Source: a virus. Taken from it: a stretch of DNA of 64,000 bases. The translations under genes and the position numbers were made by a program. Shown one piece after another: positions 1-64,000 of the stretch. The notes below the pieces were generated by a model, which worked only from the letters and a program-made list of their open reading frames with translations, did not search any database and had not been told where the DNA came from. The stretch lies in the IMG/VR virus record IMGVR_UViG_3300044800_000286; one strand, given 5' to 3'. Position 1 is the stretch's first letter. The number at the start of each line of letters is the position of its first letter.

Positions 1-726
1 CTGGTCCACGAAGTTGAAGACCTTCGGGTGCGACTCGTAATAGAGTTCAACGTCTGTGCCGTCCGGCGACAATACGGACACGGCGCTAACCGTGTTGCCT
101 GATCGGGGCGGCGAGCTTGCCAGCACTACCAAGCTGTTCGGAACATAGGCGTCGCTGCCGTCAAGCTCGAATGCCATGAGGCTCTGCCCCGAGGGGATCG
201 GAGGGGAATTGCTGATGGCCCCCGAGGGATTGTCGGCAACCGCTGCTATGAGCTTGTGCCCGCTGTCCAAGATGCAAATGTCGTAGGCGGTTTGAATGTC
301 GCTGGCGGTCACCAGTGTGACACGCGACGAAGTGATGTCCAACGGATACGGACCAAGGTAGGTGGTGTCGTAGGTGAACTTGACCAGATCGGTCAGAGTC
401 GGGTTGGCCGAAGGATCGTCCATCGTGCCGACGATATGCAGTAGCCCCGTGCTGCTGTCGTAACAGACAACGGGATCGAAATCGATGGTTGTAGCACCCA
501 GATTTCCGGTAGCGACGACGGCGAACGATGAGCCGGGGCCGGGATCGGGAGGGACAGAGTTGCTGCGGAGCACTTTGAATTGCCCGGCATACGGGCCGGT
601 CGTAAGCACGTTCGAGACGATGAAAATAGTCTCGGTCGGCGGGGAGACGGACGTGACGACGACGAACTGAGCCCCGCCTGTGCGCAACTCGGCCGCCCAA
701 GAATTCGAGTCTAAAATTGTTATCAC
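1..726 (-). CDS. Probable virion structural protein (partial, runs off left edge; absent from the ORF track)
   Basis: Manual translation from GTG at 726 (GTGA overlap with upstream stop): MITILDSNSWAAELRTGGAQFVVVTSVSPP... open to position 1; beta-rich, S/T/P/V-rich; downstream of the portal. Confidence 0.6.
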   Translation of the reverse strand, partial: MITILDSNSWAAELRTGGAQFVVVTSVSPPTETIFIVSNVLTTGPYAGQFKVLRSNSVPPDPGPGSSFAVVATGNLGATTIDFDPVVCYDSSTGLLHIVGTMDDPSANPTLTDLVKFTYDTTYLGPYPLDITSSRVTLVTASDIQTAYDICILDSGHKLIAAVADNPSGAISNSPPIPSGQSLMAFELDGSDAYVPNSLVVLASSPPRSGNTVSAVSVLSPDGTDVELYYESHPKVFNFVDQ

Positions 727-1277
727 TGGGCCGCTTCCTTGCAAAATCTGCAATCGGAATTAATGATATCTCTGTTGGTGTGCCATCTAATATGACGCCC
801 CTTTTCCAGCACTCCATTTGTTACATTCTGACGGCCCAGCCTTTGAATGTGACCACTATCGACATTGGCTTTTCCTCTCGCACGCGCGCCCAGTATTTGG
901 ATGCGAGCCATATGTCCGCTTTCAACATTTGATCTCCCACCTTTGGCACAAGTTTCTCGTGTTCTAACAGAAGCTAATTGCCCGGTCTCTACCGCTATAC
1001 GACCGCCAACACTGCCACCGGCGCTTGCGACGGCTAACAAGCGCCCGCTTTCAACGGATTTCTTACCCCAAATACGTCCCAATGCCTGTATTTGTCCACT
1101 TTGAACATTAGTTTTAGCCGCCGATAGACCTCCCCTGCGACTGTCTGCTGACCATTGCTCACCGCATTTGCATAAGCAGAGCCAAGTCGGCTTTTTCCGA
1201 GAATCTATCCCTTCTCGGGAAATAACCGTTAATCTATCGAATTTTTTGTTGCTTAAATCAATAAGCCGGGGCATCAC
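723..1277 (-). CDS. Homing-endonuclease-derived protein without a recognisable nuclease core
   Basis: N-terminal FDRLTV...WLCLCKCG module, repeated G-x-x-(N/S)VESG(H/Q) units, C-terminal RWH-x9-CxxC; low GC. Confidence 0.5.
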   Translation of the reverse strand: MMPRLIDLSNKKFDRLTVISREGIDSRKKPTWLCLCKCGEQWSADSRRGGLSAAKTNVQSGQIQALGRIWGKKSVESGRLLAVASAGGSVGGRIAVETGQLASVRTRETCAKGGRSNVESGHMARIQILGARARGKANVDSGHIQRLGRQNVTNGVLEKGRHIRWHTNRDIINSDCRFCKEAAQ

Positions 1278-3859
1278 ATACCTTCACCAGTGCCCTCCGG
1301 ACCTTTGTCAGCCTCTACGCTTTGATCGATTTTCTCAAGTTGCAACCCTTCGGTGAGCTTATCGCCAAGATTGGTGTTAGCCATGAGCCACTCGCCGACG
1401 CTGTTGTATATGTTGCCCAAAACCTCATTAAATTTACTATCATTTACAGTAAACATATCGTCCTCAAGCTTGCGCTTGGCATCTTCGGGATCAATGCTAA
1501 GAAGCTCATACAAAATACTGATGGGCAAGCTTCCTTTACTGTATAGGTTGAACAAAACGTCATATAGGTCGCCGCTGTCACGAAGTGCCATCCTTGAGAA
1601 CGTGATCTTTGGATAAATCCAGCGCGGGCGGCCGTAGTTGTCCATCTCGTAAAAACCACGCTCCATTGCAATCGGGCGAAATATTTGGTCTTCAACGATG
1701 GTTGTTATCAAGTCTCTAAATTGCACGTATGATACTTCCATTATTTGGAGTTGAATTCTGTTACCGCTATATAAACCTTCGCCGATCAGGATTTCCGGGG
1801 AGAGCCCCAAGCCTATCGCCAAGTCGGAGTTGGTATGCTGCCATTCGCCGTCGAGCGAGAGCAGGCGGCCTTCGCTGCCGATCTCCTCCCAACGGGCGTC
1901 ATAATTGAGCACGACGCTGTAATCGGGGTCCGCCTTCGCCTCGTCCACGTGGGCACGCAATGCCATGACCTCGTTCGCCGGGATGCCCGGTGCGATGACC
2001 ATGGTCTTCGGCGTCATGTTGCGGGACGCCAACGTACTTTGTACTTGACGGAGCTTCTCCCTGTAGATGACCGTGCGGATGCAGCGCTGGAGGATCGAAC
2101 GTCCGTGAAGCTCGTACCCGCTCTTCTTGCGGGCGAAGTGGATCACGTAGCTGCCCTTCATCGGGTCTTGGTTCAGGGGAATCTTGCCCTCAAGCTGTAT
2201 CTTTTCCTTGACCTCGGACGGCACGTCCGGGTCTTCAAGGTACGCCTGCTTCTGCTGCTCGGGCGGCTTGTAATAGATCGTCGGCCCGGCTTCCATCGTA
2301 CCCTCGTTGGTGATCTCGATCTGCTCCGGCGGGAGAATCTGGAGGCGGGTCGGGCCATCATATTCGCGGTTGATCACATGCTGGAATAACTCCATATCTT
2401 CTTGTCTCTTCTCGCGGGTTTCCTTGAGTTCCTCCAGCAATTCCTTCTTACGTTCGAGCAAACGGAGGTAGTGCTTCAGTTCCATCAACTCGCGCTGCGA
2501 GGTTACGCTCATGCCCATGCCAATCGCCGACTGCGCGTCTCCCGCCATATCGGGGGAAACCGACATACCTCCTCCACCGCCACCGCCCATCGGGGGAGCG
2601 CCAGCGCCAGCCATGCCGGGGTCGCCGCCCATAGGATCAGCACCAGCGACATCACCGAGCCCTGCGTCCCCGAGGGGAGCGCCCGGATCGACGCCAGCCG
2701 CAGCCGGATCACCAGCCAGAGGAGCGCCCGCACCTGCATCGCCCGCGGGGGGAGCCACAGGAGGAGCCGCGGGCGGCTGCGCCACCTTCTCGAATTCCGC
2801 CGTGACTTGGATCGGGTACTCGTCCTCGCCGTTTGTGCGGCTGAGGAGCTTGCCGAGTTTTACGAAAGATGCCTTATCGGTCTCCGAAGCGATGATGAGC
2901 TTCGCGAGCGACTTCGCGGATACGCCGATATTCTTGGCGACCTCGCGTGTCTTCTTGTTAAGGGTTGCACGTTTGGTTTTAATCTCGGAAAGAGTCCTGC
3001 CCACGTCCTCCCAGACATCAAAGGCGATGCCATCCTTCGTCAGTTCGTCAATTGCCGAAGCGTGTTTCTTTAGCCATGAGGCGCGGTGGGTCGGCTCCAG
3101 ATAATCGAGAATCCGGGCAGAAGTGCCACCGAGGGGGGAGTGGAACTCCGACTCCTTACCGGGCTCCGTGCTGTCCCCGCCTGCACCGCCGTTTTCCTTG
3201 TCGATGATCTTTTGGGCTTCTTTGCAAGGCTCGACCTTAGTCGGCTTCTCGACCCAGATGAAGGCTTCGCCGATGGTCCAGTATTCGCGGCAGGCGTCGA
3301 TGAGCGTCTGGAAGAGCTTGGTGTGCTGCTGGAACCGCTGGTACTCGTCGAATACGTAGTCGGAGAACTCCTCCGAGGAGCACTTGGGCTTGGCAGACTC
3401 CATCTTGGAGAGCGGAAGCTCGGTGTGCATGTCGATGGCGCGGCCGACGATGGGGTCGCGGTCATAGGCGAGGCGGTAGAAACGAAGCTCTTCGGCGCGG
3501 GACGCTGGAAGCTCCAGCGCATCGACCGGGAACTCGTACGAGTAGTAGCCGATGTTGTTCGAGTCGGCGATGTCGGCATACCCGATTCCGCCGTCATTGA
3601 ACAAGCCTGCGGTCTTCACGCTGGGGTCGTCGCCAAGCAGCACGTCCGCCATGCCCCGGAGGGAACGGAGCTTGTTGCGATAGGCGGCGTCGTCATGGAT
3701 TTCGCCGTTTTGGATCGTGGTATATCTTCCGGCAGAGGCAAACTCCTGCACTCGCCCCTGCGCATTCAACGCCTTGGCTACCTTGCGAATGTCAGTAGTC
3801 TTGTTGGTCCCAACGCTTCCGTTTCGTACCCTGCTTTTCGGTTCTTTGTTCTCGGCCAT
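1274..3859 (-). CDS. Phage portal protein with a large internal low-complexity insertion
   Basis: FYRLAYDRDPIVGRAIDMHTELP, REYWTIGE and HFARKKSGYELHGRSILQRC segments typical of large-phage portals; 861 aa. Confidence 0.7.
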   Translation of the reverse strand: MAENKEPKSRVRNGSVGTNKTTDIRKVAKALNAQGRVQEFASAGRYTTIQNGEIHDDAAYRNKLRSLRGMADVLLGDDPSVKTAGLFNDGGIGYADIADSNNIGYYSYEFPVDALELPASRAEELRFYRLAYDRDPIVGRAIDMHTELPLSKMESAKPKCSSEEFSDYVFDEYQRFQQHTKLFQTLIDACREYWTIGEAFIWVEKPTKVEPCKEAQKIIDKENGGAGGDSTEPGKESEFHSPLGGTSARILDYLEPTHRASWLKKHASAIDELTKDGIAFDVWEDVGRTLSEIKTKRATLNKKTREVAKNIGVSAKSLAKLIIASETDKASFVKLGKLLSRTNGEDEYPIQVTAEFEKVAQPPAAPPVAPPAGDAGAGAPLAGDPAAAGVDPGAPLGDAGLGDVAGADPMGGDPGMAGAGAPPMGGGGGGGMSVSPDMAGDAQSAIGMGMSVTSQRELMELKHYLRLLERKKELLEELKETREKRQEDMELFQHVINREYDGPTRLQILPPEQIEITNEGTMEAGPTIYYKPPEQQKQAYLEDPDVPSEVKEKIQLEGKIPLNQDPMKGSYVIHFARKKSGYELHGRSILQRCIRTVIYREKLRQVQSTLASRNMTPKTMVIAPGIPANEVMALRAHVDEAKADPDYSVVLNYDARWEEIGSEGRLLSLDGEWQHTNSDLAIGLGLSPEILIGEGLYSGNRIQLQIMEVSYVQFRDLITTIVEDQIFRPIAMERGFYEMDNYGRPRWIYPKITFSRMALRDSGDLYDVLFNLYSKGSLPISILYELLSIDPEDAKRKLEDDMFTVNDSKFNEVLGNIYNSVGEWLMANTNLGDKLTEGLQLEKIDQSVEADKGPEGTGEGM

Positions 3860-3861
3860 CG

Positions 3862-4611
3862 CTAAGTGCCTTCCCTACTAGAGGTTTTTCGTAGATGAGC
3901 AATGACCATTTCCAATTCTTCAATCGTAGCGTTGTTTTTCAATGTATTGGCTCGATGACTGATGACTTCGGTGTTGGTTTTAAGGTAACCCTTTGTAGAA
4001 TCAATACGATCTAAGGATGGACTAGCATCGCCGACCCTATGCCCGGATCGGAGAGGAATGTGTAGAACAGGACAGACTTCGGGAATAGAAATATCCTGCG
4101 GCGTAATGTTGAACAAGTTCTCCAGAGGCTTGCCTGACCTTTCCGCCCACTCCGTCGCTCGATCTCGGGCCTTTCTCCAAAGACGGTATTCCGGTGTCTT
4201 CCATACGTGATTTTTTCCGTAACTACCCCAGCGCCCGCCTTTAATCAATTGCTCCAAGTTATAGCATCCGCAGCTTATGGTGTGGCTCCGCCTTAAATTG
4301 TCGGCGCTTACTTCTTTCACAGTTCCACAATCGCAGCGGCATTTCCACATTACAGGCAGTCTATCCCCAACACGAGTCATAACCGTCCATCGCCCGAATT
4401 TCTGTCCCACAGGAACCTGATGGCGAGCTTTGAGCGCCTGAAGATTATGACAGCCGCAGCTTTTGCTGTTTTCATTACGCAAATTGTCAGCGTAGACGCC
4501 CCTGACAGTTCCGCAATCACAGCGGCATTCCCAGCAAGCCCGTCCCTTGCGGTTGTCTAACCGTTTGACGACCGTCCATCTATTAAATTTATTACCCGGC
4601 TCTATAGCCAC
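3862..4611 (-). CDS. HNH homing endonuclease
   Basis: Two W-x-CRCDCG...SCGC repeats plus SPSLDRIDSTKGY...N..VISHRANTLKN core. Confidence 0.85.
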   Translation of the reverse strand: MAIEPGNKFNRWTVVKRLDNRKGRACWECRCDCGTVRGVYADNLRNENSKSCGCHNLQALKARHQVPVGQKFGRWTVMTRVGDRLPVMWKCRCDCGTVKEVSADNLRRSHTISCGCYNLEQLIKGGRWGSYGKNHVWKTPEYRLWRKARDRATEWAERSGKPLENLFNITPQDISIPEVCPVLHIPLRSGHRVGDASPSLDRIDSTKGYLKTNTEVISHRANTLKNNATIEELEMVIAHLRKTSSREGT

Positions 4612-4658
4612 AATCGTATCCTCTGTATATAAAACCTAAAGTTGGAATGCTGACTTGA

Positions 4659-5498
4659 TTACTGTTCGGAGTCGGGAGGATTATCGTCCTGATCTTCGGG
4701 CTTTTTGCGCCCTTTGGACTTGGTCGCGTTCTTCTCTTTTTCAAGTTTCAAGAGCTTTTCCTTGGCCCGTTCCAAGAGTTCGGATTCGAGACCGACAGGC
4801 ATGAGCCCGAGGCCCTCGGAGTCCGACTCGGGCGGGGGAAACTTCGAAGCGTACTTCTTTTGCTTCTCCGCCGCCAGGACCCGCGCCTTCCGGGCTTGCT
4901 GGTAGGCTTTCTCCATGGCTTTTTCCATCTTGGCCGCCTGGATGATCTTTGACCGCCGAACCTTTGTCAGCACCCCGAAAGCATCCATCAGGCGCTTCAA
5001 GGTCGGAGCCAAGGCATCCTGTTCCTCAAGCTCAAGGAATCCCCACAGCCTGTTGAGCCACAGCAGCACGGCTTTGGAGCTTTCCTGTGCGCGAACGCTT
5101 AAGCCCATCTGATTGTAAATCCGCCTGGAATCCAATCTCATCAGGCTTCGCTTGCGGTAAATCTCCGCGCCGTCGTCCGATTCCTTGATCTCCCAAGCCG
5201 CAAATTGCGGCGGGAGGTCCTCGGAGAAGGCCTTGGACTTCTTCCCGGCAAGCTCCTCCTTGGTCCTGGCGAATCGGGATTTGCGGAGCTTGCGGGGACC
5301 GACCTTTTTGGCGATGGATTCGTGCTGCTGCCCCGCCTCCAGCCCGACCGCCTCTTCAATGATGTGCCCCGTGTCGTCCTTCTCAAGCTCCTGCGTCCAT
5401 GCGCGCCCGCACCGGCGGCACGTCTCCAGCATGTCCACCGGGCTGCCGCACTTCGGGCACCGCTTGTCCTTCCAACTGGTCTTTTTCTTTTTTGCCAT
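4659..5498 (-). CDS. Hypothetical protein with N-terminal Zn ribbon
   Basis: CPKC...CRRC, basic and helical; RBS upstream. Confidence 0.6.
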   Translation of the reverse strand: MAKKKKTSWKDKRCPKCGSPVDMLETCRRCGRAWTQELEKDDTGHIIEEAVGLEAGQQHESIAKKVGPRKLRKSRFARTKEELAGKKSKAFSEDLPPQFAAWEIKESDDGAEIYRKRSLMRLDSRRIYNQMGLSVRAQESSKAVLLWLNRLWGFLELEEQDALAPTLKRLMDAFGVLTKVRRSKIIQAAKMEKAMEKAYQQARKARVLAAEKQKKYASKFPPPESDSEGLGLMPVGLESELLERAKEKLLKLEKEKNATKSKGRKKPEDQDDNPPDSEQ

Positions 5499-5539
5499 CT
5501 GGATTACCCACTTCTAAACGGTTGGATAGCGGATCGATC

Positions 5540-8500
5540 TCAAGAGACGGGGACTTCCTCTTCCACAACCTCTTCATCCGCGGACAGTTGGAGCACTCCT
5601 TGCTCGGGCGGAGGTTCGTCGCCCAATAACTCCAGCACCGGGCGCTTGACCCTGGCATCGAGGGGTATGGCACCGAGGAACCCGAACTCCGGAGCCGTGC
5701 CGCGGTTCGCTTCGCCGAGTCCCATGCGGGTCTCGTAATCGGCGAGCTTCTCCAGCTTGCTGCCGTCGTCATCCGGCGTGTAGTCGATTGCCCAGTACTC
5801 GTGAAGCTGGCAGACGGCCGTCAAAAGCTGCTTGGCTTCCTTCGGGTCTTGGGTCTTGAACAGCGCGGTCGTCGCCTCGAACGCCCGCGGATGCAGGTTG
5901 GCGTACAGCCATTCCTTTGCCTTGTCCACCCGGCTCTTGTCGCCCGACAGGATCGCCTTCAGCAAATTCCTGATCGTCGGCACGTCGAAGTCGCTCGGGA
6001 TATACCCGGAGATGCCATCAATGCACGTGTAGCCGTAGGGATATTTCTTGTCCATGACGCTGAAGTCCACGTCCCAGCTTCGGCCGTATTCGGCGTCCGC
6101 TTCCACGGGCACAGGCCATTTCATCTGTGCGTGGTACTTCCGCAGCTTCATGAGCCGGGTGAGCCGCGGCAGGACGAACGGCACGTACTCGTTCTTGATG
6201 CTCGCGTCGATCTCGTCGTGCACCGACCCGTGCAAGCGAAACACTTTCTGCACGTCGGGATCGCTCAGCACCCACATGCGGATACGGTTGACGGCGATAC
6301 GCATGAAGTCGCCGCAGATGCCCTGGATCGGGGCGTTCACGGCGACGCGCTCGATCTTGCCCATGAACTTGTTGTACTCGATGGCGTTGCGGACGCCCGT
6401 GTCGGGGGTTTTCCAGAGGCGGTCGGCGGCGTCCTTGTACCTTTTCGCCCGCTCCTCGTCCCTGTCCGCCTTCGACTTTTTCGCCTCCGCCTTCGCCTCG
6501 CGCGAGAGATCGTAGTACTTGCTGACGTTCCTGCGCTCCTCGGCACTCGGCTTGTGGATGCACTTCGCCTGCATAGCGGACTCGAAATTGATGACGCGCC
6601 CGGTGGCCGTCTCGCAGACAAGCTGCAAGCGGGCTCGGTTGCGCTTGATAGCGCACCACTCGGCGTACTTCGGCACGCCCTTCCAGTAATTGGCGATCAT
6701 CTCCTCGCACTTCTCCATCGTGATGGTCGGGTCCTTCTTGCTCATGTTTTCGTAAATGGCGTACGCCGTGCCGCCGTATTGGAGGACGAAGTTGATGATC
6801 TTGCCGAGGCCGCGCAATGATTTTGCCTTGTATTGCGGGCTGTTCGGGTCGTTGTACTGCGGGAACACCTTGGAGGCGGTCAGGGCGTGCTGGTCCCCGT
6901 CGCCCTCAAGGAAGATTTTCTGCAATTCGGGCTCGCCCGACAAGTTGGCGGCCTCGCGGACCTCAATATTACAGTTGTGAGAAAGCAATCCCTCGGCAAT
7001 GAATGTTTTTGTTGAAGTTTTGATCGCAACAACTTCTTGCATTCCAATATGCTCTACAGAAATAACCGTGTCAGGGATGGTGTATTTGCTAGAGCATGTT
7101 TTTCCATCCCACAGTTTTTTACGGGCGTTCTTGATCAAGCGTTCGGGTCGGACACTTCCCAAGAATTTCAAAGAAGCGTTTCTTCCACCTAGAATCCGCA
7201 AACGTTCAACATTAGATTTGTGAGTGTCATGGGCGAGTGTATAACCCATGCCTTCAAGCAGTAGCTCGGCTTTATCGAGCGTCGGCCCTTTCTTCTGTCC
7301 TACTCCAACCCCGGTCCCGGTCGCCCAGCCCTCGCCGTCGAACAAACCGTTGAGGTACCCGGCGTCATAGCTGCGATTCTCCTCCCAGGGGTCGCAGAGC
7401 CGTGCTATTTTATCTCCGACTTGCAAGTTTTTAGAAACCGTCCAACCATGCCTGCCCCGAACTAGTTTTCTACCTCCGGCGGCTCTTTCTGTGAGCCAAC
7501 CGTGATCCTCGGAGACGGTGAAAACGCCTGAATTTGTAGTTATTTTCACACACGGCAACTTAAGGTTTTTTGTACTCAGAACGCGCGAACCACGCATCCT
7601 GCGCCGACCGTATCGAGTACTCGGAAGGTTCTCGTCAAACCCTATTAGCTCTTCCCCCTCAACAACGTCCTTAGCTTGCTTCCATCTCAGGTCGGAAGTG
7701 AGCAGTTTTGTTGACATAGAAACACAGTAATCGATTGAAAAAAATGTCCAGCCCCCTTGCGCGACAAACAAACACCGCAAATTGACTGTCTCCAAGCTAT
7801 CCATCGACGTGTTGGCGATGAGGATGCCGAACTTGTCCTTGCACGTCTGGCACTTGGGCACGAGGCAAATCGCATAGCCTTGGTACTGCCCGATGTGGTT
7901 GTTGACGATGCCAGGAGCCTTTTTCTTGACTATGCGCTTTTCTTTGATGGGCTGCGGGGGGACGGGAACCGCTACCTCCTCGCTCCATTCGGTCAGAGTG
8001 TGCTTGACCGTGGCCTCGGTGTACCCAGTGATGACATCCTCTTCCTCCGTGTGGAAGCATGACGGATGCAGGTCGGACTCCTCGTAGGCGTCCACCTGGT
8101 CCGTCGGGATTTCATCCGGATCGAGCACATTGCCGTAAACACGCCACTGCTCGTCGGGCTCCAGTTTTTTCACGCCTTGGGGATTCAGTTCGAATCCCCC
8201 GTCCCGCTCGAACACGCCGCCAGCGCCGGAAAGACGCCCGCCGCCGACCACGTTCTGCTTGAGGTACATGCGGGCGGAGTTGTCCAGCTTGTCGAACTTC
8301 AGGTTCTCGGGGTGCAGCGCGGCATACTCCTTGAATTTCTTGTAGGTCAGCAAAAACTCGTTATCGGGGCTTCCCTTTAGAAGCTCGATGATGGTTTCCT
8401 TGTCGGTCGAATCGCTGCCTCCGTCGGTCGTGCGATACGGCTTGAACTTCATGGTGGTGAACAGCAGCTTGCTAAGCTGCGCGGGCGAACCGGGGTTGAA

Positions 8501-9601
8501 TTCTTCCTGCCACCCGGCGACAACCGCCATCTCCCGCAATTTCTGGGCGAACTGCTCCGTCTTCTTGGTATGCCAGCGGGAGGTGCGGCGGAGGCGGGGC
8601 ACGTCGATGTTGAACCGCTGCCGTTCGAGGAACGTCAGGCTATCCACAAGCTCGTGGTCGATGCGGTGGATGAGCTTGCGGCTGCGGGCCAAGTCCTTCA
8701 TCCGGTTCCACAGGAGCCAGGTGCAGATGGCGTCGGCGGCGGCGTACCAGAGGGCTAGCTCGATCGGTATCCAAGTGAACGGTACAAACTGGTCCTTCAG
8801 CGCGTTCTTCTGGGTCTCCTCGTTCCACTTGTGGGCGCGGACCTTCGCGAGGTCGTCAAGCTCGACCTGCTGGATGCCCAGCACGGTTTCGGACAAAGCC
8901 TTCAGGCCTCCGGCGTCCCCGGTGTATTGCCCCTTGTCGCCGAGGTCGGCCTTCGGGTCGTTGATGTACTTGAGCACCTGCACATCCTCGAAATGCGGAT
9001 AGGGGCGCAGGTCGAGCCCGAGGCAGATGCGGAGGATTTCGCGGTCGAACTTGGCGTTGTAGAACACCAGGTGCGACCGGTCGAAGAGCCCTTGGAGAAT
9101 TCGGGCGGCATCTTCGCGGGAAACGTTCGTCCCCCTTTCATGGTGGATCGGGACGTAGATGCCCTCGATGCCGTCCGCGGACAAGCATACTCCGGCGATT
9201 TCGACCTTCACTTCATAGACGATGCCTTCATGCGCGTCGAAAAAGATGCGGGTGTCGAGGGAAGTCGTCTCGGTGTCAACGGCGATCACGGGGCAGGTTT
9301 CGCCCATGAAGGCGTGGTGCCGGGACGCGTCGGCGAGAATGCCGCTGGCCCAGGCTTCCAGCGCCTCGGCGGTGTCTATTATCCGGAAGGCCTTTTCGGC
9401 CATCCACGGTTTCTTGATGCTTTCGACCGTGATTTCCCGGAGCTTGGCGCGGAATGCGGACCTGAGGTCCCTGGCGGGCTTGGCTTTCTTGGGCTTTGGG
9501 GGTTTCTTCTCTCGGGGTTTACGTGCCTTGGGGGTTGCGGCATTTTCCTCCTCGGAGGGCAGAAGGCTTATATTCAGCACGCTATCGGTTTCTTCCGCCA
9601 A
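5540..9601 (-). CDS. polA: DNA polymerase, family A (3'-5' exonuclease + polymerase), intein-containing
   Basis: ExoI DTET, ExoII NAKFD, ExoIII YAAAD; motif A IDY|CNIEVR, motif B KIINFVLQYG, motif C VHDE. Confidence 0.95.
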   Translation of the reverse strand: MAEETDSVLNISLLPSEEENAATPKARKPREKKPPKPKKAKPARDLRSAFRAKLREITVESIKKPWMAEKAFRIIDTAEALEAWASGILADASRHHAFMGETCPVIAVDTETTSLDTRIFFDAHEGIVYEVKVEIAGVCLSADGIEGIYVPIHHERGTNVSREDAARILQGLFDRSHLVFYNAKFDREILRICLGLDLRPYPHFEDVQVLKYINDPKADLGDKGQYTGDAGGLKALSETVLGIQQVELDDLAKVRAHKWNEETQKNALKDQFVPFTWIPIELALWYAAADAICTWLLWNRMKDLARSRKLIHRIDHELVDSLTFLERQRFNIDVPRLRRTSRWHTKKTEQFAQKLREMAVVAGWQEEFNPGSPAQLSKLLFTTMKFKPYRTTDGGSDSTDKETIIELLKGSPDNEFLLTYKKFKEYAALHPENLKFDKLDNSARMYLKQNVVGGGRLSGAGGVFERDGGFELNPQGVKKLEPDEQWRVYGNVLDPDEIPTDQVDAYEESDLHPSCFHTEEEDVITGYTEATVKHTLTEWSEEVAVPVPPQPIKEKRIVKKKAPGIVNNHIGQYQGYAICLVPKCQTCKDKFGILIANTSMDSLETVNLRCLFVAQGGWTFFSIDYCVSMSTKLLTSDLRWKQAKDVVEGEELIGFDENLPSTRYGRRRMRGSRVLSTKNLKLPCVKITTNSGVFTVSEDHGWLTERAAGGRKLVRGRHGWTVSKNLQVGDKIARLCDPWEENRSYDAGYLNGLFDGEGWATGTGVGVGQKKGPTLDKAELLLEGMGYTLAHDTHKSNVERLRILGGRNASLKFLGSVRPERLIKNARKKLWDGKTCSSKYTIPDTVISVEHIGMQEVVAIKTSTKTFIAEGLLSHNCNIEVREAANLSGEPELQKIFLEGDGDQHALTASKVFPQYNDPNSPQYKAKSLRGLGKIINFVLQYGGTAYAIYENMSKKDPTITMEKCEEMIANYWKGVPKYAEWCAIKRNRARLQLVCETATGRVINFESAMQAKCIHKPSAEERRNVSKYYDLSREAKAEAKKSKADRDEERAKRYKDAADRLWKTPDTGVRNAIEYNKFMGKIERVAVNAPIQGICGDFMRIAVNRIRMWVLSDPDVQKVFRLHGSVHDEIDASIKNEYVPFVLPRLTRLMKLRKYHAQMKWPVPVEADAEYGRSWDVDFSVMDKKYPYGYTCIDGISGYIPSDFDVPTIRNLLKAILSGDKSRVDKAKEWLYANLHPRAFEATTALFKTQDPKEAKQLLTAVCQLHEYWAIDYTPDDDGSKLEKLADYETRMGLGEANRGTAPEFGFLGAIPLDARVKRPVLELLGDEPPPEQGVLQLSADEEVVEEEVPVS
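6974..7726 (-). mobile_element. Intein (251 aa, LAGLIDADG-type) in PolA motif A
   Basis: Starts CVSMST, ends EGLLSHN, +1 Cys; GYLNGLFDGEG block C; GC drop. Confidence 0.9.
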
Positions 9602-9867
9602 GCGACACTCCCCCCCACGGGATTAATACTAGGTTCCGAGTCTTTGCAGGGATTTATCCTCCCTGAACGCCTGTCTATCAGGGAGCAAGACCGTGTGGCT
9701 AACCCGCGGAGTTTTATACCCAGCCTGCTGCGCTGTTGTGTTTAATATTCAATCAGTGGGTGTTGCGATCTGCATCGCTTATTCGAAAGCCCTTAGATTT
9801 TTCGCTTGTAGAATCAACGACTTGGGTTTGGCTATCGGCGTGCTCTATATACAGCGGGAGAAGTGTC

Positions 9868-9948
9868 ATGACCGTCATTCTCGTTCTTGCTTTGTTCGCC
9901 GTGTTCCTGCTGATCGACTACTTCAGGAAAGGCCGTCACGCCGGGTAA
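9868..9948 (+). CDS. Small single-TM peptide (MTVILVLALFAVFLLIDYFRKGRHAG)
   Basis: GGGAG RBS, hydrophobic stretch followed by a basic tail. Confidence 0.4.
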   Translation: MTVILVLALFAVFLLIDYFRKGRHAG

Positions 9949-10206
9949 GTAAGTGGCTTCCCACACGGCCCTCGCCTTCTCGGGCGTGTAATGAGGACCG
10001 TACTCAATAGAACCATCATCCTGAATCCTGAACAAAAACTCCCCGTCCCCATCCGTAACAACCACCCAATATCTGGTCTCGACTTCCATCATTCATCACT
10101 CCGTGGAGGACAGTTGGCATCCATATGGATCATTCGTGGTAGGGGCATTGGCAGCGGGAGGAGTGGGCCTCGCGCGCCAGTTGGTGGGCTTCGATGTCGT
10201 CAATGG

Positions 10207-10243
10207 CTAGTCCTCCACCAAAAAATCTCGTTCCTGTCCTACC
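10207..10243. repeat. 37-bp dispersed exact repeat, copy 1
   Basis: CTAGTCCTCCACCAAAAAATCTCGTTCCTGTCCTACC, identical to 36189-36225. Confidence 0.95.
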
Positions 10244-10690
10244 TTAGAACCAATGCGGCGGCCAACAGCAAAATGAAGATTAATCCCGTATTAGCTTGCT
10301 CCGGGTCGGTGCCGATTCCCGATCTCCACGGCACATGGCTCTTATTCCCGGCCCTTGCGGAACCGGACAGCTACGTCGGCCAACGGCGCAGCCGCATACT
10401 AATGAGCCTAGCCGATCACGCAATCTGTAATGTAATACTGCACGTGAAGGGGCGTCGCGTCTCTATTTCAGGCTTTCACCTGCGGAGTTTCCTCCGTGGA
10501 TCGTTGCTCTTCCGTCACGACCCGGAACTTTTTCAAGTATTCTATCGCCGATTGCAACTCATTAATCGACTCGTGACAAAGACCTAACATTTTCAGGATG
10601 ACGTTTTTTGAAATTTTTTGCATCTTTACGTCTTCCTATTTTATACATCCTTGCTCTTGGTATGGTACTTAATGCCACAGGAAATCGAAA

Positions 10691-10818
10691 TGCCGGGGGC
10701 GGTGAGTCACAGGCTTCACGCTTTTGCGGTTCCCGCGGCTTTCCGTCCCGCTCCGGCTTCAAAGCGGAAAGCCTATCGGGGCCTGATCACACCGAGTTCA
10801 GCGCCGTGCCGGTAGGCA
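10691..10818 (-). ncRNA. Structured ncRNA, possibly SRP (4.5S)-like with an expanded apical loop
   Basis: GCGCTGAAC...TCAGGCCCCG[insert]CGGGAACCGCAAAAGCG resembles the SRP domain IV frame; GNRA loop replaced by a GGCTTTCC...GGAAAGCC helix. Confidence 0.3.
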
Positions 10819-10974
10819 CTGCACTAAGTCTTTTTCCTTGCCCGACTTCTCTTCTTTTTCTCGTATGTCCCGTTCTTCGTGGGACTCGAATTCAAACTGC
10901 TCCGTGTCCTGGCAATCCGCCGGGAGAGGAGCATGCCCAAAAAAGGGCGTCCTATTTTTCATACACACCTAAAC

Positions 10975-11017
10975 TGGTTGCGGAGGCTACTGAGCTACCT
11001 TTGCTTCATCCCCCGCA
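10975..11017 (-). ncRNA. 43-nt mini-tRNA (fMet-like acceptor + D arm, no anticodon or T arm), ends ACCA
   Basis: TGCGGGG-GATGAAGCAAAGGTAGCTCAGTAG-CCTCCGCA-ACCA. Confidence 0.65.
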
Positions 11018-11143
11018 CGGAAATCAAAGCCGACCCGAGTTTCGCCAGCCCTCTACGGATTGCTCCTCGGGCTCCTACGGCGCACTCGACGCTCGGGTCG
11101 GACTTACCTGCGGGAACAGCGAATGACTGTTCCTTTACAAAAC

Positions 11144-11185
11144 CGGTTGCGGAGGCTGCCGAGCTATCTTTGCTCCATCTCCGCA
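11144..11185 (-). ncRNA. 42-nt mini-tRNA, second diverged copy, ends ACCG
   Basis: TGCGGAG-ATGGAGCAAAGATAGCTCGGCAG-CCTCCGCA-ACCG. Confidence 0.6.
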
Positions 11186-11192
11186 TAAAATG

Positions 11193-11300
11193 TCGTGGCG
11201 GCGGGCCTTGGTACCCGCTGGTGTGTTGCGCTCATCACCAGTAAAGGGCGGTTGAGCTTGCCCGGCCCTCCCACGCGTGTCCTTCCACGCCGCGCCACAA
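11193..11300 (-). ncRNA. tRNA-like ncRNA (closing stem, D-like hairpin, T-like hairpin)
   Basis: GTGGCG/CGCCAC closing stem; GCGTGGAAGGACACGC; GCGGG-TACCAAGG-CCCGC. Confidence 0.55.
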
Positions 11301-11511
11301 TAATCCCCGGCTCAGGTGCGCCCATCCTGATTTGCCCTGTTCGAACTCTCGGCGGGGACACCGCCAAACGGGGGAGCCGCTAAGCTCCGAGCCTAAGGTT
11401 TCAAGGCCAAGCCCATACGATGACCACAGGGCCGGGAAACTCTGTGGCGCGGTCGGCATATGGACCTCCGAGCACTCACGCTTCCAAAAGCGGCGCTGCG
11501 CTACGTCAAAC

Positions 11512-11588
11512 TGGTTGCGGTGGTAGGATTTGAACCTACGACCTTTTGGTTATGAGCCAAACGAGCTACCGGGCTGCTCCACACCGCG
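11512..11588 (-). tRNA. tRNA-fMet (CAT)
   Basis: Cloverleaf, C1:A72 mismatch, CTCATAA loop, CCA. Confidence 0.92.
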
Positions 11589-11636
11589 TTAGTTGCACAA
11601 AAATACAGCTTTCATATAGCTCAGTAAGGAGTCCAA

Positions 11637-12290
11637 ATGACTAATTACATCCGTAATCCCAACTTAGCCGTTGCCCAAAAGATGGGCGGTGCTGCGAGGG
11701 CTTTACAGCAGAAAAACGAAGCCTGGCAACGCCTCATGAAATACAACGAAAATCCGAACCTTTGCCAATACTGCAAAGGACCGATTCTTGCTCCTCTAAA
11801 TAATACCAGAAAAACTCCATTACGAGAAACAATTATCAAGAAATTCTGCGGTTTTTCTTGCGCCGCCAAATACAACAACAACCGCAAAGGAACCGGGGAT
11901 GGATTAAAATACTGCGGTCGCTGTAAAACAGCCCGTATTTCCACCTCTCGCCGTTTTTGCCGCTCTTGTCAGAAATCAAATGCCAGACAAGCTGGGGTAT
12001 TTATGGTCGGTGTCACAAAAGGTGAACTGTTTGCCCGGCGCAAGAACTGGCAATCGGCTCGAAGTACAATACGCTATCATGCCGCTTACGTGTACGACCG
12101 GTCAGGGTGTCCCAAAGCCTGCGTTGCCCCCAACTGCGGTTACTCATTGTACATCGAAATCGCCCATAAGAAAGGGGTGAGCGAGTTTCCAGATATGACC
12201 CTCATCACAGAGATAAACAACATCGAGAATCTCATCCCGCTGTGTCGCAGATGCCACTGGGAATTTGACCATGGATATTTGAAACTCTAG
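11637..12290 (+). CDS. HNH endonuclease
   Basis: IEIAH...NNIENLIPLCRRCHWEFD; Cys-rich N-terminus. Confidence 0.85.
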   Translation: MTNYIRNPNLAVAQKMGGAARALQQKNEAWQRLMKYNENPNLCQYCKGPILAPLNNTRKTPLRETIIKKFCGFSCAAKYNNNRKGTGDGLKYCGRCKTARISTSRRFCRSCQKSNARQAGVFMVGVTKGELFARRKNWQSARSTIRYHAAYVYDRSGCPKACVAPNCGYSLYIEIAHKKGVSEFPDMTLITEINNIENLIPLCRRCHWEFDHGYLKL

Positions 12291-12308
12291 CGTTAGTGGC
12301 GAACTTTC

Positions 12309-12451
12309 CGGACGCACGGGCGGGAATTGCACCCGCTTGGTAGCCTCGGGTAGGCGACCACGGTTTGAGACACCGAAAAACTAGCACTAACTTCTTCATT
12401 AACCCGATACTTTTTAAGGTGCGCGTCGCTGTCCGCGCTGCCGTACGTCCG
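12309..12451 (-). ncRNA. Extended tRNA-like ncRNA
   Basis: GGACGTACGG/CCGTGCGTCC stem; GCGCGGACAGCGACGCGC D-like hairpin; GCGGG-TGCAATT-CCCGC T arm; TTGACA-17-TATCTA promoter upstream. Confidence 0.6.
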
Positions 12452-12490
12452 AAACTCTGGGAACCCCGCGGCTCCCTACTATAGATACTG

Positions 12491-13108
12491 CTATTCGCTG
12501 GCCTTGTCAAGAATCTCCGCGAGCTTGTCGCTGCCGAGATCGTCGTTTTCGTCGATCCACTCCAATTTCTCAAGGGCCTCCTCGCGGGTAAGTTCGCCCT
12601 TGCGGTACTTCTCCCGGATTTCGGCCGTCTGCTCGGCGTCGTACCGCTTGTACTCCTCGATGTGCCGCTCGACCCACTGGTACTGCTCCGGGTCGTGGGC
12701 GAACTTCTTGCGGGCCTCGTCCAGCGTCAACTCGAAGCTGACCTCGTTTTGGCCCTTGTGCTTCCACACCCACTGGAGCAGCGGGTCGCACACGAAGCTG
12801 TGCCACAAGCTCCCCACGTCGTTGCCGAACCACTGCCCGAACGGCTCGAAATACTCGGGCTCGTCCTTGTCCCAGTGGCCCTTGATGCGGCAAATAAAGC
12901 CCGGCAACGGGATGTAACCGAGCCAGTGGCAGAGATACGTTTGCAGGTCCCACGCAACGAATTCAATGAGAATCCAATACCAAATCTGAGCATCGCACCC
13001 GATGATAATCCGGGCATTATGCTCGTTCCAGCCCCCCATGCTGACATGCCAGCGGCGGACCTTGAACTGCAAAACCCGACGCAAAGCGTCGATAAGTTTG
13101 GACAACAT
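12491..13108 (-). CDS. Hypothetical protein
   Basis: AGGAG RBS, GC3-rich ORF. Confidence 0.6.
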   Translation of the reverse strand: MLSKLIDALRRVLQFKVRRWHVSMGGWNEHNARIIIGCDAQIWYWILIEFVAWDLQTYLCHWLGYIPLPGFICRIKGHWDKDEPEYFEPFGQWFGNDVGSLWHSFVCDPLLQWVWKHKGQNEVSFELTLDEARKKFAHDPEQYQWVERHIEEYKRYDAEQTAEIREKYRKGELTREEALEKLEWIDENDDLGSDKLAEILDKASE

Positions 13109-13241
13109 ATGGCTGTTTCTCCTTGACCGCCCAGGATTACGCGGCGTGGGTAGTCTTGCCAGGGTTGGTAGCCATCTGTGTCTCCTCTTTTTATCTCTTC
13201 ATGCTCTACAATACTACCACAAAAGACGGATTTTTGAAACT

Positions 13242-13318
13242 TGGTGGCTGTGGGAGGAGTTGAACCTACCGTCTTCGGGTTATGAGTCCGACGTACTATA
13301 CCGTTGTACGACACAGCC
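13242..13318 (-). tRNA. tRNA-Met or tRNA-Ile2 (CAT)
   Basis: Cloverleaf, CTCATAA loop, CCA. Confidence 0.88.
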
Positions 13319-13326
13319 ACAAAACT

Positions 13327-13403
13327 TGATCGGGGCGACCCGATTCGAACGGGCGGCCTCATGCGCCCAAGGCATGCGCGCTACCGGACTGCGCTACAGC
13401 CCG
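13327..13403 (-). tRNA. tRNA-Pro (TGG); acceptor-stem mismatch, 3' TCA
   Basis: Cloverleaf, CTTGGGC loop. Confidence 0.8.
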
Positions 13404-13660
13404 AAGTTCCTTATGCCCAGCATGCCGAGCATGATGGGTTCAAACTCCTTTTTCTCGCCAAGCAGCTTGGGCTCCTCTCCCAGCCTCAGCAGCCAAGTCC
13501 CCTCGGGGTACGCTATGACCATGACTTCAGGCACGAACCCGTTCATCAGAACTTGCTGGTATGCGTCGAACATCTCTTCAACGTCCATCACCACTTCCCC
13601 ACCGGATCGTATCTCCGCTCGAACATCCAGCGCATCCGGTCTATCACAGGCGACAGCCAA
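13394..13660 (-). CDS. Hypothetical protein
   Basis: ORF between tRNA genes. Confidence 0.4.
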   Translation of the reverse strand: MAVACDRPDALDVRAEIRSGGEVVMDVEEMFDAYQQVLMNGFVPEVMVIAYPEGTWLLRLGEEPKLLGEKKEFEPIMLGMLGIRNFGL

Positions 13661-13903
13661 TAGTGGGCCTGTGCAAATCTGTACAGCCGTTCTGTGATCT
13701 TCATCTACTCACCAAGGACTCTTCGCCTGAAGCCCGGATACCGCAGCAAGATCAACGCTACCATCAGCATCAGCACACAGTAGGCGGCCATACCGTTGTT
13801 CTGGTCCCGCAACGAAAGCCACACCCCGAAGGTGAAGCATGCTGCGGGAGACCACGTCACACACTTAATGAAAGCTCTCATTCTCCCATCGTACCACAAA
13901 GCT

Positions 13904-13977
13904 TGGTCGGGGACCGGAGAATTGAACTCCGACAACCAGCACCCCATGCTGGCGTGCGGCCATAACACTTGTCCCCG
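13904..13977 (-). tRNA. tRNA-Pro (GGG)
   Basis: CGGGGAC/GTCCCCG, ATGGGGT loop, CCA. Confidence 0.85.
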
Positions 13978-14027
13978 GATAAACTGACTTCCTTTCTCTT
14001 TATTGAGAGGTAGGGAGTCGAACTTTT

Positions 14028-14693
14028 ATGCCCAGTATAAGCCCGCAACTTCTGGCGGCTTCAAAACTTGCTAACGCCAGAAAACGCCAGCGAGCCATAG
14101 ATCGATATATGGCCAACCCAAACCGCTGTTTGCATTGCACGAAGATCATTCTTGTTCCCGACAACCAAAAAGTCCCTTGGGTTCGTACAAAGAAATTTTG
14201 CGATCACTCCTGTGCTGCCCGGCACAACTTGACGGGTCAAACATCGCATAATAAACCAAGGACTCGCACTTGTGCTGCTTGTGGTGCCAAGTTTACGAGA
14301 CCTCCCAATACGGCCGGAAAACGTTGCCCCATTTGCATACAATCCTGTTCTTATCAAGAAGCCGCATTTATGTCCAACTTAGAGTTGTGGCTTAAGAACG
14401 AGTTTGCTGCATCAAAGCGTTTTGCACGTCGGGCAATGATCCGCCTGTTCGGAGCCAAATGCCAAAGGTGCGGTTGGAGTGAAGCCCATTCCATCACAGG
14501 CAACATCCCCGTCCAGCTTCATCACATAGACGGCAATGATAAAAACAGCCGTCGCGATAATGTTGACTTACTTTGTCCCAACTGCCACTCCTTGACCCCC
14601 AACTTCATGGGCCTTAATTGGTCAGCCCGCCGAGAATTGAACTCGGTGGTCCTGCTCCCAAAGCAGGCGGTCGTCCGTCCACCTACGGGCTGA
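14028..14693 (+). CDS. HNH endonuclease; 3' end is antisense to tRNA-Pro
   Basis: CQRCGW...QLHHIDGNDKNSRRDNVDLLCPNCH. Confidence 0.85.
   Translation: MPSISPQLLAASKLANARKRQRAIDRYMANPNRCLHCTKIILVPDNQKVPWVRTKKFCDHSCAARHNLTGQTSHNKPRTRTCAACGAKFTRPPNTAGKRCPICIQSCSYQEAAFMSNLELWLKNEFAASKRFARRAMIRLFGAKCQRCGWSEAHSITGNIPVQLHHIDGNDKNSRRDNVDLLCPNCHSLTPNFMGLNWSARRELNSVVLLPKQAVVRPPTG
14619..14692 (-). tRNA. tRNA-Pro (TGG)
   Basis: CAGCCCG/CGGGCTG, TTTGGGA loop, CCA. Confidence 0.85.
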
Positions 14694-14767
14694 TGGTCGC
14701 CGATGCCGGAATTGAACCGGCTGGTCACGTACCCGAAACGTGCGGTCGTCCGTCCACCTAATCGGCG
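14694..14767 (-). tRNA. tRNA-Pro (CGG)
   Basis: CGCCGAT/ATCGGCG, TTCGGGT loop, CCA; D arm nearly identical to the neighbour's. Confidence 0.85.
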
Positions 14768-14789
14768 TTAAACTCTTTTTACTGGAATT

Positions 14790-14915
14790 ACCACAGGAAG
14801 GAACTGCTCTGAACCATACCCCTGCGGCTATTCCGCTCAGGGTCGCTGACCGTCAATCGGTCACGTAAACCCCGAGCCACTTGGGCTGCGGTCGCATTGG
14901 GTTCAAGTTACGCAT
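14790..14915 (-). ncRNA. Possible 6S-like RNA
   Basis: TGAACC/GGTTCA stem, large central bubble, GCTCGGGG/CCCTGAGC stem, terminal TGACCG/CGGTCA hairpin; first RNA after a sigma70 promoter. Confidence 0.35.
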
Positions 14916-14921
14916 GCACTG

Positions 14922-14950
14922 ATAATACTCGAAAGTCCGGTTTCTGTCAA
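14922..14950 (-). promoter_or_regulatory. Sigma70-type promoter of the ncRNA/tRNA-Pro array
   Basis: TTGACA-17 bp-TATTAT. Confidence 0.8.
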
Positions 14951-14961
14951 CAGCTATCTTC

Positions 14962-14985
14962 GGGAATTATGCGCCTAACTTCCCC
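14962..14985. mobile_element. Orphan IS1595-type terminal repeat
   Basis: GGGAATTATGCGCCTAAC preceded by TSD-like CTATCTTC, 11 bp from the -35 box. Confidence 0.5.
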
Positions 14986-15168
14986 GCATCGTACGCGACC
15001 CAAAATTCCGACGGCGTTTTGGCGGGGTATACGCGCCCGAACTTGCCCGCCGCAAAACCTTCGAAACGTCGCCCGCAAACGCACATCAATTCGGCACGAT
15101 GCACATTGCCCAGAAAACCTTGCGAGTAATCCGGGGGCTGTGCATGCCGATAAAGCACAGTATTTTTC

Positions 15169-15453
15169 TCACGTTTCTGCCCCCTTGACGGCCCGATCTT
15201 CATGCCACTTCTTGATGCCGAGGACGGCGTTGTTCAGATGCGCCTCGCGTTCCTCGGGCTCGAATATCCCGTCGCCGACAGTCTCGGCCGAATAGACCGT
15301 TTCGCCGTTTACCCACGGGCACGAGGCGCGAAAATACCCGTGGCGCAGCCGCAAGTAGCCGACCAGCTCGCCGCCGATGAAAGCGTCGTACTGCTCGGGG
15401 CAGGCTCCGCAAGTCATCACCAGCCGAACCCCGTTTATTTCAAAGTCGCCCAT
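15169..15453 (-). CDS. Hypothetical phage protein
   Basis: TCGACPEQYD...VGYLRLRHG motif. Confidence 0.65.
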   Translation of the reverse strand: MGDFEINGVRLVMTCGACPEQYDAFIGGELVGYLRLRHGYFRASCPWVNGETVYSAETVGDGIFEPEEREAHLNNAVLGIKKWHEDRAVKGAET

Positions 15454-15635
15454 TTTATTTCTCTTTCAAGAGAGTCGGGCGGCGTGGGTTTGAACGTGAC
15501 GAGCGGCGGTGGGTCGTAGTTGTAATCTTCCGCGGTGCTCCACGCCAAGGTCGCAAGCATACCCAGTATCGCCTCGGCCGGTATATCGCCGGTATATTCC
15601 TTGCGGTACTTCTCGTATTCGTCCCATTGCCTCAT
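15435..15635 (-). CDS. Hypothetical protein
   Basis: Coupled ORF in a minus-strand operon. Confidence 0.5.
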   Translation of the reverse strand: MRQWDEYEKYRKEYTGDIPAEAILGMLATLAWSTAEDYNYDPPPLVTFKPTPPDSLEREIKWATLK

Positions 15636-15833
15636 TTCTTTGCCTTCTTCCGCCTGCGGGGCCGCGTCAGGGCGAGCGTCCGCTGGAATTCCTCGTCGTC
15701 GATGACATCGGCTCTTCCATCACCATTCCGCATGCGCCAATAGTATTCCCCGGTTCCTTCGGTCTCGTCCTGGGCGACCCAGCGGACGTACTCGCGGCGC
15801 TTGAACTTCGCCAGCGGATTCGCCAATGCTTTT

Positions 15834-16124
15834 CTAGGCGTGAGTTTCATACATTCCATGCGCCCAGCGCAAGGTCTCTTGCGCGTCCCCATAAGAAATT
15901 TCGTGCTCTTCCGCAAGATGATTGATCCAGCGGTGGATAGCCCTGTGCTTCAGCATCAACATGCATTCGCCGCAGCAGACGCAATCCTTGTACGGCTTGG
16001 GTTGCGGTTTCGGCTGCCGGGCTTTTTTGTAATGGTGCTCGGCAATCCAATAAATTCCCAAGACGGCTCCCCCCGGCACCACGGCCACGAGAAAAGCCCT
16101 TCTGGCTAGCTTATTCCAGTCCAT
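15834..16124 (-). CDS. Small membrane-anchored protein with CxxC...HxxxxH
   Basis: N-terminal TM helix, CVCCGEC...HLAEEH. Confidence 0.55.
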   Translation of the reverse strand: MDWNKLARRAFLVAVVPGGAVLGIYWIAEHHYKKARQPKPQPKPYKDCVCCGECMLMLKHRAIHRWINHLAEEHEISYGDAQETLRWAHGMYETHA

Positions 16125-16259
16125 TGTCTGCCGTTCGTTCCTTCCTCAGGACGAAATACAGAGTCGTCCCGTCGGTCGTGGCAGAGTCCAGTATACCATG
16201 CAATTCGGAAGCCGTGATGAGGCGGTACTGCTCCTCGGTGATGAGGATGATGCTAGCCA

Positions 16260-16481
16260 TCAATCGTATCCCCGTTCTTCCCGACTCACCACGCGGCACG
16301 TCTTGTTTTCTACATCCACTTCGATGACGATGTCTTCGGACCATACGCCTAGCTTTTCGAGGATGGCACCTACTTCGGTAAAATCCCGCTTGTTTTCCCT
16401 GCACCATTCCTCCAAGGTCCCGCGGTTGTCGTTGTCCGGGTCTTTCCAGTATAGGCGGAGCTTCTTGAGTTTCCTGGCCAT
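16260..16481 (-). CDS. Hypothetical protein
   Basis: Coupled to the AAA ATPase stop. Confidence 0.6.
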   Translation of the reverse strand: MARKLKKLRLYWKDPDNDNRGTLEEWCRENKRDFTEVGAILEKLGVWSEDIVIEVDVENKTCRVVSREERGYD

Positions 16482-18310
16482 CAGTCATCCTCCTCACCGG
16501 CGACACGGCTGAGCCTCGGCTTTTCGTCTTCCGCCTGCGGGAAATTCACCGTGAAGCCCATCGTTTCCTTGCCGGACTTGATCTTCAGCGACCCTTTCTT
16601 GAAGTTGGTCTTGAGGCGGGCCAAGGTCTCCTTGCGGTCCAGCCCGAGGCAATAGGACGCCACGACAAGCTCGCGCAGGTGGGCCAAGCCCAGCCCCTCC
16701 GTGGCATCGACCAACTCGTCCAGTTCCTTCTCCGGCATGTGGTCCTTGAGCAGGTTACGCAGGTAGGCCCTCCGCGCCTCGGCCACCGGGTGGTTCAGCC
16801 CCACCACGAGGTCGAAGCGACCGGGGCGCTTCACGATGCGGTCCTCAAGCTGGTCCGGCTTGTTGGTGGTGTTGTGTTGAAGTAACCCCTCGCCTATAAA
16901 GGTTTTGGTGCTGGTTCCAAGAGCAACAACAGGACCAGGTCCGATTTCTTCAACAGACACTACCTTGTCGTACTCCGGGCAGATTTTAGTTCCATCCAAA
17001 ATTTTTAACAACAATTGGTTGGCTAGAAGCCGGATCGGACGAATGGAGCCGAGAAATTTAAGCTGTTTCCATTTTCCTCCTTTGAGGTCTATGCCTATCT
17101 GCGGACGTAGCGGGGTCTTGCCATCTTGGCACACCCCCCTCCCTCCGCTGGTTGTTTGCGGCTTGCGGTCGTAAGCTGTGAAGTTGAACCCCGTTTCGTT
17201 AAGAAATTTCTTTGTCTTATCGACTACTATCCCCTTCGCTTGAGCCCATTTCACACGAAACGTCCGACCCCCCGTGTTGTTGTCGCCGATATTGAGGCTG
17301 CCTTCCGCATCGTACTGGGCGGACAAATAGGCTCCCGCTTCGGAAGCGTCGGTCTCCCATGGCTTGCCGATTGAAACTACTCGGTTGGCCGCCTTAAGGT
17401 CTTCAACAAAACGCCATTCAGGAGAACAAGAGCCTAACTTAACTAAGAACGGATGGTGCTCGCTAACCACGATTTCCGTGCCGCTTTCCATTTTTACCCG
17501 AAACCGTTTTTTTGTAACCAGCGGGCAGGCTTCAACTGTAGCAACTCTCAGCTTTCTTCCCAGACCTTTGCCGAATTTGCGGGTCTCATCAAAGGCCGCT
17601 ATTCTATCTCCCGGTACTAGTTCATCTGCCCGTACCCAGGAAAGATCGGCCTTCAAAATACGTGTTTCAGGGGCAGGACAAGCGAGATGGACTATATGCT
17701 CCACCTGCGTCTCGCCGTCGAGGAGCGCCAGCAGGGCGCGGGCGGACGAGGACTCGTCGCTGCTCCCCATGAAAGTCTCGATGTCCTCGATGATGGTGAG
17801 GATCGGCCGCCGCGCCTCGATCTGGCGGATGCCGCCGAGGGCGTTCTCGGCCAGCCTGCAATTGGTGACCATGACCACGATGCCGTCGCGCTTCACAACG
17901 TCGTCGCACAGCAGGCGGATGATGCTGGTCTTTCCCGACCCCGCCGGGCCGTACATGAGGATGCCCCGCTTGTGCAGCAGCCCCGTCTGCTGGAAAAGGC
18001 TTTCGCGCTCCCAGAAGACCTTGATCTGGTCGAGGATGTAGTCGATGGGCATGCCCGGCAGCCGGAGCAGGGTGTCGGACGGGAACTTGACCTTGCTGAG
18101 GTACCAGCCCGCATTGTCGTTGTCGATCTCGTAGATGCCAGCGGGGACGGTATCCTGGGTCTTGCCCACGGGGCGGTACAGCCCCTTGTGCAGGCTCCAG
18201 TGGTAGTACTCGTTCTGGTCGTCGTCCGCGACTCCGCCGCTGTCGCGTTTCGGCTGGCCTTCTGTTGCTGTTTCCGGCTCGTCTTCGTTGTAATCGCGGT
18301 TTTTGCCCAT
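16481..18310 (-). CDS. AAA+ ATPase, intein-containing
   Basis: Walker A GPAGSGKT, Walker B IIEDIE, sensor 1 A|TTN, arginine finger KRPGRFD. Confidence 0.9.
   Translation of the reverse strand: MGKNRDYNEDEPETATEGQPKRDSGGVADDDQNEYYHWSLHKGLYRPVGKTQDTVPAGIYEIDNDNAGWYLSKVKFPSDTLLRLPGMPIDYILDQIKVFWERESLFQQTGLLHKRGILMYGPAGSGKTSIIRLLCDDVVKRDGIVVMVTNCRLAENALGGIRQIEARRPILTIIEDIETFMGSSDESSSARALLALLDGETQVEHIVHLACPAPETRILKADLSWVRADELVPGDRIAAFDETRKFGKGLGRKLRVATVEACPLVTKKRFRVKMESGTEIVVSEHHPFLVKLGSCSPEWRFVEDLKAANRVVSIGKPWETDASEAGAYLSAQYDAEGSLNIGDNNTGGRTFRVKWAQAKGIVVDKTKKFLNETGFNFTAYDRKPQTTSGGRGVCQDGKTPLRPQIGIDLKGGKWKQLKFLGSIRPIRLLANQLLLKILDGTKICPEYDKVVSVEEIGPGPVVALGTSTKTFIGEGLLQHNTTNKPDQLEDRIVKRPGRFDLVVGLNHPVAEARRAYLRNLLKDHMPEKELDELVDATEGLGLAHLRELVVASYCLGLDRKETLARLKTNFKKGSLKIKSGKETMGFTVNFPQAEDEKPRLSRVAGEEDD
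16871..17680 (-). mobile_element. Intein (270 aa) at AAA+ sensor 1
   Basis: CPAPETRIL...EGLLQHN|T; degenerate LAGLIDADG YLSAQYDAEG. Confidence 0.9.
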
Positions 18311-18321
18311 GAAGCCTAATA

Positions 18322-18690
18322 CTAGGCCCCAGGCAACAACTCCGTAAGATTTCGCAGCGAGAATGGCTTTTCCAACAGGGGCACGTCCTTGACCGAATCG
18401 TCCAAGGCTTCAAGGGCCGCCCTCGGGTCGCCGGACATCAGCGCCATGCGCTGGGCGGGAACCAGCTTGCGAATCTCGCGCGGCAAGTCCGCCCCGTGGC
18501 GAATCTCCTTGCTGCCGATGAAATTGAAATCGGTCAGGACGAAATCGAACGGCCCCCGCTCCTTGTAAAGCTCGAATGCCCCGCGGCCCCCCGCTTGCTG
18601 GCTGACCTTGTAGCCCTTGCGCTCGAAGAACGCAGCGAAGCCCTCCCGCACGTCGGGGTCGTCGTCCACAAGCAGGACACGCTTATCCAT
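18322..18690 (-). CDS. Stand-alone response regulator receiver (CheY-like)
   Basis: LLVDDD, LTD phosphoacceptor, MSG, EKPF. Confidence 0.9.
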   Translation of the reverse strand: MDKRVLLVDDDPDVREGFAAFFERKGYKVSQQAGGRGAFELYKERGPFDFVLTDFNFIGSKEIRHGADLPREIRKLVPAQRMALMSGDPRAALEALDDSVKDVPLLEKPFSLRNLTELLPGA

Positions 18691-19046
18691 TTGAGGTCTC
18701 CGGGCATTTTTGATCCGGTTTGAGGTGTTCTCCGTATGGGCGGTGGCAATCAGCGCAATGCTCGTCGCACTCGCTTGTCATCTCCCAATGCATTCCGTTG
18801 CCGCGTTGCCTCTTTTTGGCGGCCCATCGGAGCGCCTGTTCGGCGGCGACCAAGGACGCGCTTTCCATGATGAGGTACCCCATTTCCCGGTACGTGAATT
18901 TGCCGTGGTTGGCTTTGATGATGGGGCGCGGGACGGCTTCGACTTTCCCTTGGAAGTCCTGCGCTCTCTGGGCGTGCTGTTTCTATCGATCATTTTCCCC
19001 CTTCCTCCGCCGCACGGCAGTTCCGTGCGACTCTCAAGGAGGAGTC

Positions 19047-19319
19047 ATGAATACTGCGATACCAATGTCGAGAGGCAAGCAGTTCGACGAGGCGGTCGTG
19101 AAGGTGCTGCAAAACGGCCCGCTCACGACCCGCTACCAATATCGCTTGGCTGCCCTGCTCTTTCCACGGCTGGAGTCAGGCAGCATGTGCAGCCACGGCA
19201 AGGAAGGCTTGGAGTGGCATCACGAGCTTCGCACGGCCCAGAAGCGGCTCCGCATCGCCGGGGTGATCGAGCGCCTGCACGTAGCGAAGCGCAACGACCT
19301 GTGGAGGCTGGCGAGCTAG
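19047..19319 (+). CDS. Small winged-helix (Mrr-N-like) protein
   Basis: AGGAGG RBS; WHHELRTAQKRLRIAGVIE...LWRL. Confidence 0.55.
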   Translation: MNTAIPMSRGKQFDEAVVKVLQNGPLTTRYQYRLAALLFPRLESGSMCSHGKEGLEWHHELRTAQKRLRIAGVIERLHVAKRNDLWRLAS

Positions 19320-19343
19320 GGCTTGCGGTCTTTCAGGATTTTA

Positions 19344-19961
19344 TTAAGGAGCTTCGTGCTTGTGTTTAGGGATTTTGCCGTGCTCTTCTTTAGTCATCCA
19401 CGTGACTATTCCGTATGACTCTTTGTATGCCTTCAGGAACTCTTCCAGCGTCGCGTCCTGCGGGGCCGTCAGCAGGTCTCGGGCTGCTTTATTCCGGGGA
19501 TAGACATGATGGTTGGTGTAGCCTTTTTGTTTCTTGTTCGTGTAGACAGACGGAAGGTAGTAGACGGACGCCCCAATTGTATCTAAGACCTGCATTTTCT
19601 GGTTACTGTTGTAGGACCGGAAGCGTGGACGCAACCAATTCACCATGTCTATGACCACTTGTGCACGTTCTTGCAGCCGTTGTTCTTGTTTCGGAGTAAA
19701 CATGATATACACCGCCGCCGCATCACCAGGTCGTATGCGGGAGCCCAAGCCAAGCCCGTGGAATTGTTGACATTCTCCAATTTCGCACCCGCATTTAAAC
19801 TCAAAAGCCGATGCTTCGGGGCCGTGGGCAAAACAGACCCAGCGGTCTTTTGCCCTCCCCCACACGTCCCTGCACCCGCACAGCTTGCCATCCACTTCCG
19901 CTTCGCAGGTCGGCACGCGGGGCACCAACTCGCCGTTGTCGTTAAGCGTCACGCGGCTCAT
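19344..19961 (-). CDS. Hypothetical protein
   Basis: ATG at 19961 overlaps upstream stop; Cys-rich N-terminus, HHVYPR segment. Confidence 0.5.
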   Translation of the reverse strand: MSRVTLNDNGELVPRVPTCEAEVDGKLCGCRDVWGRAKDRWVCFAHGPEASAFEFKCGCEIGECQQFHGLGLGSRIRPGDAAAVYIMFTPKQEQRLQERAQVVIDMVNWLRPRFRSYNSNQKMQVLDTIGASVYYLPSVYTNKKQKGYTNHHVYPRNKAARDLLTAPQDATLEEFLKAYKESYGIVTWMTKEEHGKIPKHKHEAP

Positions 19962-20173
19962 CGGTCTTCCTCCGTGTCGATCAAATCCTCGATGCGATTG
20001 GCGAGCCGCCGCAGCTTCAGGTATGCTTTTCCGCCGCAAAAATCCATTTGCTCTTGCAGCGCAATCACCAGCGTCGGCAGCAATACTTGGGGAAGCTCCG
20101 TCCGGTCCTTCCACATTTCAGCCAGCAAGCGCTGCGCCCGGTCGTAGGCGATTTCGCGTTCTTTGGTTGTCAT
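19958..20173 (-). CDS. Hypothetical protein
   Basis: GGAG RBS, ATGA coupling. Confidence 0.55.
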   Translation of the reverse strand: MTTKEREIAYDRAQRLLAEMWKDRTELPQVLLPTLVIALQEQMDFCGGKAYLKLRRLANRIEDLIDTEEDR

Positions 20174-20513
20174 TGCAACTCCTTTGCCAACCGGCGCACA
20201 TAGGCGCACGGGTCGCAATCGCAGTTTTCGCCGTCCCGCTGGGCTAGCAGCCGCGGTATTTCTGCTTCCGGCGTCAATGCTTCGTATTCGTTTGTGATCA
20301 TGATTTCCTTTTCCCGAACCAGCGGAACAGCCCGCTTCCGGACAACGGCGTCGGCACGGAATTGGTAATCGCTTTGGCCGTGGAGAAGAGGGAGGCGATC
20401 TCGACGCCCTCTCGCTTCCTGTCGATCTCCGTGCCTTAGCGCGTGTACCCCGCGATCTCGTGCGACAGGGACTTCCAATCAAAACGTGCATGTGGGGCGA
20501 TGGACACTGTAGT

Positions 20514-20699
20514 TTACACCTTTCCTGTGAGAGCGCGTATCTTTTTTTTGTCTTCCGACAACTGCGCTTGGAGGGAGAGCACCAGCCGCGCTTCCTCGTT
20601 CGTCATCGGGTACTTGGACTGGACCGTGCCGATCTGTTCCTCGTACTGAGCGACACGGGTTTCGAGCATTTCGATCTGTTGGCCTAGGGTGGGGTCCAC
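20514..20699 (-). CDS. Small coiled-coil protein
   Basis: GAGGAGG RBS after a TATACT promoter. Confidence 0.6.
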   Translation of the reverse strand: MDPTLGQQIEMLETRVAQYEEQIGTVQSKYPMTNEEARLVLSLQAQLSEDKKKIRALTGKV

Positions 20700-20772
20700 G
20701 GCAATTCCTCCTGCCCTAAGTATACAGGGGGCCGGGAGATTTGACTAGGTACCGGGGAACTAGTACGAAAGG

Positions 20773-20792
20773 TGGTGCCGGGAGGGGGAGTT
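20773..20792 (-). pseudogene. 3' remnant of a tRNA (T-loop to CCA, Leu-like)
   Basis: AACTCCCCCTCCCGGCACCA directly after the HNH stop. Confidence 0.55.
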
Positions 20793-21295
20793 CAGCCTAT
20801 GGCGGCTGCCAAAGTTTCAGTACGGACGCTTGGGCCTTTTCTTCCCCATGTTTCGGTTTGCGAGTGGCAATTGGGGCACAAAAATCTCAAATTGTTTTTT
20901 CGGTTGTCCCACCATTGTCCGCTTTCATGGTCTATTTCCAGAATTAGCGGTTCTCCTCGCCAAATGGGGAGACAATGGCATTTACAACATTCGTACGGAA
21001 CACCCGATTCAATCAACGCCCGACGTAAAACTGCGGCGTGTTCTTTCCGTTGTTCTGGCGAGCGAAGAACTAAAATCTCCTCCCATTGACGACGATTTTT
21101 GGGACGTACTCCCCTGTTCCTCCGTCGGCCCAAAAAGTGGGACGTGTCAAGCCCATAAATTCTTATCCATCGAGAAATGTTTCCTTGTGTCCCCCCGCTT
21201 TGCCGCAGCCCCAATTTGCGGATTATTTCCGCAAGGGTTAAACTATCTGCTACAAGCGGAGACAAAACCTCTTTTGTGTACTTTACATGTCTCAT
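20792..21295 (-). CDS. HNH endonuclease
   Basis: LEIDHESGQWWDNRKNNLRFLCPNCH. Confidence 0.88.
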   Translation of the reverse strand: MRHVKYTKEVLSPLVADSLTLAEIIRKLGLRQSGGTQGNISRWIRIYGLDTSHFLGRRRNRGVRPKNRRQWEEILVLRSPEQRKEHAAVLRRALIESGVPYECCKCHCLPIWRGEPLILEIDHESGQWWDNRKNNLRFLCPNCHSQTETWGRKGPSVRTETLAAAIG

Positions 21296-21354
21296 GGTAG
21301 ACTCCCCTACACATGAGATTGATAGTCTGCCAATTACAACACTACCGATGAATT

Positions 21355-21431
21355 TGGTGGCCGACCGGGGATTCGAACCCCGAAAATCTTCCTTCTGAGG
21401 GAAGCGGATATGCCGGTTCTCCTAGTCGGCC
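21355..21431 (-). tRNA. tRNA-Leu (CAG), short variable loop
   Basis: CTCAGAA loop, CCA. Confidence 0.85.
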
Positions 21432-21436
21432 AAACT

Positions 21437-21527
21437 TGGTGCGGAAGGTGAGAGTCGAACTCACAAGGGGGCTTGCGCCCCAGTGGATTTTAAGTCCACG
21501 GCCTCCGGCCAATCGGGCTGCTCCCGC
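21437..21527 (-). tRNA. tRNA-Leu (TAA)
   Basis: CTTAAAA loop, long variable arm, CCA. Confidence 0.88.
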
Positions 21528-21532
21528 AAAGT

Positions 21533-21622
21533 TGGTGGCGGATGAGAGACTCGAACTCTCACGGGCTGCTAAGTCCCGGCAGATTTTGAGTCTGCTGCGT
21601 CTGCCAGTTCCGCCAATCCGCC
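21533..21622 (-). tRNA. tRNA-Leu (CAA)
   Basis: CTCAAAA loop, long variable arm, CCA. Confidence 0.9.
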
Positions 21623-21628
21623 AAATTT

Positions 21629-21719
21629 TGGTGCGGGCGAGTGGATTCGAACCACCACGGAGTTTAACCTCCGCCAGCCCCTCAAGCTGGTGCGTCTCGC
21701 CAAGTTTCGCCACGCCCGC
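21629..21719 (-). tRNA. tRNA-Leu (GAG)
   Basis: TTGAGGG loop, long variable arm, CCA. Confidence 0.9.
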
Positions 21720-21731
21720 GAATCTATATCT

Positions 21732-21811
21732 TGGTGCGCAGAGCGGGACTCGAACCCGCAAGCCGTACGTTCTAAGCGTACGAGGTATGCCAAGATTCCC
21801 TTCACCTGCGC
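21732..21811 (-). tRNA. tRNA-Leu (TAG), short variable loop
   Basis: CTTAGAA loop, CCA. Confidence 0.82.
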
Positions 21812-21820
21812 ACTTCAAAC

Positions 21821-21908
21821 TGGTGGAGCGAGCGGGCATCGAACCTGCCATGTCCGCAAGGGACGCCAGGTCTACAGCCCGGTGCACCGCCATTGGTGCG
21901 TTCGCTCC
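21821..21908 (-). tRNA. tRNA-Tyr (GTA)
   Basis: CTGTAGA loop, long variable arm, CCA. Confidence 0.85.
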
Positions 21909-22079
21909 AAAACTCTTCACCCCAAAAACAATAGAGCCGCCGAATCGCTTCAGCGGCTCTGTCGGTACCGGGGCTGTAATTTCGTTTACCCGATGGACAT
22001 ACCGCTGCCGAAGCTACGAAGGTAGCTATACAGTCGCAACGATAATAGGGCCATCGGGGTCATAAAAGTCTCCGTCTAC

Positions 22080-22109
22080 ATAATACTGCGGTAGCTGGAA
22101 AACTGTCAA
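22080..22109 (-). promoter_or_regulatory. Sigma70-type promoter of the Tyr/Leu tRNA array
   Basis: TTGACA-18 bp-TATTAT. Confidence 0.75.
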
Positions 22110-22218
22110 GAACTATTTTGGGGAACTACCCCTTTAAGTACACAAAAAATCTTGTAAATAGCTTGTTTTCAACACAATACAGCTAGCTAAAATCCCTCCT
22201 CGGCTGTATACTATGGGC

Positions 22219-22959
22219 ATGGAGAAAACGCCCATGAAGACAGCAAAAGTTCGCAACCCGTTCGCAGTTTCAGCCAAGGGGCTCGGGGAATTCAATACTC
22301 CTTGTTTCTGCGAGCGTTGTTTCATCCTCAAGAATCAGATGCGCGGCAAAGACAAGGAAGCGCCTTTCACATTTCCGCCACCGGGGATTTTGTCTCGCCT
22401 TGATTCCATGCAAAAGAAACTCATCAAGAACTCTGCGCTTCCGTCTTTCTTGAGCGCCTACGCTGGACAAGAATGTATCGAACTCCACCGCATGACTTTC
22501 ACTGACTCTGAGACTGGCATCGAATTGACTGGCGTCCCCGATTTGGCGTTCCGTGATGCGGACGGCAACATCACCATTTTGGATTTGAAGAGCAGCAAAC
22601 CTCCCGCCGAAGCGACGGAGTGGTCCGAGAGGATGCTCGCCATTTACGCCGCCCAATTGCACGCCTACAAGACGCTGCTTGAAGCCCGCGGCGAGGGGAA
22701 AGTGACCTCGCTCAGCATAGTGTATTTGTGGCCCGATACGATGATCAGCGCCGAGGGTGGCGTCAGCGTCGAGTTCAAGGCGACCGAACTCCCCGTGGCT
22801 CTCGACGGCACGCTCATCTCCCGCCTGTTTCAGAAGGCGAAGGCGTTGCTCGACTCCGAACTGCCCGCTCCGACCGCTGGTTGCGCCGACTGTGCCCGTG
22901 TGGCGAACTTTCTCGTGCTCTTGAACGCTGCGCCGAAGGCTGAGGGGGTGGGGGCATAA
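22219..22959 (+). CDS. PD-(D/E)xK nuclease, Cas4/RecB-like (leaderless start)
   Basis: CERCF...GVPD...ILDLKS...QLHAY...CADC. Confidence 0.8.
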   Translation: MEKTPMKTAKVRNPFAVSAKGLGEFNTPCFCERCFILKNQMRGKDKEAPFTFPPPGILSRLDSMQKKLIKNSALPSFLSAYAGQECIELHRMTFTDSETGIELTGVPDLAFRDADGNITILDLKSSKPPAEATEWSERMLAIYAAQLHAYKTLLEARGEGKVTSLSIVYLWPDTMISAEGGVSVEFKATELPVALDGTLISRLFQKAKALLDSELPAPTAGCADCARVANFLVLLNAAPKAEGVGA

Positions 22960-24533
22960 TGTCAGCACGACTCACAATCGAAGAAGCCGAGCGTCGTTGT
23001 CCTGATATGGTCAAAGGTCAGGCATGGAAAGGCAATCACGCCGAATATAAATTTCTTTGCGAAGTGCACGGAGAATATGAACAAGAATTTAATCGCCACG
23101 CCCGTGGCGCGGGTTGCCAGAAATGCGGACGTGAAAGTATGGCCGAGGCGCAAAGCCTCACAATTCAGGAAATGGAGCACCGCTGTTCCGACATGATTAA
23201 AGGTCAGATATGCAAAGGCACTCACGCCAAGTACTGGTTTATCTGTGGGGATCATGGGCAGTACAAGCAAGAATTTAAGTCGCATGTGGCGGGAAGGGGC
23301 TGTAGAATCTGCGGACGCGAAAAATGTATCGCAAATAGACGACTAACACTCGAAAAAAAGTGGCACAAGGACGACAGATTTAAGCCGGGAAAACGAATAC
23401 CGGGAACAGACTTGGCATACATTGGTCCGTCCAGCCGCAAGACCAGCGGCGGGAATTTCATGGCGGGGGTTCGGTGTCTGCCACATGGAAATAAGTTCGA
23501 GGTGTCTTTTTCCCTCTTGAAAACCGGAAGTCCCACTACTTGCCGAAATAATGAAGCTTGCAATCTTTATGGATTCGAGCCGGGAAAACAGATACCGGAT
23601 ACCGACTTGATATATGTTGGCCCATCCGACCGCAAAAACAGCAGTGGGAAGCGGATGATCGTGGTTCGTTGCGTCCCGCACGGGAACACATTTGAGGTTA
23701 CTTTGCGTGGTGTGAAATCTGGATATGGGACGAGTTGCAGAAGCAATCCTGCTTGCGTCCTGCATGGATTTGAGCCGGGCAAGGTCATACCGGGGACGAG
23801 CCTTACATTTATGCGGAACATGGGAATCCAAAAAAGAAATAGGCATCAGTGGGGGCAGCGCAGCATCATTGTGCGGTGCGAGCACGGAAACGAATTTGAG
23901 ATTCCGCTAGTTCAAGTAAAGAGCGGAACCACCACTAGCTGCATGAAAAATCCTGCCTGTGTCGTCCGTGGATTTGAGCTAGGTAAGTTGATTCCAGATA
24001 CAAACTTCATTTACCAAGGGTATGAGACAGGACGCGATGGAAAACCGGGGCGCGCTTTGGTTGCCTGCCTTTGTGGTAAGGAACTTCGAATCCCCCTCGG
24101 CAACCTTCGAAATGGGGGATCGACAAGCTGTGGCTGCATTAAAACTTCAAAACTGGTAAGGGCTGTCAAAGAATTTTTAACCGCATCGAACATTTCTTTT
24201 GTTTGTGAAAAAAGGTTCGATGAATGCCGCGGACAGGAAGGTCACCACGGGCGCGTTCGCTTGCCTTTCGACTTTTACCTTACCCAGCTAGAAACTTTAA
24301 TCGAATGCCAAGGCATGCAGCATTACCGTCCCATACGGTGGAGCAAAAACACGTCGATAAAGCAGGCCGAGCAAAATTTTCAGGATTTGCTTCACCGTGA
24401 CCGCATCAAGAAGGCTTGGGCGGGACGCAACGGCTACACCCTGATCGTCGTCCCCTATACGATCAAGAACATCGCATCGTTCCTCGAAGACATGCTTCCA
24501 AAGCGCCAGAAGCGTGAAAGGGCTGGGGTGTAA
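22959..24533 (+). CDS. Repeat-rich Zn-binding protein with C-terminal DUF559/Vsr-like endonuclease
   Basis: 2x ~57-aa C..HG...GC..C repeats; 4x ~65-aa F.PGK.IP.T.L...TSC repeats; LPFDFYL...IECQGMQHY...RDRIKK. Confidence 0.75.
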   Translation: MSARLTIEEAERRCPDMVKGQAWKGNHAEYKFLCEVHGEYEQEFNRHARGAGCQKCGRESMAEAQSLTIQEMEHRCSDMIKGQICKGTHAKYWFICGDHGQYKQEFKSHVAGRGCRICGREKCIANRRLTLEKKWHKDDRFKPGKRIPGTDLAYIGPSSRKTSGGNFMAGVRCLPHGNKFEVSFSLLKTGSPTTCRNNEACNLYGFEPGKQIPDTDLIYVGPSDRKNSSGKRMIVVRCVPHGNTFEVTLRGVKSGYGTSCRSNPACVLHGFEPGKVIPGTSLTFMRNMGIQKRNRHQWGQRSIIVRCEHGNEFEIPLVQVKSGTTTSCMKNPACVVRGFELGKLIPDTNFIYQGYETGRDGKPGRALVACLCGKELRIPLGNLRNGGSTSCGCIKTSKLVRAVKEFLTASNISFVCEKRFDECRGQEGHHGRVRLPFDFYLTQLETLIECQGMQHYRPIRWSKNTSIKQAEQNFQDLLHRDRIKKAWAGRNGYTLIVVPYTIKNIASFLEDMLPKRQKRERAGV

Positions 24534-25456
24534 TGAGCCGCAGCACAATAAGCACCTTCGAGCTATTCGAGCGGTTCCCCGACGAGAAGTCCGCCCGGGC
24601 CTACATTGAACGCCGCCTGTGGAAGTGTGGCATCGTCTGCCCGAAGTGCGGCACGAAGGACAGCACGCCCCGCAAGGGCAGGAGGGGGTTCCACCTCTGC
24701 AATCCCTGCCGATTGGAATTCACGGTCAGGACGGGAACCATCTTCGGTCGCTCCCACGTGCCTCTGCATAAGTGGGTCTATGCGATGTACCTGCTCGTCA
24801 CAGCCCGCGAGGGCATTTCGTCTCTGCAACTGAGCAAAGAGATCGGCGTCAAGCAGCATACGGCATGGTTCATGCTCCAGAGGCTCAGGGAAGCGTGCGG
24901 GGCTAAGGTTGAGATGCTGCACGGCACCGTGGAGGCGGATGAGACGGTCATCGGAGGCTTGGAGGATAACAAGCACATGAGCGTCAGGCTCCGCAGGGGA
25001 GTCCCGCCAAAGACGGTCGTCATCGGGATGCGGGAACGGGGCGGCAGGACGGTTGCCAAGATTCTCCAGAGTCACGGCGGGACCGCAATTCGGAACGCCG
25101 TCACAGCCAGCGTGGGGTTGGGAACCCGCCTCATGGCGGACGAAAATCCCAGCTACACGAAACTGGGCAAGCAAGGCTACGAAGTCCAAACGGTCAAACA
25201 CGTCAAGGACGAGTATGTGCGGGGCGACGTGCACACGAACGGAATTGAATCTGTATGGGCCGTGATGAAGCGAGGATTGCACGGGGTCTACCATCACGCC
25301 AGCAAGAAGCATCTACAGCGATATATGGATGAGTTTGCGTTCAGGCTCAACGAAGGAAATGTTGGCAGGCATACTTTCGAGCGGCTGGACAGCTTGGTGG
25401 ACGCCGTGGCGGGGAAGCGGATTACTTACGAGGAGTTGACGGAAAATGCGGACTAG
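24533..25456 (+). CDS. IS1595-family (ISXO2-like) DDE transposase
   Basis: Zn ribbon CPKC...CNPC, HTH GISSLQLSKEIGV, VEADET, MADE, HTNGIESVW, HLQRYMDEF. Confidence 0.95.
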   Translation: MSRSTISTFELFERFPDEKSARAYIERRLWKCGIVCPKCGTKDSTPRKGRRGFHLCNPCRLEFTVRTGTIFGRSHVPLHKWVYAMYLLVTAREGISSLQLSKEIGVKQHTAWFMLQRLREACGAKVEMLHGTVEADETVIGGLEDNKHMSVRLRRGVPPKTVVIGMRERGGRTVAKILQSHGGTAIRNAVTASVGLGTRLMADENPSYTKLGKQGYEVQTVKHVKDEYVRGDVHTNGIESVWAVMKRGLHGVYHHASKKHLQRYMDEFAFRLNEGNVGRHTFERLDSLVDAVAGKRITYEELTENAD

Positions 25457-25483
25457 CCGCCTCCTTATTTGAGGTGAGAAACT

Positions 25484-25726
25484 ATGGAAGTATATTTGAA
25501 TGTTTCAATTGGATTGCCACCCGGTTGTGAAAAGCAATTTTGTCCCACTGAGCAATGCCAACAGAACTGCATCTTATCTGAAACAGATGTTGACAAATAT
25601 TTGAAGCTTGCGCGGGTGCATTTTCCAGAATTCGTCTGGGATAAGCTGCCCGAGGCAAAAGATTCACCGTTCAAAAAGTGGGTTGTTTTCGGTCAATCTA
25701 AACTGGCTGTGGACTTAAAGGGATAA
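25484..25726 (+). CDS. Small cargo protein; stop codon inside the right TIR
   Basis: GAGG RBS; ends AVDLKG* within the TIR. Confidence 0.45.
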   Translation: MEVYLNVSIGLPPGCEKQFCPTEQCQQNCILSETDVDKYLKLARVHFPEFVWDKLPEAKDSPFKKWVVFGQSKLAVDLKG

Positions 25727-25739
25727 TTCCCCTATTTTG

Positions 25740-26260
25740 GGGGATTATATACTTGAGTCCGCAAGCCTCGCAGCGTCCTGCATCGGCTTGAAGTGCCTTA
25801 AGGGTTCCCGCACTCCCCCATTTTAGGGGAGTCGAAGAGTATCATACCGCACCTTATGCTCTTCCACAACCGGACGAACCTGAGTCTCCCGAGGGTTGGT
25901 GGAGGACTTGCCTGTCTTAATCTCCAGAAAGACAATTTCTTTAAGCTGGCCTTCGTCCAAGCCGTCAAAAACGATGTAATCTCAACAACCTTTTCAACTT
26001 CAACAATCTTAGGAACCTCAACAACCTTCTCAACTTCAATAATCTTGGGTATCTCAACCAGATGAGGAACCTCGACAACGCGGGGAGGTGCCGTTTTCAG
26101 GCTTTGGTTCTTACGCCAAAGAACAACAACGGCGACTGTCAACGCCAAAATCACAATCCACTGAAGCATTGAGCTTAATACTGTTCGGGACTGGGAAATG
26201 GCTGTTGTGTATCGGAACTAGGGGTGTTTTGATGGTTGCGTACTCAAGTGTATAATTCCC
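25740..26260. mobile_element. Non-autonomous IS1595-type element abutting the autonomous copy
   Basis: Ends GGGGATTATATACTTGAGTCCGC and (reverse complement) GGGAATTATACACTTGAGTACGC; no transposase; right TSD does not match. Confidence 0.6.
25823..26169 (-). pseudogene. Internally deleted membrane-anchored Holliday-junction-resolvase-like endonuclease (Endonuc_Holl type)
   Basis: TM + VEVPK repeats joined out of frame to DYIVFDGLDEGQLKEIVFLEIKTGKS...VRYDTLRLP (25823-25981). Confidence 0.7.
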
Positions 26261-26311
26261 TAAGTTTACGGGCAAAACACAACTACGGTCCTCCTGATTA
26301 GGGGGGCTACT

Positions 26312-26530
26312 ATGTTATTTATTGCGAAGTCCGGTGAGATCATACCCCTCACAGTGGATTGGAACGGTATTAAGGACTGCCCGACTTTTACGGTTCGAGA
26401 GGATCAGACGTTTGGTGAAGCAGCACATCTTTCAGAGTGTAATTGCGAGTTTCACCGCATGTGTCGCGGCGAAGATATATCGGGGGACCTTGATAGTTCA
26501 AAGAACTCCCTGATAACGAAAAACCTTTAA
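26312..26530 (+). CDS. Hypothetical protein
   Basis: GGGGG RBS, low GC. Confidence 0.45.
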   Translation: MLFIAKSGEIIPLTVDWNGIKDCPTFTVREDQTFGEAAHLSECNCEFHRMCRGEDISGDLDSSKNSLITKNL

Positions 26531-26715
26531 TATCGTCCAACACAACCCATGCGGGACAGGGTTTAGGTTCTCGTGTTTTGCATTTTACACGTAAGGAATA
26601 AGCCATATCTGGGAATTGTACACCCATTCAACTCTAATTCTGCTCAGCCCAAAAAGCCGGGGCGATGCCCAACTCGTGGGCGGACTGGACGAGGACGCGC
26701 AAGGGGTGCTGCATA

Positions 26716-27033
26716 ATGGAAGACCCAAAAGATCAAACCGAATTATTAAAACAAATCATCCGGCAGTTGGTCGCTCGCTGCGAGCAGCTTGACCTTGAGA
26801 ACGAGGCTTTCCACGCTTGGTTAAAGTCCGTAAAGTTTGGTTCCGTAAGCATTGGGGATAAACTTGATGAATCGTTTCGGCAATATTTTGACAGAGAAGT
26901 AAAAACCTCGGATCGTTTTCGGGTTTTAGTGCATCACAAATGGTCTGCCGTAACCGACGTTTTAGAGCACCGGTCGGATGAGACATCCTTGAAAAAGCTG
27001 CTTCAAGGGCTTCCGCCGAAAAAAGGGCAGTAG
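26716..27033 (+). CDS. Hypothetical protein
   Basis: Low-GC ORF MEDPKDQ... Confidence 0.5.
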   Translation: MEDPKDQTELLKQIIRQLVARCEQLDLENEAFHAWLKSVKFGSVSIGDKLDESFRQYFDREVKTSDRFRVLVHHKWSAVTDVLEHRSDETSLKKLLQGLPPKKGQ

Positions 27034-27328
27034 TTTTCTTATTTTTCTTATCCATCTTAATAGCCATGGGATTCCTCCGTAGTAGAAGCCTATAGTTGTA
27101 ATACTGAGAAAGGCCCACTATGACAGCTTATCCAAAACTCAGAATCGCTGTACTAGCAACCGTTCTACTTGCAGTCAGAAAATGAAATCTCAAATTACGG
27201 CAGCGACAGTTGGGGGCTTCTATGGGCACTGAAATCAAGGTCTGGGAAATCTCGGATAATCACGTAAAGGCCGTAGGAGATGCGGCTCTGGAGTCATCTG
27301 CATGACTCCCCTATTTTTTGAGGAAGTC

Positions 27329-27520
27329 CTACTGCTTGGAATGGTCGTACCCGATGTGCCGGGCTTCCGCCCCGCATTTGTGGTACCGGGTGCTGGTGTT
27401 GCCTTCGCGCGTGACAACCTTTCCGTCGCGCACCAGGTCGAAGAACTTCTCGCAGGCATCGCAGTAGAATCCCCACGTGCCGAAATCCCACGGCGTCGGG
27501 CTCGGATCGATGGGCTTCAT
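27329..27520 (-). CDS. Small Cys-containing hypothetical protein
   Basis: AGGAG RBS, coupled. Confidence 0.55.
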   Translation of the reverse strand: MKPIDPSPTPWDFGTWGFYCDACEKFFDLVRDGKVVTREGNTSTRYHKCGAEARHIGYDHSKQ

Positions 27521-27807
27521 GGCTGCTGTTCTCCTTTTTGAGGAATCTCAAACGGCTCGATCTGCTGGGTTTCAAGGTTGAAGCGGTCGAAGGAAATCCC
27601 CATGAGACGGCAGACTCCCACAAGCACCGGGCCGTCCAAGATTCCCCAATTTTCCGGGATAAAATCCGCCTCGCACTTCGGGCACCAGAGATGTTCCTTG
27701 TATTCCGACCAGTCGGGATCGGTGTGGCCGCAGCCGTGGAACGCTATCTCGTATTCTTTCGGGCGTTGGACGTATACCCAAGTGCGTTTTTCCAAAATCT
27801 CGCTCAT
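27517..27807 (-). CDS. Hypothetical Zn-finger protein
   Basis: WSEYKEHLWCPKC motif; ATGA coupling. Confidence 0.6.
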   Translation of the reverse strand: MSEILEKRTWVYVQRPKEYEIAFHGCGHTDPDWSEYKEHLWCPKCEADFIPENWGILDGPVLVGVCRLMGISFDRFNLETQQIEPFEIPQKGEQQP

Positions 27808-28505
27808 TTTTTGCAACCGTTGTTGCAGTCAAATTCCGTGCCGATATACCACTGCTTGATCCAAGACAGGGGGACGTGGCCGTCTTTGTCCATTACTTTG
27901 CGGGGAATCTCGCCCCAGAATTTCTGGAACCGATACGAAGCCGAGGCGCGCACGGCGTCGAGTTCCTTGTTCAGCTTGCATCCACCGTCGTTGCTGAAGG
28001 CATGCTTGTGGCCGGGAATTTTGGGCGCTACGAAAGGCTTCATCGCCACCCTCCAACCGGCGCTCTTGCCTGCCGTGACGGCTTCCTCCATCGGCCCCTG
28101 AGGGTGCCCCTTCGGGCACATCCAGAAAGAGCCCCGCTGGCTGTCCGTGTTGAACATCTGGAGCGCCCGCCCGCATTTCACGCATTTCGGCCAGCAAGCG
28201 GCGTTCTCCAGACCGCAGGAGCACACGAATTTGATGCAGCTATGATCATCGCTGTGGCGGTAGCTCCGCTGCGCAGCGCGGTTGGCGGCGGCTTGGAGCC
28301 GGAGGAACCTCTTCTTGACTTGTGCCTTGGTCATGCGGTCGTTCAGGTGCCAGTCGTGCCACTGCCCGTTAGGGTGGCAGAGGCCGAAGTGCGCCTCGCC
28401 TTTGAACGTCCTCACGTATTCGAGCGCGGCCTTCAGCGTGGAGAAGTCGTAACCGTCGCAGAATACAGTCGGGGTGCTCACATACAGTTGGTATTTGTTG
28501 CTCAT
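27804..28505 (-). CDS. Hypothetical protein
   Basis: AGGAAGG RBS; CSC...CVKC. Confidence 0.65.
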   Translation of the reverse strand: MSNKYQLYVSTPTVFCDGYDFSTLKAALEYVRTFKGEAHFGLCHPNGQWHDWHLNDRMTKAQVKKRFLRLQAAANRAAQRSYRHSDDHSCIKFVCSCGLENAACWPKCVKCGRALQMFNTDSQRGSFWMCPKGHPQGPMEEAVTAGKSAGWRVAMKPFVAPKIPGHKHAFSNDGGCKLNKELDAVRASASYRFQKFWGEIPRKVMDKDGHVPLSWIKQWYIGTEFDCNNGCKK

Positions 28506-28545
28506 GGTTCCTTCCTAGAAAATGCTTTGACATCCTCCCCCGCAT

Positions 28546-28695
28546 TCATGCGGGGGATTCCTCCTTGGCGGAATAGTCTTGGGCCAAAAGTTGCTCTTCT
28601 GTCACGGGCACAGGAGGTTTGGGGTTTCTACTTTTGAGCCAGAGGTAAAAGCCGCCGAACACAAGAACAGCAAGAAGGATATCTATAAGAATCAC
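28546..28695 (-). CDS. Small single-TM cargo protein
   Basis: GGAG RBS; MILIDILLAVLVFGGFYLWLKSRN... Confidence 0.45.
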   Translation of the reverse strand: MILIDILLAVLVFGGFYLWLKSRNPKPPVPVTEEQLLAQDYSAKEESPA

Positions 28696-28924
28696 GGTCT
28701 CCTCACTTTGCCTTTTTCCACAAGTAGCGGATTAAGGCTACCATCAAAACAAGCGGCAGCCCAAAAACAACGAGGTAAAACAAAATCCCCAGCCCAAGCA
28801 TTAGATAAAGCACATTCTTCTCCTCCCGCGGTTAGGACGCACTGAACTCAACCCTCCCGTGTAGTATACCACATTTGGGTAAAAGGCTACTACCCCAAGC
28901 CGTTGATTTGCTGGAGCTTCTGAC

Positions 28925-28951
28925 GCTTGTGGACTCAAGCGTATAATTCCC
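28925..28951. mobile_element. IS1595-type end followed by TSD-like CTATTTTC
   Basis: Reverse complement GGGAATTATACGCTTGAGTCCACAAGC. Confidence 0.7.
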
Positions 28952-29096
28952 CTATTTTCAAGTATTTTCAACACCCTAAAGTCGGCCTTACCCTGCCCTG
29001 AAGTGCAGGGCTTGCGGCCTCCACGGGTCAAAGCCGCAGTACGGGCAAGCCGACTCAAGGTCTTGGTCCCCCCGAGCGAGGACGAGCGGATCAGGG

Positions 29097-29705
29097 TCAG
29101 GCACGGGCTCCCTCCAATTTATTGGGGTGTTTCTTTTTCCATCGAGCCCTGGTTTGAGCAGCGTGCTGATTGAGATGCTTTTGACAGCAAGTTCTACCCC
29201 GTGTTGCTTGGGCCGGACAACGTGTGCACAAACCAACGGATATTCTTTCTTTGTAGGTTTTGGCTTTCTCTGCCTTCCTATGTTTTGTACACACTTGATT
29301 ATATCCTGTGCGTTGACTGCAGTTGCGATAGAACTTATCAACAGGGCGAAACTCATTACAATGACCGCACCAATTCATCCCAGCAGGAGCATCCTTGCGA
29401 TTAGGCCGCTTGCCGTTGGCAGCATTGCAAGAAAAATGCGAGAAAGCAATGTTGTCCAAATCCCAGTAAAGTTTTGAGTCAACATCACGCCATGCCTTTT
29501 TATGTTCAATGCTGAATTCTTTAACCTGCGTGATTTTGAAACCGCACCTAAAACAAGTATCTAAACCAAGACGCTTCGCCATACTGAACATCAGTAGCCG
29601 AGTGAGCTTATACGCCGCACGAGTAACCGGCATACCCAATTGCTGGCTGGCCTTGAGATGCTTAGAGTTCCTGCTCAAATACGGGGCTGCTTGTAGTAAA
29701 TCCAT
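29097..29705 (-). CDS. HNH endonuclease
   Basis: CFRCG...SIEHKKAW...DNIAFSHFSCN. Confidence 0.8.
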   Translation of the reverse strand: MDLLQAAPYLSRNSKHLKASQQLGMPVTRAAYKLTRLLMFSMAKRLGLDTCFRCGFKITQVKEFSIEHKKAWRDVDSKLYWDLDNIAFSHFSCNAANGKRPNRKDAPAGMNWCGHCNEFRPVDKFYRNCSQRTGYNQVCTKHRKAEKAKTYKERISVGLCTRCPAQATRGRTCCQKHLNQHAAQTRARWKKKHPNKLEGARA

Positions 29706-29710
29706 AATTG

Positions 29711-30691
29711 TTAAGCACCGCCAAGAAATCGAGAGCCTTCTGTCAATTCAATCATCTGATATTGTGCCTTCAGCCGCTCTACGGTTTTTTTGAGTGATGT
29801 ACCGTATTTGTCCGCCACGACCAGAATGCTATTCATGCGCGGGATCATAGTGCAATTTTCCTGTGTAATATCCACGTCCCGCACGACTTCATATATGAGC
29901 TTTCGAGCGAAAAGTACCGTCTGCAAAATGTCCCCTCCGGATTTGGAGAAGAACGGATACGGGATGCCCTCAGCGTGAAACTCTATGCCTTTAGGGTTTG
30001 GGGGATCAGAGGGGGCGTAACACGCCATCGGCGGTGCATTAGGCCATGCCAAATACCAAACGGCCAATTCAGGAAGAACTTTAAGGTAACGATCCGCCCC
30101 AACCCCCAGCATGCTAAGGTTCATCGAATCGGCCAGCGCGGGCGTCTTGCCCTTGGGGCTCACTCTGAAAGAAATTTGCGGAGAAAATTGCGCTATGATT
30201 CTCAGCGCCTTAAGGGAGGAAACCGCCGTGTTGTAATTCTTCTGCTCTTCCGTGGCGACTTCCGCTTGCTTGACCATCTTTGCTTTGGATGCGAAGGGGT
30301 CAAGCTTTGCATCTTTTGGCCATGCTTCCTTCAATCGAGCGATTTCCTTCTCGGCGTCTCCGCTCTGGTACGCCATGCCATTGTACGTCTGGAGATTCAG
30401 CAGGACTTGGGAGTAGAGATTATAGTCGAGCAACGGATGGCTCGCCTTGAGAATCGCCAGCCTGTCGAAACCTGTGGGCTCCGTCTTCACGCCGGGGCCG
30501 CTCTCGTACCACGCCTCGCGCATGATGCCGTAAATGATCCCCTGCCAAAAATCAGTGCGTGAAAAAGGAAGCTGCTCGTAGTTTTTCTTGAATTCCGTTT
30601 CAAGGGTCGCCTCGGTATCAAAGGCGGCATTGATCCGGTCGCAGAACGTCTTGGCTACTTCGTCGTAGATTCTGGTGTCTTCTGATTGCAT
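29711..30691 (-). CDS. Hypothetical protein
   Basis: Long ORF, GGAG RBS. Confidence 0.65.
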   Translation of the reverse strand: MQSEDTRIYDEVAKTFCDRINAAFDTEATLETEFKKNYEQLPFSRTDFWQGIIYGIMREAWYESGPGVKTEPTGFDRLAILKASHPLLDYNLYSQVLLNLQTYNGMAYQSGDAEKEIARLKEAWPKDAKLDPFASKAKMVKQAEVATEEQKNYNTAVSSLKALRIIAQFSPQISFRVSPKGKTPALADSMNLSMLGVGADRYLKVLPELAVWYLAWPNAPPMACYAPSDPPNPKGIEFHAEGIPYPFFSKSGGDILQTVLFARKLIYEVVRDVDITQENCTMIPRMNSILVVADKYGTSLKKTVERLKAQYQMIELTEGSRFLGGA

Positions 30692-30773
30692 AGATCGCAC
30701 TCCACTCTGGGCGCATACTCTTCGCCGCAGGACGGGCACATGTGCCCACTATCGTCGTAACCGATTGCCCAAC

Positions 30774-31103
30774 TCATTTGAGCTTCCCCCTCACCACCAC
30801 GGCAAGCTCCGCGAGGCAGTTGAAGAACGTGTCGTCCTCCCGCCCCTCGATCTCAAGCTGCTTGGAATAGACAAGGGCATCACATAGTTCTTGGTGGAGG
30901 TCGAGCATGGCATCTCGCCCGTTATGGGGCTTAAGCCGAACGCCATACTTACGTTCGCCAAGCCGGATGCGGGCCTCGATATCCTCCGCAAGCTCTGGAT
31001 GCCCCATCCTCCGGAGATCGGCCGCCGCCTCCGTGGCGACATCAATTCCGTTGCCCGTAGGCATCGGCTGCACCCGCGCTGCCAGTTCCGGGTCGTCTAA
31101 CAT
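30774..31103 (-). CDS. Conserved phage protein, possibly MazG-like all-alpha NTP pyrophosphatase fold
   Basis: GERKYG..L...NGRD..LD..QELCDALVY. Confidence 0.5.
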   Translation of the reverse strand: MLDDPELAARVQPMPTGNGIDVATEAAADLRRMGHPELAEDIEARIRLGERKYGVRLKPHNGRDAMLDLHQELCDALVYSKQLEIEGREDDTFFNCLAELAVVVRGKLK

Positions 31104-31109
31104 GCTGGT

Positions 31110-31694
31110 TTATTCCGCCCTTCCCGTATCCTTGAGGCTTTCTTTGTAAGCCTCCCACGCGGGCATCTTCTTCTGCATCTTCGCCTTCACCTGTTCAATA
31201 CTGACCGGGGCGAAATCCCACGCATCCACCCCAATATCGAACGAAAGCGAATGGTCCTCGGGAAGATTCGAGTGCGAGTGCCCGTAAATTTGCCAGCTTC
31301 CCTTGTGGCTGCCCGGCCAAGTTCTCATGGCGTAATGGCAAAGCGTGATCGGGGGTATGCCGTCTATCTTGGGCTTGATCGTCTCAAGATCATGCATCCA
31401 GACGAAACAAGTCGGATCGTGGCGGAACATTTCCTTCGCTACGCTGTCGTGGTTGCCGAGGATGTAGTAGAAGTTCCCCGTAAGGCGCTTGCGGAACCGC
31501 ATCGCTTCGTCCCATTTGATCTTGAGCGCGAGGTCGCCCAAAAAATAAACGAGGTCTCCGGGGCGGACTACGGCGTTGTGGCGGTCGGCGATGGCGGCAT
31601 GCATCTCGTCCAAGGACGAAAACGGGCGGCCTTTGCCCAGCGTCAATATGTTCCAATGTCCTATGTGGTAGTCGGCGGTGAACCAGATAGCCAT
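31110..31694 (-). CDS. Calcineurin-like metallophosphoesterase
   Basis: ADYHIGH, LGD, GNHD, CHY, GHSH. Confidence 0.9.
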   Translation of the reverse strand: MAIWFTADYHIGHWNILTLGKGRPFSSLDEMHAAIADRHNAVVRPGDLVYFLGDLALKIKWDEAMRFRKRLTGNFYYILGNHDSVAKEMFRHDPTCFVWMHDLETIKPKIDGIPPITLCHYAMRTWPGSHKGSWQIYGHSHSNLPEDHSLSFDIGVDAWDFAPVSIEQVKAKMQKKMPAWEAYKESLKDTGRAE

Positions 31695-31823
31695 CAGTTC
31701 TCCTTGGCTTCCTTCCGGAAGTCCTTTCCCTAATACTCCGGAAACGATCATAGCACAGCGACTGACACCCAATGTGTTGGTCGTCTTATAAATCGTAAAC
31801 AGCATTATTCCAATGAGCACGAT

Positions 31824-32510
31824 TCACAAATCATCCGCTCCAGCTTGTAGCCGTTCTCTCGCAGCAGCAGCATATTTGGCATTCAATTCGAATCCGATGA
31901 ACTTCCTTCCCGAATTCTTACAAGCAATTGCAGCACTAGCACTTCCAGCAAAACAATCAAGAACTAAATCTCCGGGCAACGAAGATTTGCGGATGAGTTT
32001 TTCTAGAAGCGGTACTGGTTTCTCCGCTGGATGTGTGCGTTTATTCACCGGTACGGTGGGGCATACCAAAAGATCGCTATCCCCAGTTTTAATCGCTGGA
32101 GCATCTGACATCTGAGCAAACAGAATATACTGGCAACGATACCGCCAAGTGTAGCCATTGATTGCCGTGCCGCGATCCCAAACTAAAAGCCGCAAGTTCT
32201 TCACGAATTCATACAGGTAACAGTAGTACAAAGGGTAACTTTGACTATCACAGAAAATGTACAAGCTGCCATCCAACGAGATTTTTGGGACTAGCAAAGC
32301 AAACAAGTCACCGTAAAAATGATCCAGCAGGGAGAGGTTGCTTAGTGACCGTTGGTGGTTTGAACGCCCACTGATGAACTGTGCTGGCGGAGTAAAATAC
32401 GGCGGGTCGGTGACGAGGAGCCGAACCGACCCATTGGTCAGTCCGCCTATTAATTCCAAACAGTTGCCCTGAATCAACTCAATATCTCCCAACTCAATAC
32501 TCCTTTTCAC
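31824..32510 (-). CDS. DNA methyltransferase (N6A/N4C, beta class), orphan
   Basis: TDPPY, HPAEKP, LDCFAGS, IGFE. Confidence 0.9.
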   Translation of the reverse strand: MKRSIELGDIELIQGNCLELIGGLTNGSVRLLVTDPPYFTPPAQFISGRSNHQRSLSNLSLLDHFYGDLFALLVPKISLDGSLYIFCDSQSYPLYYCYLYEFVKNLRLLVWDRGTAINGYTWRYRCQYILFAQMSDAPAIKTGDSDLLVCPTVPVNKRTHPAEKPVPLLEKLIRKSSLPGDLVLDCFAGSASAAIACKNSGRKFIGFELNAKYAAAARERLQAGADDL

Positions 32511-32522
32511 ACGATTGACACC

Positions 32523-33533
32523 CTAAAGCTCGCACAACTCGCAGATCATCTGCTCCAATTTGTAGTCTTCGCCGCAAAGCTGATGGATGACCCCCTTGGC
32601 GTCCCCGGCGTCCAGCCCGGCCACGGTCGCGTCCATCCCCTCGAAGAACGCCTTGATGTCGTCCGACTTGCCGACCCGCTCCATGCCCTTGTCGGCCGTC
32701 TGGAAGGCGATCTCCAGCGGCTTGACGGGAATCCCCTGCTCCTTGTATGCTACGCTGCCGTCCGGCTTGAAGCTCAGTATGGCGGCGGCTACCGGGCGCT
32801 CAACCTCATCATAGGCAAGCGCGGCACGGGCCAAGGAGCCCAAGCGAATATGCGTGACGTTCCCGACCTGCTGCGTCTCCTCGCGGCTGTGATCGTGCCC
32901 CCAGAGCAGAAAATCGAAATCCGCGTCCCGGAGTTGGTCGTACCCGATGGTGGGCTCGCCGAATAGGCTCCCAGCGCCCCCCGGATGCCCGTAGGCGTGC
33001 ACAATCCCCACCCTGTGGTTTACCCCCGGCAAACGGGGTCCGGCTCCCAGGATCGCCCCCAGCGCCTTGCCGTCCGCAAGGTAGGGGAAAGTCTCGACAC
33101 TCGCCTTGACCGTCTCGTCCTCGTTCACGAAGAGGATCGACTCCCGGTTCAGGTCATGGTACACCCCGAGTTCTGCCAAAAGGCCCAAGGGCTGGTGCGA
33201 CAGGGAATCCATGCGGTCATAGGTCAGGTCGTGATTTCCGATTGCCCCGTAGACTTTGCCTTGCGGAAAGCGGCGGAGGACGTTGATCAAGTCGATGAGG
33301 AGGTGGAAGCTATTGCCTGCGTGCCGAGGAATTTTATGGTGGAAAATGTCACCCCCGCACAAGCCTACGCCGCCGAGCTTCTCCACGAGATTGCGGATAT
33401 ATTCGATCTTGGCGAGGATGGCGCTGCGGTAGTCGTCCTTGCGGCGGGCGGGCGGAACCTCGGTGAGGTGCCAGTCTGTCGAAAACACCAAATTCACTCT
33501 ATTTTTTGAGTCGCTAAGTTTGACTTTTTTCAC
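32523..33533 (-). CDS. sbcD: SbcD/Mre11-like nuclease
   Basis: TDWH, GGDIFH, GNHD, GHDH, GSLAR. Confidence 0.85.
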   Translation of the reverse strand: MKKVKLSDSKNRVNLVFSTDWHLTEVPPARRKDDYRSAILAKIEYIRNLVEKLGGVGLCGGDIFHHKIPRHAGNSFHLLIDLINVLRRFPQGKVYGAIGNHDLTYDRMDSLSHQPLGLLAELGVYHDLNRESILFVNEDETVKASVETFPYLADGKALGAILGAGPRLPGVNHRVGIVHAYGHPGGAGSLFGEPTIGYDQLRDADFDFLLWGHDHSREETQQVGNVTHIRLGSLARAALAYDEVERPVAAAILSFKPDGSVAYKEQGIPVKPLEIAFQTADKGMERVGKSDDIKAFFEGMDATVAGLDAGDAKGVIHQLCGEDYKLEQMICELCEL

Positions 33534-34564
33534 GGCTGGGGCTCCATATCAGTAAGATCATATCCACCGCTGGCGTTGGGCACAAGAAAACGAATTGGCA
33601 TGCAAAATCTAGTAGCTAATTCGCGTTCGGCATTAATTCCTATTGAAGACTTAAACCCGGATACACACAACACCCACACCTCTAAAGCCCTTGAGATCAT
33701 AGCCCGATCAAAATTAGCCCAAAACTCCCAATTTCCGGGAACCTTGCCGTAAGCGCTTATGGGATGGGAGTAGATTATGGGAGAAAAAAAGAAAGTACTA
33801 GGATAGTTTAGATACAGCCACCTGTATGCCTCTACGGCCGTATCGTATCTTTGAATTTCAACTTGTTTGTCACTGTGCGTATAGGGGCTGGCTAGATAGA
33901 TAAACCCGTCTGTTTTTTCTGTGGAAGAAAGCTTGGTTTCCCATCCGTGTACAATTTTTCTGAATTCATCAAGTGAATAATTGCGTTTTATAGTGTTCGC
34001 CTTGTAGCTTATGATCCACACGTTTCCACATACATACCCTTTGGAGTTATCAATCCTATCTATCGAGGGACTATCAAACCCTACCCGGCCTTTGTTTTTA
34101 ACCAGAGGAATACCCAGCAAAGGACAAACAGCGGGAATCTTCCCTATATCATTGATGGTAAGGTTGAATTTGATCTTTTTAGACTTAGCTCGTTCTTTGG
34201 CGGAACACAGCATCTTGTATTCCAAAAAACCGGGATCACCAAATTGGTGTTTTCTTCTGCGAGCACATCCGCAGCTTATTTTTCCGTTGCGAAGATATGC
34301 CACGGTAGCTAATGTGTCTTTTCCGCAGTCGCAACGGCAAAGCCAAAGTACCGCACCATTCCTTCTTTCGGCGACAGGCTCAACAACTACCAATTTTCCA
34401 AATCTTTGCCCTTTGATATCCGACCTATAAAGTCCCCTAGATTGATGCCCAGCGACAAATCGTTGAGCTTCGCCCTTCTTTACTCCGCGACGCTTATCAT
34501 TTCTTTTTGCTGGGGGAGCCGATAGCCCGCAATTGCATTGACACATTCCGGTTGAATTACACAT
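33530..34564 (-). CDS. HNH homing endonuclease fused to a complete DUF1937-like (nucleoside deoxyribosyltransferase-like) domain
   Basis: WLCRCDCG, SPSIDRIDNSKGY...N; then FIYLASPYTH...SPIIYSH...FDRAMI...SIGINAE. Confidence 0.8.
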   Translation of the reverse strand: MCNSTGMCQCNCGLSAPPAKRNDKRRGVKKGEAQRFVAGHQSRGLYRSDIKGQRFGKLVVVEPVAERRNGAVLWLCRCDCGKDTLATVAYLRNGKISCGCARRRKHQFGDPGFLEYKMLCSAKERAKSKKIKFNLTINDIGKIPAVCPLLGIPLVKNKGRVGFDSPSIDRIDNSKGYVCGNVWIISYKANTIKRNYSLDEFRKIVHGWETKLSSTEKTDGFIYLASPYTHSDKQVEIQRYDTAVEAYRWLYLNYPSTFFFSPIIYSHPISAYGKVPGNWEFWANFDRAMISRALEVWVLCVSGFKSSIGINAERELATRFCMPIRFLVPNASGGYDLTDMEPQP

Positions 34565-34658
34565 ACGCCGCCACGAAACGGTATTCTTGAAGAGCTTTGT
34601 CGGGGGATGAATGTGGGCTCGCCAGATAGACAAGCCTCCCCTTGTGTTCTTGAGCCAT
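34557..34658 (-). pseudogene. Truncated N-terminus of the original DUF1937-like gene (33 aa)
   Basis: MAQEHKGRLVYLASPHSSPDKALQEYRFVAAYV*, leaderless start. Confidence 0.7.
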
Positions 34659-34957
34659 GCCGATTAATACTGGCTAATGGAAATAAACGCCCTTCTCTAT
34701 CATGCGCTCTTCGAGAATGGCCCATGGGGCATGTCGGGATCGCTAATGGGTTGCTGAAGATGCGGCTCTTCGCCCGTTCCCCCGCACCTTGAGCAGACTA
34801 GCTGTGCGGGGGCAAGAAGAGCCATCACGGTAGCTACCGCCGTATCCGCATCAAAATGGGCGCGATCAAAATAATCATCCGGTTGAAGCCATCCGGATTC
34901 GATGGCTTGCCGTACCCGTTCTTCGGTTGGCACCATAAGCAGACTCCGCAATCCGGA

Positions 34958-35632
34958 TTACAATTCTTCTACGTCGTCCTGAGCCTTCGCCGCGGGAGTC
35001 GCGGGCGGTACTGCTCCCTGAGCGGGGCCAGATTGCGAAACAGTAGTCGGAGGAGCCGGGGTCCTCAGCTTGGCAACTTCGGTCTTGGCTGCGGAGATCA
35101 AGGTGGCTGCATCTTTCTCGGCGTCGGCAATCAGCTTTTTCGCTTCGGCCTTGGCGTCAGCCAAAAGCTTCTCGGCCTTGTCCCGCACACCGGCCCCATC
35201 CGCCTCGGCTTTATCGAGCACTTTTTGCGCCTCTGCCTTGGCTTCAGCGATTAACTTCTCGGCTTCAACTTTAGCATCGGCGAGGAGCTTGTCGGCCTCG
35301 AACTTCACCTCGTTGCCTTCCTTCTCCCACTCGGCTTCCAGCTTCTCGTATTCAGCCTTTGCGTCGGCGACCAGCTCCTCGGCGTCCGCCTTCGCTAAAG
35401 CGAGAATCTTCTTCGCTTCCGTCTTGACATCCGGGCCCAGTTCCTTCGCCACCGCTTCGGCCTTATAGACCCCGTTGAGGAAGGCCGCATAAGAACTCGC
35501 CATCGTCTCGGCGAACGCTATTCGTGGAAAATTTACTTCGGTCACCTCTCCTTGGCTATGCGTAACTAAAACCGAATACGAACCATCTGAATTTTTCACC
35601 GCCACTGCGTGCTCTACAGGTACCGTGCCCAT
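34958..35632 (-). CDS. A/E/K-rich 11-mer repeat coiled-coil protein
   Basis: Repeated AEKLLADAKAE-like units; GAGGAG RBS. Confidence 0.75.
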   Translation of the reverse strand: MGTVPVEHAVAVKNSDGSYSVLVTHSQGEVTEVNFPRIAFAETMASSYAAFLNGVYKAEAVAKELGPDVKTEAKKILALAKADAEELVADAKAEYEKLEAEWEKEGNEVKFEADKLLADAKVEAEKLIAEAKAEAQKVLDKAEADGAGVRDKAEKLLADAKAEAKKLIADAEKDAATLISAAKTEVAKLRTPAPPTTVSQSGPAQGAVPPATPAAKAQDDVEEL

Positions 35633-35663
35633 ATTGTCTCCTCAATCTGTGTGTTCAATCGTA

Positions 35664-35716
35664 CTGCCCATGCCGTACCAAGCCTTACCCCGCCAAGCCA
35701 TACCGCGCCTTACCGC
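35664..35716. repeat. Degenerate pentamer tandem repeat ((G/A)CCNN)
   Basis: GCCCA TGCCG TACCA AGCCT TACCC CGCCA AGCCA TACCG CGCCT TACCG. Confidence 0.7.
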
Positions 35717-35728
35717 ATTGAAAAATAA

Positions 35729-36028
35729 TTACCCCTCATTCTGAAGCTCTTGGAATTTGGACACCAATGATTCGCCCTGCGAAAGCTGCTCTTCTAAAAC
35801 CACAACCTTTTGCTCTAGCTCTTTTTTCTTCTCGTCGGCTAGGGCTTGAAGCTGTTTTGCTGTCATGCCTTCCGGGCTCTCGATCCCGTTCTGGCGCAGG
35901 TTTTTATAGGCCTCATTTTGCTTCTGCTGTTGCACGGCCTGCTCGCGCAAAATCGAATCGCGAGAAGCTTGCAATGTTTTGACCCGCCCCTGAATTGCTT
36001 TTAGTGTTTCTGTTGTAACTTCTGCCAT
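35729..36028 (-). CDS. Coiled-coil hypothetical protein
   Basis: Q/E/K-rich helical ORF flanked by pentamer repeats. Confidence 0.65.
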   Translation of the reverse strand: MAEVTTETLKAIQGRVKTLQASRDSILREQAVQQQKQNEAYKNLRQNGIESPEGMTAKQLQALADEKKKELEQKVVVLEEQLSQGESLVSKFQELQNEG

Positions 36029-36055
36029 CGTAAAACCCCCGCCTCACCCTACCAT

Positions 36056-36180
36056 GCCTCGCCTCGCCTCGCCTCGCCTCGCCTCGCCTCGCCTCGCCTC
36101 GCCTCGCCTCGCCTCGCCTCGCCTCGCCTCGCCTCGCCTCGCCTCGCCTCGCCTCGCCTCGCCTCGCCTCGCCTCGCCTC
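36056..36180. repeat. Perfect microsatellite (GCCTC)25
   Basis: Direct count, with degenerate flanking units. Confidence 0.95.
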
Positions 36181-36188
36181 GCCATGCC

Positions 36189-36225
36189 CTAGTCCTCCAC
36201 CAAAAAATCTCGTTCCTGTCCTACC
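36189..36225. repeat. 37-bp dispersed exact repeat, copy 2
   Basis: Identical to 10207-10243. Confidence 0.95.
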
Positions 36226-36410
36226 CACCCGATGCCACGGCACGAACACCATCTTCGTCTGGATACTCACCCTCAGGTCTTCCGCTCTCGGATCGCTCCA
36301 CCAATAACCACCCGCTTCCCGGATGTTTTCCAGCGTCCGCTGGGCAGCATCAAAATTAGGCCAAGTCTGCTCGTAACTGTGATCCCCAGCACGGTCCTGA
36401 ATGTAAAGCG

Positions 36411-38687
36411 TTACTGGCATGCGTGCTTCAATGAACGGCCGCACTTCGGACAAAGCCCTTTGCTCATCAGTTCCTCGGCCCGCCCCCGTTCCGCTTCAAC
36501 AGCAGCATCATGCAGGGCCTTCTGCGTGCCGGCCAAATCCGACTGCGCGGCGGAAAGCTGCTCGTCGATCTCGGCCAGTTTCCCGGCCGTTTCCTTCAGT
36601 TCCTTCCGCAGCGCAGCCGCATTCTCTAGGAAGGTAATACTGCTCTGAAGCCGGGTTAGCTCATTTACCGGGATTTCCGTGCGGAATGTCGCCAAGTCCC
36701 CGGTGTCGAATTGGCTTTCGATCAACGTAGCTGTTTCAGCTAAGGCCTTGATCTGCTTCCACAAAGCGTAAATCCCGTTCCATTTCTCGGTGGCGGCCTC
36801 GATGGCTTGGAGCGGCTTGTTCATCCAGCGGGCGAACGTGTAGGCGAAAGCCGCCCGCTCCGCATGAAGCGCAAGCTGCTGAAGCCGCTCGACTCCCGTG
36901 GTGTCGGGCAAGATCAGGGCTTCTACGATACGTTGCAGGGGCTCCAGCCGCAGGCAACGGGCCGCACACTCCACCAGCCAATAGGACTCGATTTCCAAGT
37001 GGCGGGCGGCGGACTCCAAAGCCTGTAGCTCTTCGGCCAACTCGTGGGCTTTCGCGGACATCTTCTCCAGCTTCGCCTTGCGCTCCTCGGAGTTGCGTAT
37101 CTGGGCCGCCAGCACGCGGGCCTCGCCGTCCTTCTGTGTCTTCAGGAGGTTGGCCTGCTTCTTCCCGGCCTCCAGCTTCTCCGTGCCGCCGAAAGCGCCG
37201 AGGATGGCGTTGATCTCGCTCGGCTTGTAGGTCTTGTTGTCGATGAGGAACTGCGGACGGTTCTGGCTGGCGAAGATCGGGTCGAAAGTGAAATCGCCGA
37301 TCTTGATCTCGCCCAGATTGAATTTCTTGACAATCTCCGGGATGTCCCCGTCAAGCTTGGAGAACTTGTCCTCGCCTATCGTGTAAGCGACGGAGCCCCG
37401 CTTCGAGCGGGTGGCAACAACGGTGTGCCCGTCGTGTTCGAGCGTAAGCTCAAGGGGCTCGTCCTTGGGATCGCGGATGTACGCCACGTCAAGCTCGTTG
37501 CGTATGATGCCCTGCAAAGCCCTGTACAGCGAACTGTTGTGGGCTATGGTGAAGTCCCCCAGCAAGAACAATCCGTCGCCATCAAGCTCAAAGCCAAAAT
37601 ACTCCCCCCATCCGGCAGATGTGGCATGGAACCCTGTTGTAAGAGGATTCTTACTTGAATCGTGCTTGGCTTGTTTACGTTGAATGCGGGTGGGAATGCT
37701 GGTCAATTCGCCAGCGATCCTCACTCGAAAATATACCCCTCCCCTGCCGTTCTGGTCTTCCTTTTTCGAGGGTTTTACCGATGCTCTGAAACCAAGGGAT
37801 CGAGCAATAAACGCAGCATCGTCCGCCAATGCCTTTAGTTTTGATACAAACTCAAACTGCTTTTGACCCTCTAGGTGGCCATCGGAATCCAGCAAACCCG
37901 CCAACAACAACATGCGATCACGGCTGCTGGCGGTTTTGTATTCCCAAGAGAGGCGTTTTTCCCCATCCACGACAAGGCCTAAAGAGCGGAATTTCGACAA
38001 CAACGCATTCTGCGAGTGTCCTCTCTTGGGAGCAACCCACTTCCTGCCGCCGCTGAAGACCCATGTGCTTGCTTTGTTGCCTTTCTTACCATTTCTCCGG
38101 AGCCTCAGGTTAAACTTGTCAGCGACTTTATTCAGATAGTCAAGCACTTCTTGGTCTGCCGTCGTAATCGCCAGAGAATGTAAGTTTGTGCTGCCGTCCC
38201 CCAGCCATAGACCAACGAAATATGGATTAAACACTTCACGATTACACGGGAATGTTATGGCGGAAGAACGCTGAAGTCGGGCAGAGTTGCGAAACCATTT
38301 CCCTCGGCACACTAAATCCCTAACTTCTATTTCAATTGGGTGTCTATAGGATGGGCATTTGCCCTGCAATTTCTTCCCGTTGAACTTAAGAGGTAAGATG
38401 TGCCTACTGTTGCAGCGCCAACGGTCGCCTTTTTTGGGGATGATATCATACATCTCGTCCCAGCCATGAGCAAGACTCAACACTCTGCGGGGTTTGGAGT
38501 CCGGCCCCATGAGCAAATCGCTGACCTGAACGTCTTCAACGTTCTTGATAGTTCCGTCATACATGAACACAGGAGTGCCCTTGGCTAGGCATTTCCCCTC
38601 GTTTGAGGGACCGATGAGTATGGTCAGCCCTTGTATGTCCAGTTCAAATGCTGGCCATGGCTGGAAATTTTTGCCGCTGAATTTCAT
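36411..38687 (-). CDS. sbcC: SbcC/Rad50-like ATPase, N-terminal half only (ends at the Zn hook), intein-containing
   Basis: KNFQ, GPSNEGK|SS, Q-loop FASQ, coiled coil, terminal CPKC. Confidence 0.8.
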   Translation of the reverse strand: MKFSGKNFQPWPAFELDIQGLTILIGPSNEGKCLAKGTPVFMYDGTIKNVEDVQVSDLLMGPDSKPRRVLSLAHGWDEMYDIIPKKGDRWRCNSRHILPLKFNGKKLQGKCPSYRHPIEIEVRDLVCRGKWFRNSARLQRSSAITFPCNREVFNPYFVGLWLGDGSTNLHSLAITTADQEVLDYLNKVADKFNLRLRRNGKKGNKASTWVFSGGRKWVAPKRGHSQNALLSKFRSLGLVVDGEKRLSWEYKTASSRDRMLLLAGLLDSDGHLEGQKQFEFVSKLKALADDAAFIARSLGFRASVKPSKKEDQNGRGGVYFRVRIAGELTSIPTRIQRKQAKHDSSKNPLTTGFHATSAGWGEYFGFELDGDGLFLLGDFTIAHNSSLYRALQGIIRNELDVAYIRDPKDEPLELTLEHDGHTVVATRSKRGSVAYTIGEDKFSKLDGDIPEIVKKFNLGEIKIGDFTFDPIFASQNRPQFLIDNKTYKPSEINAILGAFGGTEKLEAGKKQANLLKTQKDGEARVLAAQIRNSEERKAKLEKMSAKAHELAEELQALESAARHLEIESYWLVECAARCLRLEPLQRIVEALILPDTTGVERLQQLALHAERAAFAYTFARWMNKPLQAIEAATEKWNGIYALWKQIKALAETATLIESQFDTGDLATFRTEIPVNELTRLQSSITFLENAAALRKELKETAGKLAEIDEQLSAAQSDLAGTQKALHDAAVEAERGRAEELMSKGLCPKCGRSLKHACQ
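37536..38591 (-). mobile_element. Intein (352 aa, LAGLIDADG) in SbcC Walker A
   Basis: CLAKGTPV...LLGDFTIAHN|S; GLWLGDG, AGLLDSDG. Confidence 0.92.
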
Positions 38688-38898
38688 TAGAAGTCTGACC
38701 CACCGAGGCTGTATCCCACGGTGTCCGTATCGATCCACTCCGCACCACAGCCGGGACATGGATAAAGAGGGGGATCAAGCCCCAAGAACCCCGTGGACGA
38801 GAGATTCGCCCCGCAGCTGGAGCAATAGGCTCCGCCGTTGCCCTGATCGGTAACGACGTGCAGGCGATAGACTTTTTCTTCATCTTTGGGTTGCATCT

Positions 38899-39063
38899 TC
38901 ATTCGCCGATAATCACCTTGGCTTCTTTTTCGTCCCGCCAAACCTCCGGGCAGATTTCGTATCGTTCGGGTTCATTGTAGCCGCTCCAGCAAGCACCTAC
39001 GATCACGACCTTATCGGTTGGCGGATATTGTTGTAATTCTTTGATCAGTTCGGCGACAGTCAC
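38899..39063 (-). CDS. Small conserved phage protein
   Basis: MTVAELIKELQQYPP..KVVI. Confidence 0.6.
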   Translation of the reverse strand: MTVAELIKELQQYPPTDKVVIVGACWSGYNEPERYEICPEVWRDEKEAKVIIGE

Positions 39064-39065
39064 GG

Positions 39066-40343
39066 CTAAACCACATCCACGTCCTCGATATCGAAGCCCT
39101 TGCTCGCCGGGGCATCCTCTTCGCCTTCGGCGAAGCGAGCTTCCTCGGCGGTGACTTCCGAAGCGAAGCGCCCGGTGTTGTCGTTGCGGATCGTCTCGGT
39201 GAGAAGCTCCTTGAGCTTGCCCAGCACCTCGGGATTCTCCTTCTCCACGAGGTCTTCGATTGCCGCCTGCTTTGACGGATATCCGGCGATGGCTTCGTCC
39301 TTGGACTTGCCGACGTAGTACTTCGCGCCGGAGTTCGCGATGAACCCGTAGTCGCGGGCGAGTTCCCTCACGCTCATGTTGTCGTCGATCCCCACGCCCG
39401 GTTCGATCCAGATGAACCCCTCGCGGTAGCCAGCCCCGGTGACCTTGTTCTTCAGGGTGCGGGCGCGCACGCGCATCCACATCGACTTGCCCTTGGTTTC
39501 CGGAGTCGCCATGGGGATCACGAACGGGTCCTTCTCCGGCCCCTTGCCGTCAACCTTGTCGGGCTCAAGCGGCTTCACGTCCTTCGCCATGCGAAGCTCG
39601 ACCATGACGCTCGGGATGAAGCGGCAGATGCGCCCGCCGGGGAGTGTGTAGGTGAGGTTCGTGAAGCTGTAATCGTTGGCCCACTGCGCGTCGATGCTGT
39701 CGTCGATGCGGGCGCGGGTCTGGTTGACCATGAGCATGTGCCCGTTGTATTGCTTCATGTACGGGCTGAGGATGTCGAAGAACTTGGTCATCGTCTGGGC
39801 GTGCTTGCCGTAGGACGCCTTCATGGCCTTGCCGCTGAAGATGTCCTTGCGCTCCACCATGGATTTCATGCTGGGGATGGAATCGTAGATGAAGAAGCGA
39901 ACGCCTTCTTCCAGAAGCGCCACGGTCTCCTGTATCGCCTTGTTGGTGGAGTTGGGCTGGAGCAACCTGCACATATCCATGTCCACGCCGATCCGCTCCA
40001 GGTAGGACGGCGTGCCGGTGCCCTCGAAGTCGAAGATGCCGAGGGGCTCCCCGGTGAATTTCTGGTAGTTCTTGGCGACCACGTAGGCCCACGTGGACTT
40101 GCCCACGCCCTCGTTGCCGTGCACCGACGAGACGCGGCCGTGGCGGCTGATGCCCCCGAGGCCGAGCACGCTGTCGAACACGATGAGGCCGTAGGGGACA
40201 AGCTCGTCCACCCAGTCCTTCGTCAGGACTTGGAAATCCGGCTTTTCTTCTTTTCTTGCTTTGAGGAACAACTCACGACGCGCTTCCGGTGTGAGATTAC
40301 GGAGAACTTCCGCGGATGTCTCGGACTTCTGTTGCTTTGCCAT
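39066..40343 (-). CDS. recA: RecA/UvsX-like recombinase
   Basis: GNEGVGKST, IYDSIP, VNQTR, PGGR...F, KNKV. Confidence 0.92.
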   Translation of the reverse strand: MAKQQKSETSAEVLRNLTPEARRELFLKARKEEKPDFQVLTKDWVDELVPYGLIVFDSVLGLGGISRHGRVSSVHGNEGVGKSTWAYVVAKNYQKFTGEPLGIFDFEGTGTPSYLERIGVDMDMCRLLQPNSTNKAIQETVALLEEGVRFFIYDSIPSMKSMVERKDIFSGKAMKASYGKHAQTMTKFFDILSPYMKQYNGHMLMVNQTRARIDDSIDAQWANDYSFTNLTYTLPGGRICRFIPSVMVELRMAKDVKPLEPDKVDGKGPEKDPFVIPMATPETKGKSMWMRVRARTLKNKVTGAGYREGFIWIEPGVGIDDNMSVRELARDYGFIANSGAKYYVGKSKDEAIAGYPSKQAAIEDLVEKENPEVLGKLKELLTETIRNDNTGRFASEVTAEEARFAEGEEDAPASKGFDIEDVDVV

Positions 40344-40417
40344 TGTGACGATCCTCCAGCTAGTTGCCGATAAGACCCTAAGGTCGGCGGCTAAGCTCGC
40401 TAGTTAATACTGAACAG

Positions 40418-41266
40418 CTAGATAAAAAAATACTTTCGAATCAAAGTCTTCTTTGGATTAGAGGCGTCTTTTACACCAAGACTATAGCTGGCTTTTTTGT
40501 ACGAATACCAGTATTCGGGACGGTGAAGCATGCCTACGATCTGAATCCTCTGGTTCCGGCCCTTGCCTTTAATCTCTTCGGTGGCGTTGCAAAGACGGGT
40601 GAGAAAGCTGTTCGGAACCTCATCCGGTTTGCCCATCAAAATTTTAGCTGCGTATGACCCCACCATTGCCATGAGCACGCCGTCGCAAGAATCGGAGTCC
40701 AGTTGCGGGTAGATTTTTTGATCCACAAATGTATAGGCTTTAAGGATATTTTCGCGTTTATTTGTGGCTCCACGCCGCTTCAATCCCATAAGCGAACGCA
40801 AAGTACTGGCATTGGGTGTGAGAATACGGATGTCGCCGAAGCTGTCGGCCAGCACGCCGTCCTCAAACAGGATCACATGCAGAATGCGTGAAAGGCCCAC
40901 CAAAAAATCATTTTCTGGCGTTGGAAATTCTGTGCTGATCAGTAACCCCGTGCGCTTGTTGGCTGGGAAAAGCTTCAAATATTCCCGAATATACAGCGCG
41001 ATTAACTTACTTCTGACCCACAGCGTCGTACGAGTATGCCGCCCGTCCTCGATCTTGTCCGGCTTGACACTGCCGATACCCAACCACCGAGTTTGAAGAA
41101 CACCACTCTCTACAAACGCACCCATGACAGCGAACCCCGTGCGGGACACGCTGGGGTCGAGGCCCAGCACCAGCCAGTTGTCTATGTTCGGGTTGGGATC
41201 GGGGACGCGAAGCTCGGGCGGCTTCCGCTCTTTCTTGGCTCGGAGCATGCGGGCGTGCTCCAACAC
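40418..41266 (-). CDS. ruvC: RuvC-like Holliday junction resolvase
   Basis: LGLDPSVSRTGFAV, E, DSDSCD. Confidence 0.75.
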   Translation of the reverse strand: MLEHARMLRAKKERKPPELRVPDPNPNIDNWLVLGLDPSVSRTGFAVMGAFVESGVLQTRWLGIGSVKPDKIEDGRHTRTTLWVRSKLIALYIREYLKLFPANKRTGLLISTEFPTPENDFLVGLSRILHVILFEDGVLADSFGDIRILTPNASTLRSLMGLKRRGATNKRENILKAYTFVDQKIYPQLDSDSCDGVLMAMVGSYAAKILMGKPDEVPNSFLTRLCNATEEIKGKGRNQRIQIVGMLHRPEYWYSYKKASYSLGVKDASNPKKTLIRKYFFI

Positions 41267-41284
41267 ACGTCTGAGCCCTAATAC

Positions 41285-42001
41285 TTACTCTTCGGATATG
41301 ACTTCGATATCGAATCCGACTTCCCGTGCGGCAGCACGTTCGCGCTCAAGGTAGCGTTCCCTCACTATCATAGTCCACATCTTGGATTCGGCCTGCCAAT
41401 GGTACCCTCGGGCCTTTGCTTTTTCCCGATCATTGTAACTGACAAGCGCCCTTATGGTAAGAACGGGGCTTTTTGCCGTTTCGACCACCTGATCGATGTT
41501 GTAGCAGTCCAAGATTTTCAGCATTGTAAGAGCATCAAATACGGCGCGGTGCGAAAACGGGTTCAAGAAACCGTGATCCGCCGCCATATAGATCAATCTG
41601 GTGCTGTTACGGGAAGAAATCTCAAGATCGCATTTGGTGTCGATGCGGAACTTGCTAGGCAACGGCAGATTGTGCCTTTTCGCCCAATGCTCTAGAAGGG
41701 GAAAGTCAAACCCAAAACCGTTGTGGGCGACTACCGTGTCCGCTTTGTCGAACCATGAAATGACCTGTTTGAGGGCGGCAGCTTCCGTTATGCCGTATTT
41801 GGCGCAAATCTCATAAGAAAGGCCGTTGCTTTCGGATGCGCCGGGTTCCCACGCTGCGTCAGGGCCCGGATCAACGAGATTTCCAAGAAGCTTTACGGGG
41901 CTGTGCAAATCCGTATCCCATAAAACCATGCCTATTTCAACGATTGATGCCGTGGCAACCTTGAGTCCGGTCGTTTCTGTGTCAATTCCGAGCAAAATCA
42001 C
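41285..42001 (-). CDS. DEDDh 3'-5' exonuclease (DnaQ-like)
   Basis: DTETTG, HNGFGFD, HRAVFDA. Confidence 0.9.
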   Translation of the reverse strand: MILLGIDTETTGLKVATASIVEIGMVLWDTDLHSPVKLLGNLVDPGPDAAWEPGASESNGLSYEICAKYGITEAAALKQVISWFDKADTVVAHNGFGFDFPLLEHWAKRHNLPLPSKFRIDTKCDLEISSRNSTRLIYMAADHGFLNPFSHRAVFDALTMLKILDCYNIDQVVETAKSPVLTIRALVSYNDREKAKARGYHWQAESKMWTMIVRERYLERERAAAREVGFDIEVISEE

Positions 42002-42241
42002 TTACTTGTCCTCAGTAGCGGCATCGGTTATCTGGACAAACACTGGACACTCGTACACCGGAGTGACCGTATTAAATTTCACGCGGTTCTCATAGGTGGC
42101 CTGCGCGATCGCGCAATTCTCCGGCGTGCCGGGCTTGAAGCTGCCGCACTTGAAGCACAGGCAATGATTGCGGTGCTGCCCCTTCAGTTCGGAGTCCACC
42201 CGGATGGTCGCTCCGTGATGCTCATGTTGTTCGAATGCCAT
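42002..42241 (-). CDS. Cys-rich hypothetical protein
   Basis: HCLCFKC...C...ECP. Confidence 0.6.
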   Translation of the reverse strand: MAFEQHEHHGATIRVDSELKGQHRNHCLCFKCGSFKPGTPENCAIAQATYENRVKFNTVTPVYECPVFVQITDAATEDK

Positions 42242-42338
42242 AATCTATCCCCCTGAAAAACAGGGGGCTCCAGACTTCGAAGCCCCCACTACTCTACCTA
42301 TTGGTGCATCTTTAACCGCTCTTAACGGTTAAAGTCCG

Positions 42339-43217
42339 TCACAATTCGTCCATGTTTTCAAGGGTTTTTTCTTCGCCCCCGGAGACGCCGCTCAACAGCG
42401 CCTTCCATTCGATCAGATTGAGCTTCTTGCCGAGCTTATAAATCAAAGCCTTGCCGTCGCGGAACCGCTCGCAGGCGGCCTCCACTTCCTTGACAAGCTC
42501 GGGGTTCTGGTGCCAGCGGGCCTTGTTCGACGCCCGGTTGAACTCATAGCCGAACGCACGGCCTTCCGCGTGCGTCATGATGATGTCGATGTCATACGGG
42601 GTCTGATCCTCGTCCGGCAGCTTCTTTATCTGCTTCATGTTGAAGCCGCTCAGGTCAACGTATCCGAGTTCCTGCTCGATGGGGGGAACGTGTCCGTCCG
42701 CGCCCTTGCTGTACTTCCCGGTCGTCGGGTCGGCGTTCGTGTAGACTAGCACTAACGCCACGATGTGGGTCGTGGAGTCCTCGGCAAGCTTGGTACAGCA
42801 CCAACCCTGCTCGTCAGAGCCCACGGGGATCAAACAACGGTATTTGCCTTTCTTGGCGTCCTTGCCCGTGCCGATCTCGACGAAGTGCGACTTGGCGCTC
42901 TTCATCTTGACCGACTTGATGAAGGCGATGCGGACAGCACGGCCCTTGTCGGGACGGATGCGGTTAAGCTGGCCGGGACGGCTGTACACCTTCTCGTCGT
43001 CAAAGTCCGTATCGTGGATGTCCGAGTCGTCCTCGGCCTTCGTTGCGACCTTCGGCATGTCGTCGTCGAAATCGTCCGCCACGGCTTGGCGCGGTTGCTG
43101 CTTGGGTTGATGCGCTTGTGCCGGGGCGGCTGCGGCTGCGGCGGCGGCGGGACGGGCGGCCGGGGCCGGGGTCTTCACATCATTCAACTCATCATCTTCA
43201 AACGTTTGCATTGCCAT
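42339..43217 (-). CDS. Single-stranded DNA-binding protein (gp32-like), putative
   Basis: H...C...CC Zn ligands, YDI, acidic termini, replication context. Confidence 0.6.
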   Translation of the reverse strand: MAMQTFEDDELNDVKTPAPAARPAAAAAAAAPAQAHQPKQQPRQAVADDFDDDMPKVATKAEDDSDIHDTDFDDEKVYSRPGQLNRIRPDKGRAVRIAFIKSVKMKSAKSHFVEIGTGKDAKKGKYRCLIPVGSDEQGWCCTKLAEDSTTHIVALVLVYTNADPTTGKYSKGADGHVPPIEQELGYVDLSGFNMKQIKKLPDEDQTPYDIDIIMTHAEGRAFGYEFNRASNKARWHQNPELVKEVEAACERFRDGKALIYKLGKKLNLIEWKALLSGVSGGEEKTLENMDEL

Positions 43218-43220
43218 GTG

Positions 43221-43583
43221 CTATTTTTCTCCTGTTTGTTCCAAACTACTACTACTTGATACTGTTTTTTCTACTACTTCCCGTTGACGAAGAGGACCAA
43301 GGGTAACAAACTTAACCTTGCGCTTGCTTTTAGTGAGTTTTATCTCACCCGTAAACGGAATTTTCCTCAGTATGCCGGGTTTGTGCCGGATTGTGAATTT
43401 CCCGAAGCGATTCAGCTTCAGGGTGAACTTGTCCTTGGCGAGATTGTTGAGAAGAACCTCTTCGAGGGAAGAAATCACCGTGTCGATGGTTTTCTCGGCT
43501 TCCTTCTTCGTCCCCAGATTGAGGGCGCGCTGGACAATGGATGTAAGCTCATCGCGTCCGGCTTTCGATTTACCTGTGGGCAT
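43221..43583 (-). CDS. HU/IHF family DNA-binding protein
   Basis: LNRFGKF...RKIPFTGE...KVKF. Confidence 0.9.
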   Translation of the reverse strand: MPTGKSKAGRDELTSIVQRALNLGTKKEAEKTIDTVISSLEEVLLNNLAKDKFTLKLNRFGKFTIRHKPGILRKIPFTGEIKLTKSKRKVKFVTLGPLRQREVVEKTVSSSSSLEQTGEK

Positions 43584-43635
43584 CTGATTACCTCTACGTG
43601 GGAATAATACTGATTGTCGAAGAATATCGACAAAA

Positions 43636-44430
43636 CTACTGGCGCTCCCAAATTCTTGCGATCCTTAACGCGCAGACGTACGGGTCGGTCTTGTGCTCCC
43701 TCCAAGCGGAAAGCGCGGAAACGCTCTCGAAGACCCGGCTCTTGGGCAGGACCAGGGACGACAGATACTTGAATTCGCTGGGCCTCGGCGTGCGGCCCGT
43801 CTTGCGGAACCCCTTGTCGTCGTTCTCCGCGGCGAAAACATACTCCACCAAAGTCCAATAAAGGGTGTTAAGGCGATAGACCGGGTCTTCGTCCTGCGGA
43901 AGCCATGCGATGTAATTCTCCCATGGGCTGGGCCATGTCCTGCGCTCCGGCGTCGGCCCGGTCAATAGCCATGCCGCCTGCCAGACTCCGGCCTTGATGT
44001 CGTACAGGCTTTTCGCCACCTCTGCCGCCACGTAGTCGATTGTTCGCCTCGAAGGCTTGGGCATGTCCATAAGCTGGCACGCCTTCCGCACGATGGCGTT
44101 GGCCCCGGCGCTGCCTTTCTCGATGATGTCGAGGGACCAGATGCCGACCTGCGGACGGACGTTCGGCGAAAGGTCGATCTGGCTGCTGCGGTCCACCCGG
44201 TAGAGCTTGGGCTCTTCCTTCCCGAGGATGTGGCTATCGTTGAGGGTCTCCACCGGCTCGCAGGCTATCTTGGCACGGTGGTGCACGGAAAGGAATTGCT
44301 CGGCGAAGCGCATCTGCATGGCGTCCTCGCCGATCAAAACATTGTGCTTTTTGGGCGTCTTCTCCAAGAGGAGCGGCGTCGTGGGATACTCCGTCGCGCG
44401 GATGCCGGGTCTGAGCTTCTTGTTCCCCAT
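43636..44430 (-). CDS. Hypothetical protein
   Basis: 264-aa GC3-rich ORF, leaderless start. Confidence 0.65.
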   Translation of the reverse strand: MGNKKLRPGIRATEYPTTPLLLEKTPKKHNVLIGEDAMQMRFAEQFLSVHHRAKIACEPVETLNDSHILGKEEPKLYRVDRSSQIDLSPNVRPQVGIWSLDIIEKGSAGANAIVRKACQLMDMPKPSRRTIDYVAAEVAKSLYDIKAGVWQAAWLLTGPTPERRTWPSPWENYIAWLPQDEDPVYRLNTLYWTLVEYVFAAENDDKGFRKTGRTPRPSEFKYLSSLVLPKSRVFESVSALSAWREHKTDPYVCALRIARIWERQ

Positions 44431-44445
44431 AAGGGGAAATACTGC

Positions 44446-44751
44446 TTAGGGCTTCAATTTTGCGAGTTCGGCCTTGATGTCGGCTTCGATCTTTGCGGCT
44501 TCGGCCTTCACCTTGACCTCAACTGCGGAGGCATCGGCTTCCAGTTCGGCGACTTCGGCCTTGGCCTTGCCTTCGAGCGTGGCGAACACCGCCTTGGCAT
44601 AGGCCAACTCGACGCCCACATCAGCCTTGATCTTCGTCGCTTCGGCGGTCACGACGGTGGCGACTTTCGATTCGATGGCCGCGAAGGCGGCCTCAAGCTT
44701 GACGATCTCGGCTTCTAGAAATGTTGATGCGATGAAACTCTTGAATGACAT
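44446..44751 (-). CDS. A/E/K-rich amphipathic repeat protein
   Basis: GGAG RBS. Confidence 0.65.
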   Translation of the reverse strand: MSFKSFIASTFLEAEIVKLEAAFAAIESKVATVVTAEATKIKADVGVELAYAKAVFATLEGKAKAEVAELEADASAVEVKVKAEAAKIEADIKAELAKLKP

Positions 44752-44815
44752 AAATGTCTCCCTGTTTAGGTGAAGCGTAGTCTGGACTATCCACCCAGCC
44801 CCTAATACTGCAATT

Positions 44816-45451
44816 TCAAAGTTCTGCCTTTTTCGATTGGAATTTCTCCTGGGCCTCGTTCATCTCGTCTATGAACCGGGCTGCGGACGCGAGATGCATC
44901 AGCACCCGCTTGCCCGCGGGCGTGAGGGCCGCCCCCTCCTTGCCTTGGGTCATGAGCCCGAACTGCGCGCTCACGGCGACAAAAGTCTCGGCCAACCCGG
45001 CCAGCGCCAGCCGGATACGCTCCGGCTGCCACGCGGAGATGTGCTCCGCCCTGAGTTCGCCGATCAGAAGCTCGACCAAGGATTTGTGCTCCGGCTGGTC
45101 CAACTCCTTCAGGAGCAGCAGGAATGCCCGGAGCAGCACCGGGGCGAACTCGGGCTGGAGCGTCCCCACTTCCTGCAAGATCAACCCGCCGACCAGCGCC
45201 GCCGTGCCGAACGTGGCCCCCCACTTGTAGACATTAGATAATTTTGGGTCGTCGGCGAACTCCGTGAGCGTGGGGTAGCTGGCGTACTTCGCCAGGAGTT
45301 TCTTCGCAGCGAGGATGTACTTCTCCGGCTCCCGGTTGCGCATCACCAGGGCCAGCATCTCGTTCTTCGCCACCCGCGTGCATGAACGTTGGATGAACAG
45401 GATTTTCTGGAGTTCGTCCGCGGATCGAATGGGGATGAGTTTCTTCTTCAT
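44816..45451 (-). CDS. Hypothetical protein
   Basis: GC3-rich ORF. Confidence 0.65.
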   Translation of the reverse strand: MKKKLIPIRSADELQKILFIQRSCTRVAKNEMLALVMRNREPEKYILAAKKLLAKYASYPTLTEFADDPKLSNVYKWGATFGTAALVGGLILQEVGTLQPEFAPVLLRAFLLLLKELDQPEHKSLVELLIGELRAEHISAWQPERIRLALAGLAETFVAVSAQFGLMTQGKEGAALTPAGKRVLMHLASAARFIDEMNEAQEKFQSKKAEL

Positions 45452-46133
45452 TTAGGCCTCACGCTAAAGATTCGCTTTTGGCGACGAAAAGCCCGTTGTC
45501 GGCAAGTAGAGCCACAAAATTTTGATCGATGAGCAGGGGTTAGATATGCCTTGTTGCAAGACTGACAGACCGTCCGTCTTTGAACGCGTGGCTTCCGTTT
45601 TTGCATATTGTAGGTTCCCGAACAGGACTTTGAACAAAACATCCTAGTCGAGTGCACAGCATTCCGGGTAACAAACTGCCGTCCACAAGTTGGGCAAATA
45701 CGTGAAGTATGGTCATTAATCCTAAGAGCGGCGGCTTTTTTCGCTATATGACTAGCGGTTTGTGGTTTTCCTTTGTGGGCCAACCCCAAGTTTTTCCTCC
45801 ACTCAACGGAGAACTTTTTCCACGGTTGCGGGGACCGCCGCCGTCGCCGCCTTCCGTCATATTATACCCCCGTTCACGATCCATGGCGCGGTACTTGGCG
45901 ATATAAAACCGTTCTTGATTGTTCAAATCCTGAACTGACGAAGCGTAGCTCGAAAGCGGATACACCCCAAAACTGCCAATCCCGTGCCTACGGAGGGCAT
46001 GATGGAAATAGGTCTGGCTGCCCTTTTGGGCCGCTTTAATGTGGCATCTCCATCGCCGTTGCAAACTATCGCCTTGGTGTTTGCCTACGTACACTTTTCC
46101 GTTGACAAAGTTAAAAACGATATAGATTAGCAC
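45448..46133 (-). pseudogene. GIY-YIG homing endonuclease split by a -1 frameshift at ~45817
   Basis: IY...KVYVGK...RW...ERFYI...GYNMTEGGDG; a -1 shift restores GKKFSVEWRKNLGLAHKGK plus CxxC repeats. Confidence 0.7.
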
Positions 46134-46420
46134 GACTGTAGGACTCGCTTGATAAACAAGATGAGAGATGGCACTCCACGGAATGTCTCCCCAAAAAGGC
46201 CCTGAATCTCAACATAAAAAAAGGAGCCCGCATAAATATCCACAGCCCATTGCCGTCCGTTTGTGAACGCTTGGATGCGATAATTGATCACGCCCTTCTG
46301 CGACTCCCGCCAGCCGTGCTCCACGGCTTCCATGGGAAGCAAAGACAGGAGGGTGCGCCACACCAAGGCGATTTCCCGCAGCTTGGGCATCCGTCTCCGT
46401 TGTCGGTAGGAAAGGGCCAT
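46127..46420 (-). CDS. Hypothetical protein
   Basis: Leaderless start. Confidence 0.5.
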   Translation of the reverse strand: MALSYRQRRRMPKLREIALVWRTLLSLLPMEAVEHGWRESQKGVINYRIQAFTNGRQWAVDIYAGSFFYVEIQGLFGETFRGVPSLILFIKRVLQSC

Positions 46421-46487
46421 ACACTATAATACCCGAAAAAGGAACCGCCCCCGGTATGAGCGGGGGCGGCGAGGCGGGGGCGGAAAC

Positions 46488-47185
46488 TTAGGCCCGTTCT
46501 TGGAATCGGTCAACGATGGGCGTGTTGCCGAACAGCGGCTTCTTGCCGCTGCGCGAGTCGGCGATCTGCCGTGCAAAGCTGCGGTAGTGCATGTCGTGAA
46601 TCTGCTTCTGGCTGCCGCGAAGTTCGCCGTCGGCGTAATAGCCTTCGGGGCAGTCGTTACGGAGTTCGGTGACGCGGCGCTCGATCTCGGCGTGGTCGGG
46701 GTTGCGGGGGCCGATTACAATGGTGGCGTCGGCGGCGGCGTTGGCTTCACGAGCCTTGTCGAGGCTGGCGTCGGTCGGCTTGCCGCCCATGGCGACTAGG
46801 ACGGTGTAAGCGGGGAACTTGTAACATTTGCCGGACGGGTTGGAAGCGAGCACTGGAGCCTTGCGTGCCCTAGTGTTGAGTCCGACGATCCTGTAGGTGG
46901 TGCTATTGTGCTGGAAGGTCTTGTCGAGCCACTCGGGTTTCAGGTCGTGCAGGTCGGCAAGCTCCGTGTAGGCGGCGCGCTCTTTGCTGATGGCCGTGCC
47001 GTCAGCGGACTTGGTTGCAAGTTTGAGATCGAAGGTGACGTAGGTAGTGCTGAATCGGGCGTTGCCGAGTTCGGCTGCGATGCCGTACTCAGCGGCGAAG
47101 GCTGCGAGAGGGGCTGCGAGAGCAGCTTCAAGTTTGGGCGCATCAGGTGGATGGTGGTGCGGTCGAACTGCTTTAAGGTGGCCAT
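46488..47185 (-). CDS. Conserved phage protein split by a -1 frameshift at 47132-47138
   Basis: MATLKQFDR...MRP then -1 frame LEAALAA...YRIVGLNTRARKAPVL...GKCYKF. Confidence 0.65.
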
Positions 47186-47240
47186 GCCCCTAGTATACAC
47201 GGGCCGGGGGATTTTCACTGCTTCTAAGTTGTTGATTCTA

Positions 47241-47861
47241 TTACTGTTCGTTGGGATTATGCCAAGTCCCGTCCGCCCACGACGTAAACACTGCTACCGA
47301 GTTTTCGGCAACGGCGCTTTTGAAAACCTGCGACGCTTCCGAAAGGAGGCCGAGGAATTCCACATCGCCGGAGACCGGAGCGAAGAAGGCTATGAAGCTG
47401 GCCGTCGCCGTGCCATCGGAATCGGTAAGCGTCGCAGCGCCGATGCAGCGTTTGGCCGGATAGAAACGCAGGCCCAAGGTTACGGTAGTGCCGTTGCTGG
47501 TCTTGTAGCTGAACTCGGCGTAAAAGAGTCCACCGGAATCCACGGTGTCCCGCCCGACGAGGATGTAGCTGAAAGCGAACACCTGCGGTGCGCCGAGGTC
47601 CGCCACGGAGCCCTGCCCGGCATAAATCTTGTCGAAGACGATATCGATCTTGCCGTCCGTGACTTCGAGCGTCCCGCTCAAGCCGAGGCCAGTCCGCGTA
47701 TTGATGGCGGCGAGCCCGTAGCTTCCGGAGAATTCTTGCAGCATGGGCTTGGCTTGCTTGAGATCGGTGACGCGATTTGCCGAGACGGGATAGCGAGGGG
47801 CTTGGGCAAAGCAGGGAACCGCCAAGGCAGCCAGCAAGAGAAACGATGCGAGAAATTTCAT
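47241..47861 (-). CDS. Secreted/periplasmic protein
   Basis: Signal peptide MKFLASFLLLAALAVPCFA; GGAGG RBS. Confidence 0.75.
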   Translation of the reverse strand: MKFLASFLLLAALAVPCFAQAPRYPVSANRVTDLKQAKPMLQEFSGSYGLAAINTRTGLGLSGTLEVTDGKIDIVFDKIYAGQGSVADLGAPQVFAFSYILVGRDTVDSGGLFYAEFSYKTSNGTTVTLGLRFYPAKRCIGAATLTDSDGTATASFIAFFAPVSGDVEFLGLLSEASQVFKSAVAENSVAVFTSWADGTWHNPNEQ

Positions 47862-47944
47862 GTGGACCTCCGTAGTCCGTTTAGGGTAATACTCAGGAGG
47901 TCCGAAGTTGGAAAATCGGGAAGCCGTTAAAGAACAGCTTCATC

Positions 47945-50725
47945 CTACAACTTCTTCATGTCAATGATGGAGTCTACCCACCAACGCGACAGTTTTCTGC
48001 GGTTGCGGGCGAGAAAGCTGCGAAATCCAGCATCAAGAATCCAGATGTGGGCTTTATCTGTTTTTGAACGCACCACGCGGCCCGTCATTTGAATCAGCTT
48101 GAGACCCGCCAACCATTGATACCAGTCGGGGTCTTTTTGCATTCGGGCACGAATATAAGGTGTGAGGGGGGCGAAGGGGATTTTTACGACAATGCAGAAA
48201 CGTGCCAAGTCTTCTTTCAGGTCCAAGCCTTCCGACATTGAGGGCGAGAACAAAACTGTGGGGCTATCCATATCGGCATAATGCTGCTCCACGGCAGCCT
48301 CACGACTGCCTTTCACGCCACTGCTGTGCGTCAATACACGATCAGCTTGAGCGGTCGTGCCGAGATAATCCACAAGATACTTGTTGGTACGGAAGCTTTG
48401 GCAGTGCACTAGGCCCTTGTACTTGCCGTAGCGAGTCATAAGGGCTTCGACTTTCTTGGCCATCAGGGGCAGGGTCCTGTCGATGTTCTTGTAGCTCATG
48501 TCGCCCACTTCGTCGAAGAATATCGGGCGGTTCTCAACAGGAAACTCGCTGTCCATAGCGAGGACTTCCGCGTCGGCGGGGTCGATGCCGAGGTTGCGCA
48601 TAAAAGTTTCGAAGTCCAAAATCGTGGCTGACATAATTAAAATCTTGCTCGCCTTACAGAAGAGAATCTGATCGGCGAACAGCCGGGCGGTGAGCGGCTT
48701 GATAATGAGATCACCTGTGCCCCTCTTCTTGTTCTCGTCCCAATCACTGTAGGCGAACCATTCCTCCGGCTGCTCGGCGTTGGTAAACAGGGCGATGCGG
48801 CTTAGGAACTTGTCAGTAGCGTTGATCTTTTTGGCAACCTTGGATTTCTGCTCGCTATCTCCGGCGTCACGAGCCTTCTGGAGATCGGTACGATACTGGC
48901 GGTATTTTACCTGTGTGGCGGGGACGAAGATGTTATTGAGCCATTCGCACACGTGAGCGGTATCGCCCTCGTGGAAAAGCGGCAGCCGCCCCGCCTCGTG
49001 TTCGTCGCATTTCTTCTGCGTGATGTTGGTGTCGGTGAAGCCGAGGATCAAATCTTCCGTGCCGTGGGCTTCATCCAAAATCAATAATGTGCGGTCGGGA
49101 AGCTGGTGCGCTGTCGTGGTCTCAGCAAGATAGTATGCGAAATTCGTCACAGAGAGGGGGCTGCCGATGAAGCGGGCCTTGGCTGGCTTGTACCCGTGGC
49201 AGGTCTCGTGGTTGTGCATGTCCTCGAACACGAGGCTGGCGGACTCGCAGTCCATGTCGAACTCAGGGCAATAGTAATTCGCCTGACCCCGGAGTTCCAC
49301 GAGACCGTTCTTCTCAAAGTCACCCATCAATTGCTCCGTGAGGACTTTTTGCGGGGAGAGATAATACGCCCCCGGCTCATAAGCGCCATAAGTGGGAAGG
49401 GTCTTCGCATAGGAGCCAGCGGCGATGCCTATACCAGAATTATGTACTACTGTGAAATCGCCGAGAAGGAAGCGACCGTTGCCGTCTACAAAAAAGCCGA
49501 AATACTCGCCTCGCCCCGCTGGCAACACCTTGATGCCCGTGACAAGTGGGTCTTTCTTTTGTTGCCGAGGAGGACTCTGTTTACGTTGGAGAATAGACGG
49601 GATACTTTCAATCCCCACCCCAGAGGATACTGAAATTCTCCAATACTTTCCGACGACTGGACCGTCTTTGGCGTTTGTGCAAGTCTTCTTGCACGGTTTC
49701 ATATAAGCGGCAAAACCCAAGGAACGACAAAGATAGGCCACATCCTCGGCAAGTTGTTTGATTTTAAAAATAAACCCATACCCACCATGAACTATGTGAT
49801 GCCCATCAGAGTCAATAAGCCCAGCAAAAACACGCATGCGAGTCTCACGGGAATTACATTTATAAGATTGCGGGATATGCTTGTTGTTCAAAAGATCGAG
49901 ATCACGCAACATACTAAGCAGGGGATTTTTCTTGCGGCTTTTTGGATCACCGCCGCGCTCCCCGGTAGTTAATGAAAATGTGTAAGCGTTGTTATGAAAG
50001 TATGAGTTGACCTCCAACCCGAGAACGCTAGCGTAGCCGGACAAAAATCCACTGATCTCAACGTCCGAACTTGTAACTTCGGGGCGGTCACTTGTACCAT
50101 CACCCAGCCACAACCCCAAAAAGTACGGATCAACAGTAGTGGGTTGCCACGGGAACGATACTTCCGTACGAAACCCCTTCAAAAGATGTTTCTGTGTCTT
50201 AGATAAAGAACGATAATCCTCCAACGGAATATCCGCAACCGTATTCGATACTGCTTTGATCCCTAACTTGCGAAATTGTGGCACTTGGGATTTAGTGTAA
50301 ATTCCCTTGGTCTTGGTACCCCCCGTGAATTTCAGGCTAAGAATGTGCTGGGAATTGACTGTGTATTTGTCCCCCTTGATCGGAACTACATCGTACATTT
50401 CATCAAAGCCGTGAGACAAAGAAAGTACTCGTCGGGGCGTCGAATCGTTGCCCATGAGCAAGTCCCCAATGCGTACATCTTGCACTTTTTTGATTGTACC
50501 GTCGTACATTAAAACAAGAGTATCAAGACAAAAACACTTGCCCCCTCCGGTCGGAATTTCAAGGATGCAAAACTTCTTTGGACCGAGCAGCCAATGACTT
50601 ACAAGCTTTAATGCTTGTTCCTGCACTGGACGAATCTCCTCAAATGGAAAATGATCCGTGATGGTGCGGGACATCTCGCGGGTCAGATTCACCGACGCTG
50701 GCGCTGCTGCGGTTTCTTCGCTCAT
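47945..50725 (-). CDS. DinG/XPD-family helicase, intein-containing
   Basis: PTGGGK|SG, DEAH, MSAT, EGLD, QMTGRVVR; Cys cluster. Confidence 0.9.
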   Translation of the reverse strand: MSEETAAAPASVNLTREMSRTITDHFPFEEIRPVQEQALKLVSHWLLGPKKFCILEIPTGGGKCFCLDTLVLMYDGTIKKVQDVRIGDLLMGNDSTPRRVLSLSHGFDEMYDVVPIKGDKYTVNSQHILSLKFTGGTKTKGIYTKSQVPQFRKLGIKAVSNTVADIPLEDYRSLSKTQKHLLKGFRTEVSFPWQPTTVDPYFLGLWLGDGTSDRPEVTSSDVEISGFLSGYASVLGLEVNSYFHNNAYTFSLTTGERGGDPKSRKKNPLLSMLRDLDLLNNKHIPQSYKCNSRETRMRVFAGLIDSDGHHIVHGGYGFIFKIKQLAEDVAYLCRSLGFAAYMKPCKKTCTNAKDGPVVGKYWRISVSSGVGIESIPSILQRKQSPPRQQKKDPLVTGIKVLPAGRGEYFGFFVDGNGRFLLGDFTVVHNSGIGIAAGSYAKTLPTYGAYEPGAYYLSPQKVLTEQLMGDFEKNGLVELRGQANYYCPEFDMDCESASLVFEDMHNHETCHGYKPAKARFIGSPLSVTNFAYYLAETTTAHQLPDRTLLILDEAHGTEDLILGFTDTNITQKKCDEHEAGRLPLFHEGDTAHVCEWLNNIFVPATQVKYRQYRTDLQKARDAGDSEQKSKVAKKINATDKFLSRIALFTNAEQPEEWFAYSDWDENKKRGTGDLIIKPLTARLFADQILFCKASKILIMSATILDFETFMRNLGIDPADAEVLAMDSEFPVENRPIFFDEVGDMSYKNIDRTLPLMAKKVEALMTRYGKYKGLVHCQSFRTNKYLVDYLGTTAQADRVLTHSSGVKGSREAAVEQHYADMDSPTVLFSPSMSEGLDLKEDLARFCIVVKIPFAPLTPYIRARMQKDPDWYQWLAGLKLIQMTGRVVRSKTDKAHIWILDAGFRSFLARNRRKLSRWWVDSIIDMKKL
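49439..50536 (-). mobile_element. Intein (366 aa, LAGLIDADG) in helicase Walker A
   Basis: CFCLDTLV...LLGDFTVVHN|S; GLWLGDG, AGLIDSDG. Confidence 0.92.
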
Positions 50726-50835
50726 GTCCTTAGTATACGGCAGACCGGGAGATTTTGCTACTTTTAAGCTGTTTAAAACAAACAACTTGCATGCATTTTA
50801 TGGCCGAAAAGTCACCAATTGCACATAGCCTAATA

Positions 50836-51180
50836 CTACTTCTTGGCGGAGTTCAAGTATGAAGTCAAGACGTTCTCATTGTTGACCCAGCAACGGGTGT
50901 GGTACCCAGCTTGAACGAGTTGCTGGACGGCGAATGCCCACACGGCAGGATGCCAGAAGTGAGAGACAAAGAATGCGGCTCCGATTTCAGCCACGATGAG
51001 GACGGCACCCGTCGCCCACATGCGGGCGGGAGTCGGATCGTCCGACCCGAAGAAGAACACCATGACGGGGTCGCTCTCGACCAGCTCGCCCTTGCTTTTT
51101 GTCAAGAAGTCTACAGTGCTCTTCCCGTCGAGGGCGGCACCGATGGCGAGCAAGGCTGATGTGATGAAAAGGGGGTCCAT
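50836..51180 (-). CDS. Membrane protein
   Basis: 2-3 hydrophobic segments; GGAG RBS. Confidence 0.6.
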   Translation of the reverse strand: MDPLFITSALLAIGAALDGKSTVDFLTKSKGELVESDPVMVFFFGSDDPTPARMWATGAVLIVAEIGAAFFVSHFWHPAVWAFAVQQLVQAGYHTRCWVNNENVLTSYLNSAKK

Positions 51181-51189
51181 GGTTCTCCC

Positions 51190-53679
51190 CTAGCGTATGA
51201 ACAAAATCACGGGCTTCGCCGACGATGGTGGTGGCGGCGGGGGTGGCGGCGGGGGCGTTGGGCTACTCGCCACAAAGTTCCCAGCGCTCCATGCCGTAAT
51301 CGAAGCGTTCGACAGAGAGCCTTCTGGGATCACGAGAATGCCGGGAGCGCCAGAAGCCATGCCGGAATCGGACACGACACCCAAAAGCAAATCGTTCCAG
51401 TAAAGCATTATGCCGGTGCCGATGACGACGCCGGTCAGGGTATCGCCAGTGTTCAACGTTGCGCTGCCTGTTGCCAAGGACGAGGACGAACCGTTGAGAA
51501 ACTTCTGAATAGTCCAAGTTCCGCCTGATCCCGTGCTGCCATTCCAGTAAAGGCGATATGCGGTTTGCGCCGTGTATAGGGGATTGAACCCGGAGCGCAA
51601 AATGCCGCCGACATAGGAACTGGAAGAACAGGCACCGACAGTTATCCGGAACCATTGGTCGTCATTCCAAGTGAGAGCGCCCCAGTAAGAATCGGCATTG
51701 TCCCCCAGAACGGCCGACCGGTATGTGTTGCTTGCGGTTGTTCCCGCGCAATAGTTGCCGCTGGAAACTACTCGCTGGACCCAACTGCCGCTCAATGCGC
51801 CGCTAAAGTTGTCCGATGCCAAGGTATTGAAGTTGAATTCCGGTTCGCCAACGATGGGAACGTTCAGGACGCCTTGGTTGCCGGCGAACAACAAAGCGGG
51901 AGTTGTTGAATACGCAACGGCCAAATTAACGTTGTACGTAGCTCCATTGCCCGTCCCAGCGGTATAAAACAGATACACGTTGCCGAGAGCCGACATGATG
52001 CATGGATCGGCAACTTGACCGTTTAGGCTACCAACGCCTTCATCCGCCACGGTCCGATAGTAAGGGAAGAAGCCAAGAGCAGTCCAAGGACCCGCCGGGC
52101 TCGTGGCGCTCCACATCATCAGGTCATTGGGAAGCTGTGGGACGGCGGCGGGAAAGGAATTCGGAACTACTTGGCCATAAGCGTAATACTTGCCTCCGAC
52201 CGCGATGAAGCCAAGAGCGGAAGCGCCGTTCCACGTCTGGCCGTTCGCCAGCGTGCCTCCATCGAAAGCAGCAACAGGATTGCCTCCGTCTTTCGACCAA
52301 TCGATCAAGTCAGTCGAAGTTACCAGCCCTTGGTAATACTCCACGGTGGATGCGCTCGTAGTCTGGGCACCCCAATAGTATCCATACCAAGTTCCGCTCG
52401 CGATCCCAGCAACATTGAGTTGTCCGACACCGGCGGAATCGAACCCCGATACTCCCAAGGCAACGGCATTTGCGTTCTGGAGAGCCCAAGACAAGCCGTC
52501 CGAGCATGTATAAACCTTGATCGGAACCCCATAAAGGGCGGAGGTGCAATACAAATAGTACGTGATCCCAACCTTGACAACACGCGGTCCGAAAGCGCCG
52601 CCAGTAGCTCCCGGCAACGTGATGGGATTGCCGCTGTATTGGCTCCAAGTTAGGCCATCCGCCGATTCGGCGTAATAAAGCTTGGTGGTTCCCGAACTCT
52701 CGTACCACATCTTGAAAATCCTGCCATCCGGATTAGCCGGCAGGATTCGTGGATTGATGTCATAAATAACGGTAGGCTGCTCCGGCTGGAATGCGCCGGA
52801 AGCACCGATCACCGCCCCTTTGTTCGTCCACCAATTGAAGTTGGGCGTGAAACAGATGTTGTACACGCTGTCGTTGAGGATCGTTATGGTCCGGTTGGCT
52901 GGATTGAATGTCACTCCAGGCGATGTCGGAGTAACCGTATAAGTTCCGTTCGCCAAGCTGGGAATGGAATAGCTTCCGTCGCTTGCCGCAGTCGTTGAGC
53001 CCAATGCCGTTCCCGTCCAAGAAACGGCAGCTCCCGAGACCCCGGCATTGCCCCAGATGGCCTGGGTGACTGCCACGGCTGGAAGAGAGACGATAGCGGC
53101 GGCATACTGGTTGGCAGCGCTGCCGGGGCAGAAATAGTTTTTCTTGCTGCTGACGATCTGGTAATAGCTGTCGTAGTAGCTGGCGTTGGAAGTAGGCCCA
53201 GCGGTCCAGCCGGTCGGAGTGCTTTGGGCGGCGTTGTTGCAAATAAACGCGGCAACCAGAGCTTCATTGGCTTGCGTCACGGCGAGAGCGGGAGTGGTCG
53301 GGATGTCATTGCCGGAATTTCCGCCCGACAAGTCAAAGCCGGAAACGCCGCTGAACATCAAGCCGCCGACTGTCGGAGAGGAAACGGCTCCTGAAAAAGC
53401 AACCGTGAGCGTGAGAGCCCCGCCAGTAGCGATGGTGGAGACAAACAATGCGACATTGTATCCGCTGGGGGCGTACTGTATTGAGTTGGGCGCTAGAACC
53501 CAAGCGTTGTGCCCATCGGTAATCCCCGTGGGATAATAGGCGGCTGTATTCCAATACACGAAGGCGACAGCAACCCAACCGGCGGTCAGCGACGAATCGG
53601 TCGTAAAGCCGGTGAAGCTGGAAGTGGGGCCGCCCGTTGAGGCGATAGTGCCCAGGGAACCTTGATATTGGATAGGCAT
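51190..53679 (-). CDS. Virion/tail-associated protein with five-bladed beta-propeller glycoside-hydrolase-like domain
   Basis: YAESADGLTW...NP, TSTDLIDWSK..GNP and ADP motifs; Ig-like linker; lectin-like C-terminal domain; poly-Pro tail. Confidence 0.65.
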   Translation of the reverse strand: MPIQYQGSLGTIASTGGPTSSFTGFTTDSSLTAGWVAVAFVYWNTAAYYPTGITDGHNAWVLAPNSIQYAPSGYNVALFVSTIATGGALTLTVAFSGAVSSPTVGGLMFSGVSGFDLSGGNSGNDIPTTPALAVTQANEALVAAFICNNAAQSTPTGWTAGPTSNASYYDSYYQIVSSKKNYFCPGSAANQYAAAIVSLPAVAVTQAIWGNAGVSGAAVSWTGTALGSTTAASDGSYSIPSLANGTYTVTPTSPGVTFNPANRTITILNDSVYNICFTPNFNWWTNKGAVIGASGAFQPEQPTVIYDINPRILPANPDGRIFKMWYESSGTTKLYYAESADGLTWSQYSGNPITLPGATGGAFGPRVVKVGITYYLYCTSALYGVPIKVYTCSDGLSWALQNANAVALGVSGFDSAGVGQLNVAGIASGTWYGYYWGAQTTSASTVEYYQGLVTSTDLIDWSKDGGNPVAAFDGGTLANGQTWNGASALGFIAVGGKYYAYGQVVPNSFPAAVPQLPNDLMMWSATSPAGPWTALGFFPYYRTVADEGVGSLNGQVADPCIMSALGNVYLFYTAGTGNGATYNVNLAVAYSTTPALLFAGNQGVLNVPIVGEPEFNFNTLASDNFSGALSGSWVQRVVSSGNYCAGTTASNTYRSAVLGDNADSYWGALTWNDDQWFRITVGACSSSSYVGGILRSGFNPLYTAQTAYRLYWNGSTGSGGTWTIQKFLNGSSSSLATGSATLNTGDTLTGVVIGTGIMLYWNDLLLGVVSDSGMASGAPGILVIPEGSLSNASITAWSAGNFVASSPTPPPPPPPPPPSSAKPVILFIR

Positions 53680-53682
53680 CGG

Positions 53683-55344
53683 TTATCCGTTTCCTACTAG
53701 CGTCAAGCAAATATCCGCGAGCGTTGCGTCCGCCGTGCCCGGACCATCAACCTCAAGAATATCCGAAGCGCTGAAGCTGATCGCGGAGGCTTGCGTGTAC
53801 GTGCCCGTTTCCCCCGCCGGAGGACTGCCCGTTTCGCTCCCGAAGACGCATGTCGCAAACGGAACGCCGTTCTTGCTGAACGAGAAGGTCGTGCCGAGGG
53901 TCGCTCCCGTGCCCGCGGTCGCGAGCGAGAGCGTGGCATTGATCGGGAAGGTCATCGGTATTCCGAGGGGTCCACGGAAAAGTATCTGGCTGTCCGTGCC
54001 GACGCCCGGAGCGAAGATGCACAGCGGTTTCGGGACCGCGGGCAATTCCAGCGTGATGGGATTCGTGCCGCCAACCGTGATCGAGGAGTTGGGAGAGGTG
54101 ATGGTCACGGAGCCGGTCTCGGTGTTGAGGCTGCTGACGCCGGCGCTTCCGCCGCCCGCGGGAACATTCCAAGTCCCGTCCGCCCTAAGAAAATATGTCG
54201 CCGCCTCGACGGCGGTGGAGGCGGGAACGAGACCTGCGACGCCGCTCGTCGGGGGGGAAGCCACGGCTCCGACGAAGGTCGGGACCGAACCCCATGCCGC
54301 TGCTGTTGGGCTTGACGCGACAAGAACTTTACCCGCCGAAGGCGCTGTAATGGAAATGACCACGCCGTTCAGATCGAGCGGACCTGTGATTCCGACGCTT
54401 CCCGCGGTGAGTCCTCCGGTGATACTCACAGTTGCATTAGCAGACCCGATGTTGATAACTTCTCCGGAATGAACAGTTCCAATGCCTATAGTGCCGGCGT
54501 CCAGATAGGCGGTGCCTGAAAGAGCCCTTATTGCTACCCCGTTTGCTCCCGTGGCGCTCGCGGAAATGATGATGCCGCCCACACCAGCGTTACTCTCCGT
54601 GATGTTGATGCCAGAGGTGGAGTTGTCGGCGATGTTGAGACCCAGGTTGGCGGAGTTCACCGTGGCTGGGAGAGTTACCGTGCCTGTGAAGGTCGGTGAA
54701 GCCGATGGTGCCGCCCCAAGATTGATAAGCGCCTGCGCTCCGGTTGTAGCTGCCGTGCCGCCCTGCCCGATCTGCGCGATGCCCGAGATGCGGGAGAAAT
54801 CGTTGAACCCGGCGATGAACAAGACCCCGACGGTCCCGCTGTTGTAGCTCAGGACGTACCCCACGGACTGCTCCGGGGCTGGAGGACTGAGGGGACGAGT
54901 AAGAGTGATCCCGCCCTTGTCAACGGCGGACAAGTAGACTTCCTGCCCGATGCTTGAAACGCTGAAGTCGCCATGCGTGTCGGCGTAGTAGAAGATGCCG
55001 GAAAAGGCAACGGTGACCGGGCTACCGATGCCAGCAGTCTGACTGACGAATCCGGAGGCCAGCACAGGATACGAGCCTGACGGCGGAGTACCTGTTGTGC
55101 CAGCATAAGCAAGCTGCACGTACAGTGTACTGCCCGACTCATAGAGGTTCACGAGGTTGCCGGAGAACAAAGCCTCGCCCGTTGTCGCCACGGTGCCCAG
55201 TTGCAGCAATGTAGAATCAACGACACCGTTTGAATTCAGGGCGACCGGAGCGCCCGGCACGCCTGGCCCGACAACCGCGGCATAGGCGACATCCACGAGG
55301 TTCGTGAGCGGGTTGAATACGCAAATCTGTGTTGGATTAGTCAT
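53683..55344 (-). CDS. Tail fibre-like structural protein
   Basis: G/T/S-rich; GGTAATT...A.INLG, SPTFTGTVT, FLRADGTW, VSSLN motifs. Confidence 0.7.
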   Translation of the reverse strand: MTNPTQICVFNPLTNLVDVAYAAVVGPGVPGAPVALNSNGVVDSTLLQLGTVATTGEALFSGNLVNLYESGSTLYVQLAYAGTTGTPPSGSYPVLASGFVSQTAGIGSPVTVAFSGIFYYADTHGDFSVSSIGQEVYLSAVDKGGITLTRPLSPPAPEQSVGYVLSYNSGTVGVLFIAGFNDFSRISGIAQIGQGGTAATTGAQALINLGAAPSASPTFTGTVTLPATVNSANLGLNIADNSTSGINITESNAGVGGIIISASATGANGVAIRALSGTAYLDAGTIGIGTVHSGEVINIGSANATVSITGGLTAGSVGITGPLDLNGVVISITAPSAGKVLVASSPTAAAWGSVPTFVGAVASPPTSGVAGLVPASTAVEAATYFLRADGTWNVPAGGGSAGVSSLNTETGSVTITSPNSSITVGGTNPITLELPAVPKPLCIFAPGVGTDSQILFRGPLGIPMTFPINATLSLATAGTGATLGTTFSFSKNGVPFATCVFGSETGSPPAGETGTYTQASAISFSASDILEVDGPGTADATLADICLTLVGNG

Positions 55345-57026
55345 CGTGTTCTCGCTGGCCACTGCATCCGCTTGTGCTTGAATTCCTTCAGTTCCGGGAA
55401 GTCGTTCTCGGCATCGGCATCGACCAGTTGGTTCGCCGGGTTCCGCGGCGTGCGGTCGAACTTCGGGGAGTTGCCCTGGTCCCAGAGGTTGGGGCTGCGG
55501 CTCTCCTGCTCGCCGGGCTCCATTACCTGGCCGCTGTTGTGGACAAACACGCCAGCGGACAAAGCAAAATTGTGATATTTGTCTACAGAGATGTCGTACA
55601 CGTCCGCCGTACCCCAATGCGTAACCGAAACCACCTTATGGTTCAAGAATGAAGAACACAGTCCGCATAGGGGGCTGACAGTGCTTCTTTTAACATGCCA
55701 GCGGTCCTGGTTAGTTCTCATCCTAACTTCATCCATGTGCTTGCGGTGATTCGGGTCACTCCAGACTCTTTTTGCTTTCTCTTTCATGCGAACCGAGCTT
55801 TGCTGCCTAAAATCAGCATCCTGCCATAGACTTTTCCACAACTTGCTTTGCCGCTCGCCCGACTTTCTCCCGCCTTCTTCGGACTTGTTCCAAGGTACGA
55901 GTTGCGTTTTGCCTCGTTCAGCGGCTCTTTTACGGTCTTCCTGAGAAAGATTGACTTTCGGTACTCGCTTAAAGGGTGTCGGCTTTCCCGCCCACTGAGC
56001 GTTGAGCCTTAGCATATTTTGCCCGCGCGCCATTCGGGCCTTCTCGGTGACAATTGAGCCCCCCAAGCTCTGATGCAGCTTCAAATGGTCTTCCCATTTT
56101 ATCAACATCAGATTGTCGGGAGAATTGTTGAACCTGTTCAAATCCTCGTGGTGGCGAACATAGCCCTTGGGACAGCGGGCTTCCGCAAAACGGTGCGTGA
56201 ATTTCCAAGAGTCGTCTCCCGGCTGATAGGTGGTTTGATACTTATTGCCTCCAGCTTCCAATGGAGCCGAATCTCGATACAACGGCATGAGAGAATCCCC
56301 GGTCTCAAGCAATTCAGCCGCTTTGTACTCACCGTTTCGCATCAAAAACGGATGGTTAGGGGTGCATTTTATAGTTTCGCCGTTATCCAATGTCACCGCC
56401 AGAACGGCTGCGTCCTTTAGGGTTAGACGAGCAGAATGCCCAAGCCCTGGCCTGAGCAGACCCCCATCATTGAGCGAGTAGACCCAAAATTTATTCCTTC
56501 CGACAAGATCGCTCATGGCGACCTCAGTTCCGTCTAGCAGCGGAACCTTAGTATCTCCCGTCAGACAAATGTCGTATCCGTAAGCCGTGACGCGCTTGCT
56601 GCTTTTCTTGATCGCGAGGGCGGTGAGCCCGTCAAGGATGCCGCCGATCTTCAGGAGCGAATACGATGCGTGGGCGGCTGCGGATTTGTAATTCTTTTCC
56701 GCGGCGTACCGCACCGCAGCCTCGAAATCGCGTTGCGCATTTTGCAGCATGCGGAACATGTCCGGGCGGTTCGGCACCTCTTTTGCGGCTTTTTCCAGCC
56801 CGAGGATAAGCTCCCGGAGATTCGGCTCGGTCTCCGCGAATAGCTGTTCGTCCGCGGGGTTGTCTTTCCAGAGAAGGAAGATATCATCGTAGACGCCCCG
56901 CAAGTAGCTGATCTCCCCCGGCCACATGGCGCTGGACTGGAGAAGCTCGCTCCGGAACCGTGGGGGGGTCTGGAGCGGGGCTAGCCCCGAGGCGGACAGC
57001 TTGGCGATGGAAAGGCGTACAGGCAT
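55341..57026 (-). CDS. Hypothetical protein with an HNH-type intein
   Basis: Helical extein; AYGYDI|C...HN|SGQ junctions. Confidence 0.75.
   Translation of the reverse strand: MPVRLSIAKLSASGLAPLQTPPRFRSELLQSSAMWPGEISYLRGVYDDIFLLWKDNPADEQLFAETEPNLRELILGLEKAAKEVPNRPDMFRMLQNAQRDFEAAVRYAAEKNYKSAAAHASYSLLKIGGILDGLTALAIKKSSKRVTAYGYDICLTGDTKVPLLDGTEVAMSDLVGRNKFWVYSLNDGGLLRPGLGHSARLTLKDAAVLAVTLDNGETIKCTPNHPFLMRNGEYKAAELLETGDSLMPLYRDSAPLEAGGNKYQTTYQPGDDSWKFTHRFAEARCPKGYVRHHEDLNRFNNSPDNLMLIKWEDHLKLHQSLGGSIVTEKARMARGQNMLRLNAQWAGKPTPFKRVPKVNLSQEDRKRAAERGKTQLVPWNKSEEGGRKSGERQSKLWKSLWQDADFRQQSSVRMKEKAKRVWSDPNHRKHMDEVRMRTNQDRWHVKRSTVSPLCGLCSSFLNHKVVSVTHWGTADVYDISVDKYHNFALSAGVFVHNSGQVMEPGEQESRSPNLWDQGNSPKFDRTPRNPANQLVDADAENDFPELKEFKHKRMQWPARTR
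55536..56567 (-). mobile_element. Intein (344 aa) with HNH endonuclease
   Basis: CLTGDTKV, TPNHPF, HHEDLNRFNNSPDNL, VYDISV...VFVHN|S. Confidence 0.92.
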
Positions 57027-57422
57027 AAGGCTCCCTATGAAGAGAGCCCAAAAGTTCAATCAAATCTAGGTGATGGCATACTGATTCCGGACTTCCTATA
57101 AATGCTTTCTCAAGTTCAAGATAACGTCCAACGGGGCCTCAAGCTTTGCCTGTGTCCGCTTGGGCGGATTGTATGGGTCCACCGCCTGTGCCGCCACTCT
57201 TCACCGCCTCGATGTCGATTGTCCTGTTCGGGAAGTACCGCACGCAAAATCCCGGCTTTTCCGGGTGGCGGCCGACCTGAAGCTGGCCCTCGCCGCCCAG
57301 GGCGGCGATCTTCTCGTCGGCGAAAAATAGCTCCCTGCCCTCGGCGATCCTGTACCCGAGGTTATCGATCAGGAAAGCCAAAGCCTGGAGGAGAAGCTGC
57401 TGGTTCTGCACCGTGGTCTGGT

Positions 57423-57812
57423 TCAAGGCTTGATCCCCACGTCGCTCAGGAATTTCCTGTCGTCTTCCGTGAAGGTCGAGCACTCGGCGGCCTTCCTTGC
57501 GTCCAGCCTGCGGAGCGCCTCCGAGTACGAAGCGCACGGGGCCGGACCCTCCTTGTCAAGCCCGTACAGGTCGGCGCACCCGACGCAGTGCTGCCCCGGC
57601 ATATGCTCGTGACCTTCAATCGGGCACCGGGGATGGACCGGCTCGATGGAGTCGGCAACTCGGTCGAACAGCTTCAAAATCCGCCTCTCCTCCAATGAGA
57701 ACACAAGCGGCGGCGACCCGGTGAGCGTGAATGCGAAAAGGCGCTCCCGTTGCGGCTCGGACAGGTCGGACCGGTTGAATGAATTCCACCAAGATTTGCT
57801 GTTTTCATCCAT
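57423..57812 (-). CDS. Hypothetical protein
   Basis: CP..H...HCVGC; ends FTEDDRKFLSDVGIKP. Confidence 0.55.
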   Translation of the reverse strand: MDENSKSWWNSFNRSDLSEPQRERLFAFTLTGSPPLVFSLEERRILKLFDRVADSIEPVHPRCPIEGHEHMPGQHCVGCADLYGLDKEGPAPCASYSEALRRLDARKAAECSTFTEDDRKFLSDVGIKP

Positions 57813-58125
57813 GTCGCCGCCTAAAAAGCGGGGAGGCGGAATGCCTCCCGTCTCCCCCGTGCTCAATACCCTCATCACCGAGCGCAACCCGCGCGACTTC
57901 CGGAAGATTCAGCGACGGAGTCTGTTGCCGATGCCTGTTGAGTGTTGCCGCATGTCTCCTAATACTGGGCCCATGCGTGTTTCGGGCAATTCTCGTACTC
58001 GTGCTCCTTGGACCCGCGGTAATCGCACCGACGAGCCCGCGGGTTGCCCTGTCCTTCCCGAGTCTTCGGGCAATACTTCGTCTCGTGTTCGTGGCTACCG
58101 CAGTACGTGCAGTATGGCCGTTTGC

Positions 58126-58791
58126 TCATACTTCGATGACCCAAGGCTGATTGGTCGGATTATACGCTTCAGTGCAGATGGCGGCGTTGATGAACGTGGT
58201 ATTCACGTACACGGCTTTGCCGTACCCGCCGTGGATATGGCCGAAAACGTGGATTTTCGGCTTCGTGCGCTCGACGGCTTTCATAAGCTCCTCGCAGCCT
58301 ATATGTTCAGAATCTCGTTGCGGCTTGATCCGGTCGAGTATGCCTGTCGGGGGGCCATGGGTGATCAGGATGTCCAGACCCTCGGGGATCAAGTCCCATT
58401 TTTCCTTGATGGGCTTCCCTCGATCAAGGTTGAAAGCCCAGTCGAGGAACCTCGGCTGCCATGGGCTACCATAAATTTTCAACCCCTCAACGGTCGTGGC
58501 GCTGTCTTGAAGGTAGATGACCTCGGGCTTGCGTTCATTGCCGATCAGACCTTGGTTAAGAAGAGTCTGCGCCATCATGCGATTTTTCTCGAACAGCCAG
58601 TCGTGATTCCCGGCGACGAAAATCTTGTGCTTATGGGGGAGGGAACGAAACCACACACCAAATGCAGCAACCTCATTCACGCGCCCGATATTGGTGCCGT
58701 CGCCCGCATGGATCAGGATGTCGCCGTCAGGAATGGGTGCGGACATCCTGTCATGTAGGCCGTGGGTATCGGAAATGCATACGATTCTCAT
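58126..58791 (-). CDS. Metallophosphoesterase (MPPED-like), leaderless start
   Basis: ISDTH, HAGD, GNHD, THGPP, GHIH. Confidence 0.92.
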   Translation of the reverse strand: MRIVCISDTHGLHDRMSAPIPDGDILIHAGDGTNIGRVNEVAAFGVWFRSLPHKHKIFVAGNHDWLFEKNRMMAQTLLNQGLIGNERKPEVIYLQDSATTVEGLKIYGSPWQPRFLDWAFNLDRGKPIKEKWDLIPEGLDILITHGPPTGILDRIKPQRDSEHIGCEELMKAVERTKPKIHVFGHIHGGYGKAVYVNTTFINAAICTEAYNPTNQPWVIEV

Positions 58792-59009
58792 GTTATTTGA
58801 TACTGCAATCCTTATAATGTGGACGAGATTCTTTGTTTCTACGGATGCGGAAGGCCCGCCAAGTTCGGCAACCTCAGAGGCGCGAATGGCGGGGACCCGC
58901 CTCGTTGCGCCGCTAAACGGTCGGAGTGTCCTGCGATAGCACAGGCGGCGATCAGGGCGGCGAAAAGGGCCGGGCGGCTGGGACGCGGGTGGCGCAGCAG
59001 GCTCTAAAT

Positions 59010-59084
59010 TGGCAGCCTCGATGGGTATCGATCCCACTTTCCGGCCTTGAAAGGGCCGTGTCCTAGCCAGTAGACGACGAGGCC
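59010..59084 (-). tRNA. tRNA-Glu (TTC), atypical T loop
   Basis: CTTTCAA loop, GCCA end. Confidence 0.85.
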
Positions 59085-59090
59085 AAACTA

Positions 59091-59600
59091 TTACTCGAAC
59101 GTCCGCCCTTTGTAAAGAGCGGCCTCGTCCAAGAAAACCTGTCTAGTTCTTTTGGAGTGTTCTATGCGATGACAGATCGAGCACAACAAAACACACTTAT
59201 CTAACTCGCGCTTGATGTATTCCCAAGCTCGATTGGCGACTCCGCCAATCGTAAAATCCTTTTCACCTTTGCAGTGATGAAACTCCAGACCTGCGGGATG
59301 TTTGTCATACCCGCACTGGATGCATTTTCCACCAAGATACATAATGGCTGCGTTCTTCGCCCGAATACGGCGTATCATCGTGTTACAGGACTGACATCTA
59401 GTCCGATGCCGAATATTTTTTCCTAAACCCCCGCCACAAAGTTTACACTTTGAGGGAATAGGTGCCGCCATTCGTTTTGTTTTCAACCCCAATTTAGCCA
59501 ACCAGTACCGCACATTAGATTGGCAGGTGTTGAATTCATCAGCGATCTGACGCTGTGTCAAACCCCTTTCAATGGCTTGTAATACATCGGCACTGTTCAT
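59091..59600 (-). CDS. HTH + HNH endonuclease
   Basis: LTQRQIADEF; GGKCIQCGY...LEFHH...CVLLCSICH. Confidence 0.85.
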   Translation of the reverse strand: MNSADVLQAIERGLTQRQIADEFNTCQSNVRYWLAKLGLKTKRMAAPIPSKCKLCGGGLGKNIRHRTRCQSCNTMIRRIRAKNAAIMYLGGKCIQCGYDKHPAGLEFHHCKGEKDFTIGGVANRAWEYIKRELDKCVLLCSICHRIEHSKRTRQVFLDEAALYKGRTFE

Positions 59601-59613
59601 TTGTATCTCCTTT

Positions 59614-59637
59614 GATGCTCTACCGTTGAGCTATATC
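59614..59637 (-). pseudogene. 5' tRNA remnant (D arm) just upstream of the HNH RBS
   Basis: GATATAGCTCAACGGTAGAGCATC followed by AAAGGAG...ATG. Confidence 0.55.
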
Positions 59638-59660
59638 TAAGGGATACAAAGTCAAAAAAT

Positions 59661-59736
59661 TGGTCCCAAGAGTGGCGCTCGAATCCACGTACTCCTGCTC
59701 TTCAGACAGGCGCTAATCCATCTCAGCTATCTTGGG
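59661..59736 (-). tRNA. tRNA-Phe (GAA)
   Basis: CTGAAGA loop, CCA. Confidence 0.85.
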
Positions 59737-59746
59737 TTCAAACTCT

Positions 59747-59822
59747 TGGTGCGCCCGGAGTGAATCGAACACTCCACCCCTGCCGTGTCAAGGCAGTGCT
59801 CTAACCGATGAGCTACGGGCGC
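59747..59822 (-). tRNA. tRNA-Val (GAC)
   Basis: TTGACAC loop, CCA. Confidence 0.9.
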
Positions 59823-59826
59823 AAAC

Positions 59827-59863
59827 TGGGGGGCGGCTTATACAGTACCCTTTTTTGCCGCCC
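59827..59863 (-). ncRNA. 37-nt microhelix ending C-CCA
   Basis: GGGCGGC-19 nt-GCCGCCC-C-CCA. Confidence 0.6.
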
Positions 59864-59867
59864 AAAC

Positions 59868-59932
59868 TGGACCGCCCCGTTTGCCTTGCGGCACCTAAGG
59901 TAGCTTCGCGAAAGCCACGATGGCCGAGACGG
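59868..59932 (-). ncRNA. CCA-ending RNA with two internal hairpins
   Basis: CCGTCTCG/CGGGGCGG-T-CCA; GTGGCTT..AAGCTAC; TGCC-GCAA-GGCA. Confidence 0.55.
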
Positions 59933-59939
59933 ATAAACC

Positions 59940-60016
59940 TGGTGGACAGGACACCTTAAGGATTTTACGCATCCCTTTAGCGGGGCGTTTCCCCTCTATG
60001 CGGACGCAACCCGCCC
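59940..60016 (-). ncRNA. 77-nt CCA-ending RNA with Ala identity (G3:U70, A73) and non-tRNA body
   Basis: GGGCGGG/CCTGTCC-A-CCA; no T-loop consensus. Confidence 0.55.
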
Positions 60017-60023
60017 TCAAACC

Positions 60024-60097
60024 TGGTGGAGCCACGGGGATTCGAACCCCGGTTTCATCGCTGCGAACGATGTGTTCTCCCGCTGAACTATGGCCCC
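60024..60097 (-). tRNA. tRNA-Ala (CGC)
   Basis: G3:U70, TTCGCAG loop, CCA. Confidence 0.9.
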
Positions 60098-60103
60098 GAA
60101 ACC

Positions 60104-60310
60104 CTACAATTCGTACTTCACGATCCGACCCTGGGTGCTCGGATCATCCTGGAACTCGATCCAGTGCGCGTAGCAGTAGTGCAGCAGCATCCGGCTTAGC
60201 TCCTCGCTCCTCAGCGGATACTGATAATAGACCATGACGGCGTGGCTCGCCGGAGCGTCGCATCCGTCCGTCTTAGGATCGAACCACTGGCATTTCATGC
60301 CCACCGCCAA
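60104..60310 (-). CDS. Small hypothetical protein
   Basis: C...C...YCYAH. Confidence 0.45.
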   Translation of the reverse strand: MAVGMKCQWFDPKTDGCDAPASHAVMVYYQYPLRSEELSRMLLHYCYAHWIEFQDDPSTQGRIVKYEL

Positions 60311-60386
60311 ACTAATTGAGCGGACTCACCGTTTCCGGCTACGGTCCATGTTCTCTTTCAAGCCCAGTTCGCCTTCCGCTCAAACT

Positions 60387-60462
60387 TGGTGCGCCCCGCT
60401 GGAATTGAACCAGCGGCCTCTCGCGTGTGAAGCGAGCGCTCTGACCGCTGAGCTAGGGGCGC
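60387..60462 (-). tRNA. tRNA-Val (CAC)
   Basis: TTCACAC loop, CCA. Confidence 0.9.
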
Positions 60463-60664
60463 GAATTCAGCAGGCCGAAAAGCTGGTCGGTCGCCGTGTT
60501 CAGCAAAAACAGCGGGGGCGGCTTCAGCGGCTCCGCCCTGTGCCTCGCTTCAAGCTGCGCCTTGTACACGACGAGGTGCTTGTAAATCTCCCGGAGCTTG
60601 TGCTTCGGCACCGCCATCGTTGCCGTCTCTACCTTCGTCTTCTTCATCGTCTCCTCAAAACCCT

Positions 60665-60738
60665 TGGAGCGGGCGATGGGAATCGAACCCACGTCCGTAG
60701 CTTGGGAAGCTACTATACTGCCATTGTACGACGCCCGC
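60665..60738 (-). tRNA. tRNA-Gly (CCC)
   Basis: TTCCCAA loop, TCCA end. Confidence 0.92.
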
Positions 60739-60746
60739 TCAAATCT

Positions 60747-60822
60747 TGGTGGACCTGATGGGATTCGAACCCACGACCTCCTCGATGCCATCGAGGCGCG
60801 CTCCCAACTGCGCCACAGGCCC
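60747..60822 (-). tRNA. tRNA-Ala (GGC)
   Basis: ATGGCAT loop, G3:U70. Confidence 0.92.
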
Positions 60823-60828
60823 AAAACT

Positions 60829-60905
60829 TGGTAGCCCGGACGGGGCTTGAACCCGTAATCTTCACCTTGAGAGGGTGACGAGTTAGCCAGTTACTCTACC
60901 GGGCC
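60829..60905 (-). tRNA. tRNA-Glu (CTC)
   Basis: CTCTCAA loop, CCA. Confidence 0.88.
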
Positions 60906-60917
60906 GAACTCAAAAAC

Positions 60918-60991
60918 TGGAGCGGGGTACGGGACTCGAACCCGTTTCTCCACCTTGGAAGAGTGGTACACAACCCATATGCCAACCCCGC
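60918..60991 (-). tRNA. tRNA-Gly (TCC)
   Basis: CTTCCAA loop, TCCA end. Confidence 0.88.
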
Positions 60992-61000
60992 GCAAAACTT

Positions 61001-61323
61001 TGTGTCAGACCGATAAGCCGGGTTCTGTCTGGGACAATCATTCATCTATGACGTACATCGCTGCACGCCTCAAGCTCCCAACCCGCCGCTTGGTAACGCC
61101 CCGAGCAGGGGCTCACGGCCTATTTGGGATTGCTCCGCATGGAGGTTGCCCGTTTCACCCGCACGGTTTCTGCTTGGCAAGCATAATACCGTGCGACTCG
61201 TCTCTGTTGCCCTATTCGTCATCCGGCCTTTCAACCAAACGCCCAGCCGTTAGCTGGCATGCTGCTCTGTGGAGCCCGGACTTTCCTCCCCCATTGCTGG
61301 CGGCGATTGTCTAGCCTGACACA
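61001..61323 (-). ncRNA. rnpB: RNase P RNA (bacterial type A-like, ~320 nt)
   Basis: GAGGAAAGTCCGGGCTC near the 5' end, ACAGAACCCGGCTTA near the 3' end, GGTGAAACGGGCAACC, P1 TGTGTCAG/CTGACACA. Confidence 0.93.
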
Positions 61324-61328
61324 AACTC

Positions 61329-61403
61329 TGGAGCACCCGGTCGGTGTCGAGCCGACTCGTAACAGTTTTGCAGACTGCCGCGTTCCCGTTTCGCCACGGA
61401 TGC
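61329..61403 (-). tRNA. tRNA-Cys (GCA)
   Basis: CTGCAAA loop, U73. Confidence 0.88.
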
Positions 61404-61409
61404 AAATTT

Positions 61410-61484
61410 TGGCGGTGCCAGCGGGAGTCGAACCCGCGCTTCTACCGTGACAGGGTAGTGTCAGTACCGCTTGACCATGGCACC
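61410..61484 (-). tRNA. tRNA-Asp (GTC)
   Basis: CTGTCAC loop, G73. Confidence 0.9.
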
Positions 61485-61523
61485 GCATTGTCCGAAGCGC
61501 ACATCGTTCTTCAGACACAAACT

Positions 61524-61597
61524 TGGTGGACCTGAGGAGAATCGAACTCCCAATTCAGCCTTGCAAAGGCCGCAGTTTCCCGTTAGCATACAGGCCC
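61524..61597 (-). tRNA. tRNA-Ala (TGC)
   Basis: TTTGCAA loop, G3:U70. Confidence 0.88.
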
Positions 61598-61869
61598 ACA
61601 ATCTGTTCCCACGACAAACCCAAATACTTCATGCACCAATGGACTGCTTTGTGGCAACGAAAACACAATCTCACAAACTCCCCACTTTTCATCTCAATCT
61701 GGTGTTCTTTCTCTCCCATTGATTCAAATCTCTTGTGTTCTTTACCATCTTTTCGATGCGCAACTGATCTCTTTGAATAACTACAAAAGAAACACTCTTT
61801 TCCAAGATTTGTATCAACTATCGCTCGCTTTCGGTCCCTTCGCTTCTTATTCCACTTAGCAGTCGCCAC
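61555..61869 (-). CDS. Small HNH-like protein; stop codon inside tRNA-Ala
   Basis: CFFC...AHRKDG...LCFRCHKAVH. Confidence 0.65.
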   Translation of the reverse strand: MATAKWNKKRRDRKRAIVDTNLGKECFFCSYSKRSVAHRKDGKEHKRFESMGEKEHQIEMKSGEFVRLCFRCHKAVHWCMKYLGLSWEQIVGLYANGKLRPLQG

Positions 61870-61895
61870 AAACCCACCTTGGATCGCCTAAACTT

Positions 61896-61969
61896 TGGAG
61901 CGGACGATGAGAATTGAACTCACGCCTGAACGTTGGCAACGTTCCGTACTACCACTATACTACGCCCGC
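61896..61969 (-). tRNA. tRNA-Gly (GCC)
   Basis: TTGCCAA loop, TCCA end. Confidence 0.9.
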
Positions 61970-61970
61970 T

Positions 61971-62046
61971 TGGTAGCCCCTGTCGGAATCGAACCGACGG
62001 CCCTTCGGGTGTAGACCGAATGCTCTGACCGCTGAGCTAAGAGGCT
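61971..62046 (-). tRNA. tRNA-Val (TAC) with C33
   Basis: TCTACAC loop, CCA. Confidence 0.82.
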
Positions 62047-62060
62047 GCACAAAATATCGA

Positions 62061-62148
62061 TCCCGTCTGCACAGGGTTCCGAATCGAACGGGGAGGGAAT
62101 GACCCCCTTTGCTGGTCGCCTATGCCAGCCTGCCCTGTGCAGACAAGA
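62061..62148 (-). ncRNA. Cloverleaf RNA with a 16-bp closing stem, CAT-centred loop and T loop, no CCA
   Basis: TCTTGTCTGCACAGGG/CCCTGTGCAGACGGGA; GTCATTC loop; CCG-TTCGATT-CGG. Confidence 0.6.
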
Positions 62149-62390
62149 GAACAAAAACAAAAAGGACGACCTTTTCAGATCGTCCTCGGAATCTCTTGGT
62201 TGGTTTCTGCTTATCCTTCCCAACCATCCTCCGAGGACACGGTATCGGCCCCTGCCGCGAAGCCTTCAAAGGCTCCGACCGCGCATACGCCGCCCAAGGT
62301 GTCTGCGGCGGCGACGAATTGGAGACTGCGGTTCATGTCTTCGGTACTCTCTATCTTGATACTGCGTATTCGGAAAACTCCCGGTTATTA

Positions 62391-62541
62391 ACGGAAGCTG
62401 CCCGGTAGGGAGTCAAAACCCTATCCGTGCCCGGATCGCAGCTTGCGCTGCGGCATCGCCCCGAACTATGCGGGGGCATTCTGCCGTATGATCCACTCCT
62501 GCGCAGGGGCGAACCACGTTAAACTACGGGCAGCTTCCCGT
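62391..62541 (-). ncRNA. Extended tRNA-like ncRNA (~150 nt)
   Basis: GGAAGCTGCCCG/CGGGCAGCTTCC stem, TAGTTTAAC after the stem, TAGGG-TTTTGACT-CCCTA T-like arm. Confidence 0.6.
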
Positions 62542-62549
62542 ACTCCCTA

Positions 62550-62579
62550 TCAATACCGCGAAAGCGGGAATCTTGTCAA
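62550..62579 (-). promoter_or_regulatory. Sigma70-type promoter of the third RNA array
   Basis: TTGACA-18 bp-TATTGA. Confidence 0.65.
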
Positions 62580-62920
62580 GAACTATTTTTGGGAATTATC
62601 CCTTTAACTCCACAAACTTCTAGCGTGGGATTTGGGTTACGTCGCAATTTCACTAAAGTGACGCCCTTGTCAGAACAATTTAACGTCGTGTACTTGATCC
62701 ACGAACGCAGGGACTTGTTGTGACGCAAAACTCGACGGATGCAAACGCCAAGGTAGCCTGTGTTCGTATTTATGAATCCGGGGATTATTCCTCGATTACG
62801 ACCGTGGCCGTGAATCAGCGTCAAACGGTCCTTGCCCGTCTCCCATGCCTGCTGCACAATCTTGTTGAGAATTCCATCGGTGATATCTGCCGGGAAGTAT
62901 CCGTGAAGGTCAATTTCCAC
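62576..62920 (-). CDS. Smr-domain protein (cargo; 3' end reads through the TIR)
   Basis: EIDLHG...LIHGHG...GVTLVKL. Confidence 0.8.
   Translation of the reverse strand: MEIDLHGYFPADITDGILNKIVQQAWETGKDRLTLIHGHGRNRGIIPGFINTNTGYLGVCIRRVLRHNKSLRSWIKYTTLNCSDKGVTLVKLRRNPNPTLEVCGVKGIIPKNSS
62591..62613. mobile_element. IS1595-type end
   Basis: GGGAATTATCCCTTTAACTCCAC after CTATTTTT. Confidence 0.8.
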
Positions 62921-63003
62921 TGTTTCCTCCTACTCCTAAAAAACTGCGGGGGGGACCGGAACTCAGTCCCCCGTTCGTGTTACTCGCCTACCGCAAACAG
63001 AGC

Positions 63004-63249
63004 TTAGCAGACTAGTTTTTCTATTTCCGTTTTCACGCGGTAAAATGTGGCTAGGACTTGTTTCGATGTCATTCCCATTGCGCGCAAGCGGTGAAGTTGC
63101 GCCTTGGAATCGTTGACAAATTTGTCTCCCCACTCGCGCCCAAGTGGCACACCTGACGCTAGGGCGAGTTTAACGTGCGCCACGGAATCGTCAACAAATT
63201 TGTCTCCCGCGGCGTCTAATTGTTTTGCAGCGATTTTTGATTTGTTCAT
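63004..63249 (-). CDS. Hypothetical protein
   Basis: AGGA RBS; internal repeat GDKFV(D/N)DS. Confidence 0.55.
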   Translation of the reverse strand: MNKSKIAAKQLDAAGDKFVDDSVAHVKLALASGVPLGREWGDKFVNDSKAQLHRLRAMGMTSKQVLATFYRVKTEIEKLVC

Positions 63250-63392
63250 GTTTTCCTGTTCTCCGGCGATTATCGCCTTTACCAAAACCCCAACTTTGTT
63301 GGGGCTTTTTACGATGGCGCAGAGCAGGATAAAAATTTTTGGTGATGCACCACCGACACAATAATGCTACAAACCACGAACCTCGTCAAGAA

Positions 63393-63914
63393 CTATTTTG
63401 GGGAATTACCCCTTTGACTCCGCAGCTTCTGTTGATAAATGAGGACGGCTTCAAGATTACTAGCTATCGCACGGGCAGCGCCACCCCAGATGAGTCCGAC
63501 AGTGAAATTCGATGTGGGCGCATATGCATCCTGTTTCCCGTCCGCGTTGTGCCTCACGCAGTTCTTCCCTCCCTTGCATTCGACTTCGAGACTTGCGATG
63601 CTGAGTTCTGCAAACTCGATGGACCGCGCCGTGTCGAAATCCAAATCGGCAAGATAGGCGACTGTTTCGTTGTGCACGCCGCGTTTTCCCTGCGGGGCGT
63701 CATAGGTGAGGACCAGCTTGTCACCGACCACGGCAAGCCGATTGTTAATAACTCTGTTCGGGGTGTCAATAAGGTTGGAGTTGATCCTTGCCAACTCCTC
63801 GGTTTGCATCTGGAGATCGAGAGCCGGGAAAGATTGATCGGCTTGTTTCGAGCATCCGCCGACTGCGGTCACAATCGCCGTAAAGACTAAAGCTGCGTAT
63901 AAGTTGGTCTTCAT
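63393..63914 (-). CDS. Lipoprotein (cargo; leaderless; stop codon in the TSD)
   Basis: Signal peptide ending AVGG-C; C-terminus RSQRGNSPK encoded by the TIR. Confidence 0.75.
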   Translation of the reverse strand: MKTNLYAALVFTAIVTAVGGCSKQADQSFPALDLQMQTEELARINSNLIDTPNRVINNRLAVVGDKLVLTYDAPQGKRGVHNETVAYLADLDFDTARSIEFAELSIASLEVECKGGKNCVRHNADGKQDAYAPTSNFTVGLIWGGAARAIASNLEAVLIYQQKLRSQRGNSPK

Positions 63915-64000
63915 GCCCACAGTATACAGCCGAGGAGGGATTTTAGCTAGCTGTATTGTGTTGAAAACAAGCTAGTTACAAGATACTTGTGGAGTTAAAA
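63401..64000. mobile_element. Non-autonomous IS1595-type cargo element (right TIR truncated by the window edge)
   Basis: GGGAATTACCCCTTTGACTCCGC after CTATTTTG; 63912-64000 is an inverted near-copy of 22135-22221. Confidence 0.8.

Follow-up and report, generated by a model that had tools for sequence, protein, structure and literature searches.

A lineage of ISNwi1-like IS1595 transposons, found in uncultured peat and freshwater/pond phages, probably possesses a second, site-directed mode of insertion at sigma-70-type promoters; we put the probability of this combined reading at about 0.7. In 26 junctions, exactly 11 bp separate the transposon tip from the -35 box, and the promoter is located outside the element. 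The window analyzed here is a stretch of 64,000 nucleotides from a 155-kb viral genome. Four junctions of the form (T/C)GTCAA, three nucleotides, an 8-mer and GGGAAYTA had been reported in it by the sequence-only reading, and all four are read directly at their positions. At site A, TGTCAA (14945-14950) is followed by CAG, CTATCTTC and GGGAATTA (tip at 14962); at site B, TGTCAA (22104-22109) by GAA, CTATTTTG and GGGAACTA (tip at 22121); at site C, TGTCAA (62574-62579) by GAA, CTATTTTT and GGGAATTA (tip at 62591); and at site D, CGTCAA (63384-63389) by GAA, CTATTTTG and GGGAATTA (tip at 63401). This composite pattern has four matches in the window versus none in 100 shuffles, and the whole 155-kb genome contains the same four and none further.

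The hexamers at these junctions are parts of four candidate promoters:

14922-14950, minus strand: promoter P_A, TTGACA (14950-14945), 17-nt spacer, TATTAT (14927-14922)
22080-22109, minus strand: promoter P_B, TTGACA, 18-nt spacer, TATTAT
62550-62579, minus strand: promoter P_C, TTGACA, 18-nt spacer, TATTGA
63361-63389, minus strand: promoter P_D, TTGACG, 17-nt spacer, CATTAT

The -10 boxes at 17-18 bp that had been claimed for all four are present at A, B, and D, but at C there is merely TATTGA at 18 bp. The proposal that three of the promoters drive tRNA arrays agrees with the minus-strand arrays found downstream of A, B, and C: P_A is predicted to drive a Pro/Met array (14767-11512), P_B a Tyr/Leu array (21908-21355), and P_C a leader followed by a 14-tRNA array (62046-59010). 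P_D is predicted to drive two small ORFs, orf93 (63285-63004) and a Smr-domain gene. By sequence criteria only, the junctions show a TTGACA -35 box, a 16-18-bp spacer, a TAnnnT -10 box, and an A-rich segment from -46 to -38; TAnnnT is located 16-18 bp downstream in 18 of the 26 junctions, as compared to 13% of 719 control TTGACA hexamers. These signals argue that the junction hexamers belong to real sigma-70-type promoters. The 8-mer likewise belongs to the native promoter: AAAATAGTTCTTGAC has 164 occurrences across 120 unrelated low-GC viral contigs, with a -10 box in 93% of cases and a transposon end in none, and end-free promoters of the same form are also present in the contigs that contain occupied ones.

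Site B carries a complete transposon:

22113-22120, no strand: left target-site duplication, CTATTTTG
22121-25731, plus strand: autonomous complete IS1595-family transposon, 3,611 bp
22213-22959, plus strand: passenger gene, PD-(D/E)XK nuclease, 248 aa (PF12705, 4.6e-9)
22959-24533, plus strand: passenger gene, HNH/homing-endonuclease-like, 524 aa
24533-25456, plus strand: intact transposase, 307 aa, Zn_ribbon_IS1595 and DDE_Tnp_IS1595 domains
25732-25739, no strand: right target-site duplication, CTATTTTG, a perfect match to the left copy

Its inverted repeats (IRL 22121-22146, IRR 25706-25731) agree at 21 of their first 24 bases. The HNH/homing-endonuclease-like gene has an atypical codon usage and is missing in related transposon copies. 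The right duplication is common to the next element, forming a back-to-back junction of IRR, 8 bp, and IRL.

The transposase matches the whole DDE_Tnp_IS1595 profile (PF12762, profile positions 1-153, residues 128-273) at 1.9e-38 and 132 bits against a cutoff of 27, and Zn_ribbon_IS1595 (PF12760, residues 16-60) at 26-28 bits (cutoff 25.4). A weak hint of a helix-turn-helix is seen at residues about 85-129, and a comparison with solved structures gave no match. Other viral contigs encode 77 related transposases with 51-83% identity, whose elements have ends of the form GGGAATTATATACTTGACTCCC and are flanked by clear 8-bp duplications differing in sequence; 89 paired elements in the related loci combine inverted repeats with A/T-rich 8-bp duplications. 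The repeats are thus true IS1595-family ends. At least two subtypes of ends had been suggested, and two were found. In the family end, positions 14-18 read TTGAC. Among cultured phages there was no DNA match, and transposase matches were distant (at most 35% identity).

The IS1595 family, including an ISNwi1 group with passenger genes, was reportedly described by Siguier, Gagnevin and Chandler in 2009. In ISfinder, the ISNwi1 subgroup has ends ggnnatTAT and variants carrying passenger genes. The ends considered here have the sequence GGGAATTAT, and the elements include passenger genes. The lineage shares with this group the N-terminal zinc ribbon and IS1595-type DDE domain and the A/T-rich 8-bp duplications, appears also to share ends starting GGnnnTTAT and copies with passenger genes, and differs in being phage-borne and in having cargo ORFs that read out through the inverted repeats.

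At the remaining sites, the duplication is less complete. The 8-mers had been interpreted as 8-nt target-site duplications at all sites; a second copy exists at B (perfect) and at D (7/8, located just past the end of the window), but none could be demonstrated at A and C, where searches for second copies of CTATCTTC and CTATTTTT, respectively, found none. Sites A and C are solo ends lacking an identifiable partner, and for end C the search revealed no second end whose duplication matches:

14954-14961, no strand: 8-mer CTATCTTC between P_A and end A, promoter position about -46 to -39
14962-14987, plus strand: end A, solo, degenerate IS1595-type end GGGAATTATGCGCCTAACTTCC, PWM score 25
62583-62590, no strand: 8-mer CTATTTTT between P_C and end C
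62591-62616, plus strand: end C, GGGAATTATCCCTTTAACTCCAC, which of all ends fits the end profile best

End A is flanked by P_A on one side and by the 3' terminus of a minus-strand operon on the other, and the Smr-domain ORF (62576-62920, minus strand) reads out through end C.

The predicted enrichment at 11 bp was borne out in a larger set. In a collection of 167 ends, drawn from this genome and from about 100 related viral contigs, (T/C)GTCAA is found at offset 11 in 11 cases and at any other offset from 0 to 80 at most once, the reversed and forward control hexamers being flat. The result was replicated in 156 new ends from metagenome contigs, with 13 cases at offset 11 and at most one elsewhere. 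After removal of mirror hits inside inverted repeats, which retained 268 of 361 ends, exact TGTCAA is located at offset 11 in 21 ends (Poisson p about 5e-37), and in 25 if one mismatch is allowed; the count for all 361 ends is 26, compared to only two at the other offsets from 8 to 14. Of 89 complete duplication-flanked elements, 14 have TTGACA on the outer side of one of the two duplications, 3 bp away from it, and never on both sides (p about 1e-13). Promoter-adjacent ends are concentrated in subtype 1 (22 of 130, versus 3 of 138 in subtype 2, p = 3e-5), and both element orientations occur at promoters. None of 38 ends in bacterial MAG contigs is promoter-adjacent, a sample too small for conclusions, which is compatible with the 7% rate without supporting it. 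The replicated register supports the suggestion of the sequence-only reading that these transposons land beside the -35 box.

The best surviving alternative, which we consider unlikely, is that the -35 box is not recognized at all: the transposase would simply prefer isolated A/T-rich 8-mers in GC-rich DNA, insertions into genes and core promoters would be selected against, and the proximal UP subsite would be the chief A/T island in the non-coding DNA of these phages. The general target profile of the family is indeed nWWnnWWn with GC-rich surroundings, and ISApl4, another IS1595-family element, produces 8-bp repeats rich in A/T (PMC12561309). The 8-mer alone forms the A/T island in most of the reconstructed empty sites, and half-sites next to promoters score 0.9-4.4 against a family median of 5.1, as ordinary targets do. 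In gene-dense phage genomes, most other insertions are lost to purifying selection, which inflates any association with intergenic promoters. Still, such a preference does not account for a register of exactly 11 in 26 junctions with only those two ends at neighboring offsets, while positions as good or better number in the thousands across the genome. With the general target model, the true position comes out on top for 29 of 73 ordinary insertions and for 0 of 12 promoter-adjacent ones, the model preferring a shift of 1-2 bp in either direction in 4 of the 12, so that better-scoring registers were left unused. The 8-mers CCTTCTTT, AGATTCTT, and CCATTTAA at promoters break the A/T rule. As a full explanation, general A/T preference is therefore insufficient. 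Preference for CTATTTT alone is rejected because the duplicated 8-mers are diverse (with CTAATATC and CAATCTTC as further examples), and 17 CTATTTT sites of this genome that lack a -35 box are empty.

Empty alleles in related phages were recovered for none of the occupied promoters. Contigs from four public runs covering 20500-29500 include none joining 22120 to 25740, such contigs dropping rare variants, and an exact search of viral contigs for three reconstructed empty sites (G000 P_B, L229, and L192) gave none.

Descent, that is, a single ancestral junction of an end and a promoter that was copied along with the promoters of the tRNA operons and passed down among related phages, is improbable as a general explanation, though it bears on the window. 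The spacers of P_B and P_C are identical at 12 of 18 positions and share CTTTCG with P_A; the related phage L269 has an orthologous P_B junction; and the order of promoter, 8-mer, subtype-1 element, 8-mer, and subtype-2 end recurs at P_B, P_D, and G001. Site A is an outlier in end, 8-mer, and linker alike, which also fits descent. The independence of the four sites asserted earlier thus does not hold: with paralogous promoters, two solo ends, and at least one inherited junction, they amount to fewer independent events than their number suggests. Against descent as the source of the register, each of the 14 complete elements is flanked by a perfect duplication of its own (11 different sequences in total) and adjoins a promoter with an unrelated spacer, in contigs spanning 47-62% GC. 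Both orientations are found, and the related phage L316 carries the autonomous transposon beside another tRNA-array promoter (Gln/Thr/Ile).

Slightly less probable still is that the repeat is a promoter-upstream operator or insulator, such as a phage regulator site or the boundary of a PeSL-like cassette, and not transposon DNA. PeSLs are mobile regulatory cassettes of T4-type phages, reportedly described by Arbiol et al. in 2010. They move by homologous recombination between long promoter/stem-loop repeats, without transposase, inverted repeats, or target duplications. As in PeSLs, conserved promoter-linked repeats border variable gene cassettes in large phage genomes. In favor of an operator or insulator, the solo ends A and C are placed exactly as an upstream activator or terminator would be, and the end has a small hairpin, GGGA-N4-TCCC. 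Unlike PeSLs, the elements here have a transposase, inverted repeats, and 8-bp duplications. The same sequence bounds the transposase-bearing element with its duplications, copies are homologous about 100 nt into the subterminal regions, and dozens of copies are located away from promoters. A secondary regulatory role of the solo ends may nevertheless exist.

An outward-facing promoter travelling with the end is hardly credible, even though nearly every consensus sigma-70 promoter of the 155-kb genome abuts an end, because the 3-nt linker, spacer, and -10 box vary from site to site while the ends are 85-95% conserved; moreover, at least five complete elements show a perfect 8-bp duplication immediately next to each tip, the promoter lying farther out, the opposite end of the same elements has no promoter, and the same extended promoter is end-free in more than 120 unrelated contigs.

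Two other candidate sources of specificity were set aside. Neither orf80 nor the PD-(D/E)XK nuclease nor the HNH protein has a tblastn match in any related locus, hence the transposase is the only shared protein and a conserved accessory target selector is not supported. That the end acts as a pseudo-promoter or pseudo-end is no more than a speculative idea: at end positions 14-18 subtype 1 often has TTAAC or TTGAG, and the spacing of 13 versus 11 does not mirror the target.

For insertion at a promoter-defined register, we propose the following scheme. The lineage comprises autonomous copies with passenger genes, MITE-like derivatives, and solo ends, and ordinarily inserts into isolated A/T-rich 8-mers. 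In the second mode, an 8-bp staggered cut would yield a duplicated 8-mer stopping 3 bp upstream of a consensus TTGACA, so that the duplication would span about -46 to -39, the position of the proximal UP element, and the tip would lie 11 bp from the -35 box. Since the 8-mer is duplicated, the promoter would retain its native upstream sequence, and the landed element would occupy a harmless place between transcription units. In this phage the consensus promoters of the tRNA operons would be such landing sites; repeated hits on some of them would create tandem elements split by the same 8-mer, and some junctions would later be inherited or copied along with paralogous promoters. The register probably reflects target choice rather than survival. 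The ruler is likely to be the -35 hexamer, read by the transposase directly or through promoter-bound RNA polymerase (via sigma region 4 or alpha-CTD), the two routes being about equally likely. We tentatively suggest one specific version, doubtful as it is, where the promoter-bound holoenzyme recruits the transposase, which contacts sigma region 4. The transposase would then occupy the place of a class II activator or alpha-CTD, with the duplication centered near -42.5, and the transcription apparatus of the host would serve a phage-borne transposon as its protein landmark.

Ty3, a yeast LTR retrotransposon, integrates at Pol III start sites via TFIIIB, protein guidance having been demonstrated. 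The likeness is conceptual, a transcription initiation site serving as a ruler for safe landing, but Ty3 employs a eukaryotic retrotransposon integrase with a demonstrated mechanism, whereas protein guidance here is a proposal. The Ty3-like safe harbor envisaged earlier is supported as regards landing beside promoters, but a bacterial precedent exists in TnGBS/ISLre2/ISKra4, whose insertions precede the -35 boxes of sigma-A promoters by 15-17 bp (PMC3942029). The TnGBS ICEs and the ISLre2/ISKra4 IS have prokaryotic Mutator-like DDE transposases (Brochet 2009; Guerillot 2014, PMC3942029), and for these elements the Ty3 analogy and RNA-polymerase contact were proposed, likewise unproven (PMC3942029). 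Holoenzyme recruitment, if true, would be a second, independent origin of the behavior proposed for TnGBS, and a bacterial/phage counterpart of Ty3.

Like the TnGBS group, the lineage consists of DDE transposons with near-symmetrical inverted repeats, inserted in both orientations at a fixed distance upstream of the -35 box (offset 11 in those 26 of 361 ends), with the promoter intact and firing away. However, its detected transposase domains (zinc ribbon and DDE_Tnp_IS1595) are of IS1595 type only, with no Mutator-like DDE domain; the distance is 11 bp instead of 15-17 bp; the replicons are uncultured phage genomes rather than Firmicutes chromosomes; and the promoter mode is partial, involving about 17% of subtype-1 ends beside ordinary A/T-rich targets. 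Promoter-referenced insertion here would be convergent with TnGBS/ISLre2/ISKra4, in an unrelated transposase family. In agreement with the sequence-only reading, the literature searched contained no promoter-relative targeting by the IS1595 family, nor any in phage genomes.

This would add an independent case of promoter-referenced DNA transposition, from a transposase family with no relation to the single one so far known for it, and would place it in virus genomes, which have few transposons and little spare room. With two unrelated enzymes behaving alike, the mechanism (TTGACA read directly or via sigma/alpha) would be easier to dissect, and the compact 307-aa transposase is a candidate for promoter-proximal DNA insertion. 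It would also explain how large phages accumulate cargo-carrying elements without gene breakage, and why repeats flank tRNA-operon promoters in these phages.

Further elements of the window adjoin sites B and D:

25740-28951, plus strand: older non-autonomous element(s), end Er at 25740-25765, GGGGATTATATACTTGAGTCC
28952-28959, no strand: 8-mer CTATTTTC beside the 28951 end, 7/8 match to the left duplication
63393-63400, no strand: left duplication CTATTTTG of the 611-bp element
63401-64000, plus strand: 611-bp non-autonomous element, end D at 63401-63426

The first region has inverted-end tips at 26260, 27310 (weak), and 28951, and minus-strand cargo ORFs at 27329-28695. The far tip of the 611-bp element lies 11 nt past the window (genome position 72961) and is followed by CTATTTG and another outward-pointing end; the element has one well-scoring minus-strand ORF (63393-63920).

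All four junctions named by the sequence-only reading, with IS1595-type transposon ends at 14962, 22121, 62591 and 63401 (sites A to D), are present as described. On the minus strand each comprises, in order, the end, an 8-mer, 3 nt, TTGAC(A/G), 17-18 nt and the -10 box of the adjoining promoter (P_A to P_D), with 11 bp between tip and -35 box. The composite pattern GTCAA-N3-CTATNTTN-GGGAAYTA matches four times in the window and not once in 100 shuffles, and across the whole virus record (155,256 bp) it matches only these four sites. The tRNA arrays expected downstream of three promoters were found after P_A, P_B and P_C. The -10 boxes said to lie at 17-18 bp are TATTAT at sites A and B and CATTAT at site D, but just TATTGA at site C.

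At 25712-25765, where there is no -35 box, two repeat copies stand back to back on either side of CTATTTTG. The segment 22121-25731 thus has inverted repeats of about 24 nt at its ends and is flanked by a perfect 8-bp direct repeat; it is a true IS1595-family transposon carrying passenger genes. The transposon-related features are:

22121-25731 (within): transposase, 307 aa, with Zn_ribbon_IS1595 and full-length DDE_Tnp_IS1595 (1.9e-38)
22121-25731 (within): PD-(D/E)XK nuclease, passenger gene
22959-24533: HNH/homing-endonuclease-like protein, passenger gene in the same transposon
25740-28951: further non-autonomous pieces
63401-64011: 611-bp element, extending 11 nt beyond the window end
14962 and 62591 (sites A and C): solo ends, that is, ends with no identified partner
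G000:C1:72130-72200 (genome coordinates, about 780 nt past the window end): further junction of the same geometry, with the end at 72192, an 8-mer, TGC and TGGACA-N17-TAGACT

About 16 ends, versus 0-2 in shuffled sequence, are recovered from the genome by a position matrix built from 13 repeat copies; they make up one autonomous element, the 611-bp element, the other non-autonomous pieces and the solo ends. The copies are homologous for about 100 nt inward of their tips. Two cargo ORFs read outward through the inverted repeats: that of the 611-bp element (175 aa; 63393-63920, minus strand) ends at the TAG in the duplicated 8-mer, and an Smr-domain ORF (62576-62920, minus strand) stops at the TGA within the TTGACA of P_C. 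By eye only, a degenerate end-like stretch, GGGGTATACGCGCCCGAACTTGCC, is seen at 15020-15045 in the same orientation, some 61 nt inside end A.

The 8-mer itself belongs to the promoter. Sites B, C and D have in common the 15-mer AAAATAGTTCTTGAC, of which 164 copies were counted in 120 unrelated viral contigs, most of them low in GC; TAnnnT follows 16-18 bp later in 93% of these copies, and none of the 164 has end-like sequence upstream. Unoccupied promoters of the same form, for instance CAAAATAG-TTC-TTGACA, are also present in element-bearing contigs. Since the 15-mer is found elsewhere with a -10 box and without transposon ends, the 8-mer is native to the promoter, at about -46 to -39, the position of the proximal UP subsite of E. 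coli promoters, and it was duplicated by the transposon. The extended form AAAATAGTTCTTGAC(A)-N17-TATAAT is strikingly uniform in well over 100 low-GC viral contigs (loci L005-L124), often with several copies per contig, and resembles a common early-promoter consensus preceded by an invariant A-tract.

The 11-bp register recurs in larger sets. Seventy-seven relatives of the transposase (51-83% identity) were found in other viral contigs, with ends reading GGGAATTATATACTTGACTCCC and 8-bp duplications that differ in sequence. In a first set of 167 distinct ends, 11 have the reverse-complemented -35 hexamer at exactly offset 11 and at most one has it at any other offset from 0 to 80; two control hexamers give flat profiles. 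An independent scan of metagenome contigs with the subtype-1 end, one of two kinds of IS1595-type end, yielded 156 new ends and the same enrichment (13 at offset 11, at most one at any other). After removal of mirror hits inside inverted repeats, the pooled set of 268 ends contains 21 with exact TGTCAA at offset 11 (Poisson p ~5e-37) and four more with one mismatch; with all ends counted, 26 of 361 are promoter-adjacent. In complete elements with matching duplications the hexamer stands 3 bp past the duplication in 14 of 89, never on both sides. Though the -10 box played no part in selecting the 26 junctions, it is present in 18 of them; of 719 further TTGACA hexamers in this DNA, 13% have one. 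Subtype-1 ends account for most of the effect (22/130 ends, versus 3/138 for subtype-2).

Descent of one junction within this genome is part of the explanation. The P_B and P_C spacers share 12 of 18 bases, and the related contig L269 has an orthologous Leu/Tyr-array junction with other cargo; the four sites, proposed as independent events, thus represent fewer than four. However, descent leaves unexplained both the autonomous transposon at the promoter of another tRNA array (L316) and the 14 elements that have duplications of their own next to unrelated promoters. The element is found in both orientations relative to the promoter. A general preference for A/T islands combined with selection would agree with the nWWnnWWn targets favoured by this transposon family, but a model of such targets puts the true position first in 29 of 73 ordinary insertions and in 0 of 12 promoter-adjacent ones. 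In four of these 12 it favours a neighbouring register, yet the register is always 11, and selection alone would tolerate insertions lying another 1-2 bp, or tens of bp, upstream. A preference for CTATTTT alone fails, as the promoter-adjacent duplications include CTAATATC, CCTTCTTT, AGATTCTT, CCATTTAA, CAATCTTC and GATTTTTT; in this genome, 17 CTATTTT sites that lack a -35 box are unoccupied, a count confounded by selection because most lie inside genes. Finally, the promoter is not carried by the element: the duplications are at the tips with the promoter outside them, and linker, spacer and -10 box vary among sites, contradicting a TTGACA that travels with the transposon.

The best-supported explanation is that the transposon chooses its target by measuring from the -35 hexamer, with staggered cuts placed 3 and 11 bp upstream of TTGACA. 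Because the distance from tip to -35 box is fixed and that from -35 to -10 varies (16-18), the reference point is likely the -35 element or whatever binds there. In 21 of 25 cases the hexamer matches TTGACA perfectly, which fits direct DNA readout and a bias towards strong promoters equally well. A protein contact is geometrically plausible, since the centre of the duplication, near -42.5, falls where class II activators and alpha-CTD bind beside sigma region 4. In the transposase, a zinc ribbon and the DDE domain are accompanied by a weakly detected HTH; no related solved structure was found, nor was a conserved accessory protein alongside the transposase across the related loci.

Insertion at a fixed distance upstream of promoters is shared with the TnGBS conjugative elements, ISLre2 and ISKra4, which insert 15-17 bp upstream of the -35 box of sigma-A promoters, in both orientations as permitted by their symmetrical repeats, and for which RNA-polymerase contact and the Ty3 analogy have been proposed (PMC3942029). 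Those enzymes are Mutator-like, whereas the phage transposase is IS1595-type, acts at another distance (11 bp) and resides in phage genomes. One survey notes no more than an over-representation of IS1595 elements between genes (PMC9208149), and ISApl4 illustrates the A/T-rich 8-bp repeats of the family (PMC12561309); we found no published report of promoter targeting by IS1595. The observation is thus confirmed and generalised: the reading as promoter-targeted landing is in substance supported, with fewer events than sites and a precedent in another family, and what would be new is promoter-referenced insertion by an unrelated family in phage genomes.

The HNH/homing-endonuclease-like gene scores 0.03 per codon in codon usage, versus 0.25-0.27 for neighbouring genes, and is missing from the related copies in G001, L269 and the public metagenome run X19; it seems to have invaded the transposon secondarily. 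In the X19 strain, about 5-10% diverged, the HNH region is absent (no cover at 23209-24112) and the transposon interior is flipped at the same promoter, with the transposase beside P_B and the nuclease beside the far end, which could reflect re-insertion or inversion between inverted subterminal repeats. In G001 (L203), ends at 33611 and 38004 have the same orientation and mutually reverse-complementary flanks (TTATTTAT / ATAAATAA), suggesting inversion through recombination between element copies. Many subtype-2 left ends contain an inward TTGACA (positions 23-28 counted from the tip), followed after 17 bp by TAnnnT (for instance, L134 5516, L142 4823 and L185 5911), presumably a transposase promoter inside the repeat.

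The phage genome is heavily colonised by selfish elements, including inteins in PolA, a helicase and other genes; these and one separate tRNA are:

5540-9601, 36411-38759, 47945-50785 and 55341-57059: Hint/intein plus LAGLIDADG or HNH homing-endonuclease domains, in DNA polymerase A, a helicase and two other large ORFs
G000:C1:1659-1731 (outside the window): tRNA with anticodon CTA, labelled Pyl by ARAGORN

The latter, apart from the arrays, may be an amber suppressor. MAG contigs (loci L353-L385), mostly Acidobacteriaceae/Terriglobales from peat, contain subtype-1 ends too, and the runs containing the window are peat and pond metagenomes, together a hint of the host group.

Follow-up and report, generated by a model that had tools for sequence, protein, structure and literature searches.

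An intact IS1595-family element in a giant peat phage carries two nuclease genes beside its transposase

The window analysed here is a 64,000-nt stretch of IMG/VR record IMGVR_UViG_3300044800_000286, a partial jumbo phage of which about half the genome is present, with genes for portal, terminase, polymerase, a UvsX-like recombinase and 26 tRNAs. Positions 22121-25731 of the window are occupied by a real, intact IS1595-family element of 3,611 bp, whose ends enclose one transposase ORF and three non-transposase ORFs. The element and its immediate surroundings are organised as follows.

22080-22109, minus strand: sigma-70-type promoter of the tRNA-Tyr/Leu operon (TTGACA-18-TATTAT, 11/12), outside the element
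22113-22120: left copy of the 8-bp target-site duplication, CTATTTTG
22121-22144, plus strand: left terminal inverted repeat, GGGAACTACCCCTTTAAGTACACA
22145-22212, plus strand: left-arm promoter and leader, with TTTTCA-16-TAAAAT at 22166-22193 and TGTATACT at 22205-22212
22213-22959, plus strand: first passenger, a Cas4/RecB-fold PD-(D/E)xK nuclease of 248 aa (PDDEXK_1 profile, motifs, fold)
22959-24533, plus strand: second passenger, a 524-aa endonuclease of phage homing type, GC3 0.53 (profiles, fold, repeats)
24533-25456, plus strand: intact IS1595-family DDE transposase of 307 aa (family domains, conserved residues)
25484-25726, plus strand: 80-aa ORF of no known function with its own Shine-Dalgarno sequence, GC3 0.43, whose stop codon lies inside the right inverted repeat
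25708-25731, minus strand: right terminal inverted repeat, reading inward GGGAATTATCCCTTTAAGTCCACA
25732-25739: right copy of the duplication, CTATTTTG, which doubles as the left flank of the abutting element

Matching inverted repeats and a perfect target-site duplication had been predicted for this locus, and both are present. The terminal segments 22120-22144 and 25708-25732 are complementary at 22/25 nt (88%), and each end is immediately flanked on its outer side by CTATTTTG. Chance matching does not account for the ends, because the same type of end, beginning GGGAATTAT..., bounds relatives of the transposase at dozens of other loci, with perfect 8-bp duplications in nearly all of them. 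In addition, they are of the same subtype as the ends of the sister element, L052. The ends are of the type GGGAAYTAY..., which we take to be ISNwi1-like, and GGGAACTAC and GGGAATTAT presumably fit the ISNwi1-type consensus ggnnatTAT. The ISNwi1+ subgroup name and this end consensus are said to come from Siguier, Gagnevin and Chandler in 2009; the literature that we found under the name ISNwi1 gives no consensus. Two further features of the locus were absent from the original prediction: the 80-aa ORF at 25484-25726, which was not in its gene list, and another related element end, which starts at 25740, immediately behind the duplication.

About 13 end-like sites are present in the record, compared with at most two in shuffled sequences. 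End-like sequences outside the element include the following.

14967-14990, plus strand: solo end-like sequence, TGTCAA-CAG-CTATCTTC followed by GGGAATTAT...
25740-28951: abutting transposase-less element or elements of a second end subtype, with ends at 25740 (plus strand), 26260 (minus strand) and 28951 (minus strand)
62591-64000: second cluster of the same ends, running past the end of the window

The abutting element is followed at 28952-28959 by CTATTTTC, which matches the duplication at 7/8 positions. The second cluster contains a solo end at 62591 (plus strand) that adjoins a Smr-domain gene, a 611-bp cassette (63401-64011) that has the same leader together with a 175-aa ORF, and further ends at 64019, 64188 and 64780. 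The elements stack at one 8-mer, positioned 3 nt from the −35 box of tRNA-operon promoters, which are the only sigma-70-type promoters of the phage. Specifically, the −35 box of the tRNA-Tyr/Leu promoter is 3 nt from the insertion 8-mer, the solo end at 14967-14990 has the same offset at the tRNA-Pro/Met operon promoter, and end-like sequences occur at the identical −35 box offset at four promoters of the phage. We propose that elements pile up at one 8-mer because each insertion regenerates the site; the TGTCAA-N3-8-mer flank at four ends could also represent a duplicated promoter-plus-solo-end unit rather than repeated targeted insertion. TGTCAA at −11 was rejected as a target feature of the whole family, being present only in this phage and L052. 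A search for relatives of the flanking 342-aa phage gene found none.

The distribution of these ends bears on whether 22121-25731 is a single mobile unit. Its ends might be remnants of separate insertions, or repeats associated with promoters, with resident phage genes lying between them, in agreement with the identical offset at the four promoters, the solo ends in the phage, the other cassettes that share the left arm, and the phage-like GC3 of the Cas4-like and transposase genes. However, a perfect 8-bp direct repeat sits exactly at both ends, the end subtype is that of the sister element, and gene order and size fall inside the family range; we consider this arrangement highly unlikely. 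The perfect direct repeat and the family-wide conservation of the ends led us to reject mere promoter-associated repeats as the main reading.

The transposase of this single element is intact, as had been proposed. It matches DDE_Tnp_IS1595 (PF12762; 1.9e-38, 132 bits, cut-off 27) and NCBIfam transpos_IS1595 (NF033547; 3.8e-52, 177 bits, cut-off 75), and its N-terminal region matches Zn_ribbon_IS1595 (PF12760; 26.2 bits, cut-off 25.4). At least 97% of 97 aligned relatives share the Zn-ribbon residues C36, C39, C56 and C59, together with D136, D203 and E239. The DDE transposase alone would provide the mobility function, binding the inverted ends of about 24 bp and inserting the element into an A/T-rich 8-mer, which would become duplicated. 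The target logo was observed rather than deduced. Judged from its sequence, the element is probably still mobile, and its transposase could probably also mobilise those cassettes of the phage that have matching ends but lack a transposase gene. No second full copy of the 3.6-kb unit was found. Transposase-less IS1595 cassettes, mobile insertion cassettes and MITEs are known from phages, and this phage too has cassettes, among them the 611-bp unit, in which the same ends and promoter-leader arm accompany other single genes; the element described here is their autonomous, multi-gene partner. MITEs occur in viral genomes, including those of phages of Acidobacteriae (PMC11602168).

The three ORFs of 248, 524 and 307 aa are joined by one-base TAATG overlaps, in accordance with the original prediction, and the single inward promoter that it placed ahead of them corresponds to the promoter-like TTTTCA-16-TAAAAT at 22166-22193. 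This promoter matches a phage promoter motif with 10 copies in the record against 2.9 expected. The leader is 90% identical to the left arm of the 611-bp cassette (window 63908-64008) and to that of an element in another phage contig, L092, both of which carry other cargo. There are five weak matches to internal terminators in the operon against 4.6 expected; because none is convincing, we infer co-transcription. All four genes would be read from the left arm, with a promoter of the phage's own class. Given this promoter and the stop/start overlaps, the passengers and the transposase are probably expressed within the phage programme. In relatives with other cargo, too, the upstream cargo is tightly coupled to the transposase gene, so that the TAATG overlaps are no special property of the nucleases.

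The first passenger matches PDDEXK_1 (PF12705) at 4.6e-9 and 37 bits (cut-off 22), verifying its assignment as a PD-(D/E)xK Cas4/RecB-like gene. It contains the D...D-x-K and Q-x3-Y motifs of the PD-(D/E)xK RecB/Cas4-like exonuclease superfamily, and residues C33, C36, D110, D124, K126, Q148, Y152, C224 and C227 are invariant. Sequence searches of the PDB gave no matches for this protein or for the 524-aa protein, so that folds were needed. With Foldseek, the structural model matches 4ic1, 7lwa and 3h4r at probability 1.0, and the fold matches SSO0001 Cas4, EXO5, RecE and lambda exonuclease. Fold and motifs are shared with the Cas4/RecB family and with lambda-exonuclease-like phage exonucleases (SSO0001 Cas4, RecE, lambda Exo). 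Four conserved cysteines, a putative metal or Fe-S site, may tie the N and C termini together as in the Cas4/RecB family, and distant relatives of the gene adjoin RecT. The passenger differs from Cas4 in not being CRISPR-associated and in its cysteines, which form one C-x2-C at the N terminus and one at the C terminus, all invariant (2+2), instead of the 1+3 pattern of Cas4. CRISPR-associated Cas4 was rejected as an assignment, TIGR00372 reaching only 20.1 bits against a cut-off of 65, and there are no cas genes near the gene, its neighbours being the endonuclease and transposase genes.

Relatives of the Cas4-like gene lie in RecT, metallo-beta-lactamase, nuclease and NinB modules or before an Endonuclease VII gene, without transposases and without IS ends; one of them, L082 (47% identity), has a downstream overlapping nuclease gene, Endonuclease_7. 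The contexts compared extend up to 47% identity (L082); closer relatives have 72%, 56% and 51% identity, one being located on a 325-kb contig, and one of the first two might sit in a similar element. Searches of viral contigs with the protein or its alignment, and a tblastn search of GenBank phages with the protein, gave no matches. The gene probably encodes a 5′-3′ exonuclease of the type that works with phage recombinases.

The 524-aa protein is composed of two treble-clef Zn modules, four Zn-ribbon-like repeats (~65 aa) and a C-terminal Vsr-fold nuclease domain, its two repeat types, the presence of which had been recognised earlier, measuring 2 × about 62 aa and 4 × about 65 aa. Its suggested resemblance to phage homing endonucleases is supported by matches to the phage families phrog_559 (4.7e-39) and phrog_9084 (1.7e-17), by the Vsr/I-Bth0305I fold, and by matches in 684 phage records. 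Specifically, the model of the C-terminal domain (pLDDT 89) matches 1vsr, 1cw0 and 3r3p (I-Bth0305I), each at Foldseek probability 1.0. Across 24 relatives, residues D, E, H, D and K hardly vary; they lie in the motifs PFDFY, IE.QG.QH and RD..K, and the first Glu of the EDxHD set is conserved below 90%. As read from the motifs, these residues are consistent with Vsr D51, H69 and D97 (PMC3239194). The protein shares a C-terminal Vsr-fold domain, what appear to be the conserved Asp/His/Asp positions, an N-terminal modular DNA-binding region and a phage setting with I-Bth0305I and the 'EDxHD' Vsr-like homing endonucleases, including free-standing Hef-type phage enzymes (PMC3239194). It differs from them in that its putative DNA-binding part consists of six Zn-ribbon-type modules, not NUMOD/HTH, that its gene is nested in a transposon instead of an intron or intein, and that its activity and target are putative.

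The 524-aa gene has a GC3 of 0.53, compared with 0.71 and 0.78 for its neighbours; eight large phage genes span 0.59-0.86, and the HNH genes of the phage 0.44-0.46. This low GC3 resembles that of the phage's other selfish nuclease genes and appears to mark a separate, selfish arrival. The Vsr-fold, multi-Zn-ribbon gene is of the free-standing phage homing-endonuclease type and would most likely have entered the element at the junction of the exonuclease and transposase genes.

Related transposases, with up to 83% identity, were compared at 142 loci (77 viral and 65 bacterial), and the Cas4-like gene, the 524-aa gene and the 80-aa ORF are found at none of them. Perfect 8-bp duplications flank 29/34 viral and about 40/44 bacterial relatives with paired ends, and these 78 elements are 1.3-5.1 kb in size, which implies cargo in nearly all of them. 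In L052, the sister element (83% identity, tree support 0.999, 1,765 bp), neither nuclease gene is present, the passenger being weakly N6/N4-methylase-like, while the cargo of other relatives includes C5-methylases, PAPS reductase, Vsr, Dam, ASCH, Mrr_N (Mrr-like) and unknowns. A search for IS1595 transposases neighbouring PDDEXK_1/Cas4-like genes, suggested with the original prediction, found none among the 142 related loci.

The nucleases had been suggested to be either accessory transposition proteins or incidental passengers. In an accessory role, second-strand cleavage might for example fall to the Vsr-fold nuclease, as it does to TnsA in Tn7, or the processing of ends or targets to the Cas4-like protein, consistent with the single overlapping operon of nuclease genes and transposase, and with TnsA being among the weak fold matches of the C-terminal domain (probability 0.23-0.38). 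However, both genes are absent at all 142 loci, where unrelated cargo is found instead and the 78 paired-end loci almost all keep perfect 8-bp duplications; the closest sister lacks both; Cas4-like relatives occur without transposases; and overlap coupling is seen with unrelated upstream cargo. The original prediction had named closest transposase relatives without these genes or with unrelated cargo as the outcome that would count against it, and an accessory role is accordingly close to refuted; this absence, the varying cargo and the phage homing type of the 524-aa gene instead favour incidental passengers. A nuclease is encoded beside the transposase here as in Tn7 TnsA/TnsB (restriction-fold nuclease and DDE transposase) and in IS200/IS605 TnpB homing, but, unlike in Tn7, the nucleases are absent from all transposase relatives and are therefore not part of the transposition chemistry. 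A Tn7-like heteromeric transposase of nuclease and DDE enzyme was rejected, the nuclease being co-inherited in 0/142 related loci. That the nucleases are cargo, not transposition factors, is a deflating outcome for this specific claim.

It is likely, as a full account of the locus, that the element is a 'transporter IS' (tIS) in a jumbo phage, with separately acquired, swappable passengers. Three non-transposase ORFs lie within its ends, all absent from the 142 related loci. In common with IS1595-family tIS (e.g. the ISNwi1+ subgroup), it encodes one DDE transposase, whose N-terminal part is a Zn ribbon, and has passengers between inverted GGG-starting ends of about 24 bp that are flanked by an 8-bp duplication; its size is within the range of the 78 relatives. 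It differs in sitting in a jumbo phage and in having two nuclease passengers seen in no relative. Furthermore, its transposase gene is third in an operon under a phage-class promoter, whereas the promoter of L052 lies in that element's own end. The tIS have been defined and described for the IS1595 and IS66 families (bioRxiv 10.1101/2021.05.26.445724).

A homing role for the nucleases is a possibility. In co-infecting phages, the endonuclease would cut genomes at element-free alleles or at the empty site, the break would be resected by the Cas4-like exonuclease, and recombination with the UvsX-like recombinase would copy the whole IS, while the DDE enzyme would still transpose. Nuclease-assisted transposon homing is an existing idea in the literature and counts in its favour, as do the homing-endonuclease architecture and fold of the 524-aa protein, the translational coupling of its gene to that of a resection-type exonuclease, the overlapping Endonuclease_7 gene that also follows the closest inspected Cas4-like relative, L082, and the recombinase encoded by the phage. 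Nevertheless, such a nuclease pair is found at 0/142 loci of transposase relatives, the composition of the endonuclease gene points to a separate, selfish arrival, any target site is putative, and presence/absence polymorphism was not found, since exact-pattern searches of IMG/VR, where records close to the window's own may be hidden, returned no match to the empty site or to the 524-aa/transposase junction. We regard this combination of transposition and homing as unlikely. If true, both nucleases would help the element to spread or to be retained, in a protein-guided parallel to IS200/IS605 TnpB-assisted homing, and the repeated occupation of the same promoter-adjacent site would also be explained.

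Read as a carrier of swappable passengers, the element is a clear yet fairly ordinary example of IS1595-family cargo carriage, hosted by a giant peat phage. Selection is said to purge phages of insertion sequences and so to make them rare there (PMC11602168), yet half a jumbo phage genome here holds an intact IS and about a dozen related ends. Both the homing-type endonuclease gene nested in a transposon and the repeated insertion at one 8-mer near the −35 box of tRNA operons may merit follow-up. The element fits IS1595-type elements as shuttles of accessory DNA-conflict genes, such as nucleases and methylases, in and between phages and soil bacteria.

The IS1595-family element of the original prediction (22121-25731) is borne out in its anatomy: the inverted ends, the CTATTTTG duplication and the three TAATG-linked genes are all present. 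The left terminus starts GGGAACTACCCCTTTAAGTACACA, the right terminus is the reverse complement of GGGAATTATCCCTTTAAGTCCACA, and a repeat finder returns inverted arms of 25 nt (22120-22144 versus 25708-25732) that are 88% complementary. CTATTTTG stands directly outside each end, and the right flank past it reads GGGGATTATATAC. The element may belong to the ISNwi1 subgroup, whose end consensus its termini appear to fit. The first three of its reading frames are chained by TAATG, with a one-base overlap between a stop codon and the start codon that follows:

22213-22959, ORF 1, Cas4-like protein
22959-24533, ORF 2, 524-aa endonuclease
24533-25456, ORF 3, transposase
25484-25726, ORF 4 (orf80), 80 aa, with a GAGGTGA ribosome-binding site and a stop codon within the right repeat

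The ORF 1 protein matches PDDEXK_1 (37 bits; cut-off 22). The ORF 3 protein matches DDE_Tnp_IS1595 (1.9e-38) and NCBIfam transpos_IS1595 (3.8e-52), and carries the Zn ribbon of the family. The ORF 2 protein has no Pfam match beyond a weak one to a treble-clef Zn finger, and PHROGs gives strong matches to phrog_559 ('HNH endonuclease', 4.7e-39) and phrog_9084 ('homing endonuclease', 1.7e-17).

Scanning with the transposase recovered 77 loci in IMG/VR (51-83% identity) and 65 in GTDB genomes (mostly 36-66% identity; a few of the matches are partial and shorter), the latter mostly in metagenome-assembled genomes of Acidobacteriota, Alphaproteobacteria and Dormibacterota. A weight matrix made from the ends of the phage record locates the motif GGGAATTAT(A/C)...T..A.T.C on both sides of related transposase genes, with perfect 8-bp duplications at 29 of 34 viral and about 40 of 44 bacterial end pairs. 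The 8-mers duplicated in this way are rich in A and T and give the symmetric logo W-W-W-n-n-W-W-D. The Zn-ribbon cysteines and residues D136, D203 and E239 are conserved over 97 full-length relatives, and all are present in the window transposase. Related elements are 1.3-5.1 kb long, compared with the roughly 1.05 kb expected of a bare one, indicating that nearly all have passenger DNA. A published description of the 'transporter IS' class covers the IS1595 and IS66 families (bioRxiv 10.1101/2021.05.26.445724). The element is a bona fide member of this large family of transporter IS, apparently a functional one, and the exact 3.6-kb unit is probably mobile.

The two nucleases are cargo, untied to the transposase. 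The original prediction had proposed that they might be accessory transposition proteins; this is contradicted by the relatives, which lack both genes and carry other, unrelated cargo. Specifically, neither the Cas4-like protein, the 524-aa protein nor orf80 has a tblastn match in any of the 142 related transposase loci. In a maximum-likelihood tree, the nearest branch to the window transposase (support 0.999) is L052, a sister element in another viral contig, and a Dormibacterota MAG element comes next. The L052 element is 1,765 bp long; its first gene, for the transposase, is read from a promoter that lies in the element's own end, and its second gene, of 223 aa, has a weak N6/N4-methylase match. 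A second element on the same contig, whose left arm is 90% identical to that of the window IS, carries an Mrr_N-type gene. Cargo in other relatives includes C5-methylases (3), PAPS reductases (2), Vsr, Dam, ASCH and many unknowns. Furthermore, upstream cargo often abuts or overlaps the transposase start in relatives (for example at loci L005, L011, L023, L033 and L046), so the TAATG coupling is a family habit and not a sign of functional partnership. At L005, in another viral contig, a 4.3-kb relative (2727-7070) with a perfect TAAAAAAG duplication has a 787-aa ORF that matches nothing in Pfam and extends right up to the start of the transposase gene.

Close relatives of the Cas4-like protein are few (5 clusters in a word search), and a profile search extends the set to 1,742 clusters at 50% identity. 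The invariant residues form D...D-x-K and Q-x3-Y motifs, together with four cysteines arranged 2+2. An AlphaFold model (pLDDT 82) matches SSO0001 Cas4, human EXO5, ACE1, RecE and lambda exonuclease, each with probability 1.0. A CRISPR Cas4 identity was ruled out (TIGR00372, 20 bits versus a cut-off of 65). Distant relatives (25-33% identity) lie within RecT/metallo-beta-lactamase/nuclease/NinB modules, making a recombination exonuclease our best guess for the function. Three conserved phage modules of this kind (L087 4134-9127, L088 930-3545 and L089 1370-3812) have the order (SbcC-like ATPase), RecT, metallo-beta-lactamase-fold protein, Cas4-like nuclease, NinB. The closest inspected relative (47% identity; L082, 1562-3087) lacks IS ends and has an ordinary promoter, and its gene overlaps a downstream gene for a 250-aa protein with an Endonuclease VII domain. 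Pairs of a Cas4-like gene and a second, downstream nuclease gene may recur outside transposons.

The 524-aa protein starts with a pair of treble-clef modules, followed by four repeats, each about 65 aa long and ending in a ribbon of the C-x-C...S-C-G-C type, and then by a C-terminal domain. When modelled (pLDDT 89), this last domain matches both E. coli Vsr and the homing endonuclease domain of I-Bth0305I. Its relatives, which have DUF723 and DUF4379, are found in 684 GenBank phage records. GC3 is 0.53 for its gene, 0.71 for the Cas4-like gene and 0.78 for the transposase gene; the comparison set gives 0.59-0.86 for eight large phage genes and 0.44-0.46 for the other HNH genes of the phage. 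The endonuclease gene therefore looks like a separate selfish arrival between two genes of phage-like composition. We consider it quite unlikely that the transposon has homing, by way of the endonuclease and exonuclease together, as a second means of spreading.

The window belongs to a 155-kb IMG/VR virus record, estimated to be about 50% complete, and encodes a portal, a large terminase, a DNA polymerase, a helicase, a UvsX-like recombinase and 26 tRNA genes. The phage is present in peat and bog metagenomes, with identical proteins encoded on 8-18 contigs. A direct repeat about 330 bp long stands at both ends of the record (window-frame coordinates -18284 to -17962 and 136637 to 136971), but its copies are just 87% identical and so do not make a clean terminal repeat. 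The tRNA operon and IS cluster are flanked by HNH-type endonuclease genes of low GC3 (0.44-0.46) at 20792-21295 (minus strand) and 29097-29705 (minus strand), in a region dense in selfish nuclease genes.

The left arm of the element (22145-22212) shares 90% identity with that of a 611-bp cassette (63401-64011) and 72% with a promoter region at another place in the record where there is no IS end. All three belong to a phage promoter/leader motif, AAAATCCCC, about 7 nt, TGTATACT, 2-3 nt, GGGCATG, of which the record has 10 copies (2.9 expected), usually placed immediately 5' of a start codon:

20726, 22205, 47199 and 63928, motif copies in the window
65224, 65304, 70200, 80951, 99601 and 136578, motif copies outside the window (window-frame coordinates)

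The cargo operon therefore uses the phage's own promoter type, and the genes of the element are probably co-transcribed. With the ATG so close to the -10-like box, mRNAs of this class may be leaderless.

A promoter of another type, near-consensus TTGACA-18-TATTAT, has its -35 hexamer 11 nt from the left end of the element and points away from it, into a tRNA-Tyr/Leu operon. TTGACA-type promoters are nearly absent from the 155-kb record, and all four that were found, by eye or by scan, adjoin IS ends, the IS1595-type end starting 11 nt past the -35 hexamer in each case:

14945-14990, TTGACA-type promoter with IS1595-type end
22080-22144, TTGACA-type promoter with IS1595-type end
62552-62616, TTGACA-type promoter with IS1595-type end
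63385-63424, TTGACA-type promoter with IS1595-type end

Three of the four drive tRNA operons. The record holds 13 end-like sites, clustered at two places, versus at most 2 in 20 shuffles. A second end subtype begins at 25740, immediately past the IS duplication, with partner ends at 26260 and 28951, the latter followed by CTATTTTC at 28952. The transposase-less region between these ends (25740-28951; the pairing, with 26260 or 28951, is ambiguous) contains several ORFs that match no family, as well as a gene for a membrane protein of 123 aa whose repeats are of the VEVPK type. The arrangement of end, 7-8 nt, end recurs at 64011/64019, and ends also abut in L052 (8 nt) and in the comparison locus L043 (9 nt).

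Four phage ends (14967, 22121, 62591 and 63401) and the left end of L052 share the flank (T/C)GTCAA-N3-8-mer. We read the 8-mer between the -35 box and the end (CAAAATAG-like on the promoter strand) as a preferred transposon target; each insertion would regenerate it on the promoter side, allowing elements to stack. Solo ends could possibly have arisen instead by duplication of a promoter-plus-end unit, which fits the 65 nt that two sites share at 82%. The perfect duplication around the autonomous IS shows that at least one true insertion took place exactly at the 8-mer, beside an end already present. One solo end (62591-62614) is crossed by the frame of a 114-aa Smr-domain protein (62576-62920, minus strand; PF01713, 1.5e-7). 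The 611-bp cassette, which runs past the window end (1498-2108 of the contig L002), has IS-type ends, the same 100-nt left arm, no transposase, and a single ORF of 175 aa whose N terminus is signal/lipoprotein-like and which has no match in Pfam. Transposase-less cassettes would probably be mobilised in trans. The element, residing in a jumbo phage, adds a new member to the IS1595 elements with passengers, a known class.

Follow-up and report, generated by a model that had tools for sequence, protein, structure and literature searches.

Three small RNA units with tRNA-like ends inside a phage tRNA array: independent cassettes and possible acceptor-end decoys

Between the genes for tRNA-Ala(CGC) and tRNA-Val(GAC) of a phage tRNA array lie three short units which have the ends of tRNAs without being tRNAs, and this raises the question of what these units are, how they are released and what purpose they might serve. 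The window, i.e. the whole stretch of 64,000 nucleotides that was analysed, is part of a 155-kb virus record (IMGVR_UViG_3300044800_000286) which is about 50% complete, and DNA identical to the window is present in peat and pond metagenomes. Since close homologues of a flanking gene of the window are located on contigs of 450–465 kb, its source is probably a jumbo phage.

The array and its three units

The array is encoded on the minus strand; it comprises 14 tRNAs (for Val, Gly, Ala, Asp, Glu, Cys and Phe) and also contains an RNase P RNA. The features of this region are:

59747..59822, minus strand: tRNA-Val(GAC), the downstream flank of U3 (ARAGORN)
59827..59863, minus strand: U3, 37 nt, read as the short allele of a 71-nt RNA (comparison with the contig of run X17 and with L130, the closest other phage species)
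59852..59853, minus strand: junction of the presumed 34-nt deletion in U3 (comparison with the X17 contig and L130)
59868..59932, minus strand: U2, 65 nt (fold; ortholog in L130)
59940..60016, minus strand: U1, 77 nt (fold and array comparison)
60024..60097, minus strand: tRNA-Ala(CGC), the upstream flank of U1 (ARAGORN); a 12-bp direct repeat links its end to that of U1
60998..61322, minus strand: phage-encoded RNase P RNA of type A, inside the array (Rfam match, 209 bits)
62187-62162, minus strand: intrinsic terminator, ahead of the array and after the leader ORF
62336-62211, minus strand: 41-codon GNN-rich leader ORF, ahead of the array

The three non-tRNA units described in an earlier note, which had been made from the letters alone, were confirmed in position, length and ends, all of them on the minus strand. 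Each unit is closed by a stem of 7–8 bp (8 bp in U2) followed by NCCA, with pair probabilities of 0.92–1.0, and a 7-bp terminal stem arises by chance in 0.04–0.15% of the shuffles per unit; the z-scores of the whole folds are modest (-1.6 to -1.9). Within the Ala-to-Val precursor each of them folds independently, no pairing between the units was found and the homodimer energies are similar for all three. The spacers around them, which were thought to be one and the same short GTTT, are indeed short, similar and comparable to the spacing of the tRNA genes, but they are not identical (7, 7, 4 and 4 nt). A genome-wide scan for a stem, NCCA and a T-rich spacer recovers all three units in register with the array tRNAs, together with scattered chance matches elsewhere.

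The tRNA cloverleaf (RF00005) with its D, anticodon and T arms is absent from U1–U3, while an acceptor stem and NCCA are present. The reported lack of a T loop and an anticodon arm stood up, as U1 has no canonical T or anticodon arm and U2 and U3 contain no remnants of D, T or anticodon arms. Standard scanners do miss the units, as had been predicted: ARAGORN makes no call on any of them and yields only noise at a lowered threshold, and Rfam gives no match at the gathering score and only weak unrelated overlaps at E<=10. Searches of cultured phages with blastn returned tRNA matches only. The notion that the units belong to one family, however, has to be given up, because they share no common sequence and the covariance models of U2 and U3 match only their own orthologs, apart from one match of the U2 model at window positions 16774-16833 (23 bits), which is regarded as chance since it has neither a CCA end nor a tRNA neighbour on the same strand. 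A CCUUA(A)GG motif common to U1 and U2 was dropped, as it is not conserved in L130.

A metatranscriptome contig (run X20) spans positions 59637-60129 including U1–U3; it shows no ends and possibly derives from DNA, and since contigs of the same run also cover part of an HNH endonuclease gene, the support for transcription is weak. Bacterial RNase P recognises its substrates by the stem, by U(-1) and by the RCCA at the 3' side, and RNAs other than tRNAs are cut as well (PMC10731613, PMC11143913). The RNase P RNA of the array, which is present in all eight of the full related arrays scanned, is a candidate ribozyme for 5' processing; a pattern scan of genome contigs for RNase P RNA gave bacterial rnpB matches only. 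Very probably, the units would be co-transcribed with the array and excised by tRNA maturation, with RNase P acting at the 5' side under the guidance of stem and RCCA, followed by trimming of the 3' side. Given such an excision, the tRNA-like end would first of all constitute a handle for release and stability.

Similar size and RNase P-type ends are also found in the C4 RNA of P1/P7 (PMC11143913). That U1–U3 are antisense regulators of this kind is hardly probable, as there is no Rfam C4 match and the longest complements in the phage genome (12–13 nt) correspond to the shuffle background.

A GNN-rich leader followed by a terminator occurs in 12 arrays, with 47–62% GNN compared to a background of 35%. 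As judged from their sequences, leader ORF and terminator are likely to form an attenuator which senses shortage of Ala, Gly, Val, Asp and Glu tRNAs, and the operon looks as if it were induced by shortage of the tRNAs encoded in the same array.

Several further observations were made in the window. The tRNAs of the array (59010-62046, minus strand) are almost all GNN decoders, plus Cys and Phe, and this bias is family-wide. The RNase P RNA (60998-61322), as read by eye, retains in L15 a GGU with which RCCA would pair. A D-arm-like tRNA fragment (59600-59640, minus strand) lies immediately before the HNH endonuclease gene (59600-59091). More terminally paired non-tRNA units without CCA are found in or just ahead of the array (about 60315-60382 and 62060-62140, minus strand), the second of which contains a T-arm-like hairpin and is common to L130. 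Finally, in two alike 43-nt units (about 10975-11017 and 11143-11185, minus strand) an acceptor-like stem is combined with nothing but a D-arm-like hairpin; one terminates in ACCA, the other in ACCG.

Identity elements and allelic forms

The 7-bp acceptor-like stem of U1 begins with G1-C72, G2-C71, G3:U70, C4-G69 and G5:U68 and is followed by A73 and CCA, and the interior is a single extended hairpin with an 18-nt linker. The set of G1-C72, G2-C71, G3:U70 and A73 is present in 53 of the 60 Ala tRNAs of the related arrays versus none of the 171 other tRNAs, and U1 has its first four pairs and its ACCA in common with tRNA-Ala(UGC/GGC) of the same phage. Most of the bacterial set behind the proposed Ala identity is therefore in place (G3:U70, A73 and G2-C71), whereas C4-G69, which also occurs in the phage's tRNA-Ala(UGC/GGC), replaces G4-C69, an Ala determinant of E. 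coli that is minor in bacteria (PMC9976931). By the published AlaRS rules (PMC9976931) U1 can probably be alanylated. It would, with fair probability, be the only one of the three to be charged by the host AlaRS, and since no T-stem is stacked on its acceptor, it would bind EF-Tu poorly and would not take part in decoding.

The 12-bp direct repeat consists of the last 7 nt of tRNA-Ala(CGC) plus the spacer on one side and the 3' end of U1 on the other. As it joins these two 3' ends, U1 may owe its 3' identity bases to copying of the adjacent tRNA end, and the repeat offers a possible route for gain or loss of U1. No homologue of U1 outside its own phage species was found by an exact-pattern scan of IMG/VR or in the arrays of the relatives; the copy in run X17 differs in a single unpaired base.

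U2 had been described as a two-hairpin RNA of 65 nt ending in U-CCA, and while length and end are correct, a three-way junction is the better description of its fold; it is made up of the closing stem, a long hairpin arm and a GNRA-capped 3-bp hairpin, with U73-CCA at the end and an A(-2)U(-1) leader. U73, C2-G71 and G3-C70 are as in the bacterial Gly set (U73, G1-C72, C2-G71, G3-C70) with the first pair reversed (C1-G72); the Cys reference set is U73, G2-C71 and C3-G70. In minihelices U73 alone can give Cys identity, and it is the main discriminator for Cys and Gly (PMC9976931). U3 has a 7-bp closing stem and C73 and ends with CCA in the window and with CCU in L130, compared to a CCA encoded in 181 of the 187 tRNA genes of the related arrays. 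His identity was not found in U3, as C73 is not accompanied by G-1 and position -1 is U in both the window and L130. Of the supposed family of chargeable mimics, at most U1 fits the description; U2, with part of the Gly/Cys set, may or may not be chargeable, and U3 has no identity set.

An Ala identity without a decoding arm in U1 and the U73 of U2 would be in line with the earlier suggestion that the units donate aminoacyl groups to non-ribosomal chemistry, such as cell wall, lipid or protein aminoacylation. This suggestion found no support and is very improbable, since the approximately 50% complete record contains no FemAB or LPG-synthase gene or other aminoacyl-transferase partner that could be found, none of the arrays read has a partner gene behind its cassettes, and U3 fits no identity set. 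Genes for a CCA enzyme, RtcB or AlaRS were not found in this record either.

Except for 34 additional bases, the contig of run X17 is almost identical to the window, and it encodes a 71-nt U3. The bases missing from the window constitute a GC-rich hairpin and a U-run, which are present in both X17 and L130, and between the long U3 of X17 and that of L130 the identity is 87%. Since L130, the more distant phage, also carries the long form, the simplest reading of the 37-nt U3 is a deletion form of the 71-nt RNA, one contig each (X17 and L130) giving the polarity. U3 is consequently no native microhelix, and its ortholog lacks the final A of CCA. The short form is the commoner allele in this species, and the U3 of the window is probably a truncated and dispensable one.

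Related arrays and turnover of the cassettes

About 15 distinct arrays of this phage family were gathered by means of the leader motif, the neighbouring phosphoesterase and a small ORF located in the array. Differing cassettes, amounting to 7–300 nt, occupy the slot behind tRNA-Ala(CGC) in 15 arrays, a turnover which is expected in an arms race. Many array cassettes have a closing stem without CCA, and the feature common to the cassettes is a closing stem plus a short tail.

L130 carries U2 and U3 but not U1. The U2 ortholog (L130:6285-6349) is 89% identical, with all seven changes inside the long arm, and 22 of 22 pairs are kept, one of them by a double change, while neither the closing stem nor UCCA has changed. 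For comparison, the 89% of U2 and the 87% of long U3 stand beside 60–100% for orthologous tRNAs and 86% for the adjacent ORF (77% at third positions). The changes in U2 and U3 spare the helices and both closing stems are invariant. Conservation of the stems in relatives, on which the earlier note had made its proposal depend, holds for U2 and for the closing stems of U2 and U3; for U1, no homologue outside its species was found. Covariation of U2 on two sequences was not significant (242 of 500 shuffles), and an exact-pattern scan of IMG/VR for U2 gave no match.

The patchy distribution and the commonness of the U3 deletion, as well as the repeat flanking U1 and the tRNA-derived fragments carried by these phages, might suggest neutral remnants, either tRNA genes that have decayed or passengers moved about when the 3' ends of tRNAs recombine. 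Such an origin is improbable in view of the lack of D, T and anticodon remnants in U2 and U3, the pairs of U2 that were kept over seven substitutions and the closing stems that do not differ between the window and L130.

Unrelated anticodon-less RNAs with an Ala-type end recur in the related arrays, which favours selection on the Ala end. One type of 55–57 nt, here called A58, is present in four phages and 62-nt types were found in L227 and L132; two anticodon-less Ala-ended RNAs occupy the slot after tRNA-Ala(CGC) in L227. A58 and the cassette preceding it are located at:

L131:8013-8100
L139:3981-4075
L213:5109-5204
L227:5742-5830

A58 exhibits G3:U70, A73, CCA, a D-loop-like segment and an 8-nt T-like loop, and has no anticodon arm. 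In all four phages it is preceded by a small hairpin cassette whose loop pairs with the middle segment of A58, and both change together (duplex of -12 to -13 kcal/mol), suggesting a possible two-part RNA. Membership of U1 in A58 was considered and rejected. An alignment by eye and shuffles of sequence pairs seemed to give significance (local p 0.001–0.02) with a family picked post hoc, but the membership is rejected both by nhmmer and by the covariance model; on the A58 model R1 U1 scores 5.7 bits (E 1.7), compared to 71–86 bits for the members used to build the model.

Other recurrent elements were seen in these arrays. An RNA of about 125 nt with several hairpins (L001:5796-5915, L130:6515-6640, L132:8518-8645 and L143, about 4260-4388) has no CCA and no Rfam match. 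The same applies, in the loci scanned, to another RNA, conserved and about 85 nt long (L131:5770-5850, with equivalents in L139, L141, L143, L213, L227 and L247), which follows tRNA-Ala(UGC) or tRNA-Asp. A 103-nt non-tRNA (L131:7827-7929, L141:5744-5847) has an 8-bp closing stem with a compensatory change at pair 3, and A73-CCA in both copies. A 42-nt hairpin RNA (L246:3745-3786; L131, about 8120-8163; L135, about 5421-5459) has a conserved purine-rich loop and in two of the three cases a U-CCA end, which is Gly/Cys-like. An ORF of 203–248 amino acids with a tRNA-synt_2b match, a synthetase-like fragment (L131:8329-9033, L213, L216 and L246), lies inside many related arrays and is absent from the array of the window.

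Proposed function and known systems

As our leading explanation, which we put forward tentatively, U1–U3 would be three independent genes for small stable RNAs, inserted as swappable cassettes in a jumbo-phage operon of tRNAs and RNase P RNA and possibly serving as counter-defence decoys. Their task might possibly be to soak up host proteins that attack or sense the acceptor ends of tRNAs, and the decoys would be made upon depletion of the cognate tRNA pool. This role is favoured because the operon looks induced by tRNA shortage, the cassettes turn over fast and CCA-end toxins which read the acceptor stem exist and have been implicated in antiphage defence (bioRxiv 10.1101/2024.07.05.602228); such toxins select tRNAs by acceptor stem and CCA. 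The decoy role raised in the earlier note is plausible. Against it speaks that the commoner allele of U3 appears to have lost half of the RNA and that its ortholog is without CCA, as do the many array cassettes without CCA, the C4-G69 pair of U1 and the absence of U1 homologues from the other species searched.

Nearly as likely as the decoy role is that the tRNA-like end is merely a processing handle, that the interior hairpins act, as a protein sponge or regulatory RNA having nothing to do with tRNA mimicry, and that any charging of U1 is incidental. The CCU end of the U3 ortholog is readily explained in this way, as are the unrelated interiors of the units with the conserved hairpins of U2 and U3. 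Moreover, the stable RNAs of T5 share stem and 4-nt tail with CCA in only two of seven, and C4 antisense RNA, phage M3 RNA and 4.5S RNA are non-tRNA substrates of RNase P (PMC11143913). A mere handle leaves unexplained, however, why several unrelated cassettes bear the Ala signature, which none of the 171 non-Ala tRNAs has.

Extending the decoy role to the array as a whole is doubtful: it would then be an inducible and swappable stock of acceptor-end decoys, of the Ala-ended type of U1 and the U73 type of U2, whose ends copy the tRNA families served by the array and which would, upon tRNA depletion, absorb host toxins modifying the CCA ends or the charged acceptor stems of tRNAs. If the units are decoys, the phage would be using RNA for counter-defence against tRNA-targeting immunity; otherwise they are still new small-RNA families missed by scanners.

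Among known systems, the tRNA-Ala minihelix and the tRNA-like domain of tmRNA resemble U1 in G2-C71, G3:U70, A73 and CCA and in the absence of an anticodon, but in U1 the acceptor carries no stacked T arm and there is no tag frame; an SmpB gene was not found in the approximately 50% complete record, and Rfam overlaps of the tmRNA type were far below threshold. The bacterial Y RNA YrlA is a small tRNA-mimic RNA present in some phages, whereas U1–U3 have no T loop and no Rfam match to it, and no TROVE/Ro60 gene was found in the same incomplete record. The C4 antisense RNA of P1/P7, the M3 RNA of phi80 and 4.5S RNA are likewise small non-tRNAs matured by RNase P, with no matching Rfam hit in U1–U3.

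The closest likeness in arrangement is seen in T5 (AY543070), where RNA1, RNAI and RNAIII are three consecutive non-tRNA RNAs in a tRNA cluster next to tRNA-His, like U1–U3, with four further short ones in the cluster (RNA2, RNA2H, RNA3 and RNAIV). All seven have a closing stem and a 4-nt tail and are annotated as stable RNAs with unknown function, whereas U1–U3 are known from sequence alone; there is no sequence similarity (p 0.09–1.0) and the T5 RNAs are mostly longer (73–172 nt). In T4 (AF158101), rnaC and rnaD (species 1 and 2 RNAs) are tandem small stable RNAs immediately after a tRNA gene, and rnaD ends with ACCA; they too show no sequence similarity to U1–U3, and rnaC has kept a T arm, which U1–U3 lack. 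According to the annotations the role of these T4 and T5 RNAs is unexplained, and the array family is a natural comparison set for them, with one slot and many cassettes, a long and a short allele of U3, presence or absence of U1, recurring Ala-type ends, the RNase P RNA and the likely attenuator. As non-tRNA units with a closing stem and a short tail inside a phage tRNA cluster, U1–U3 are new sequences of the kind known from T4 and T5, which is a kind and not a sequence family.
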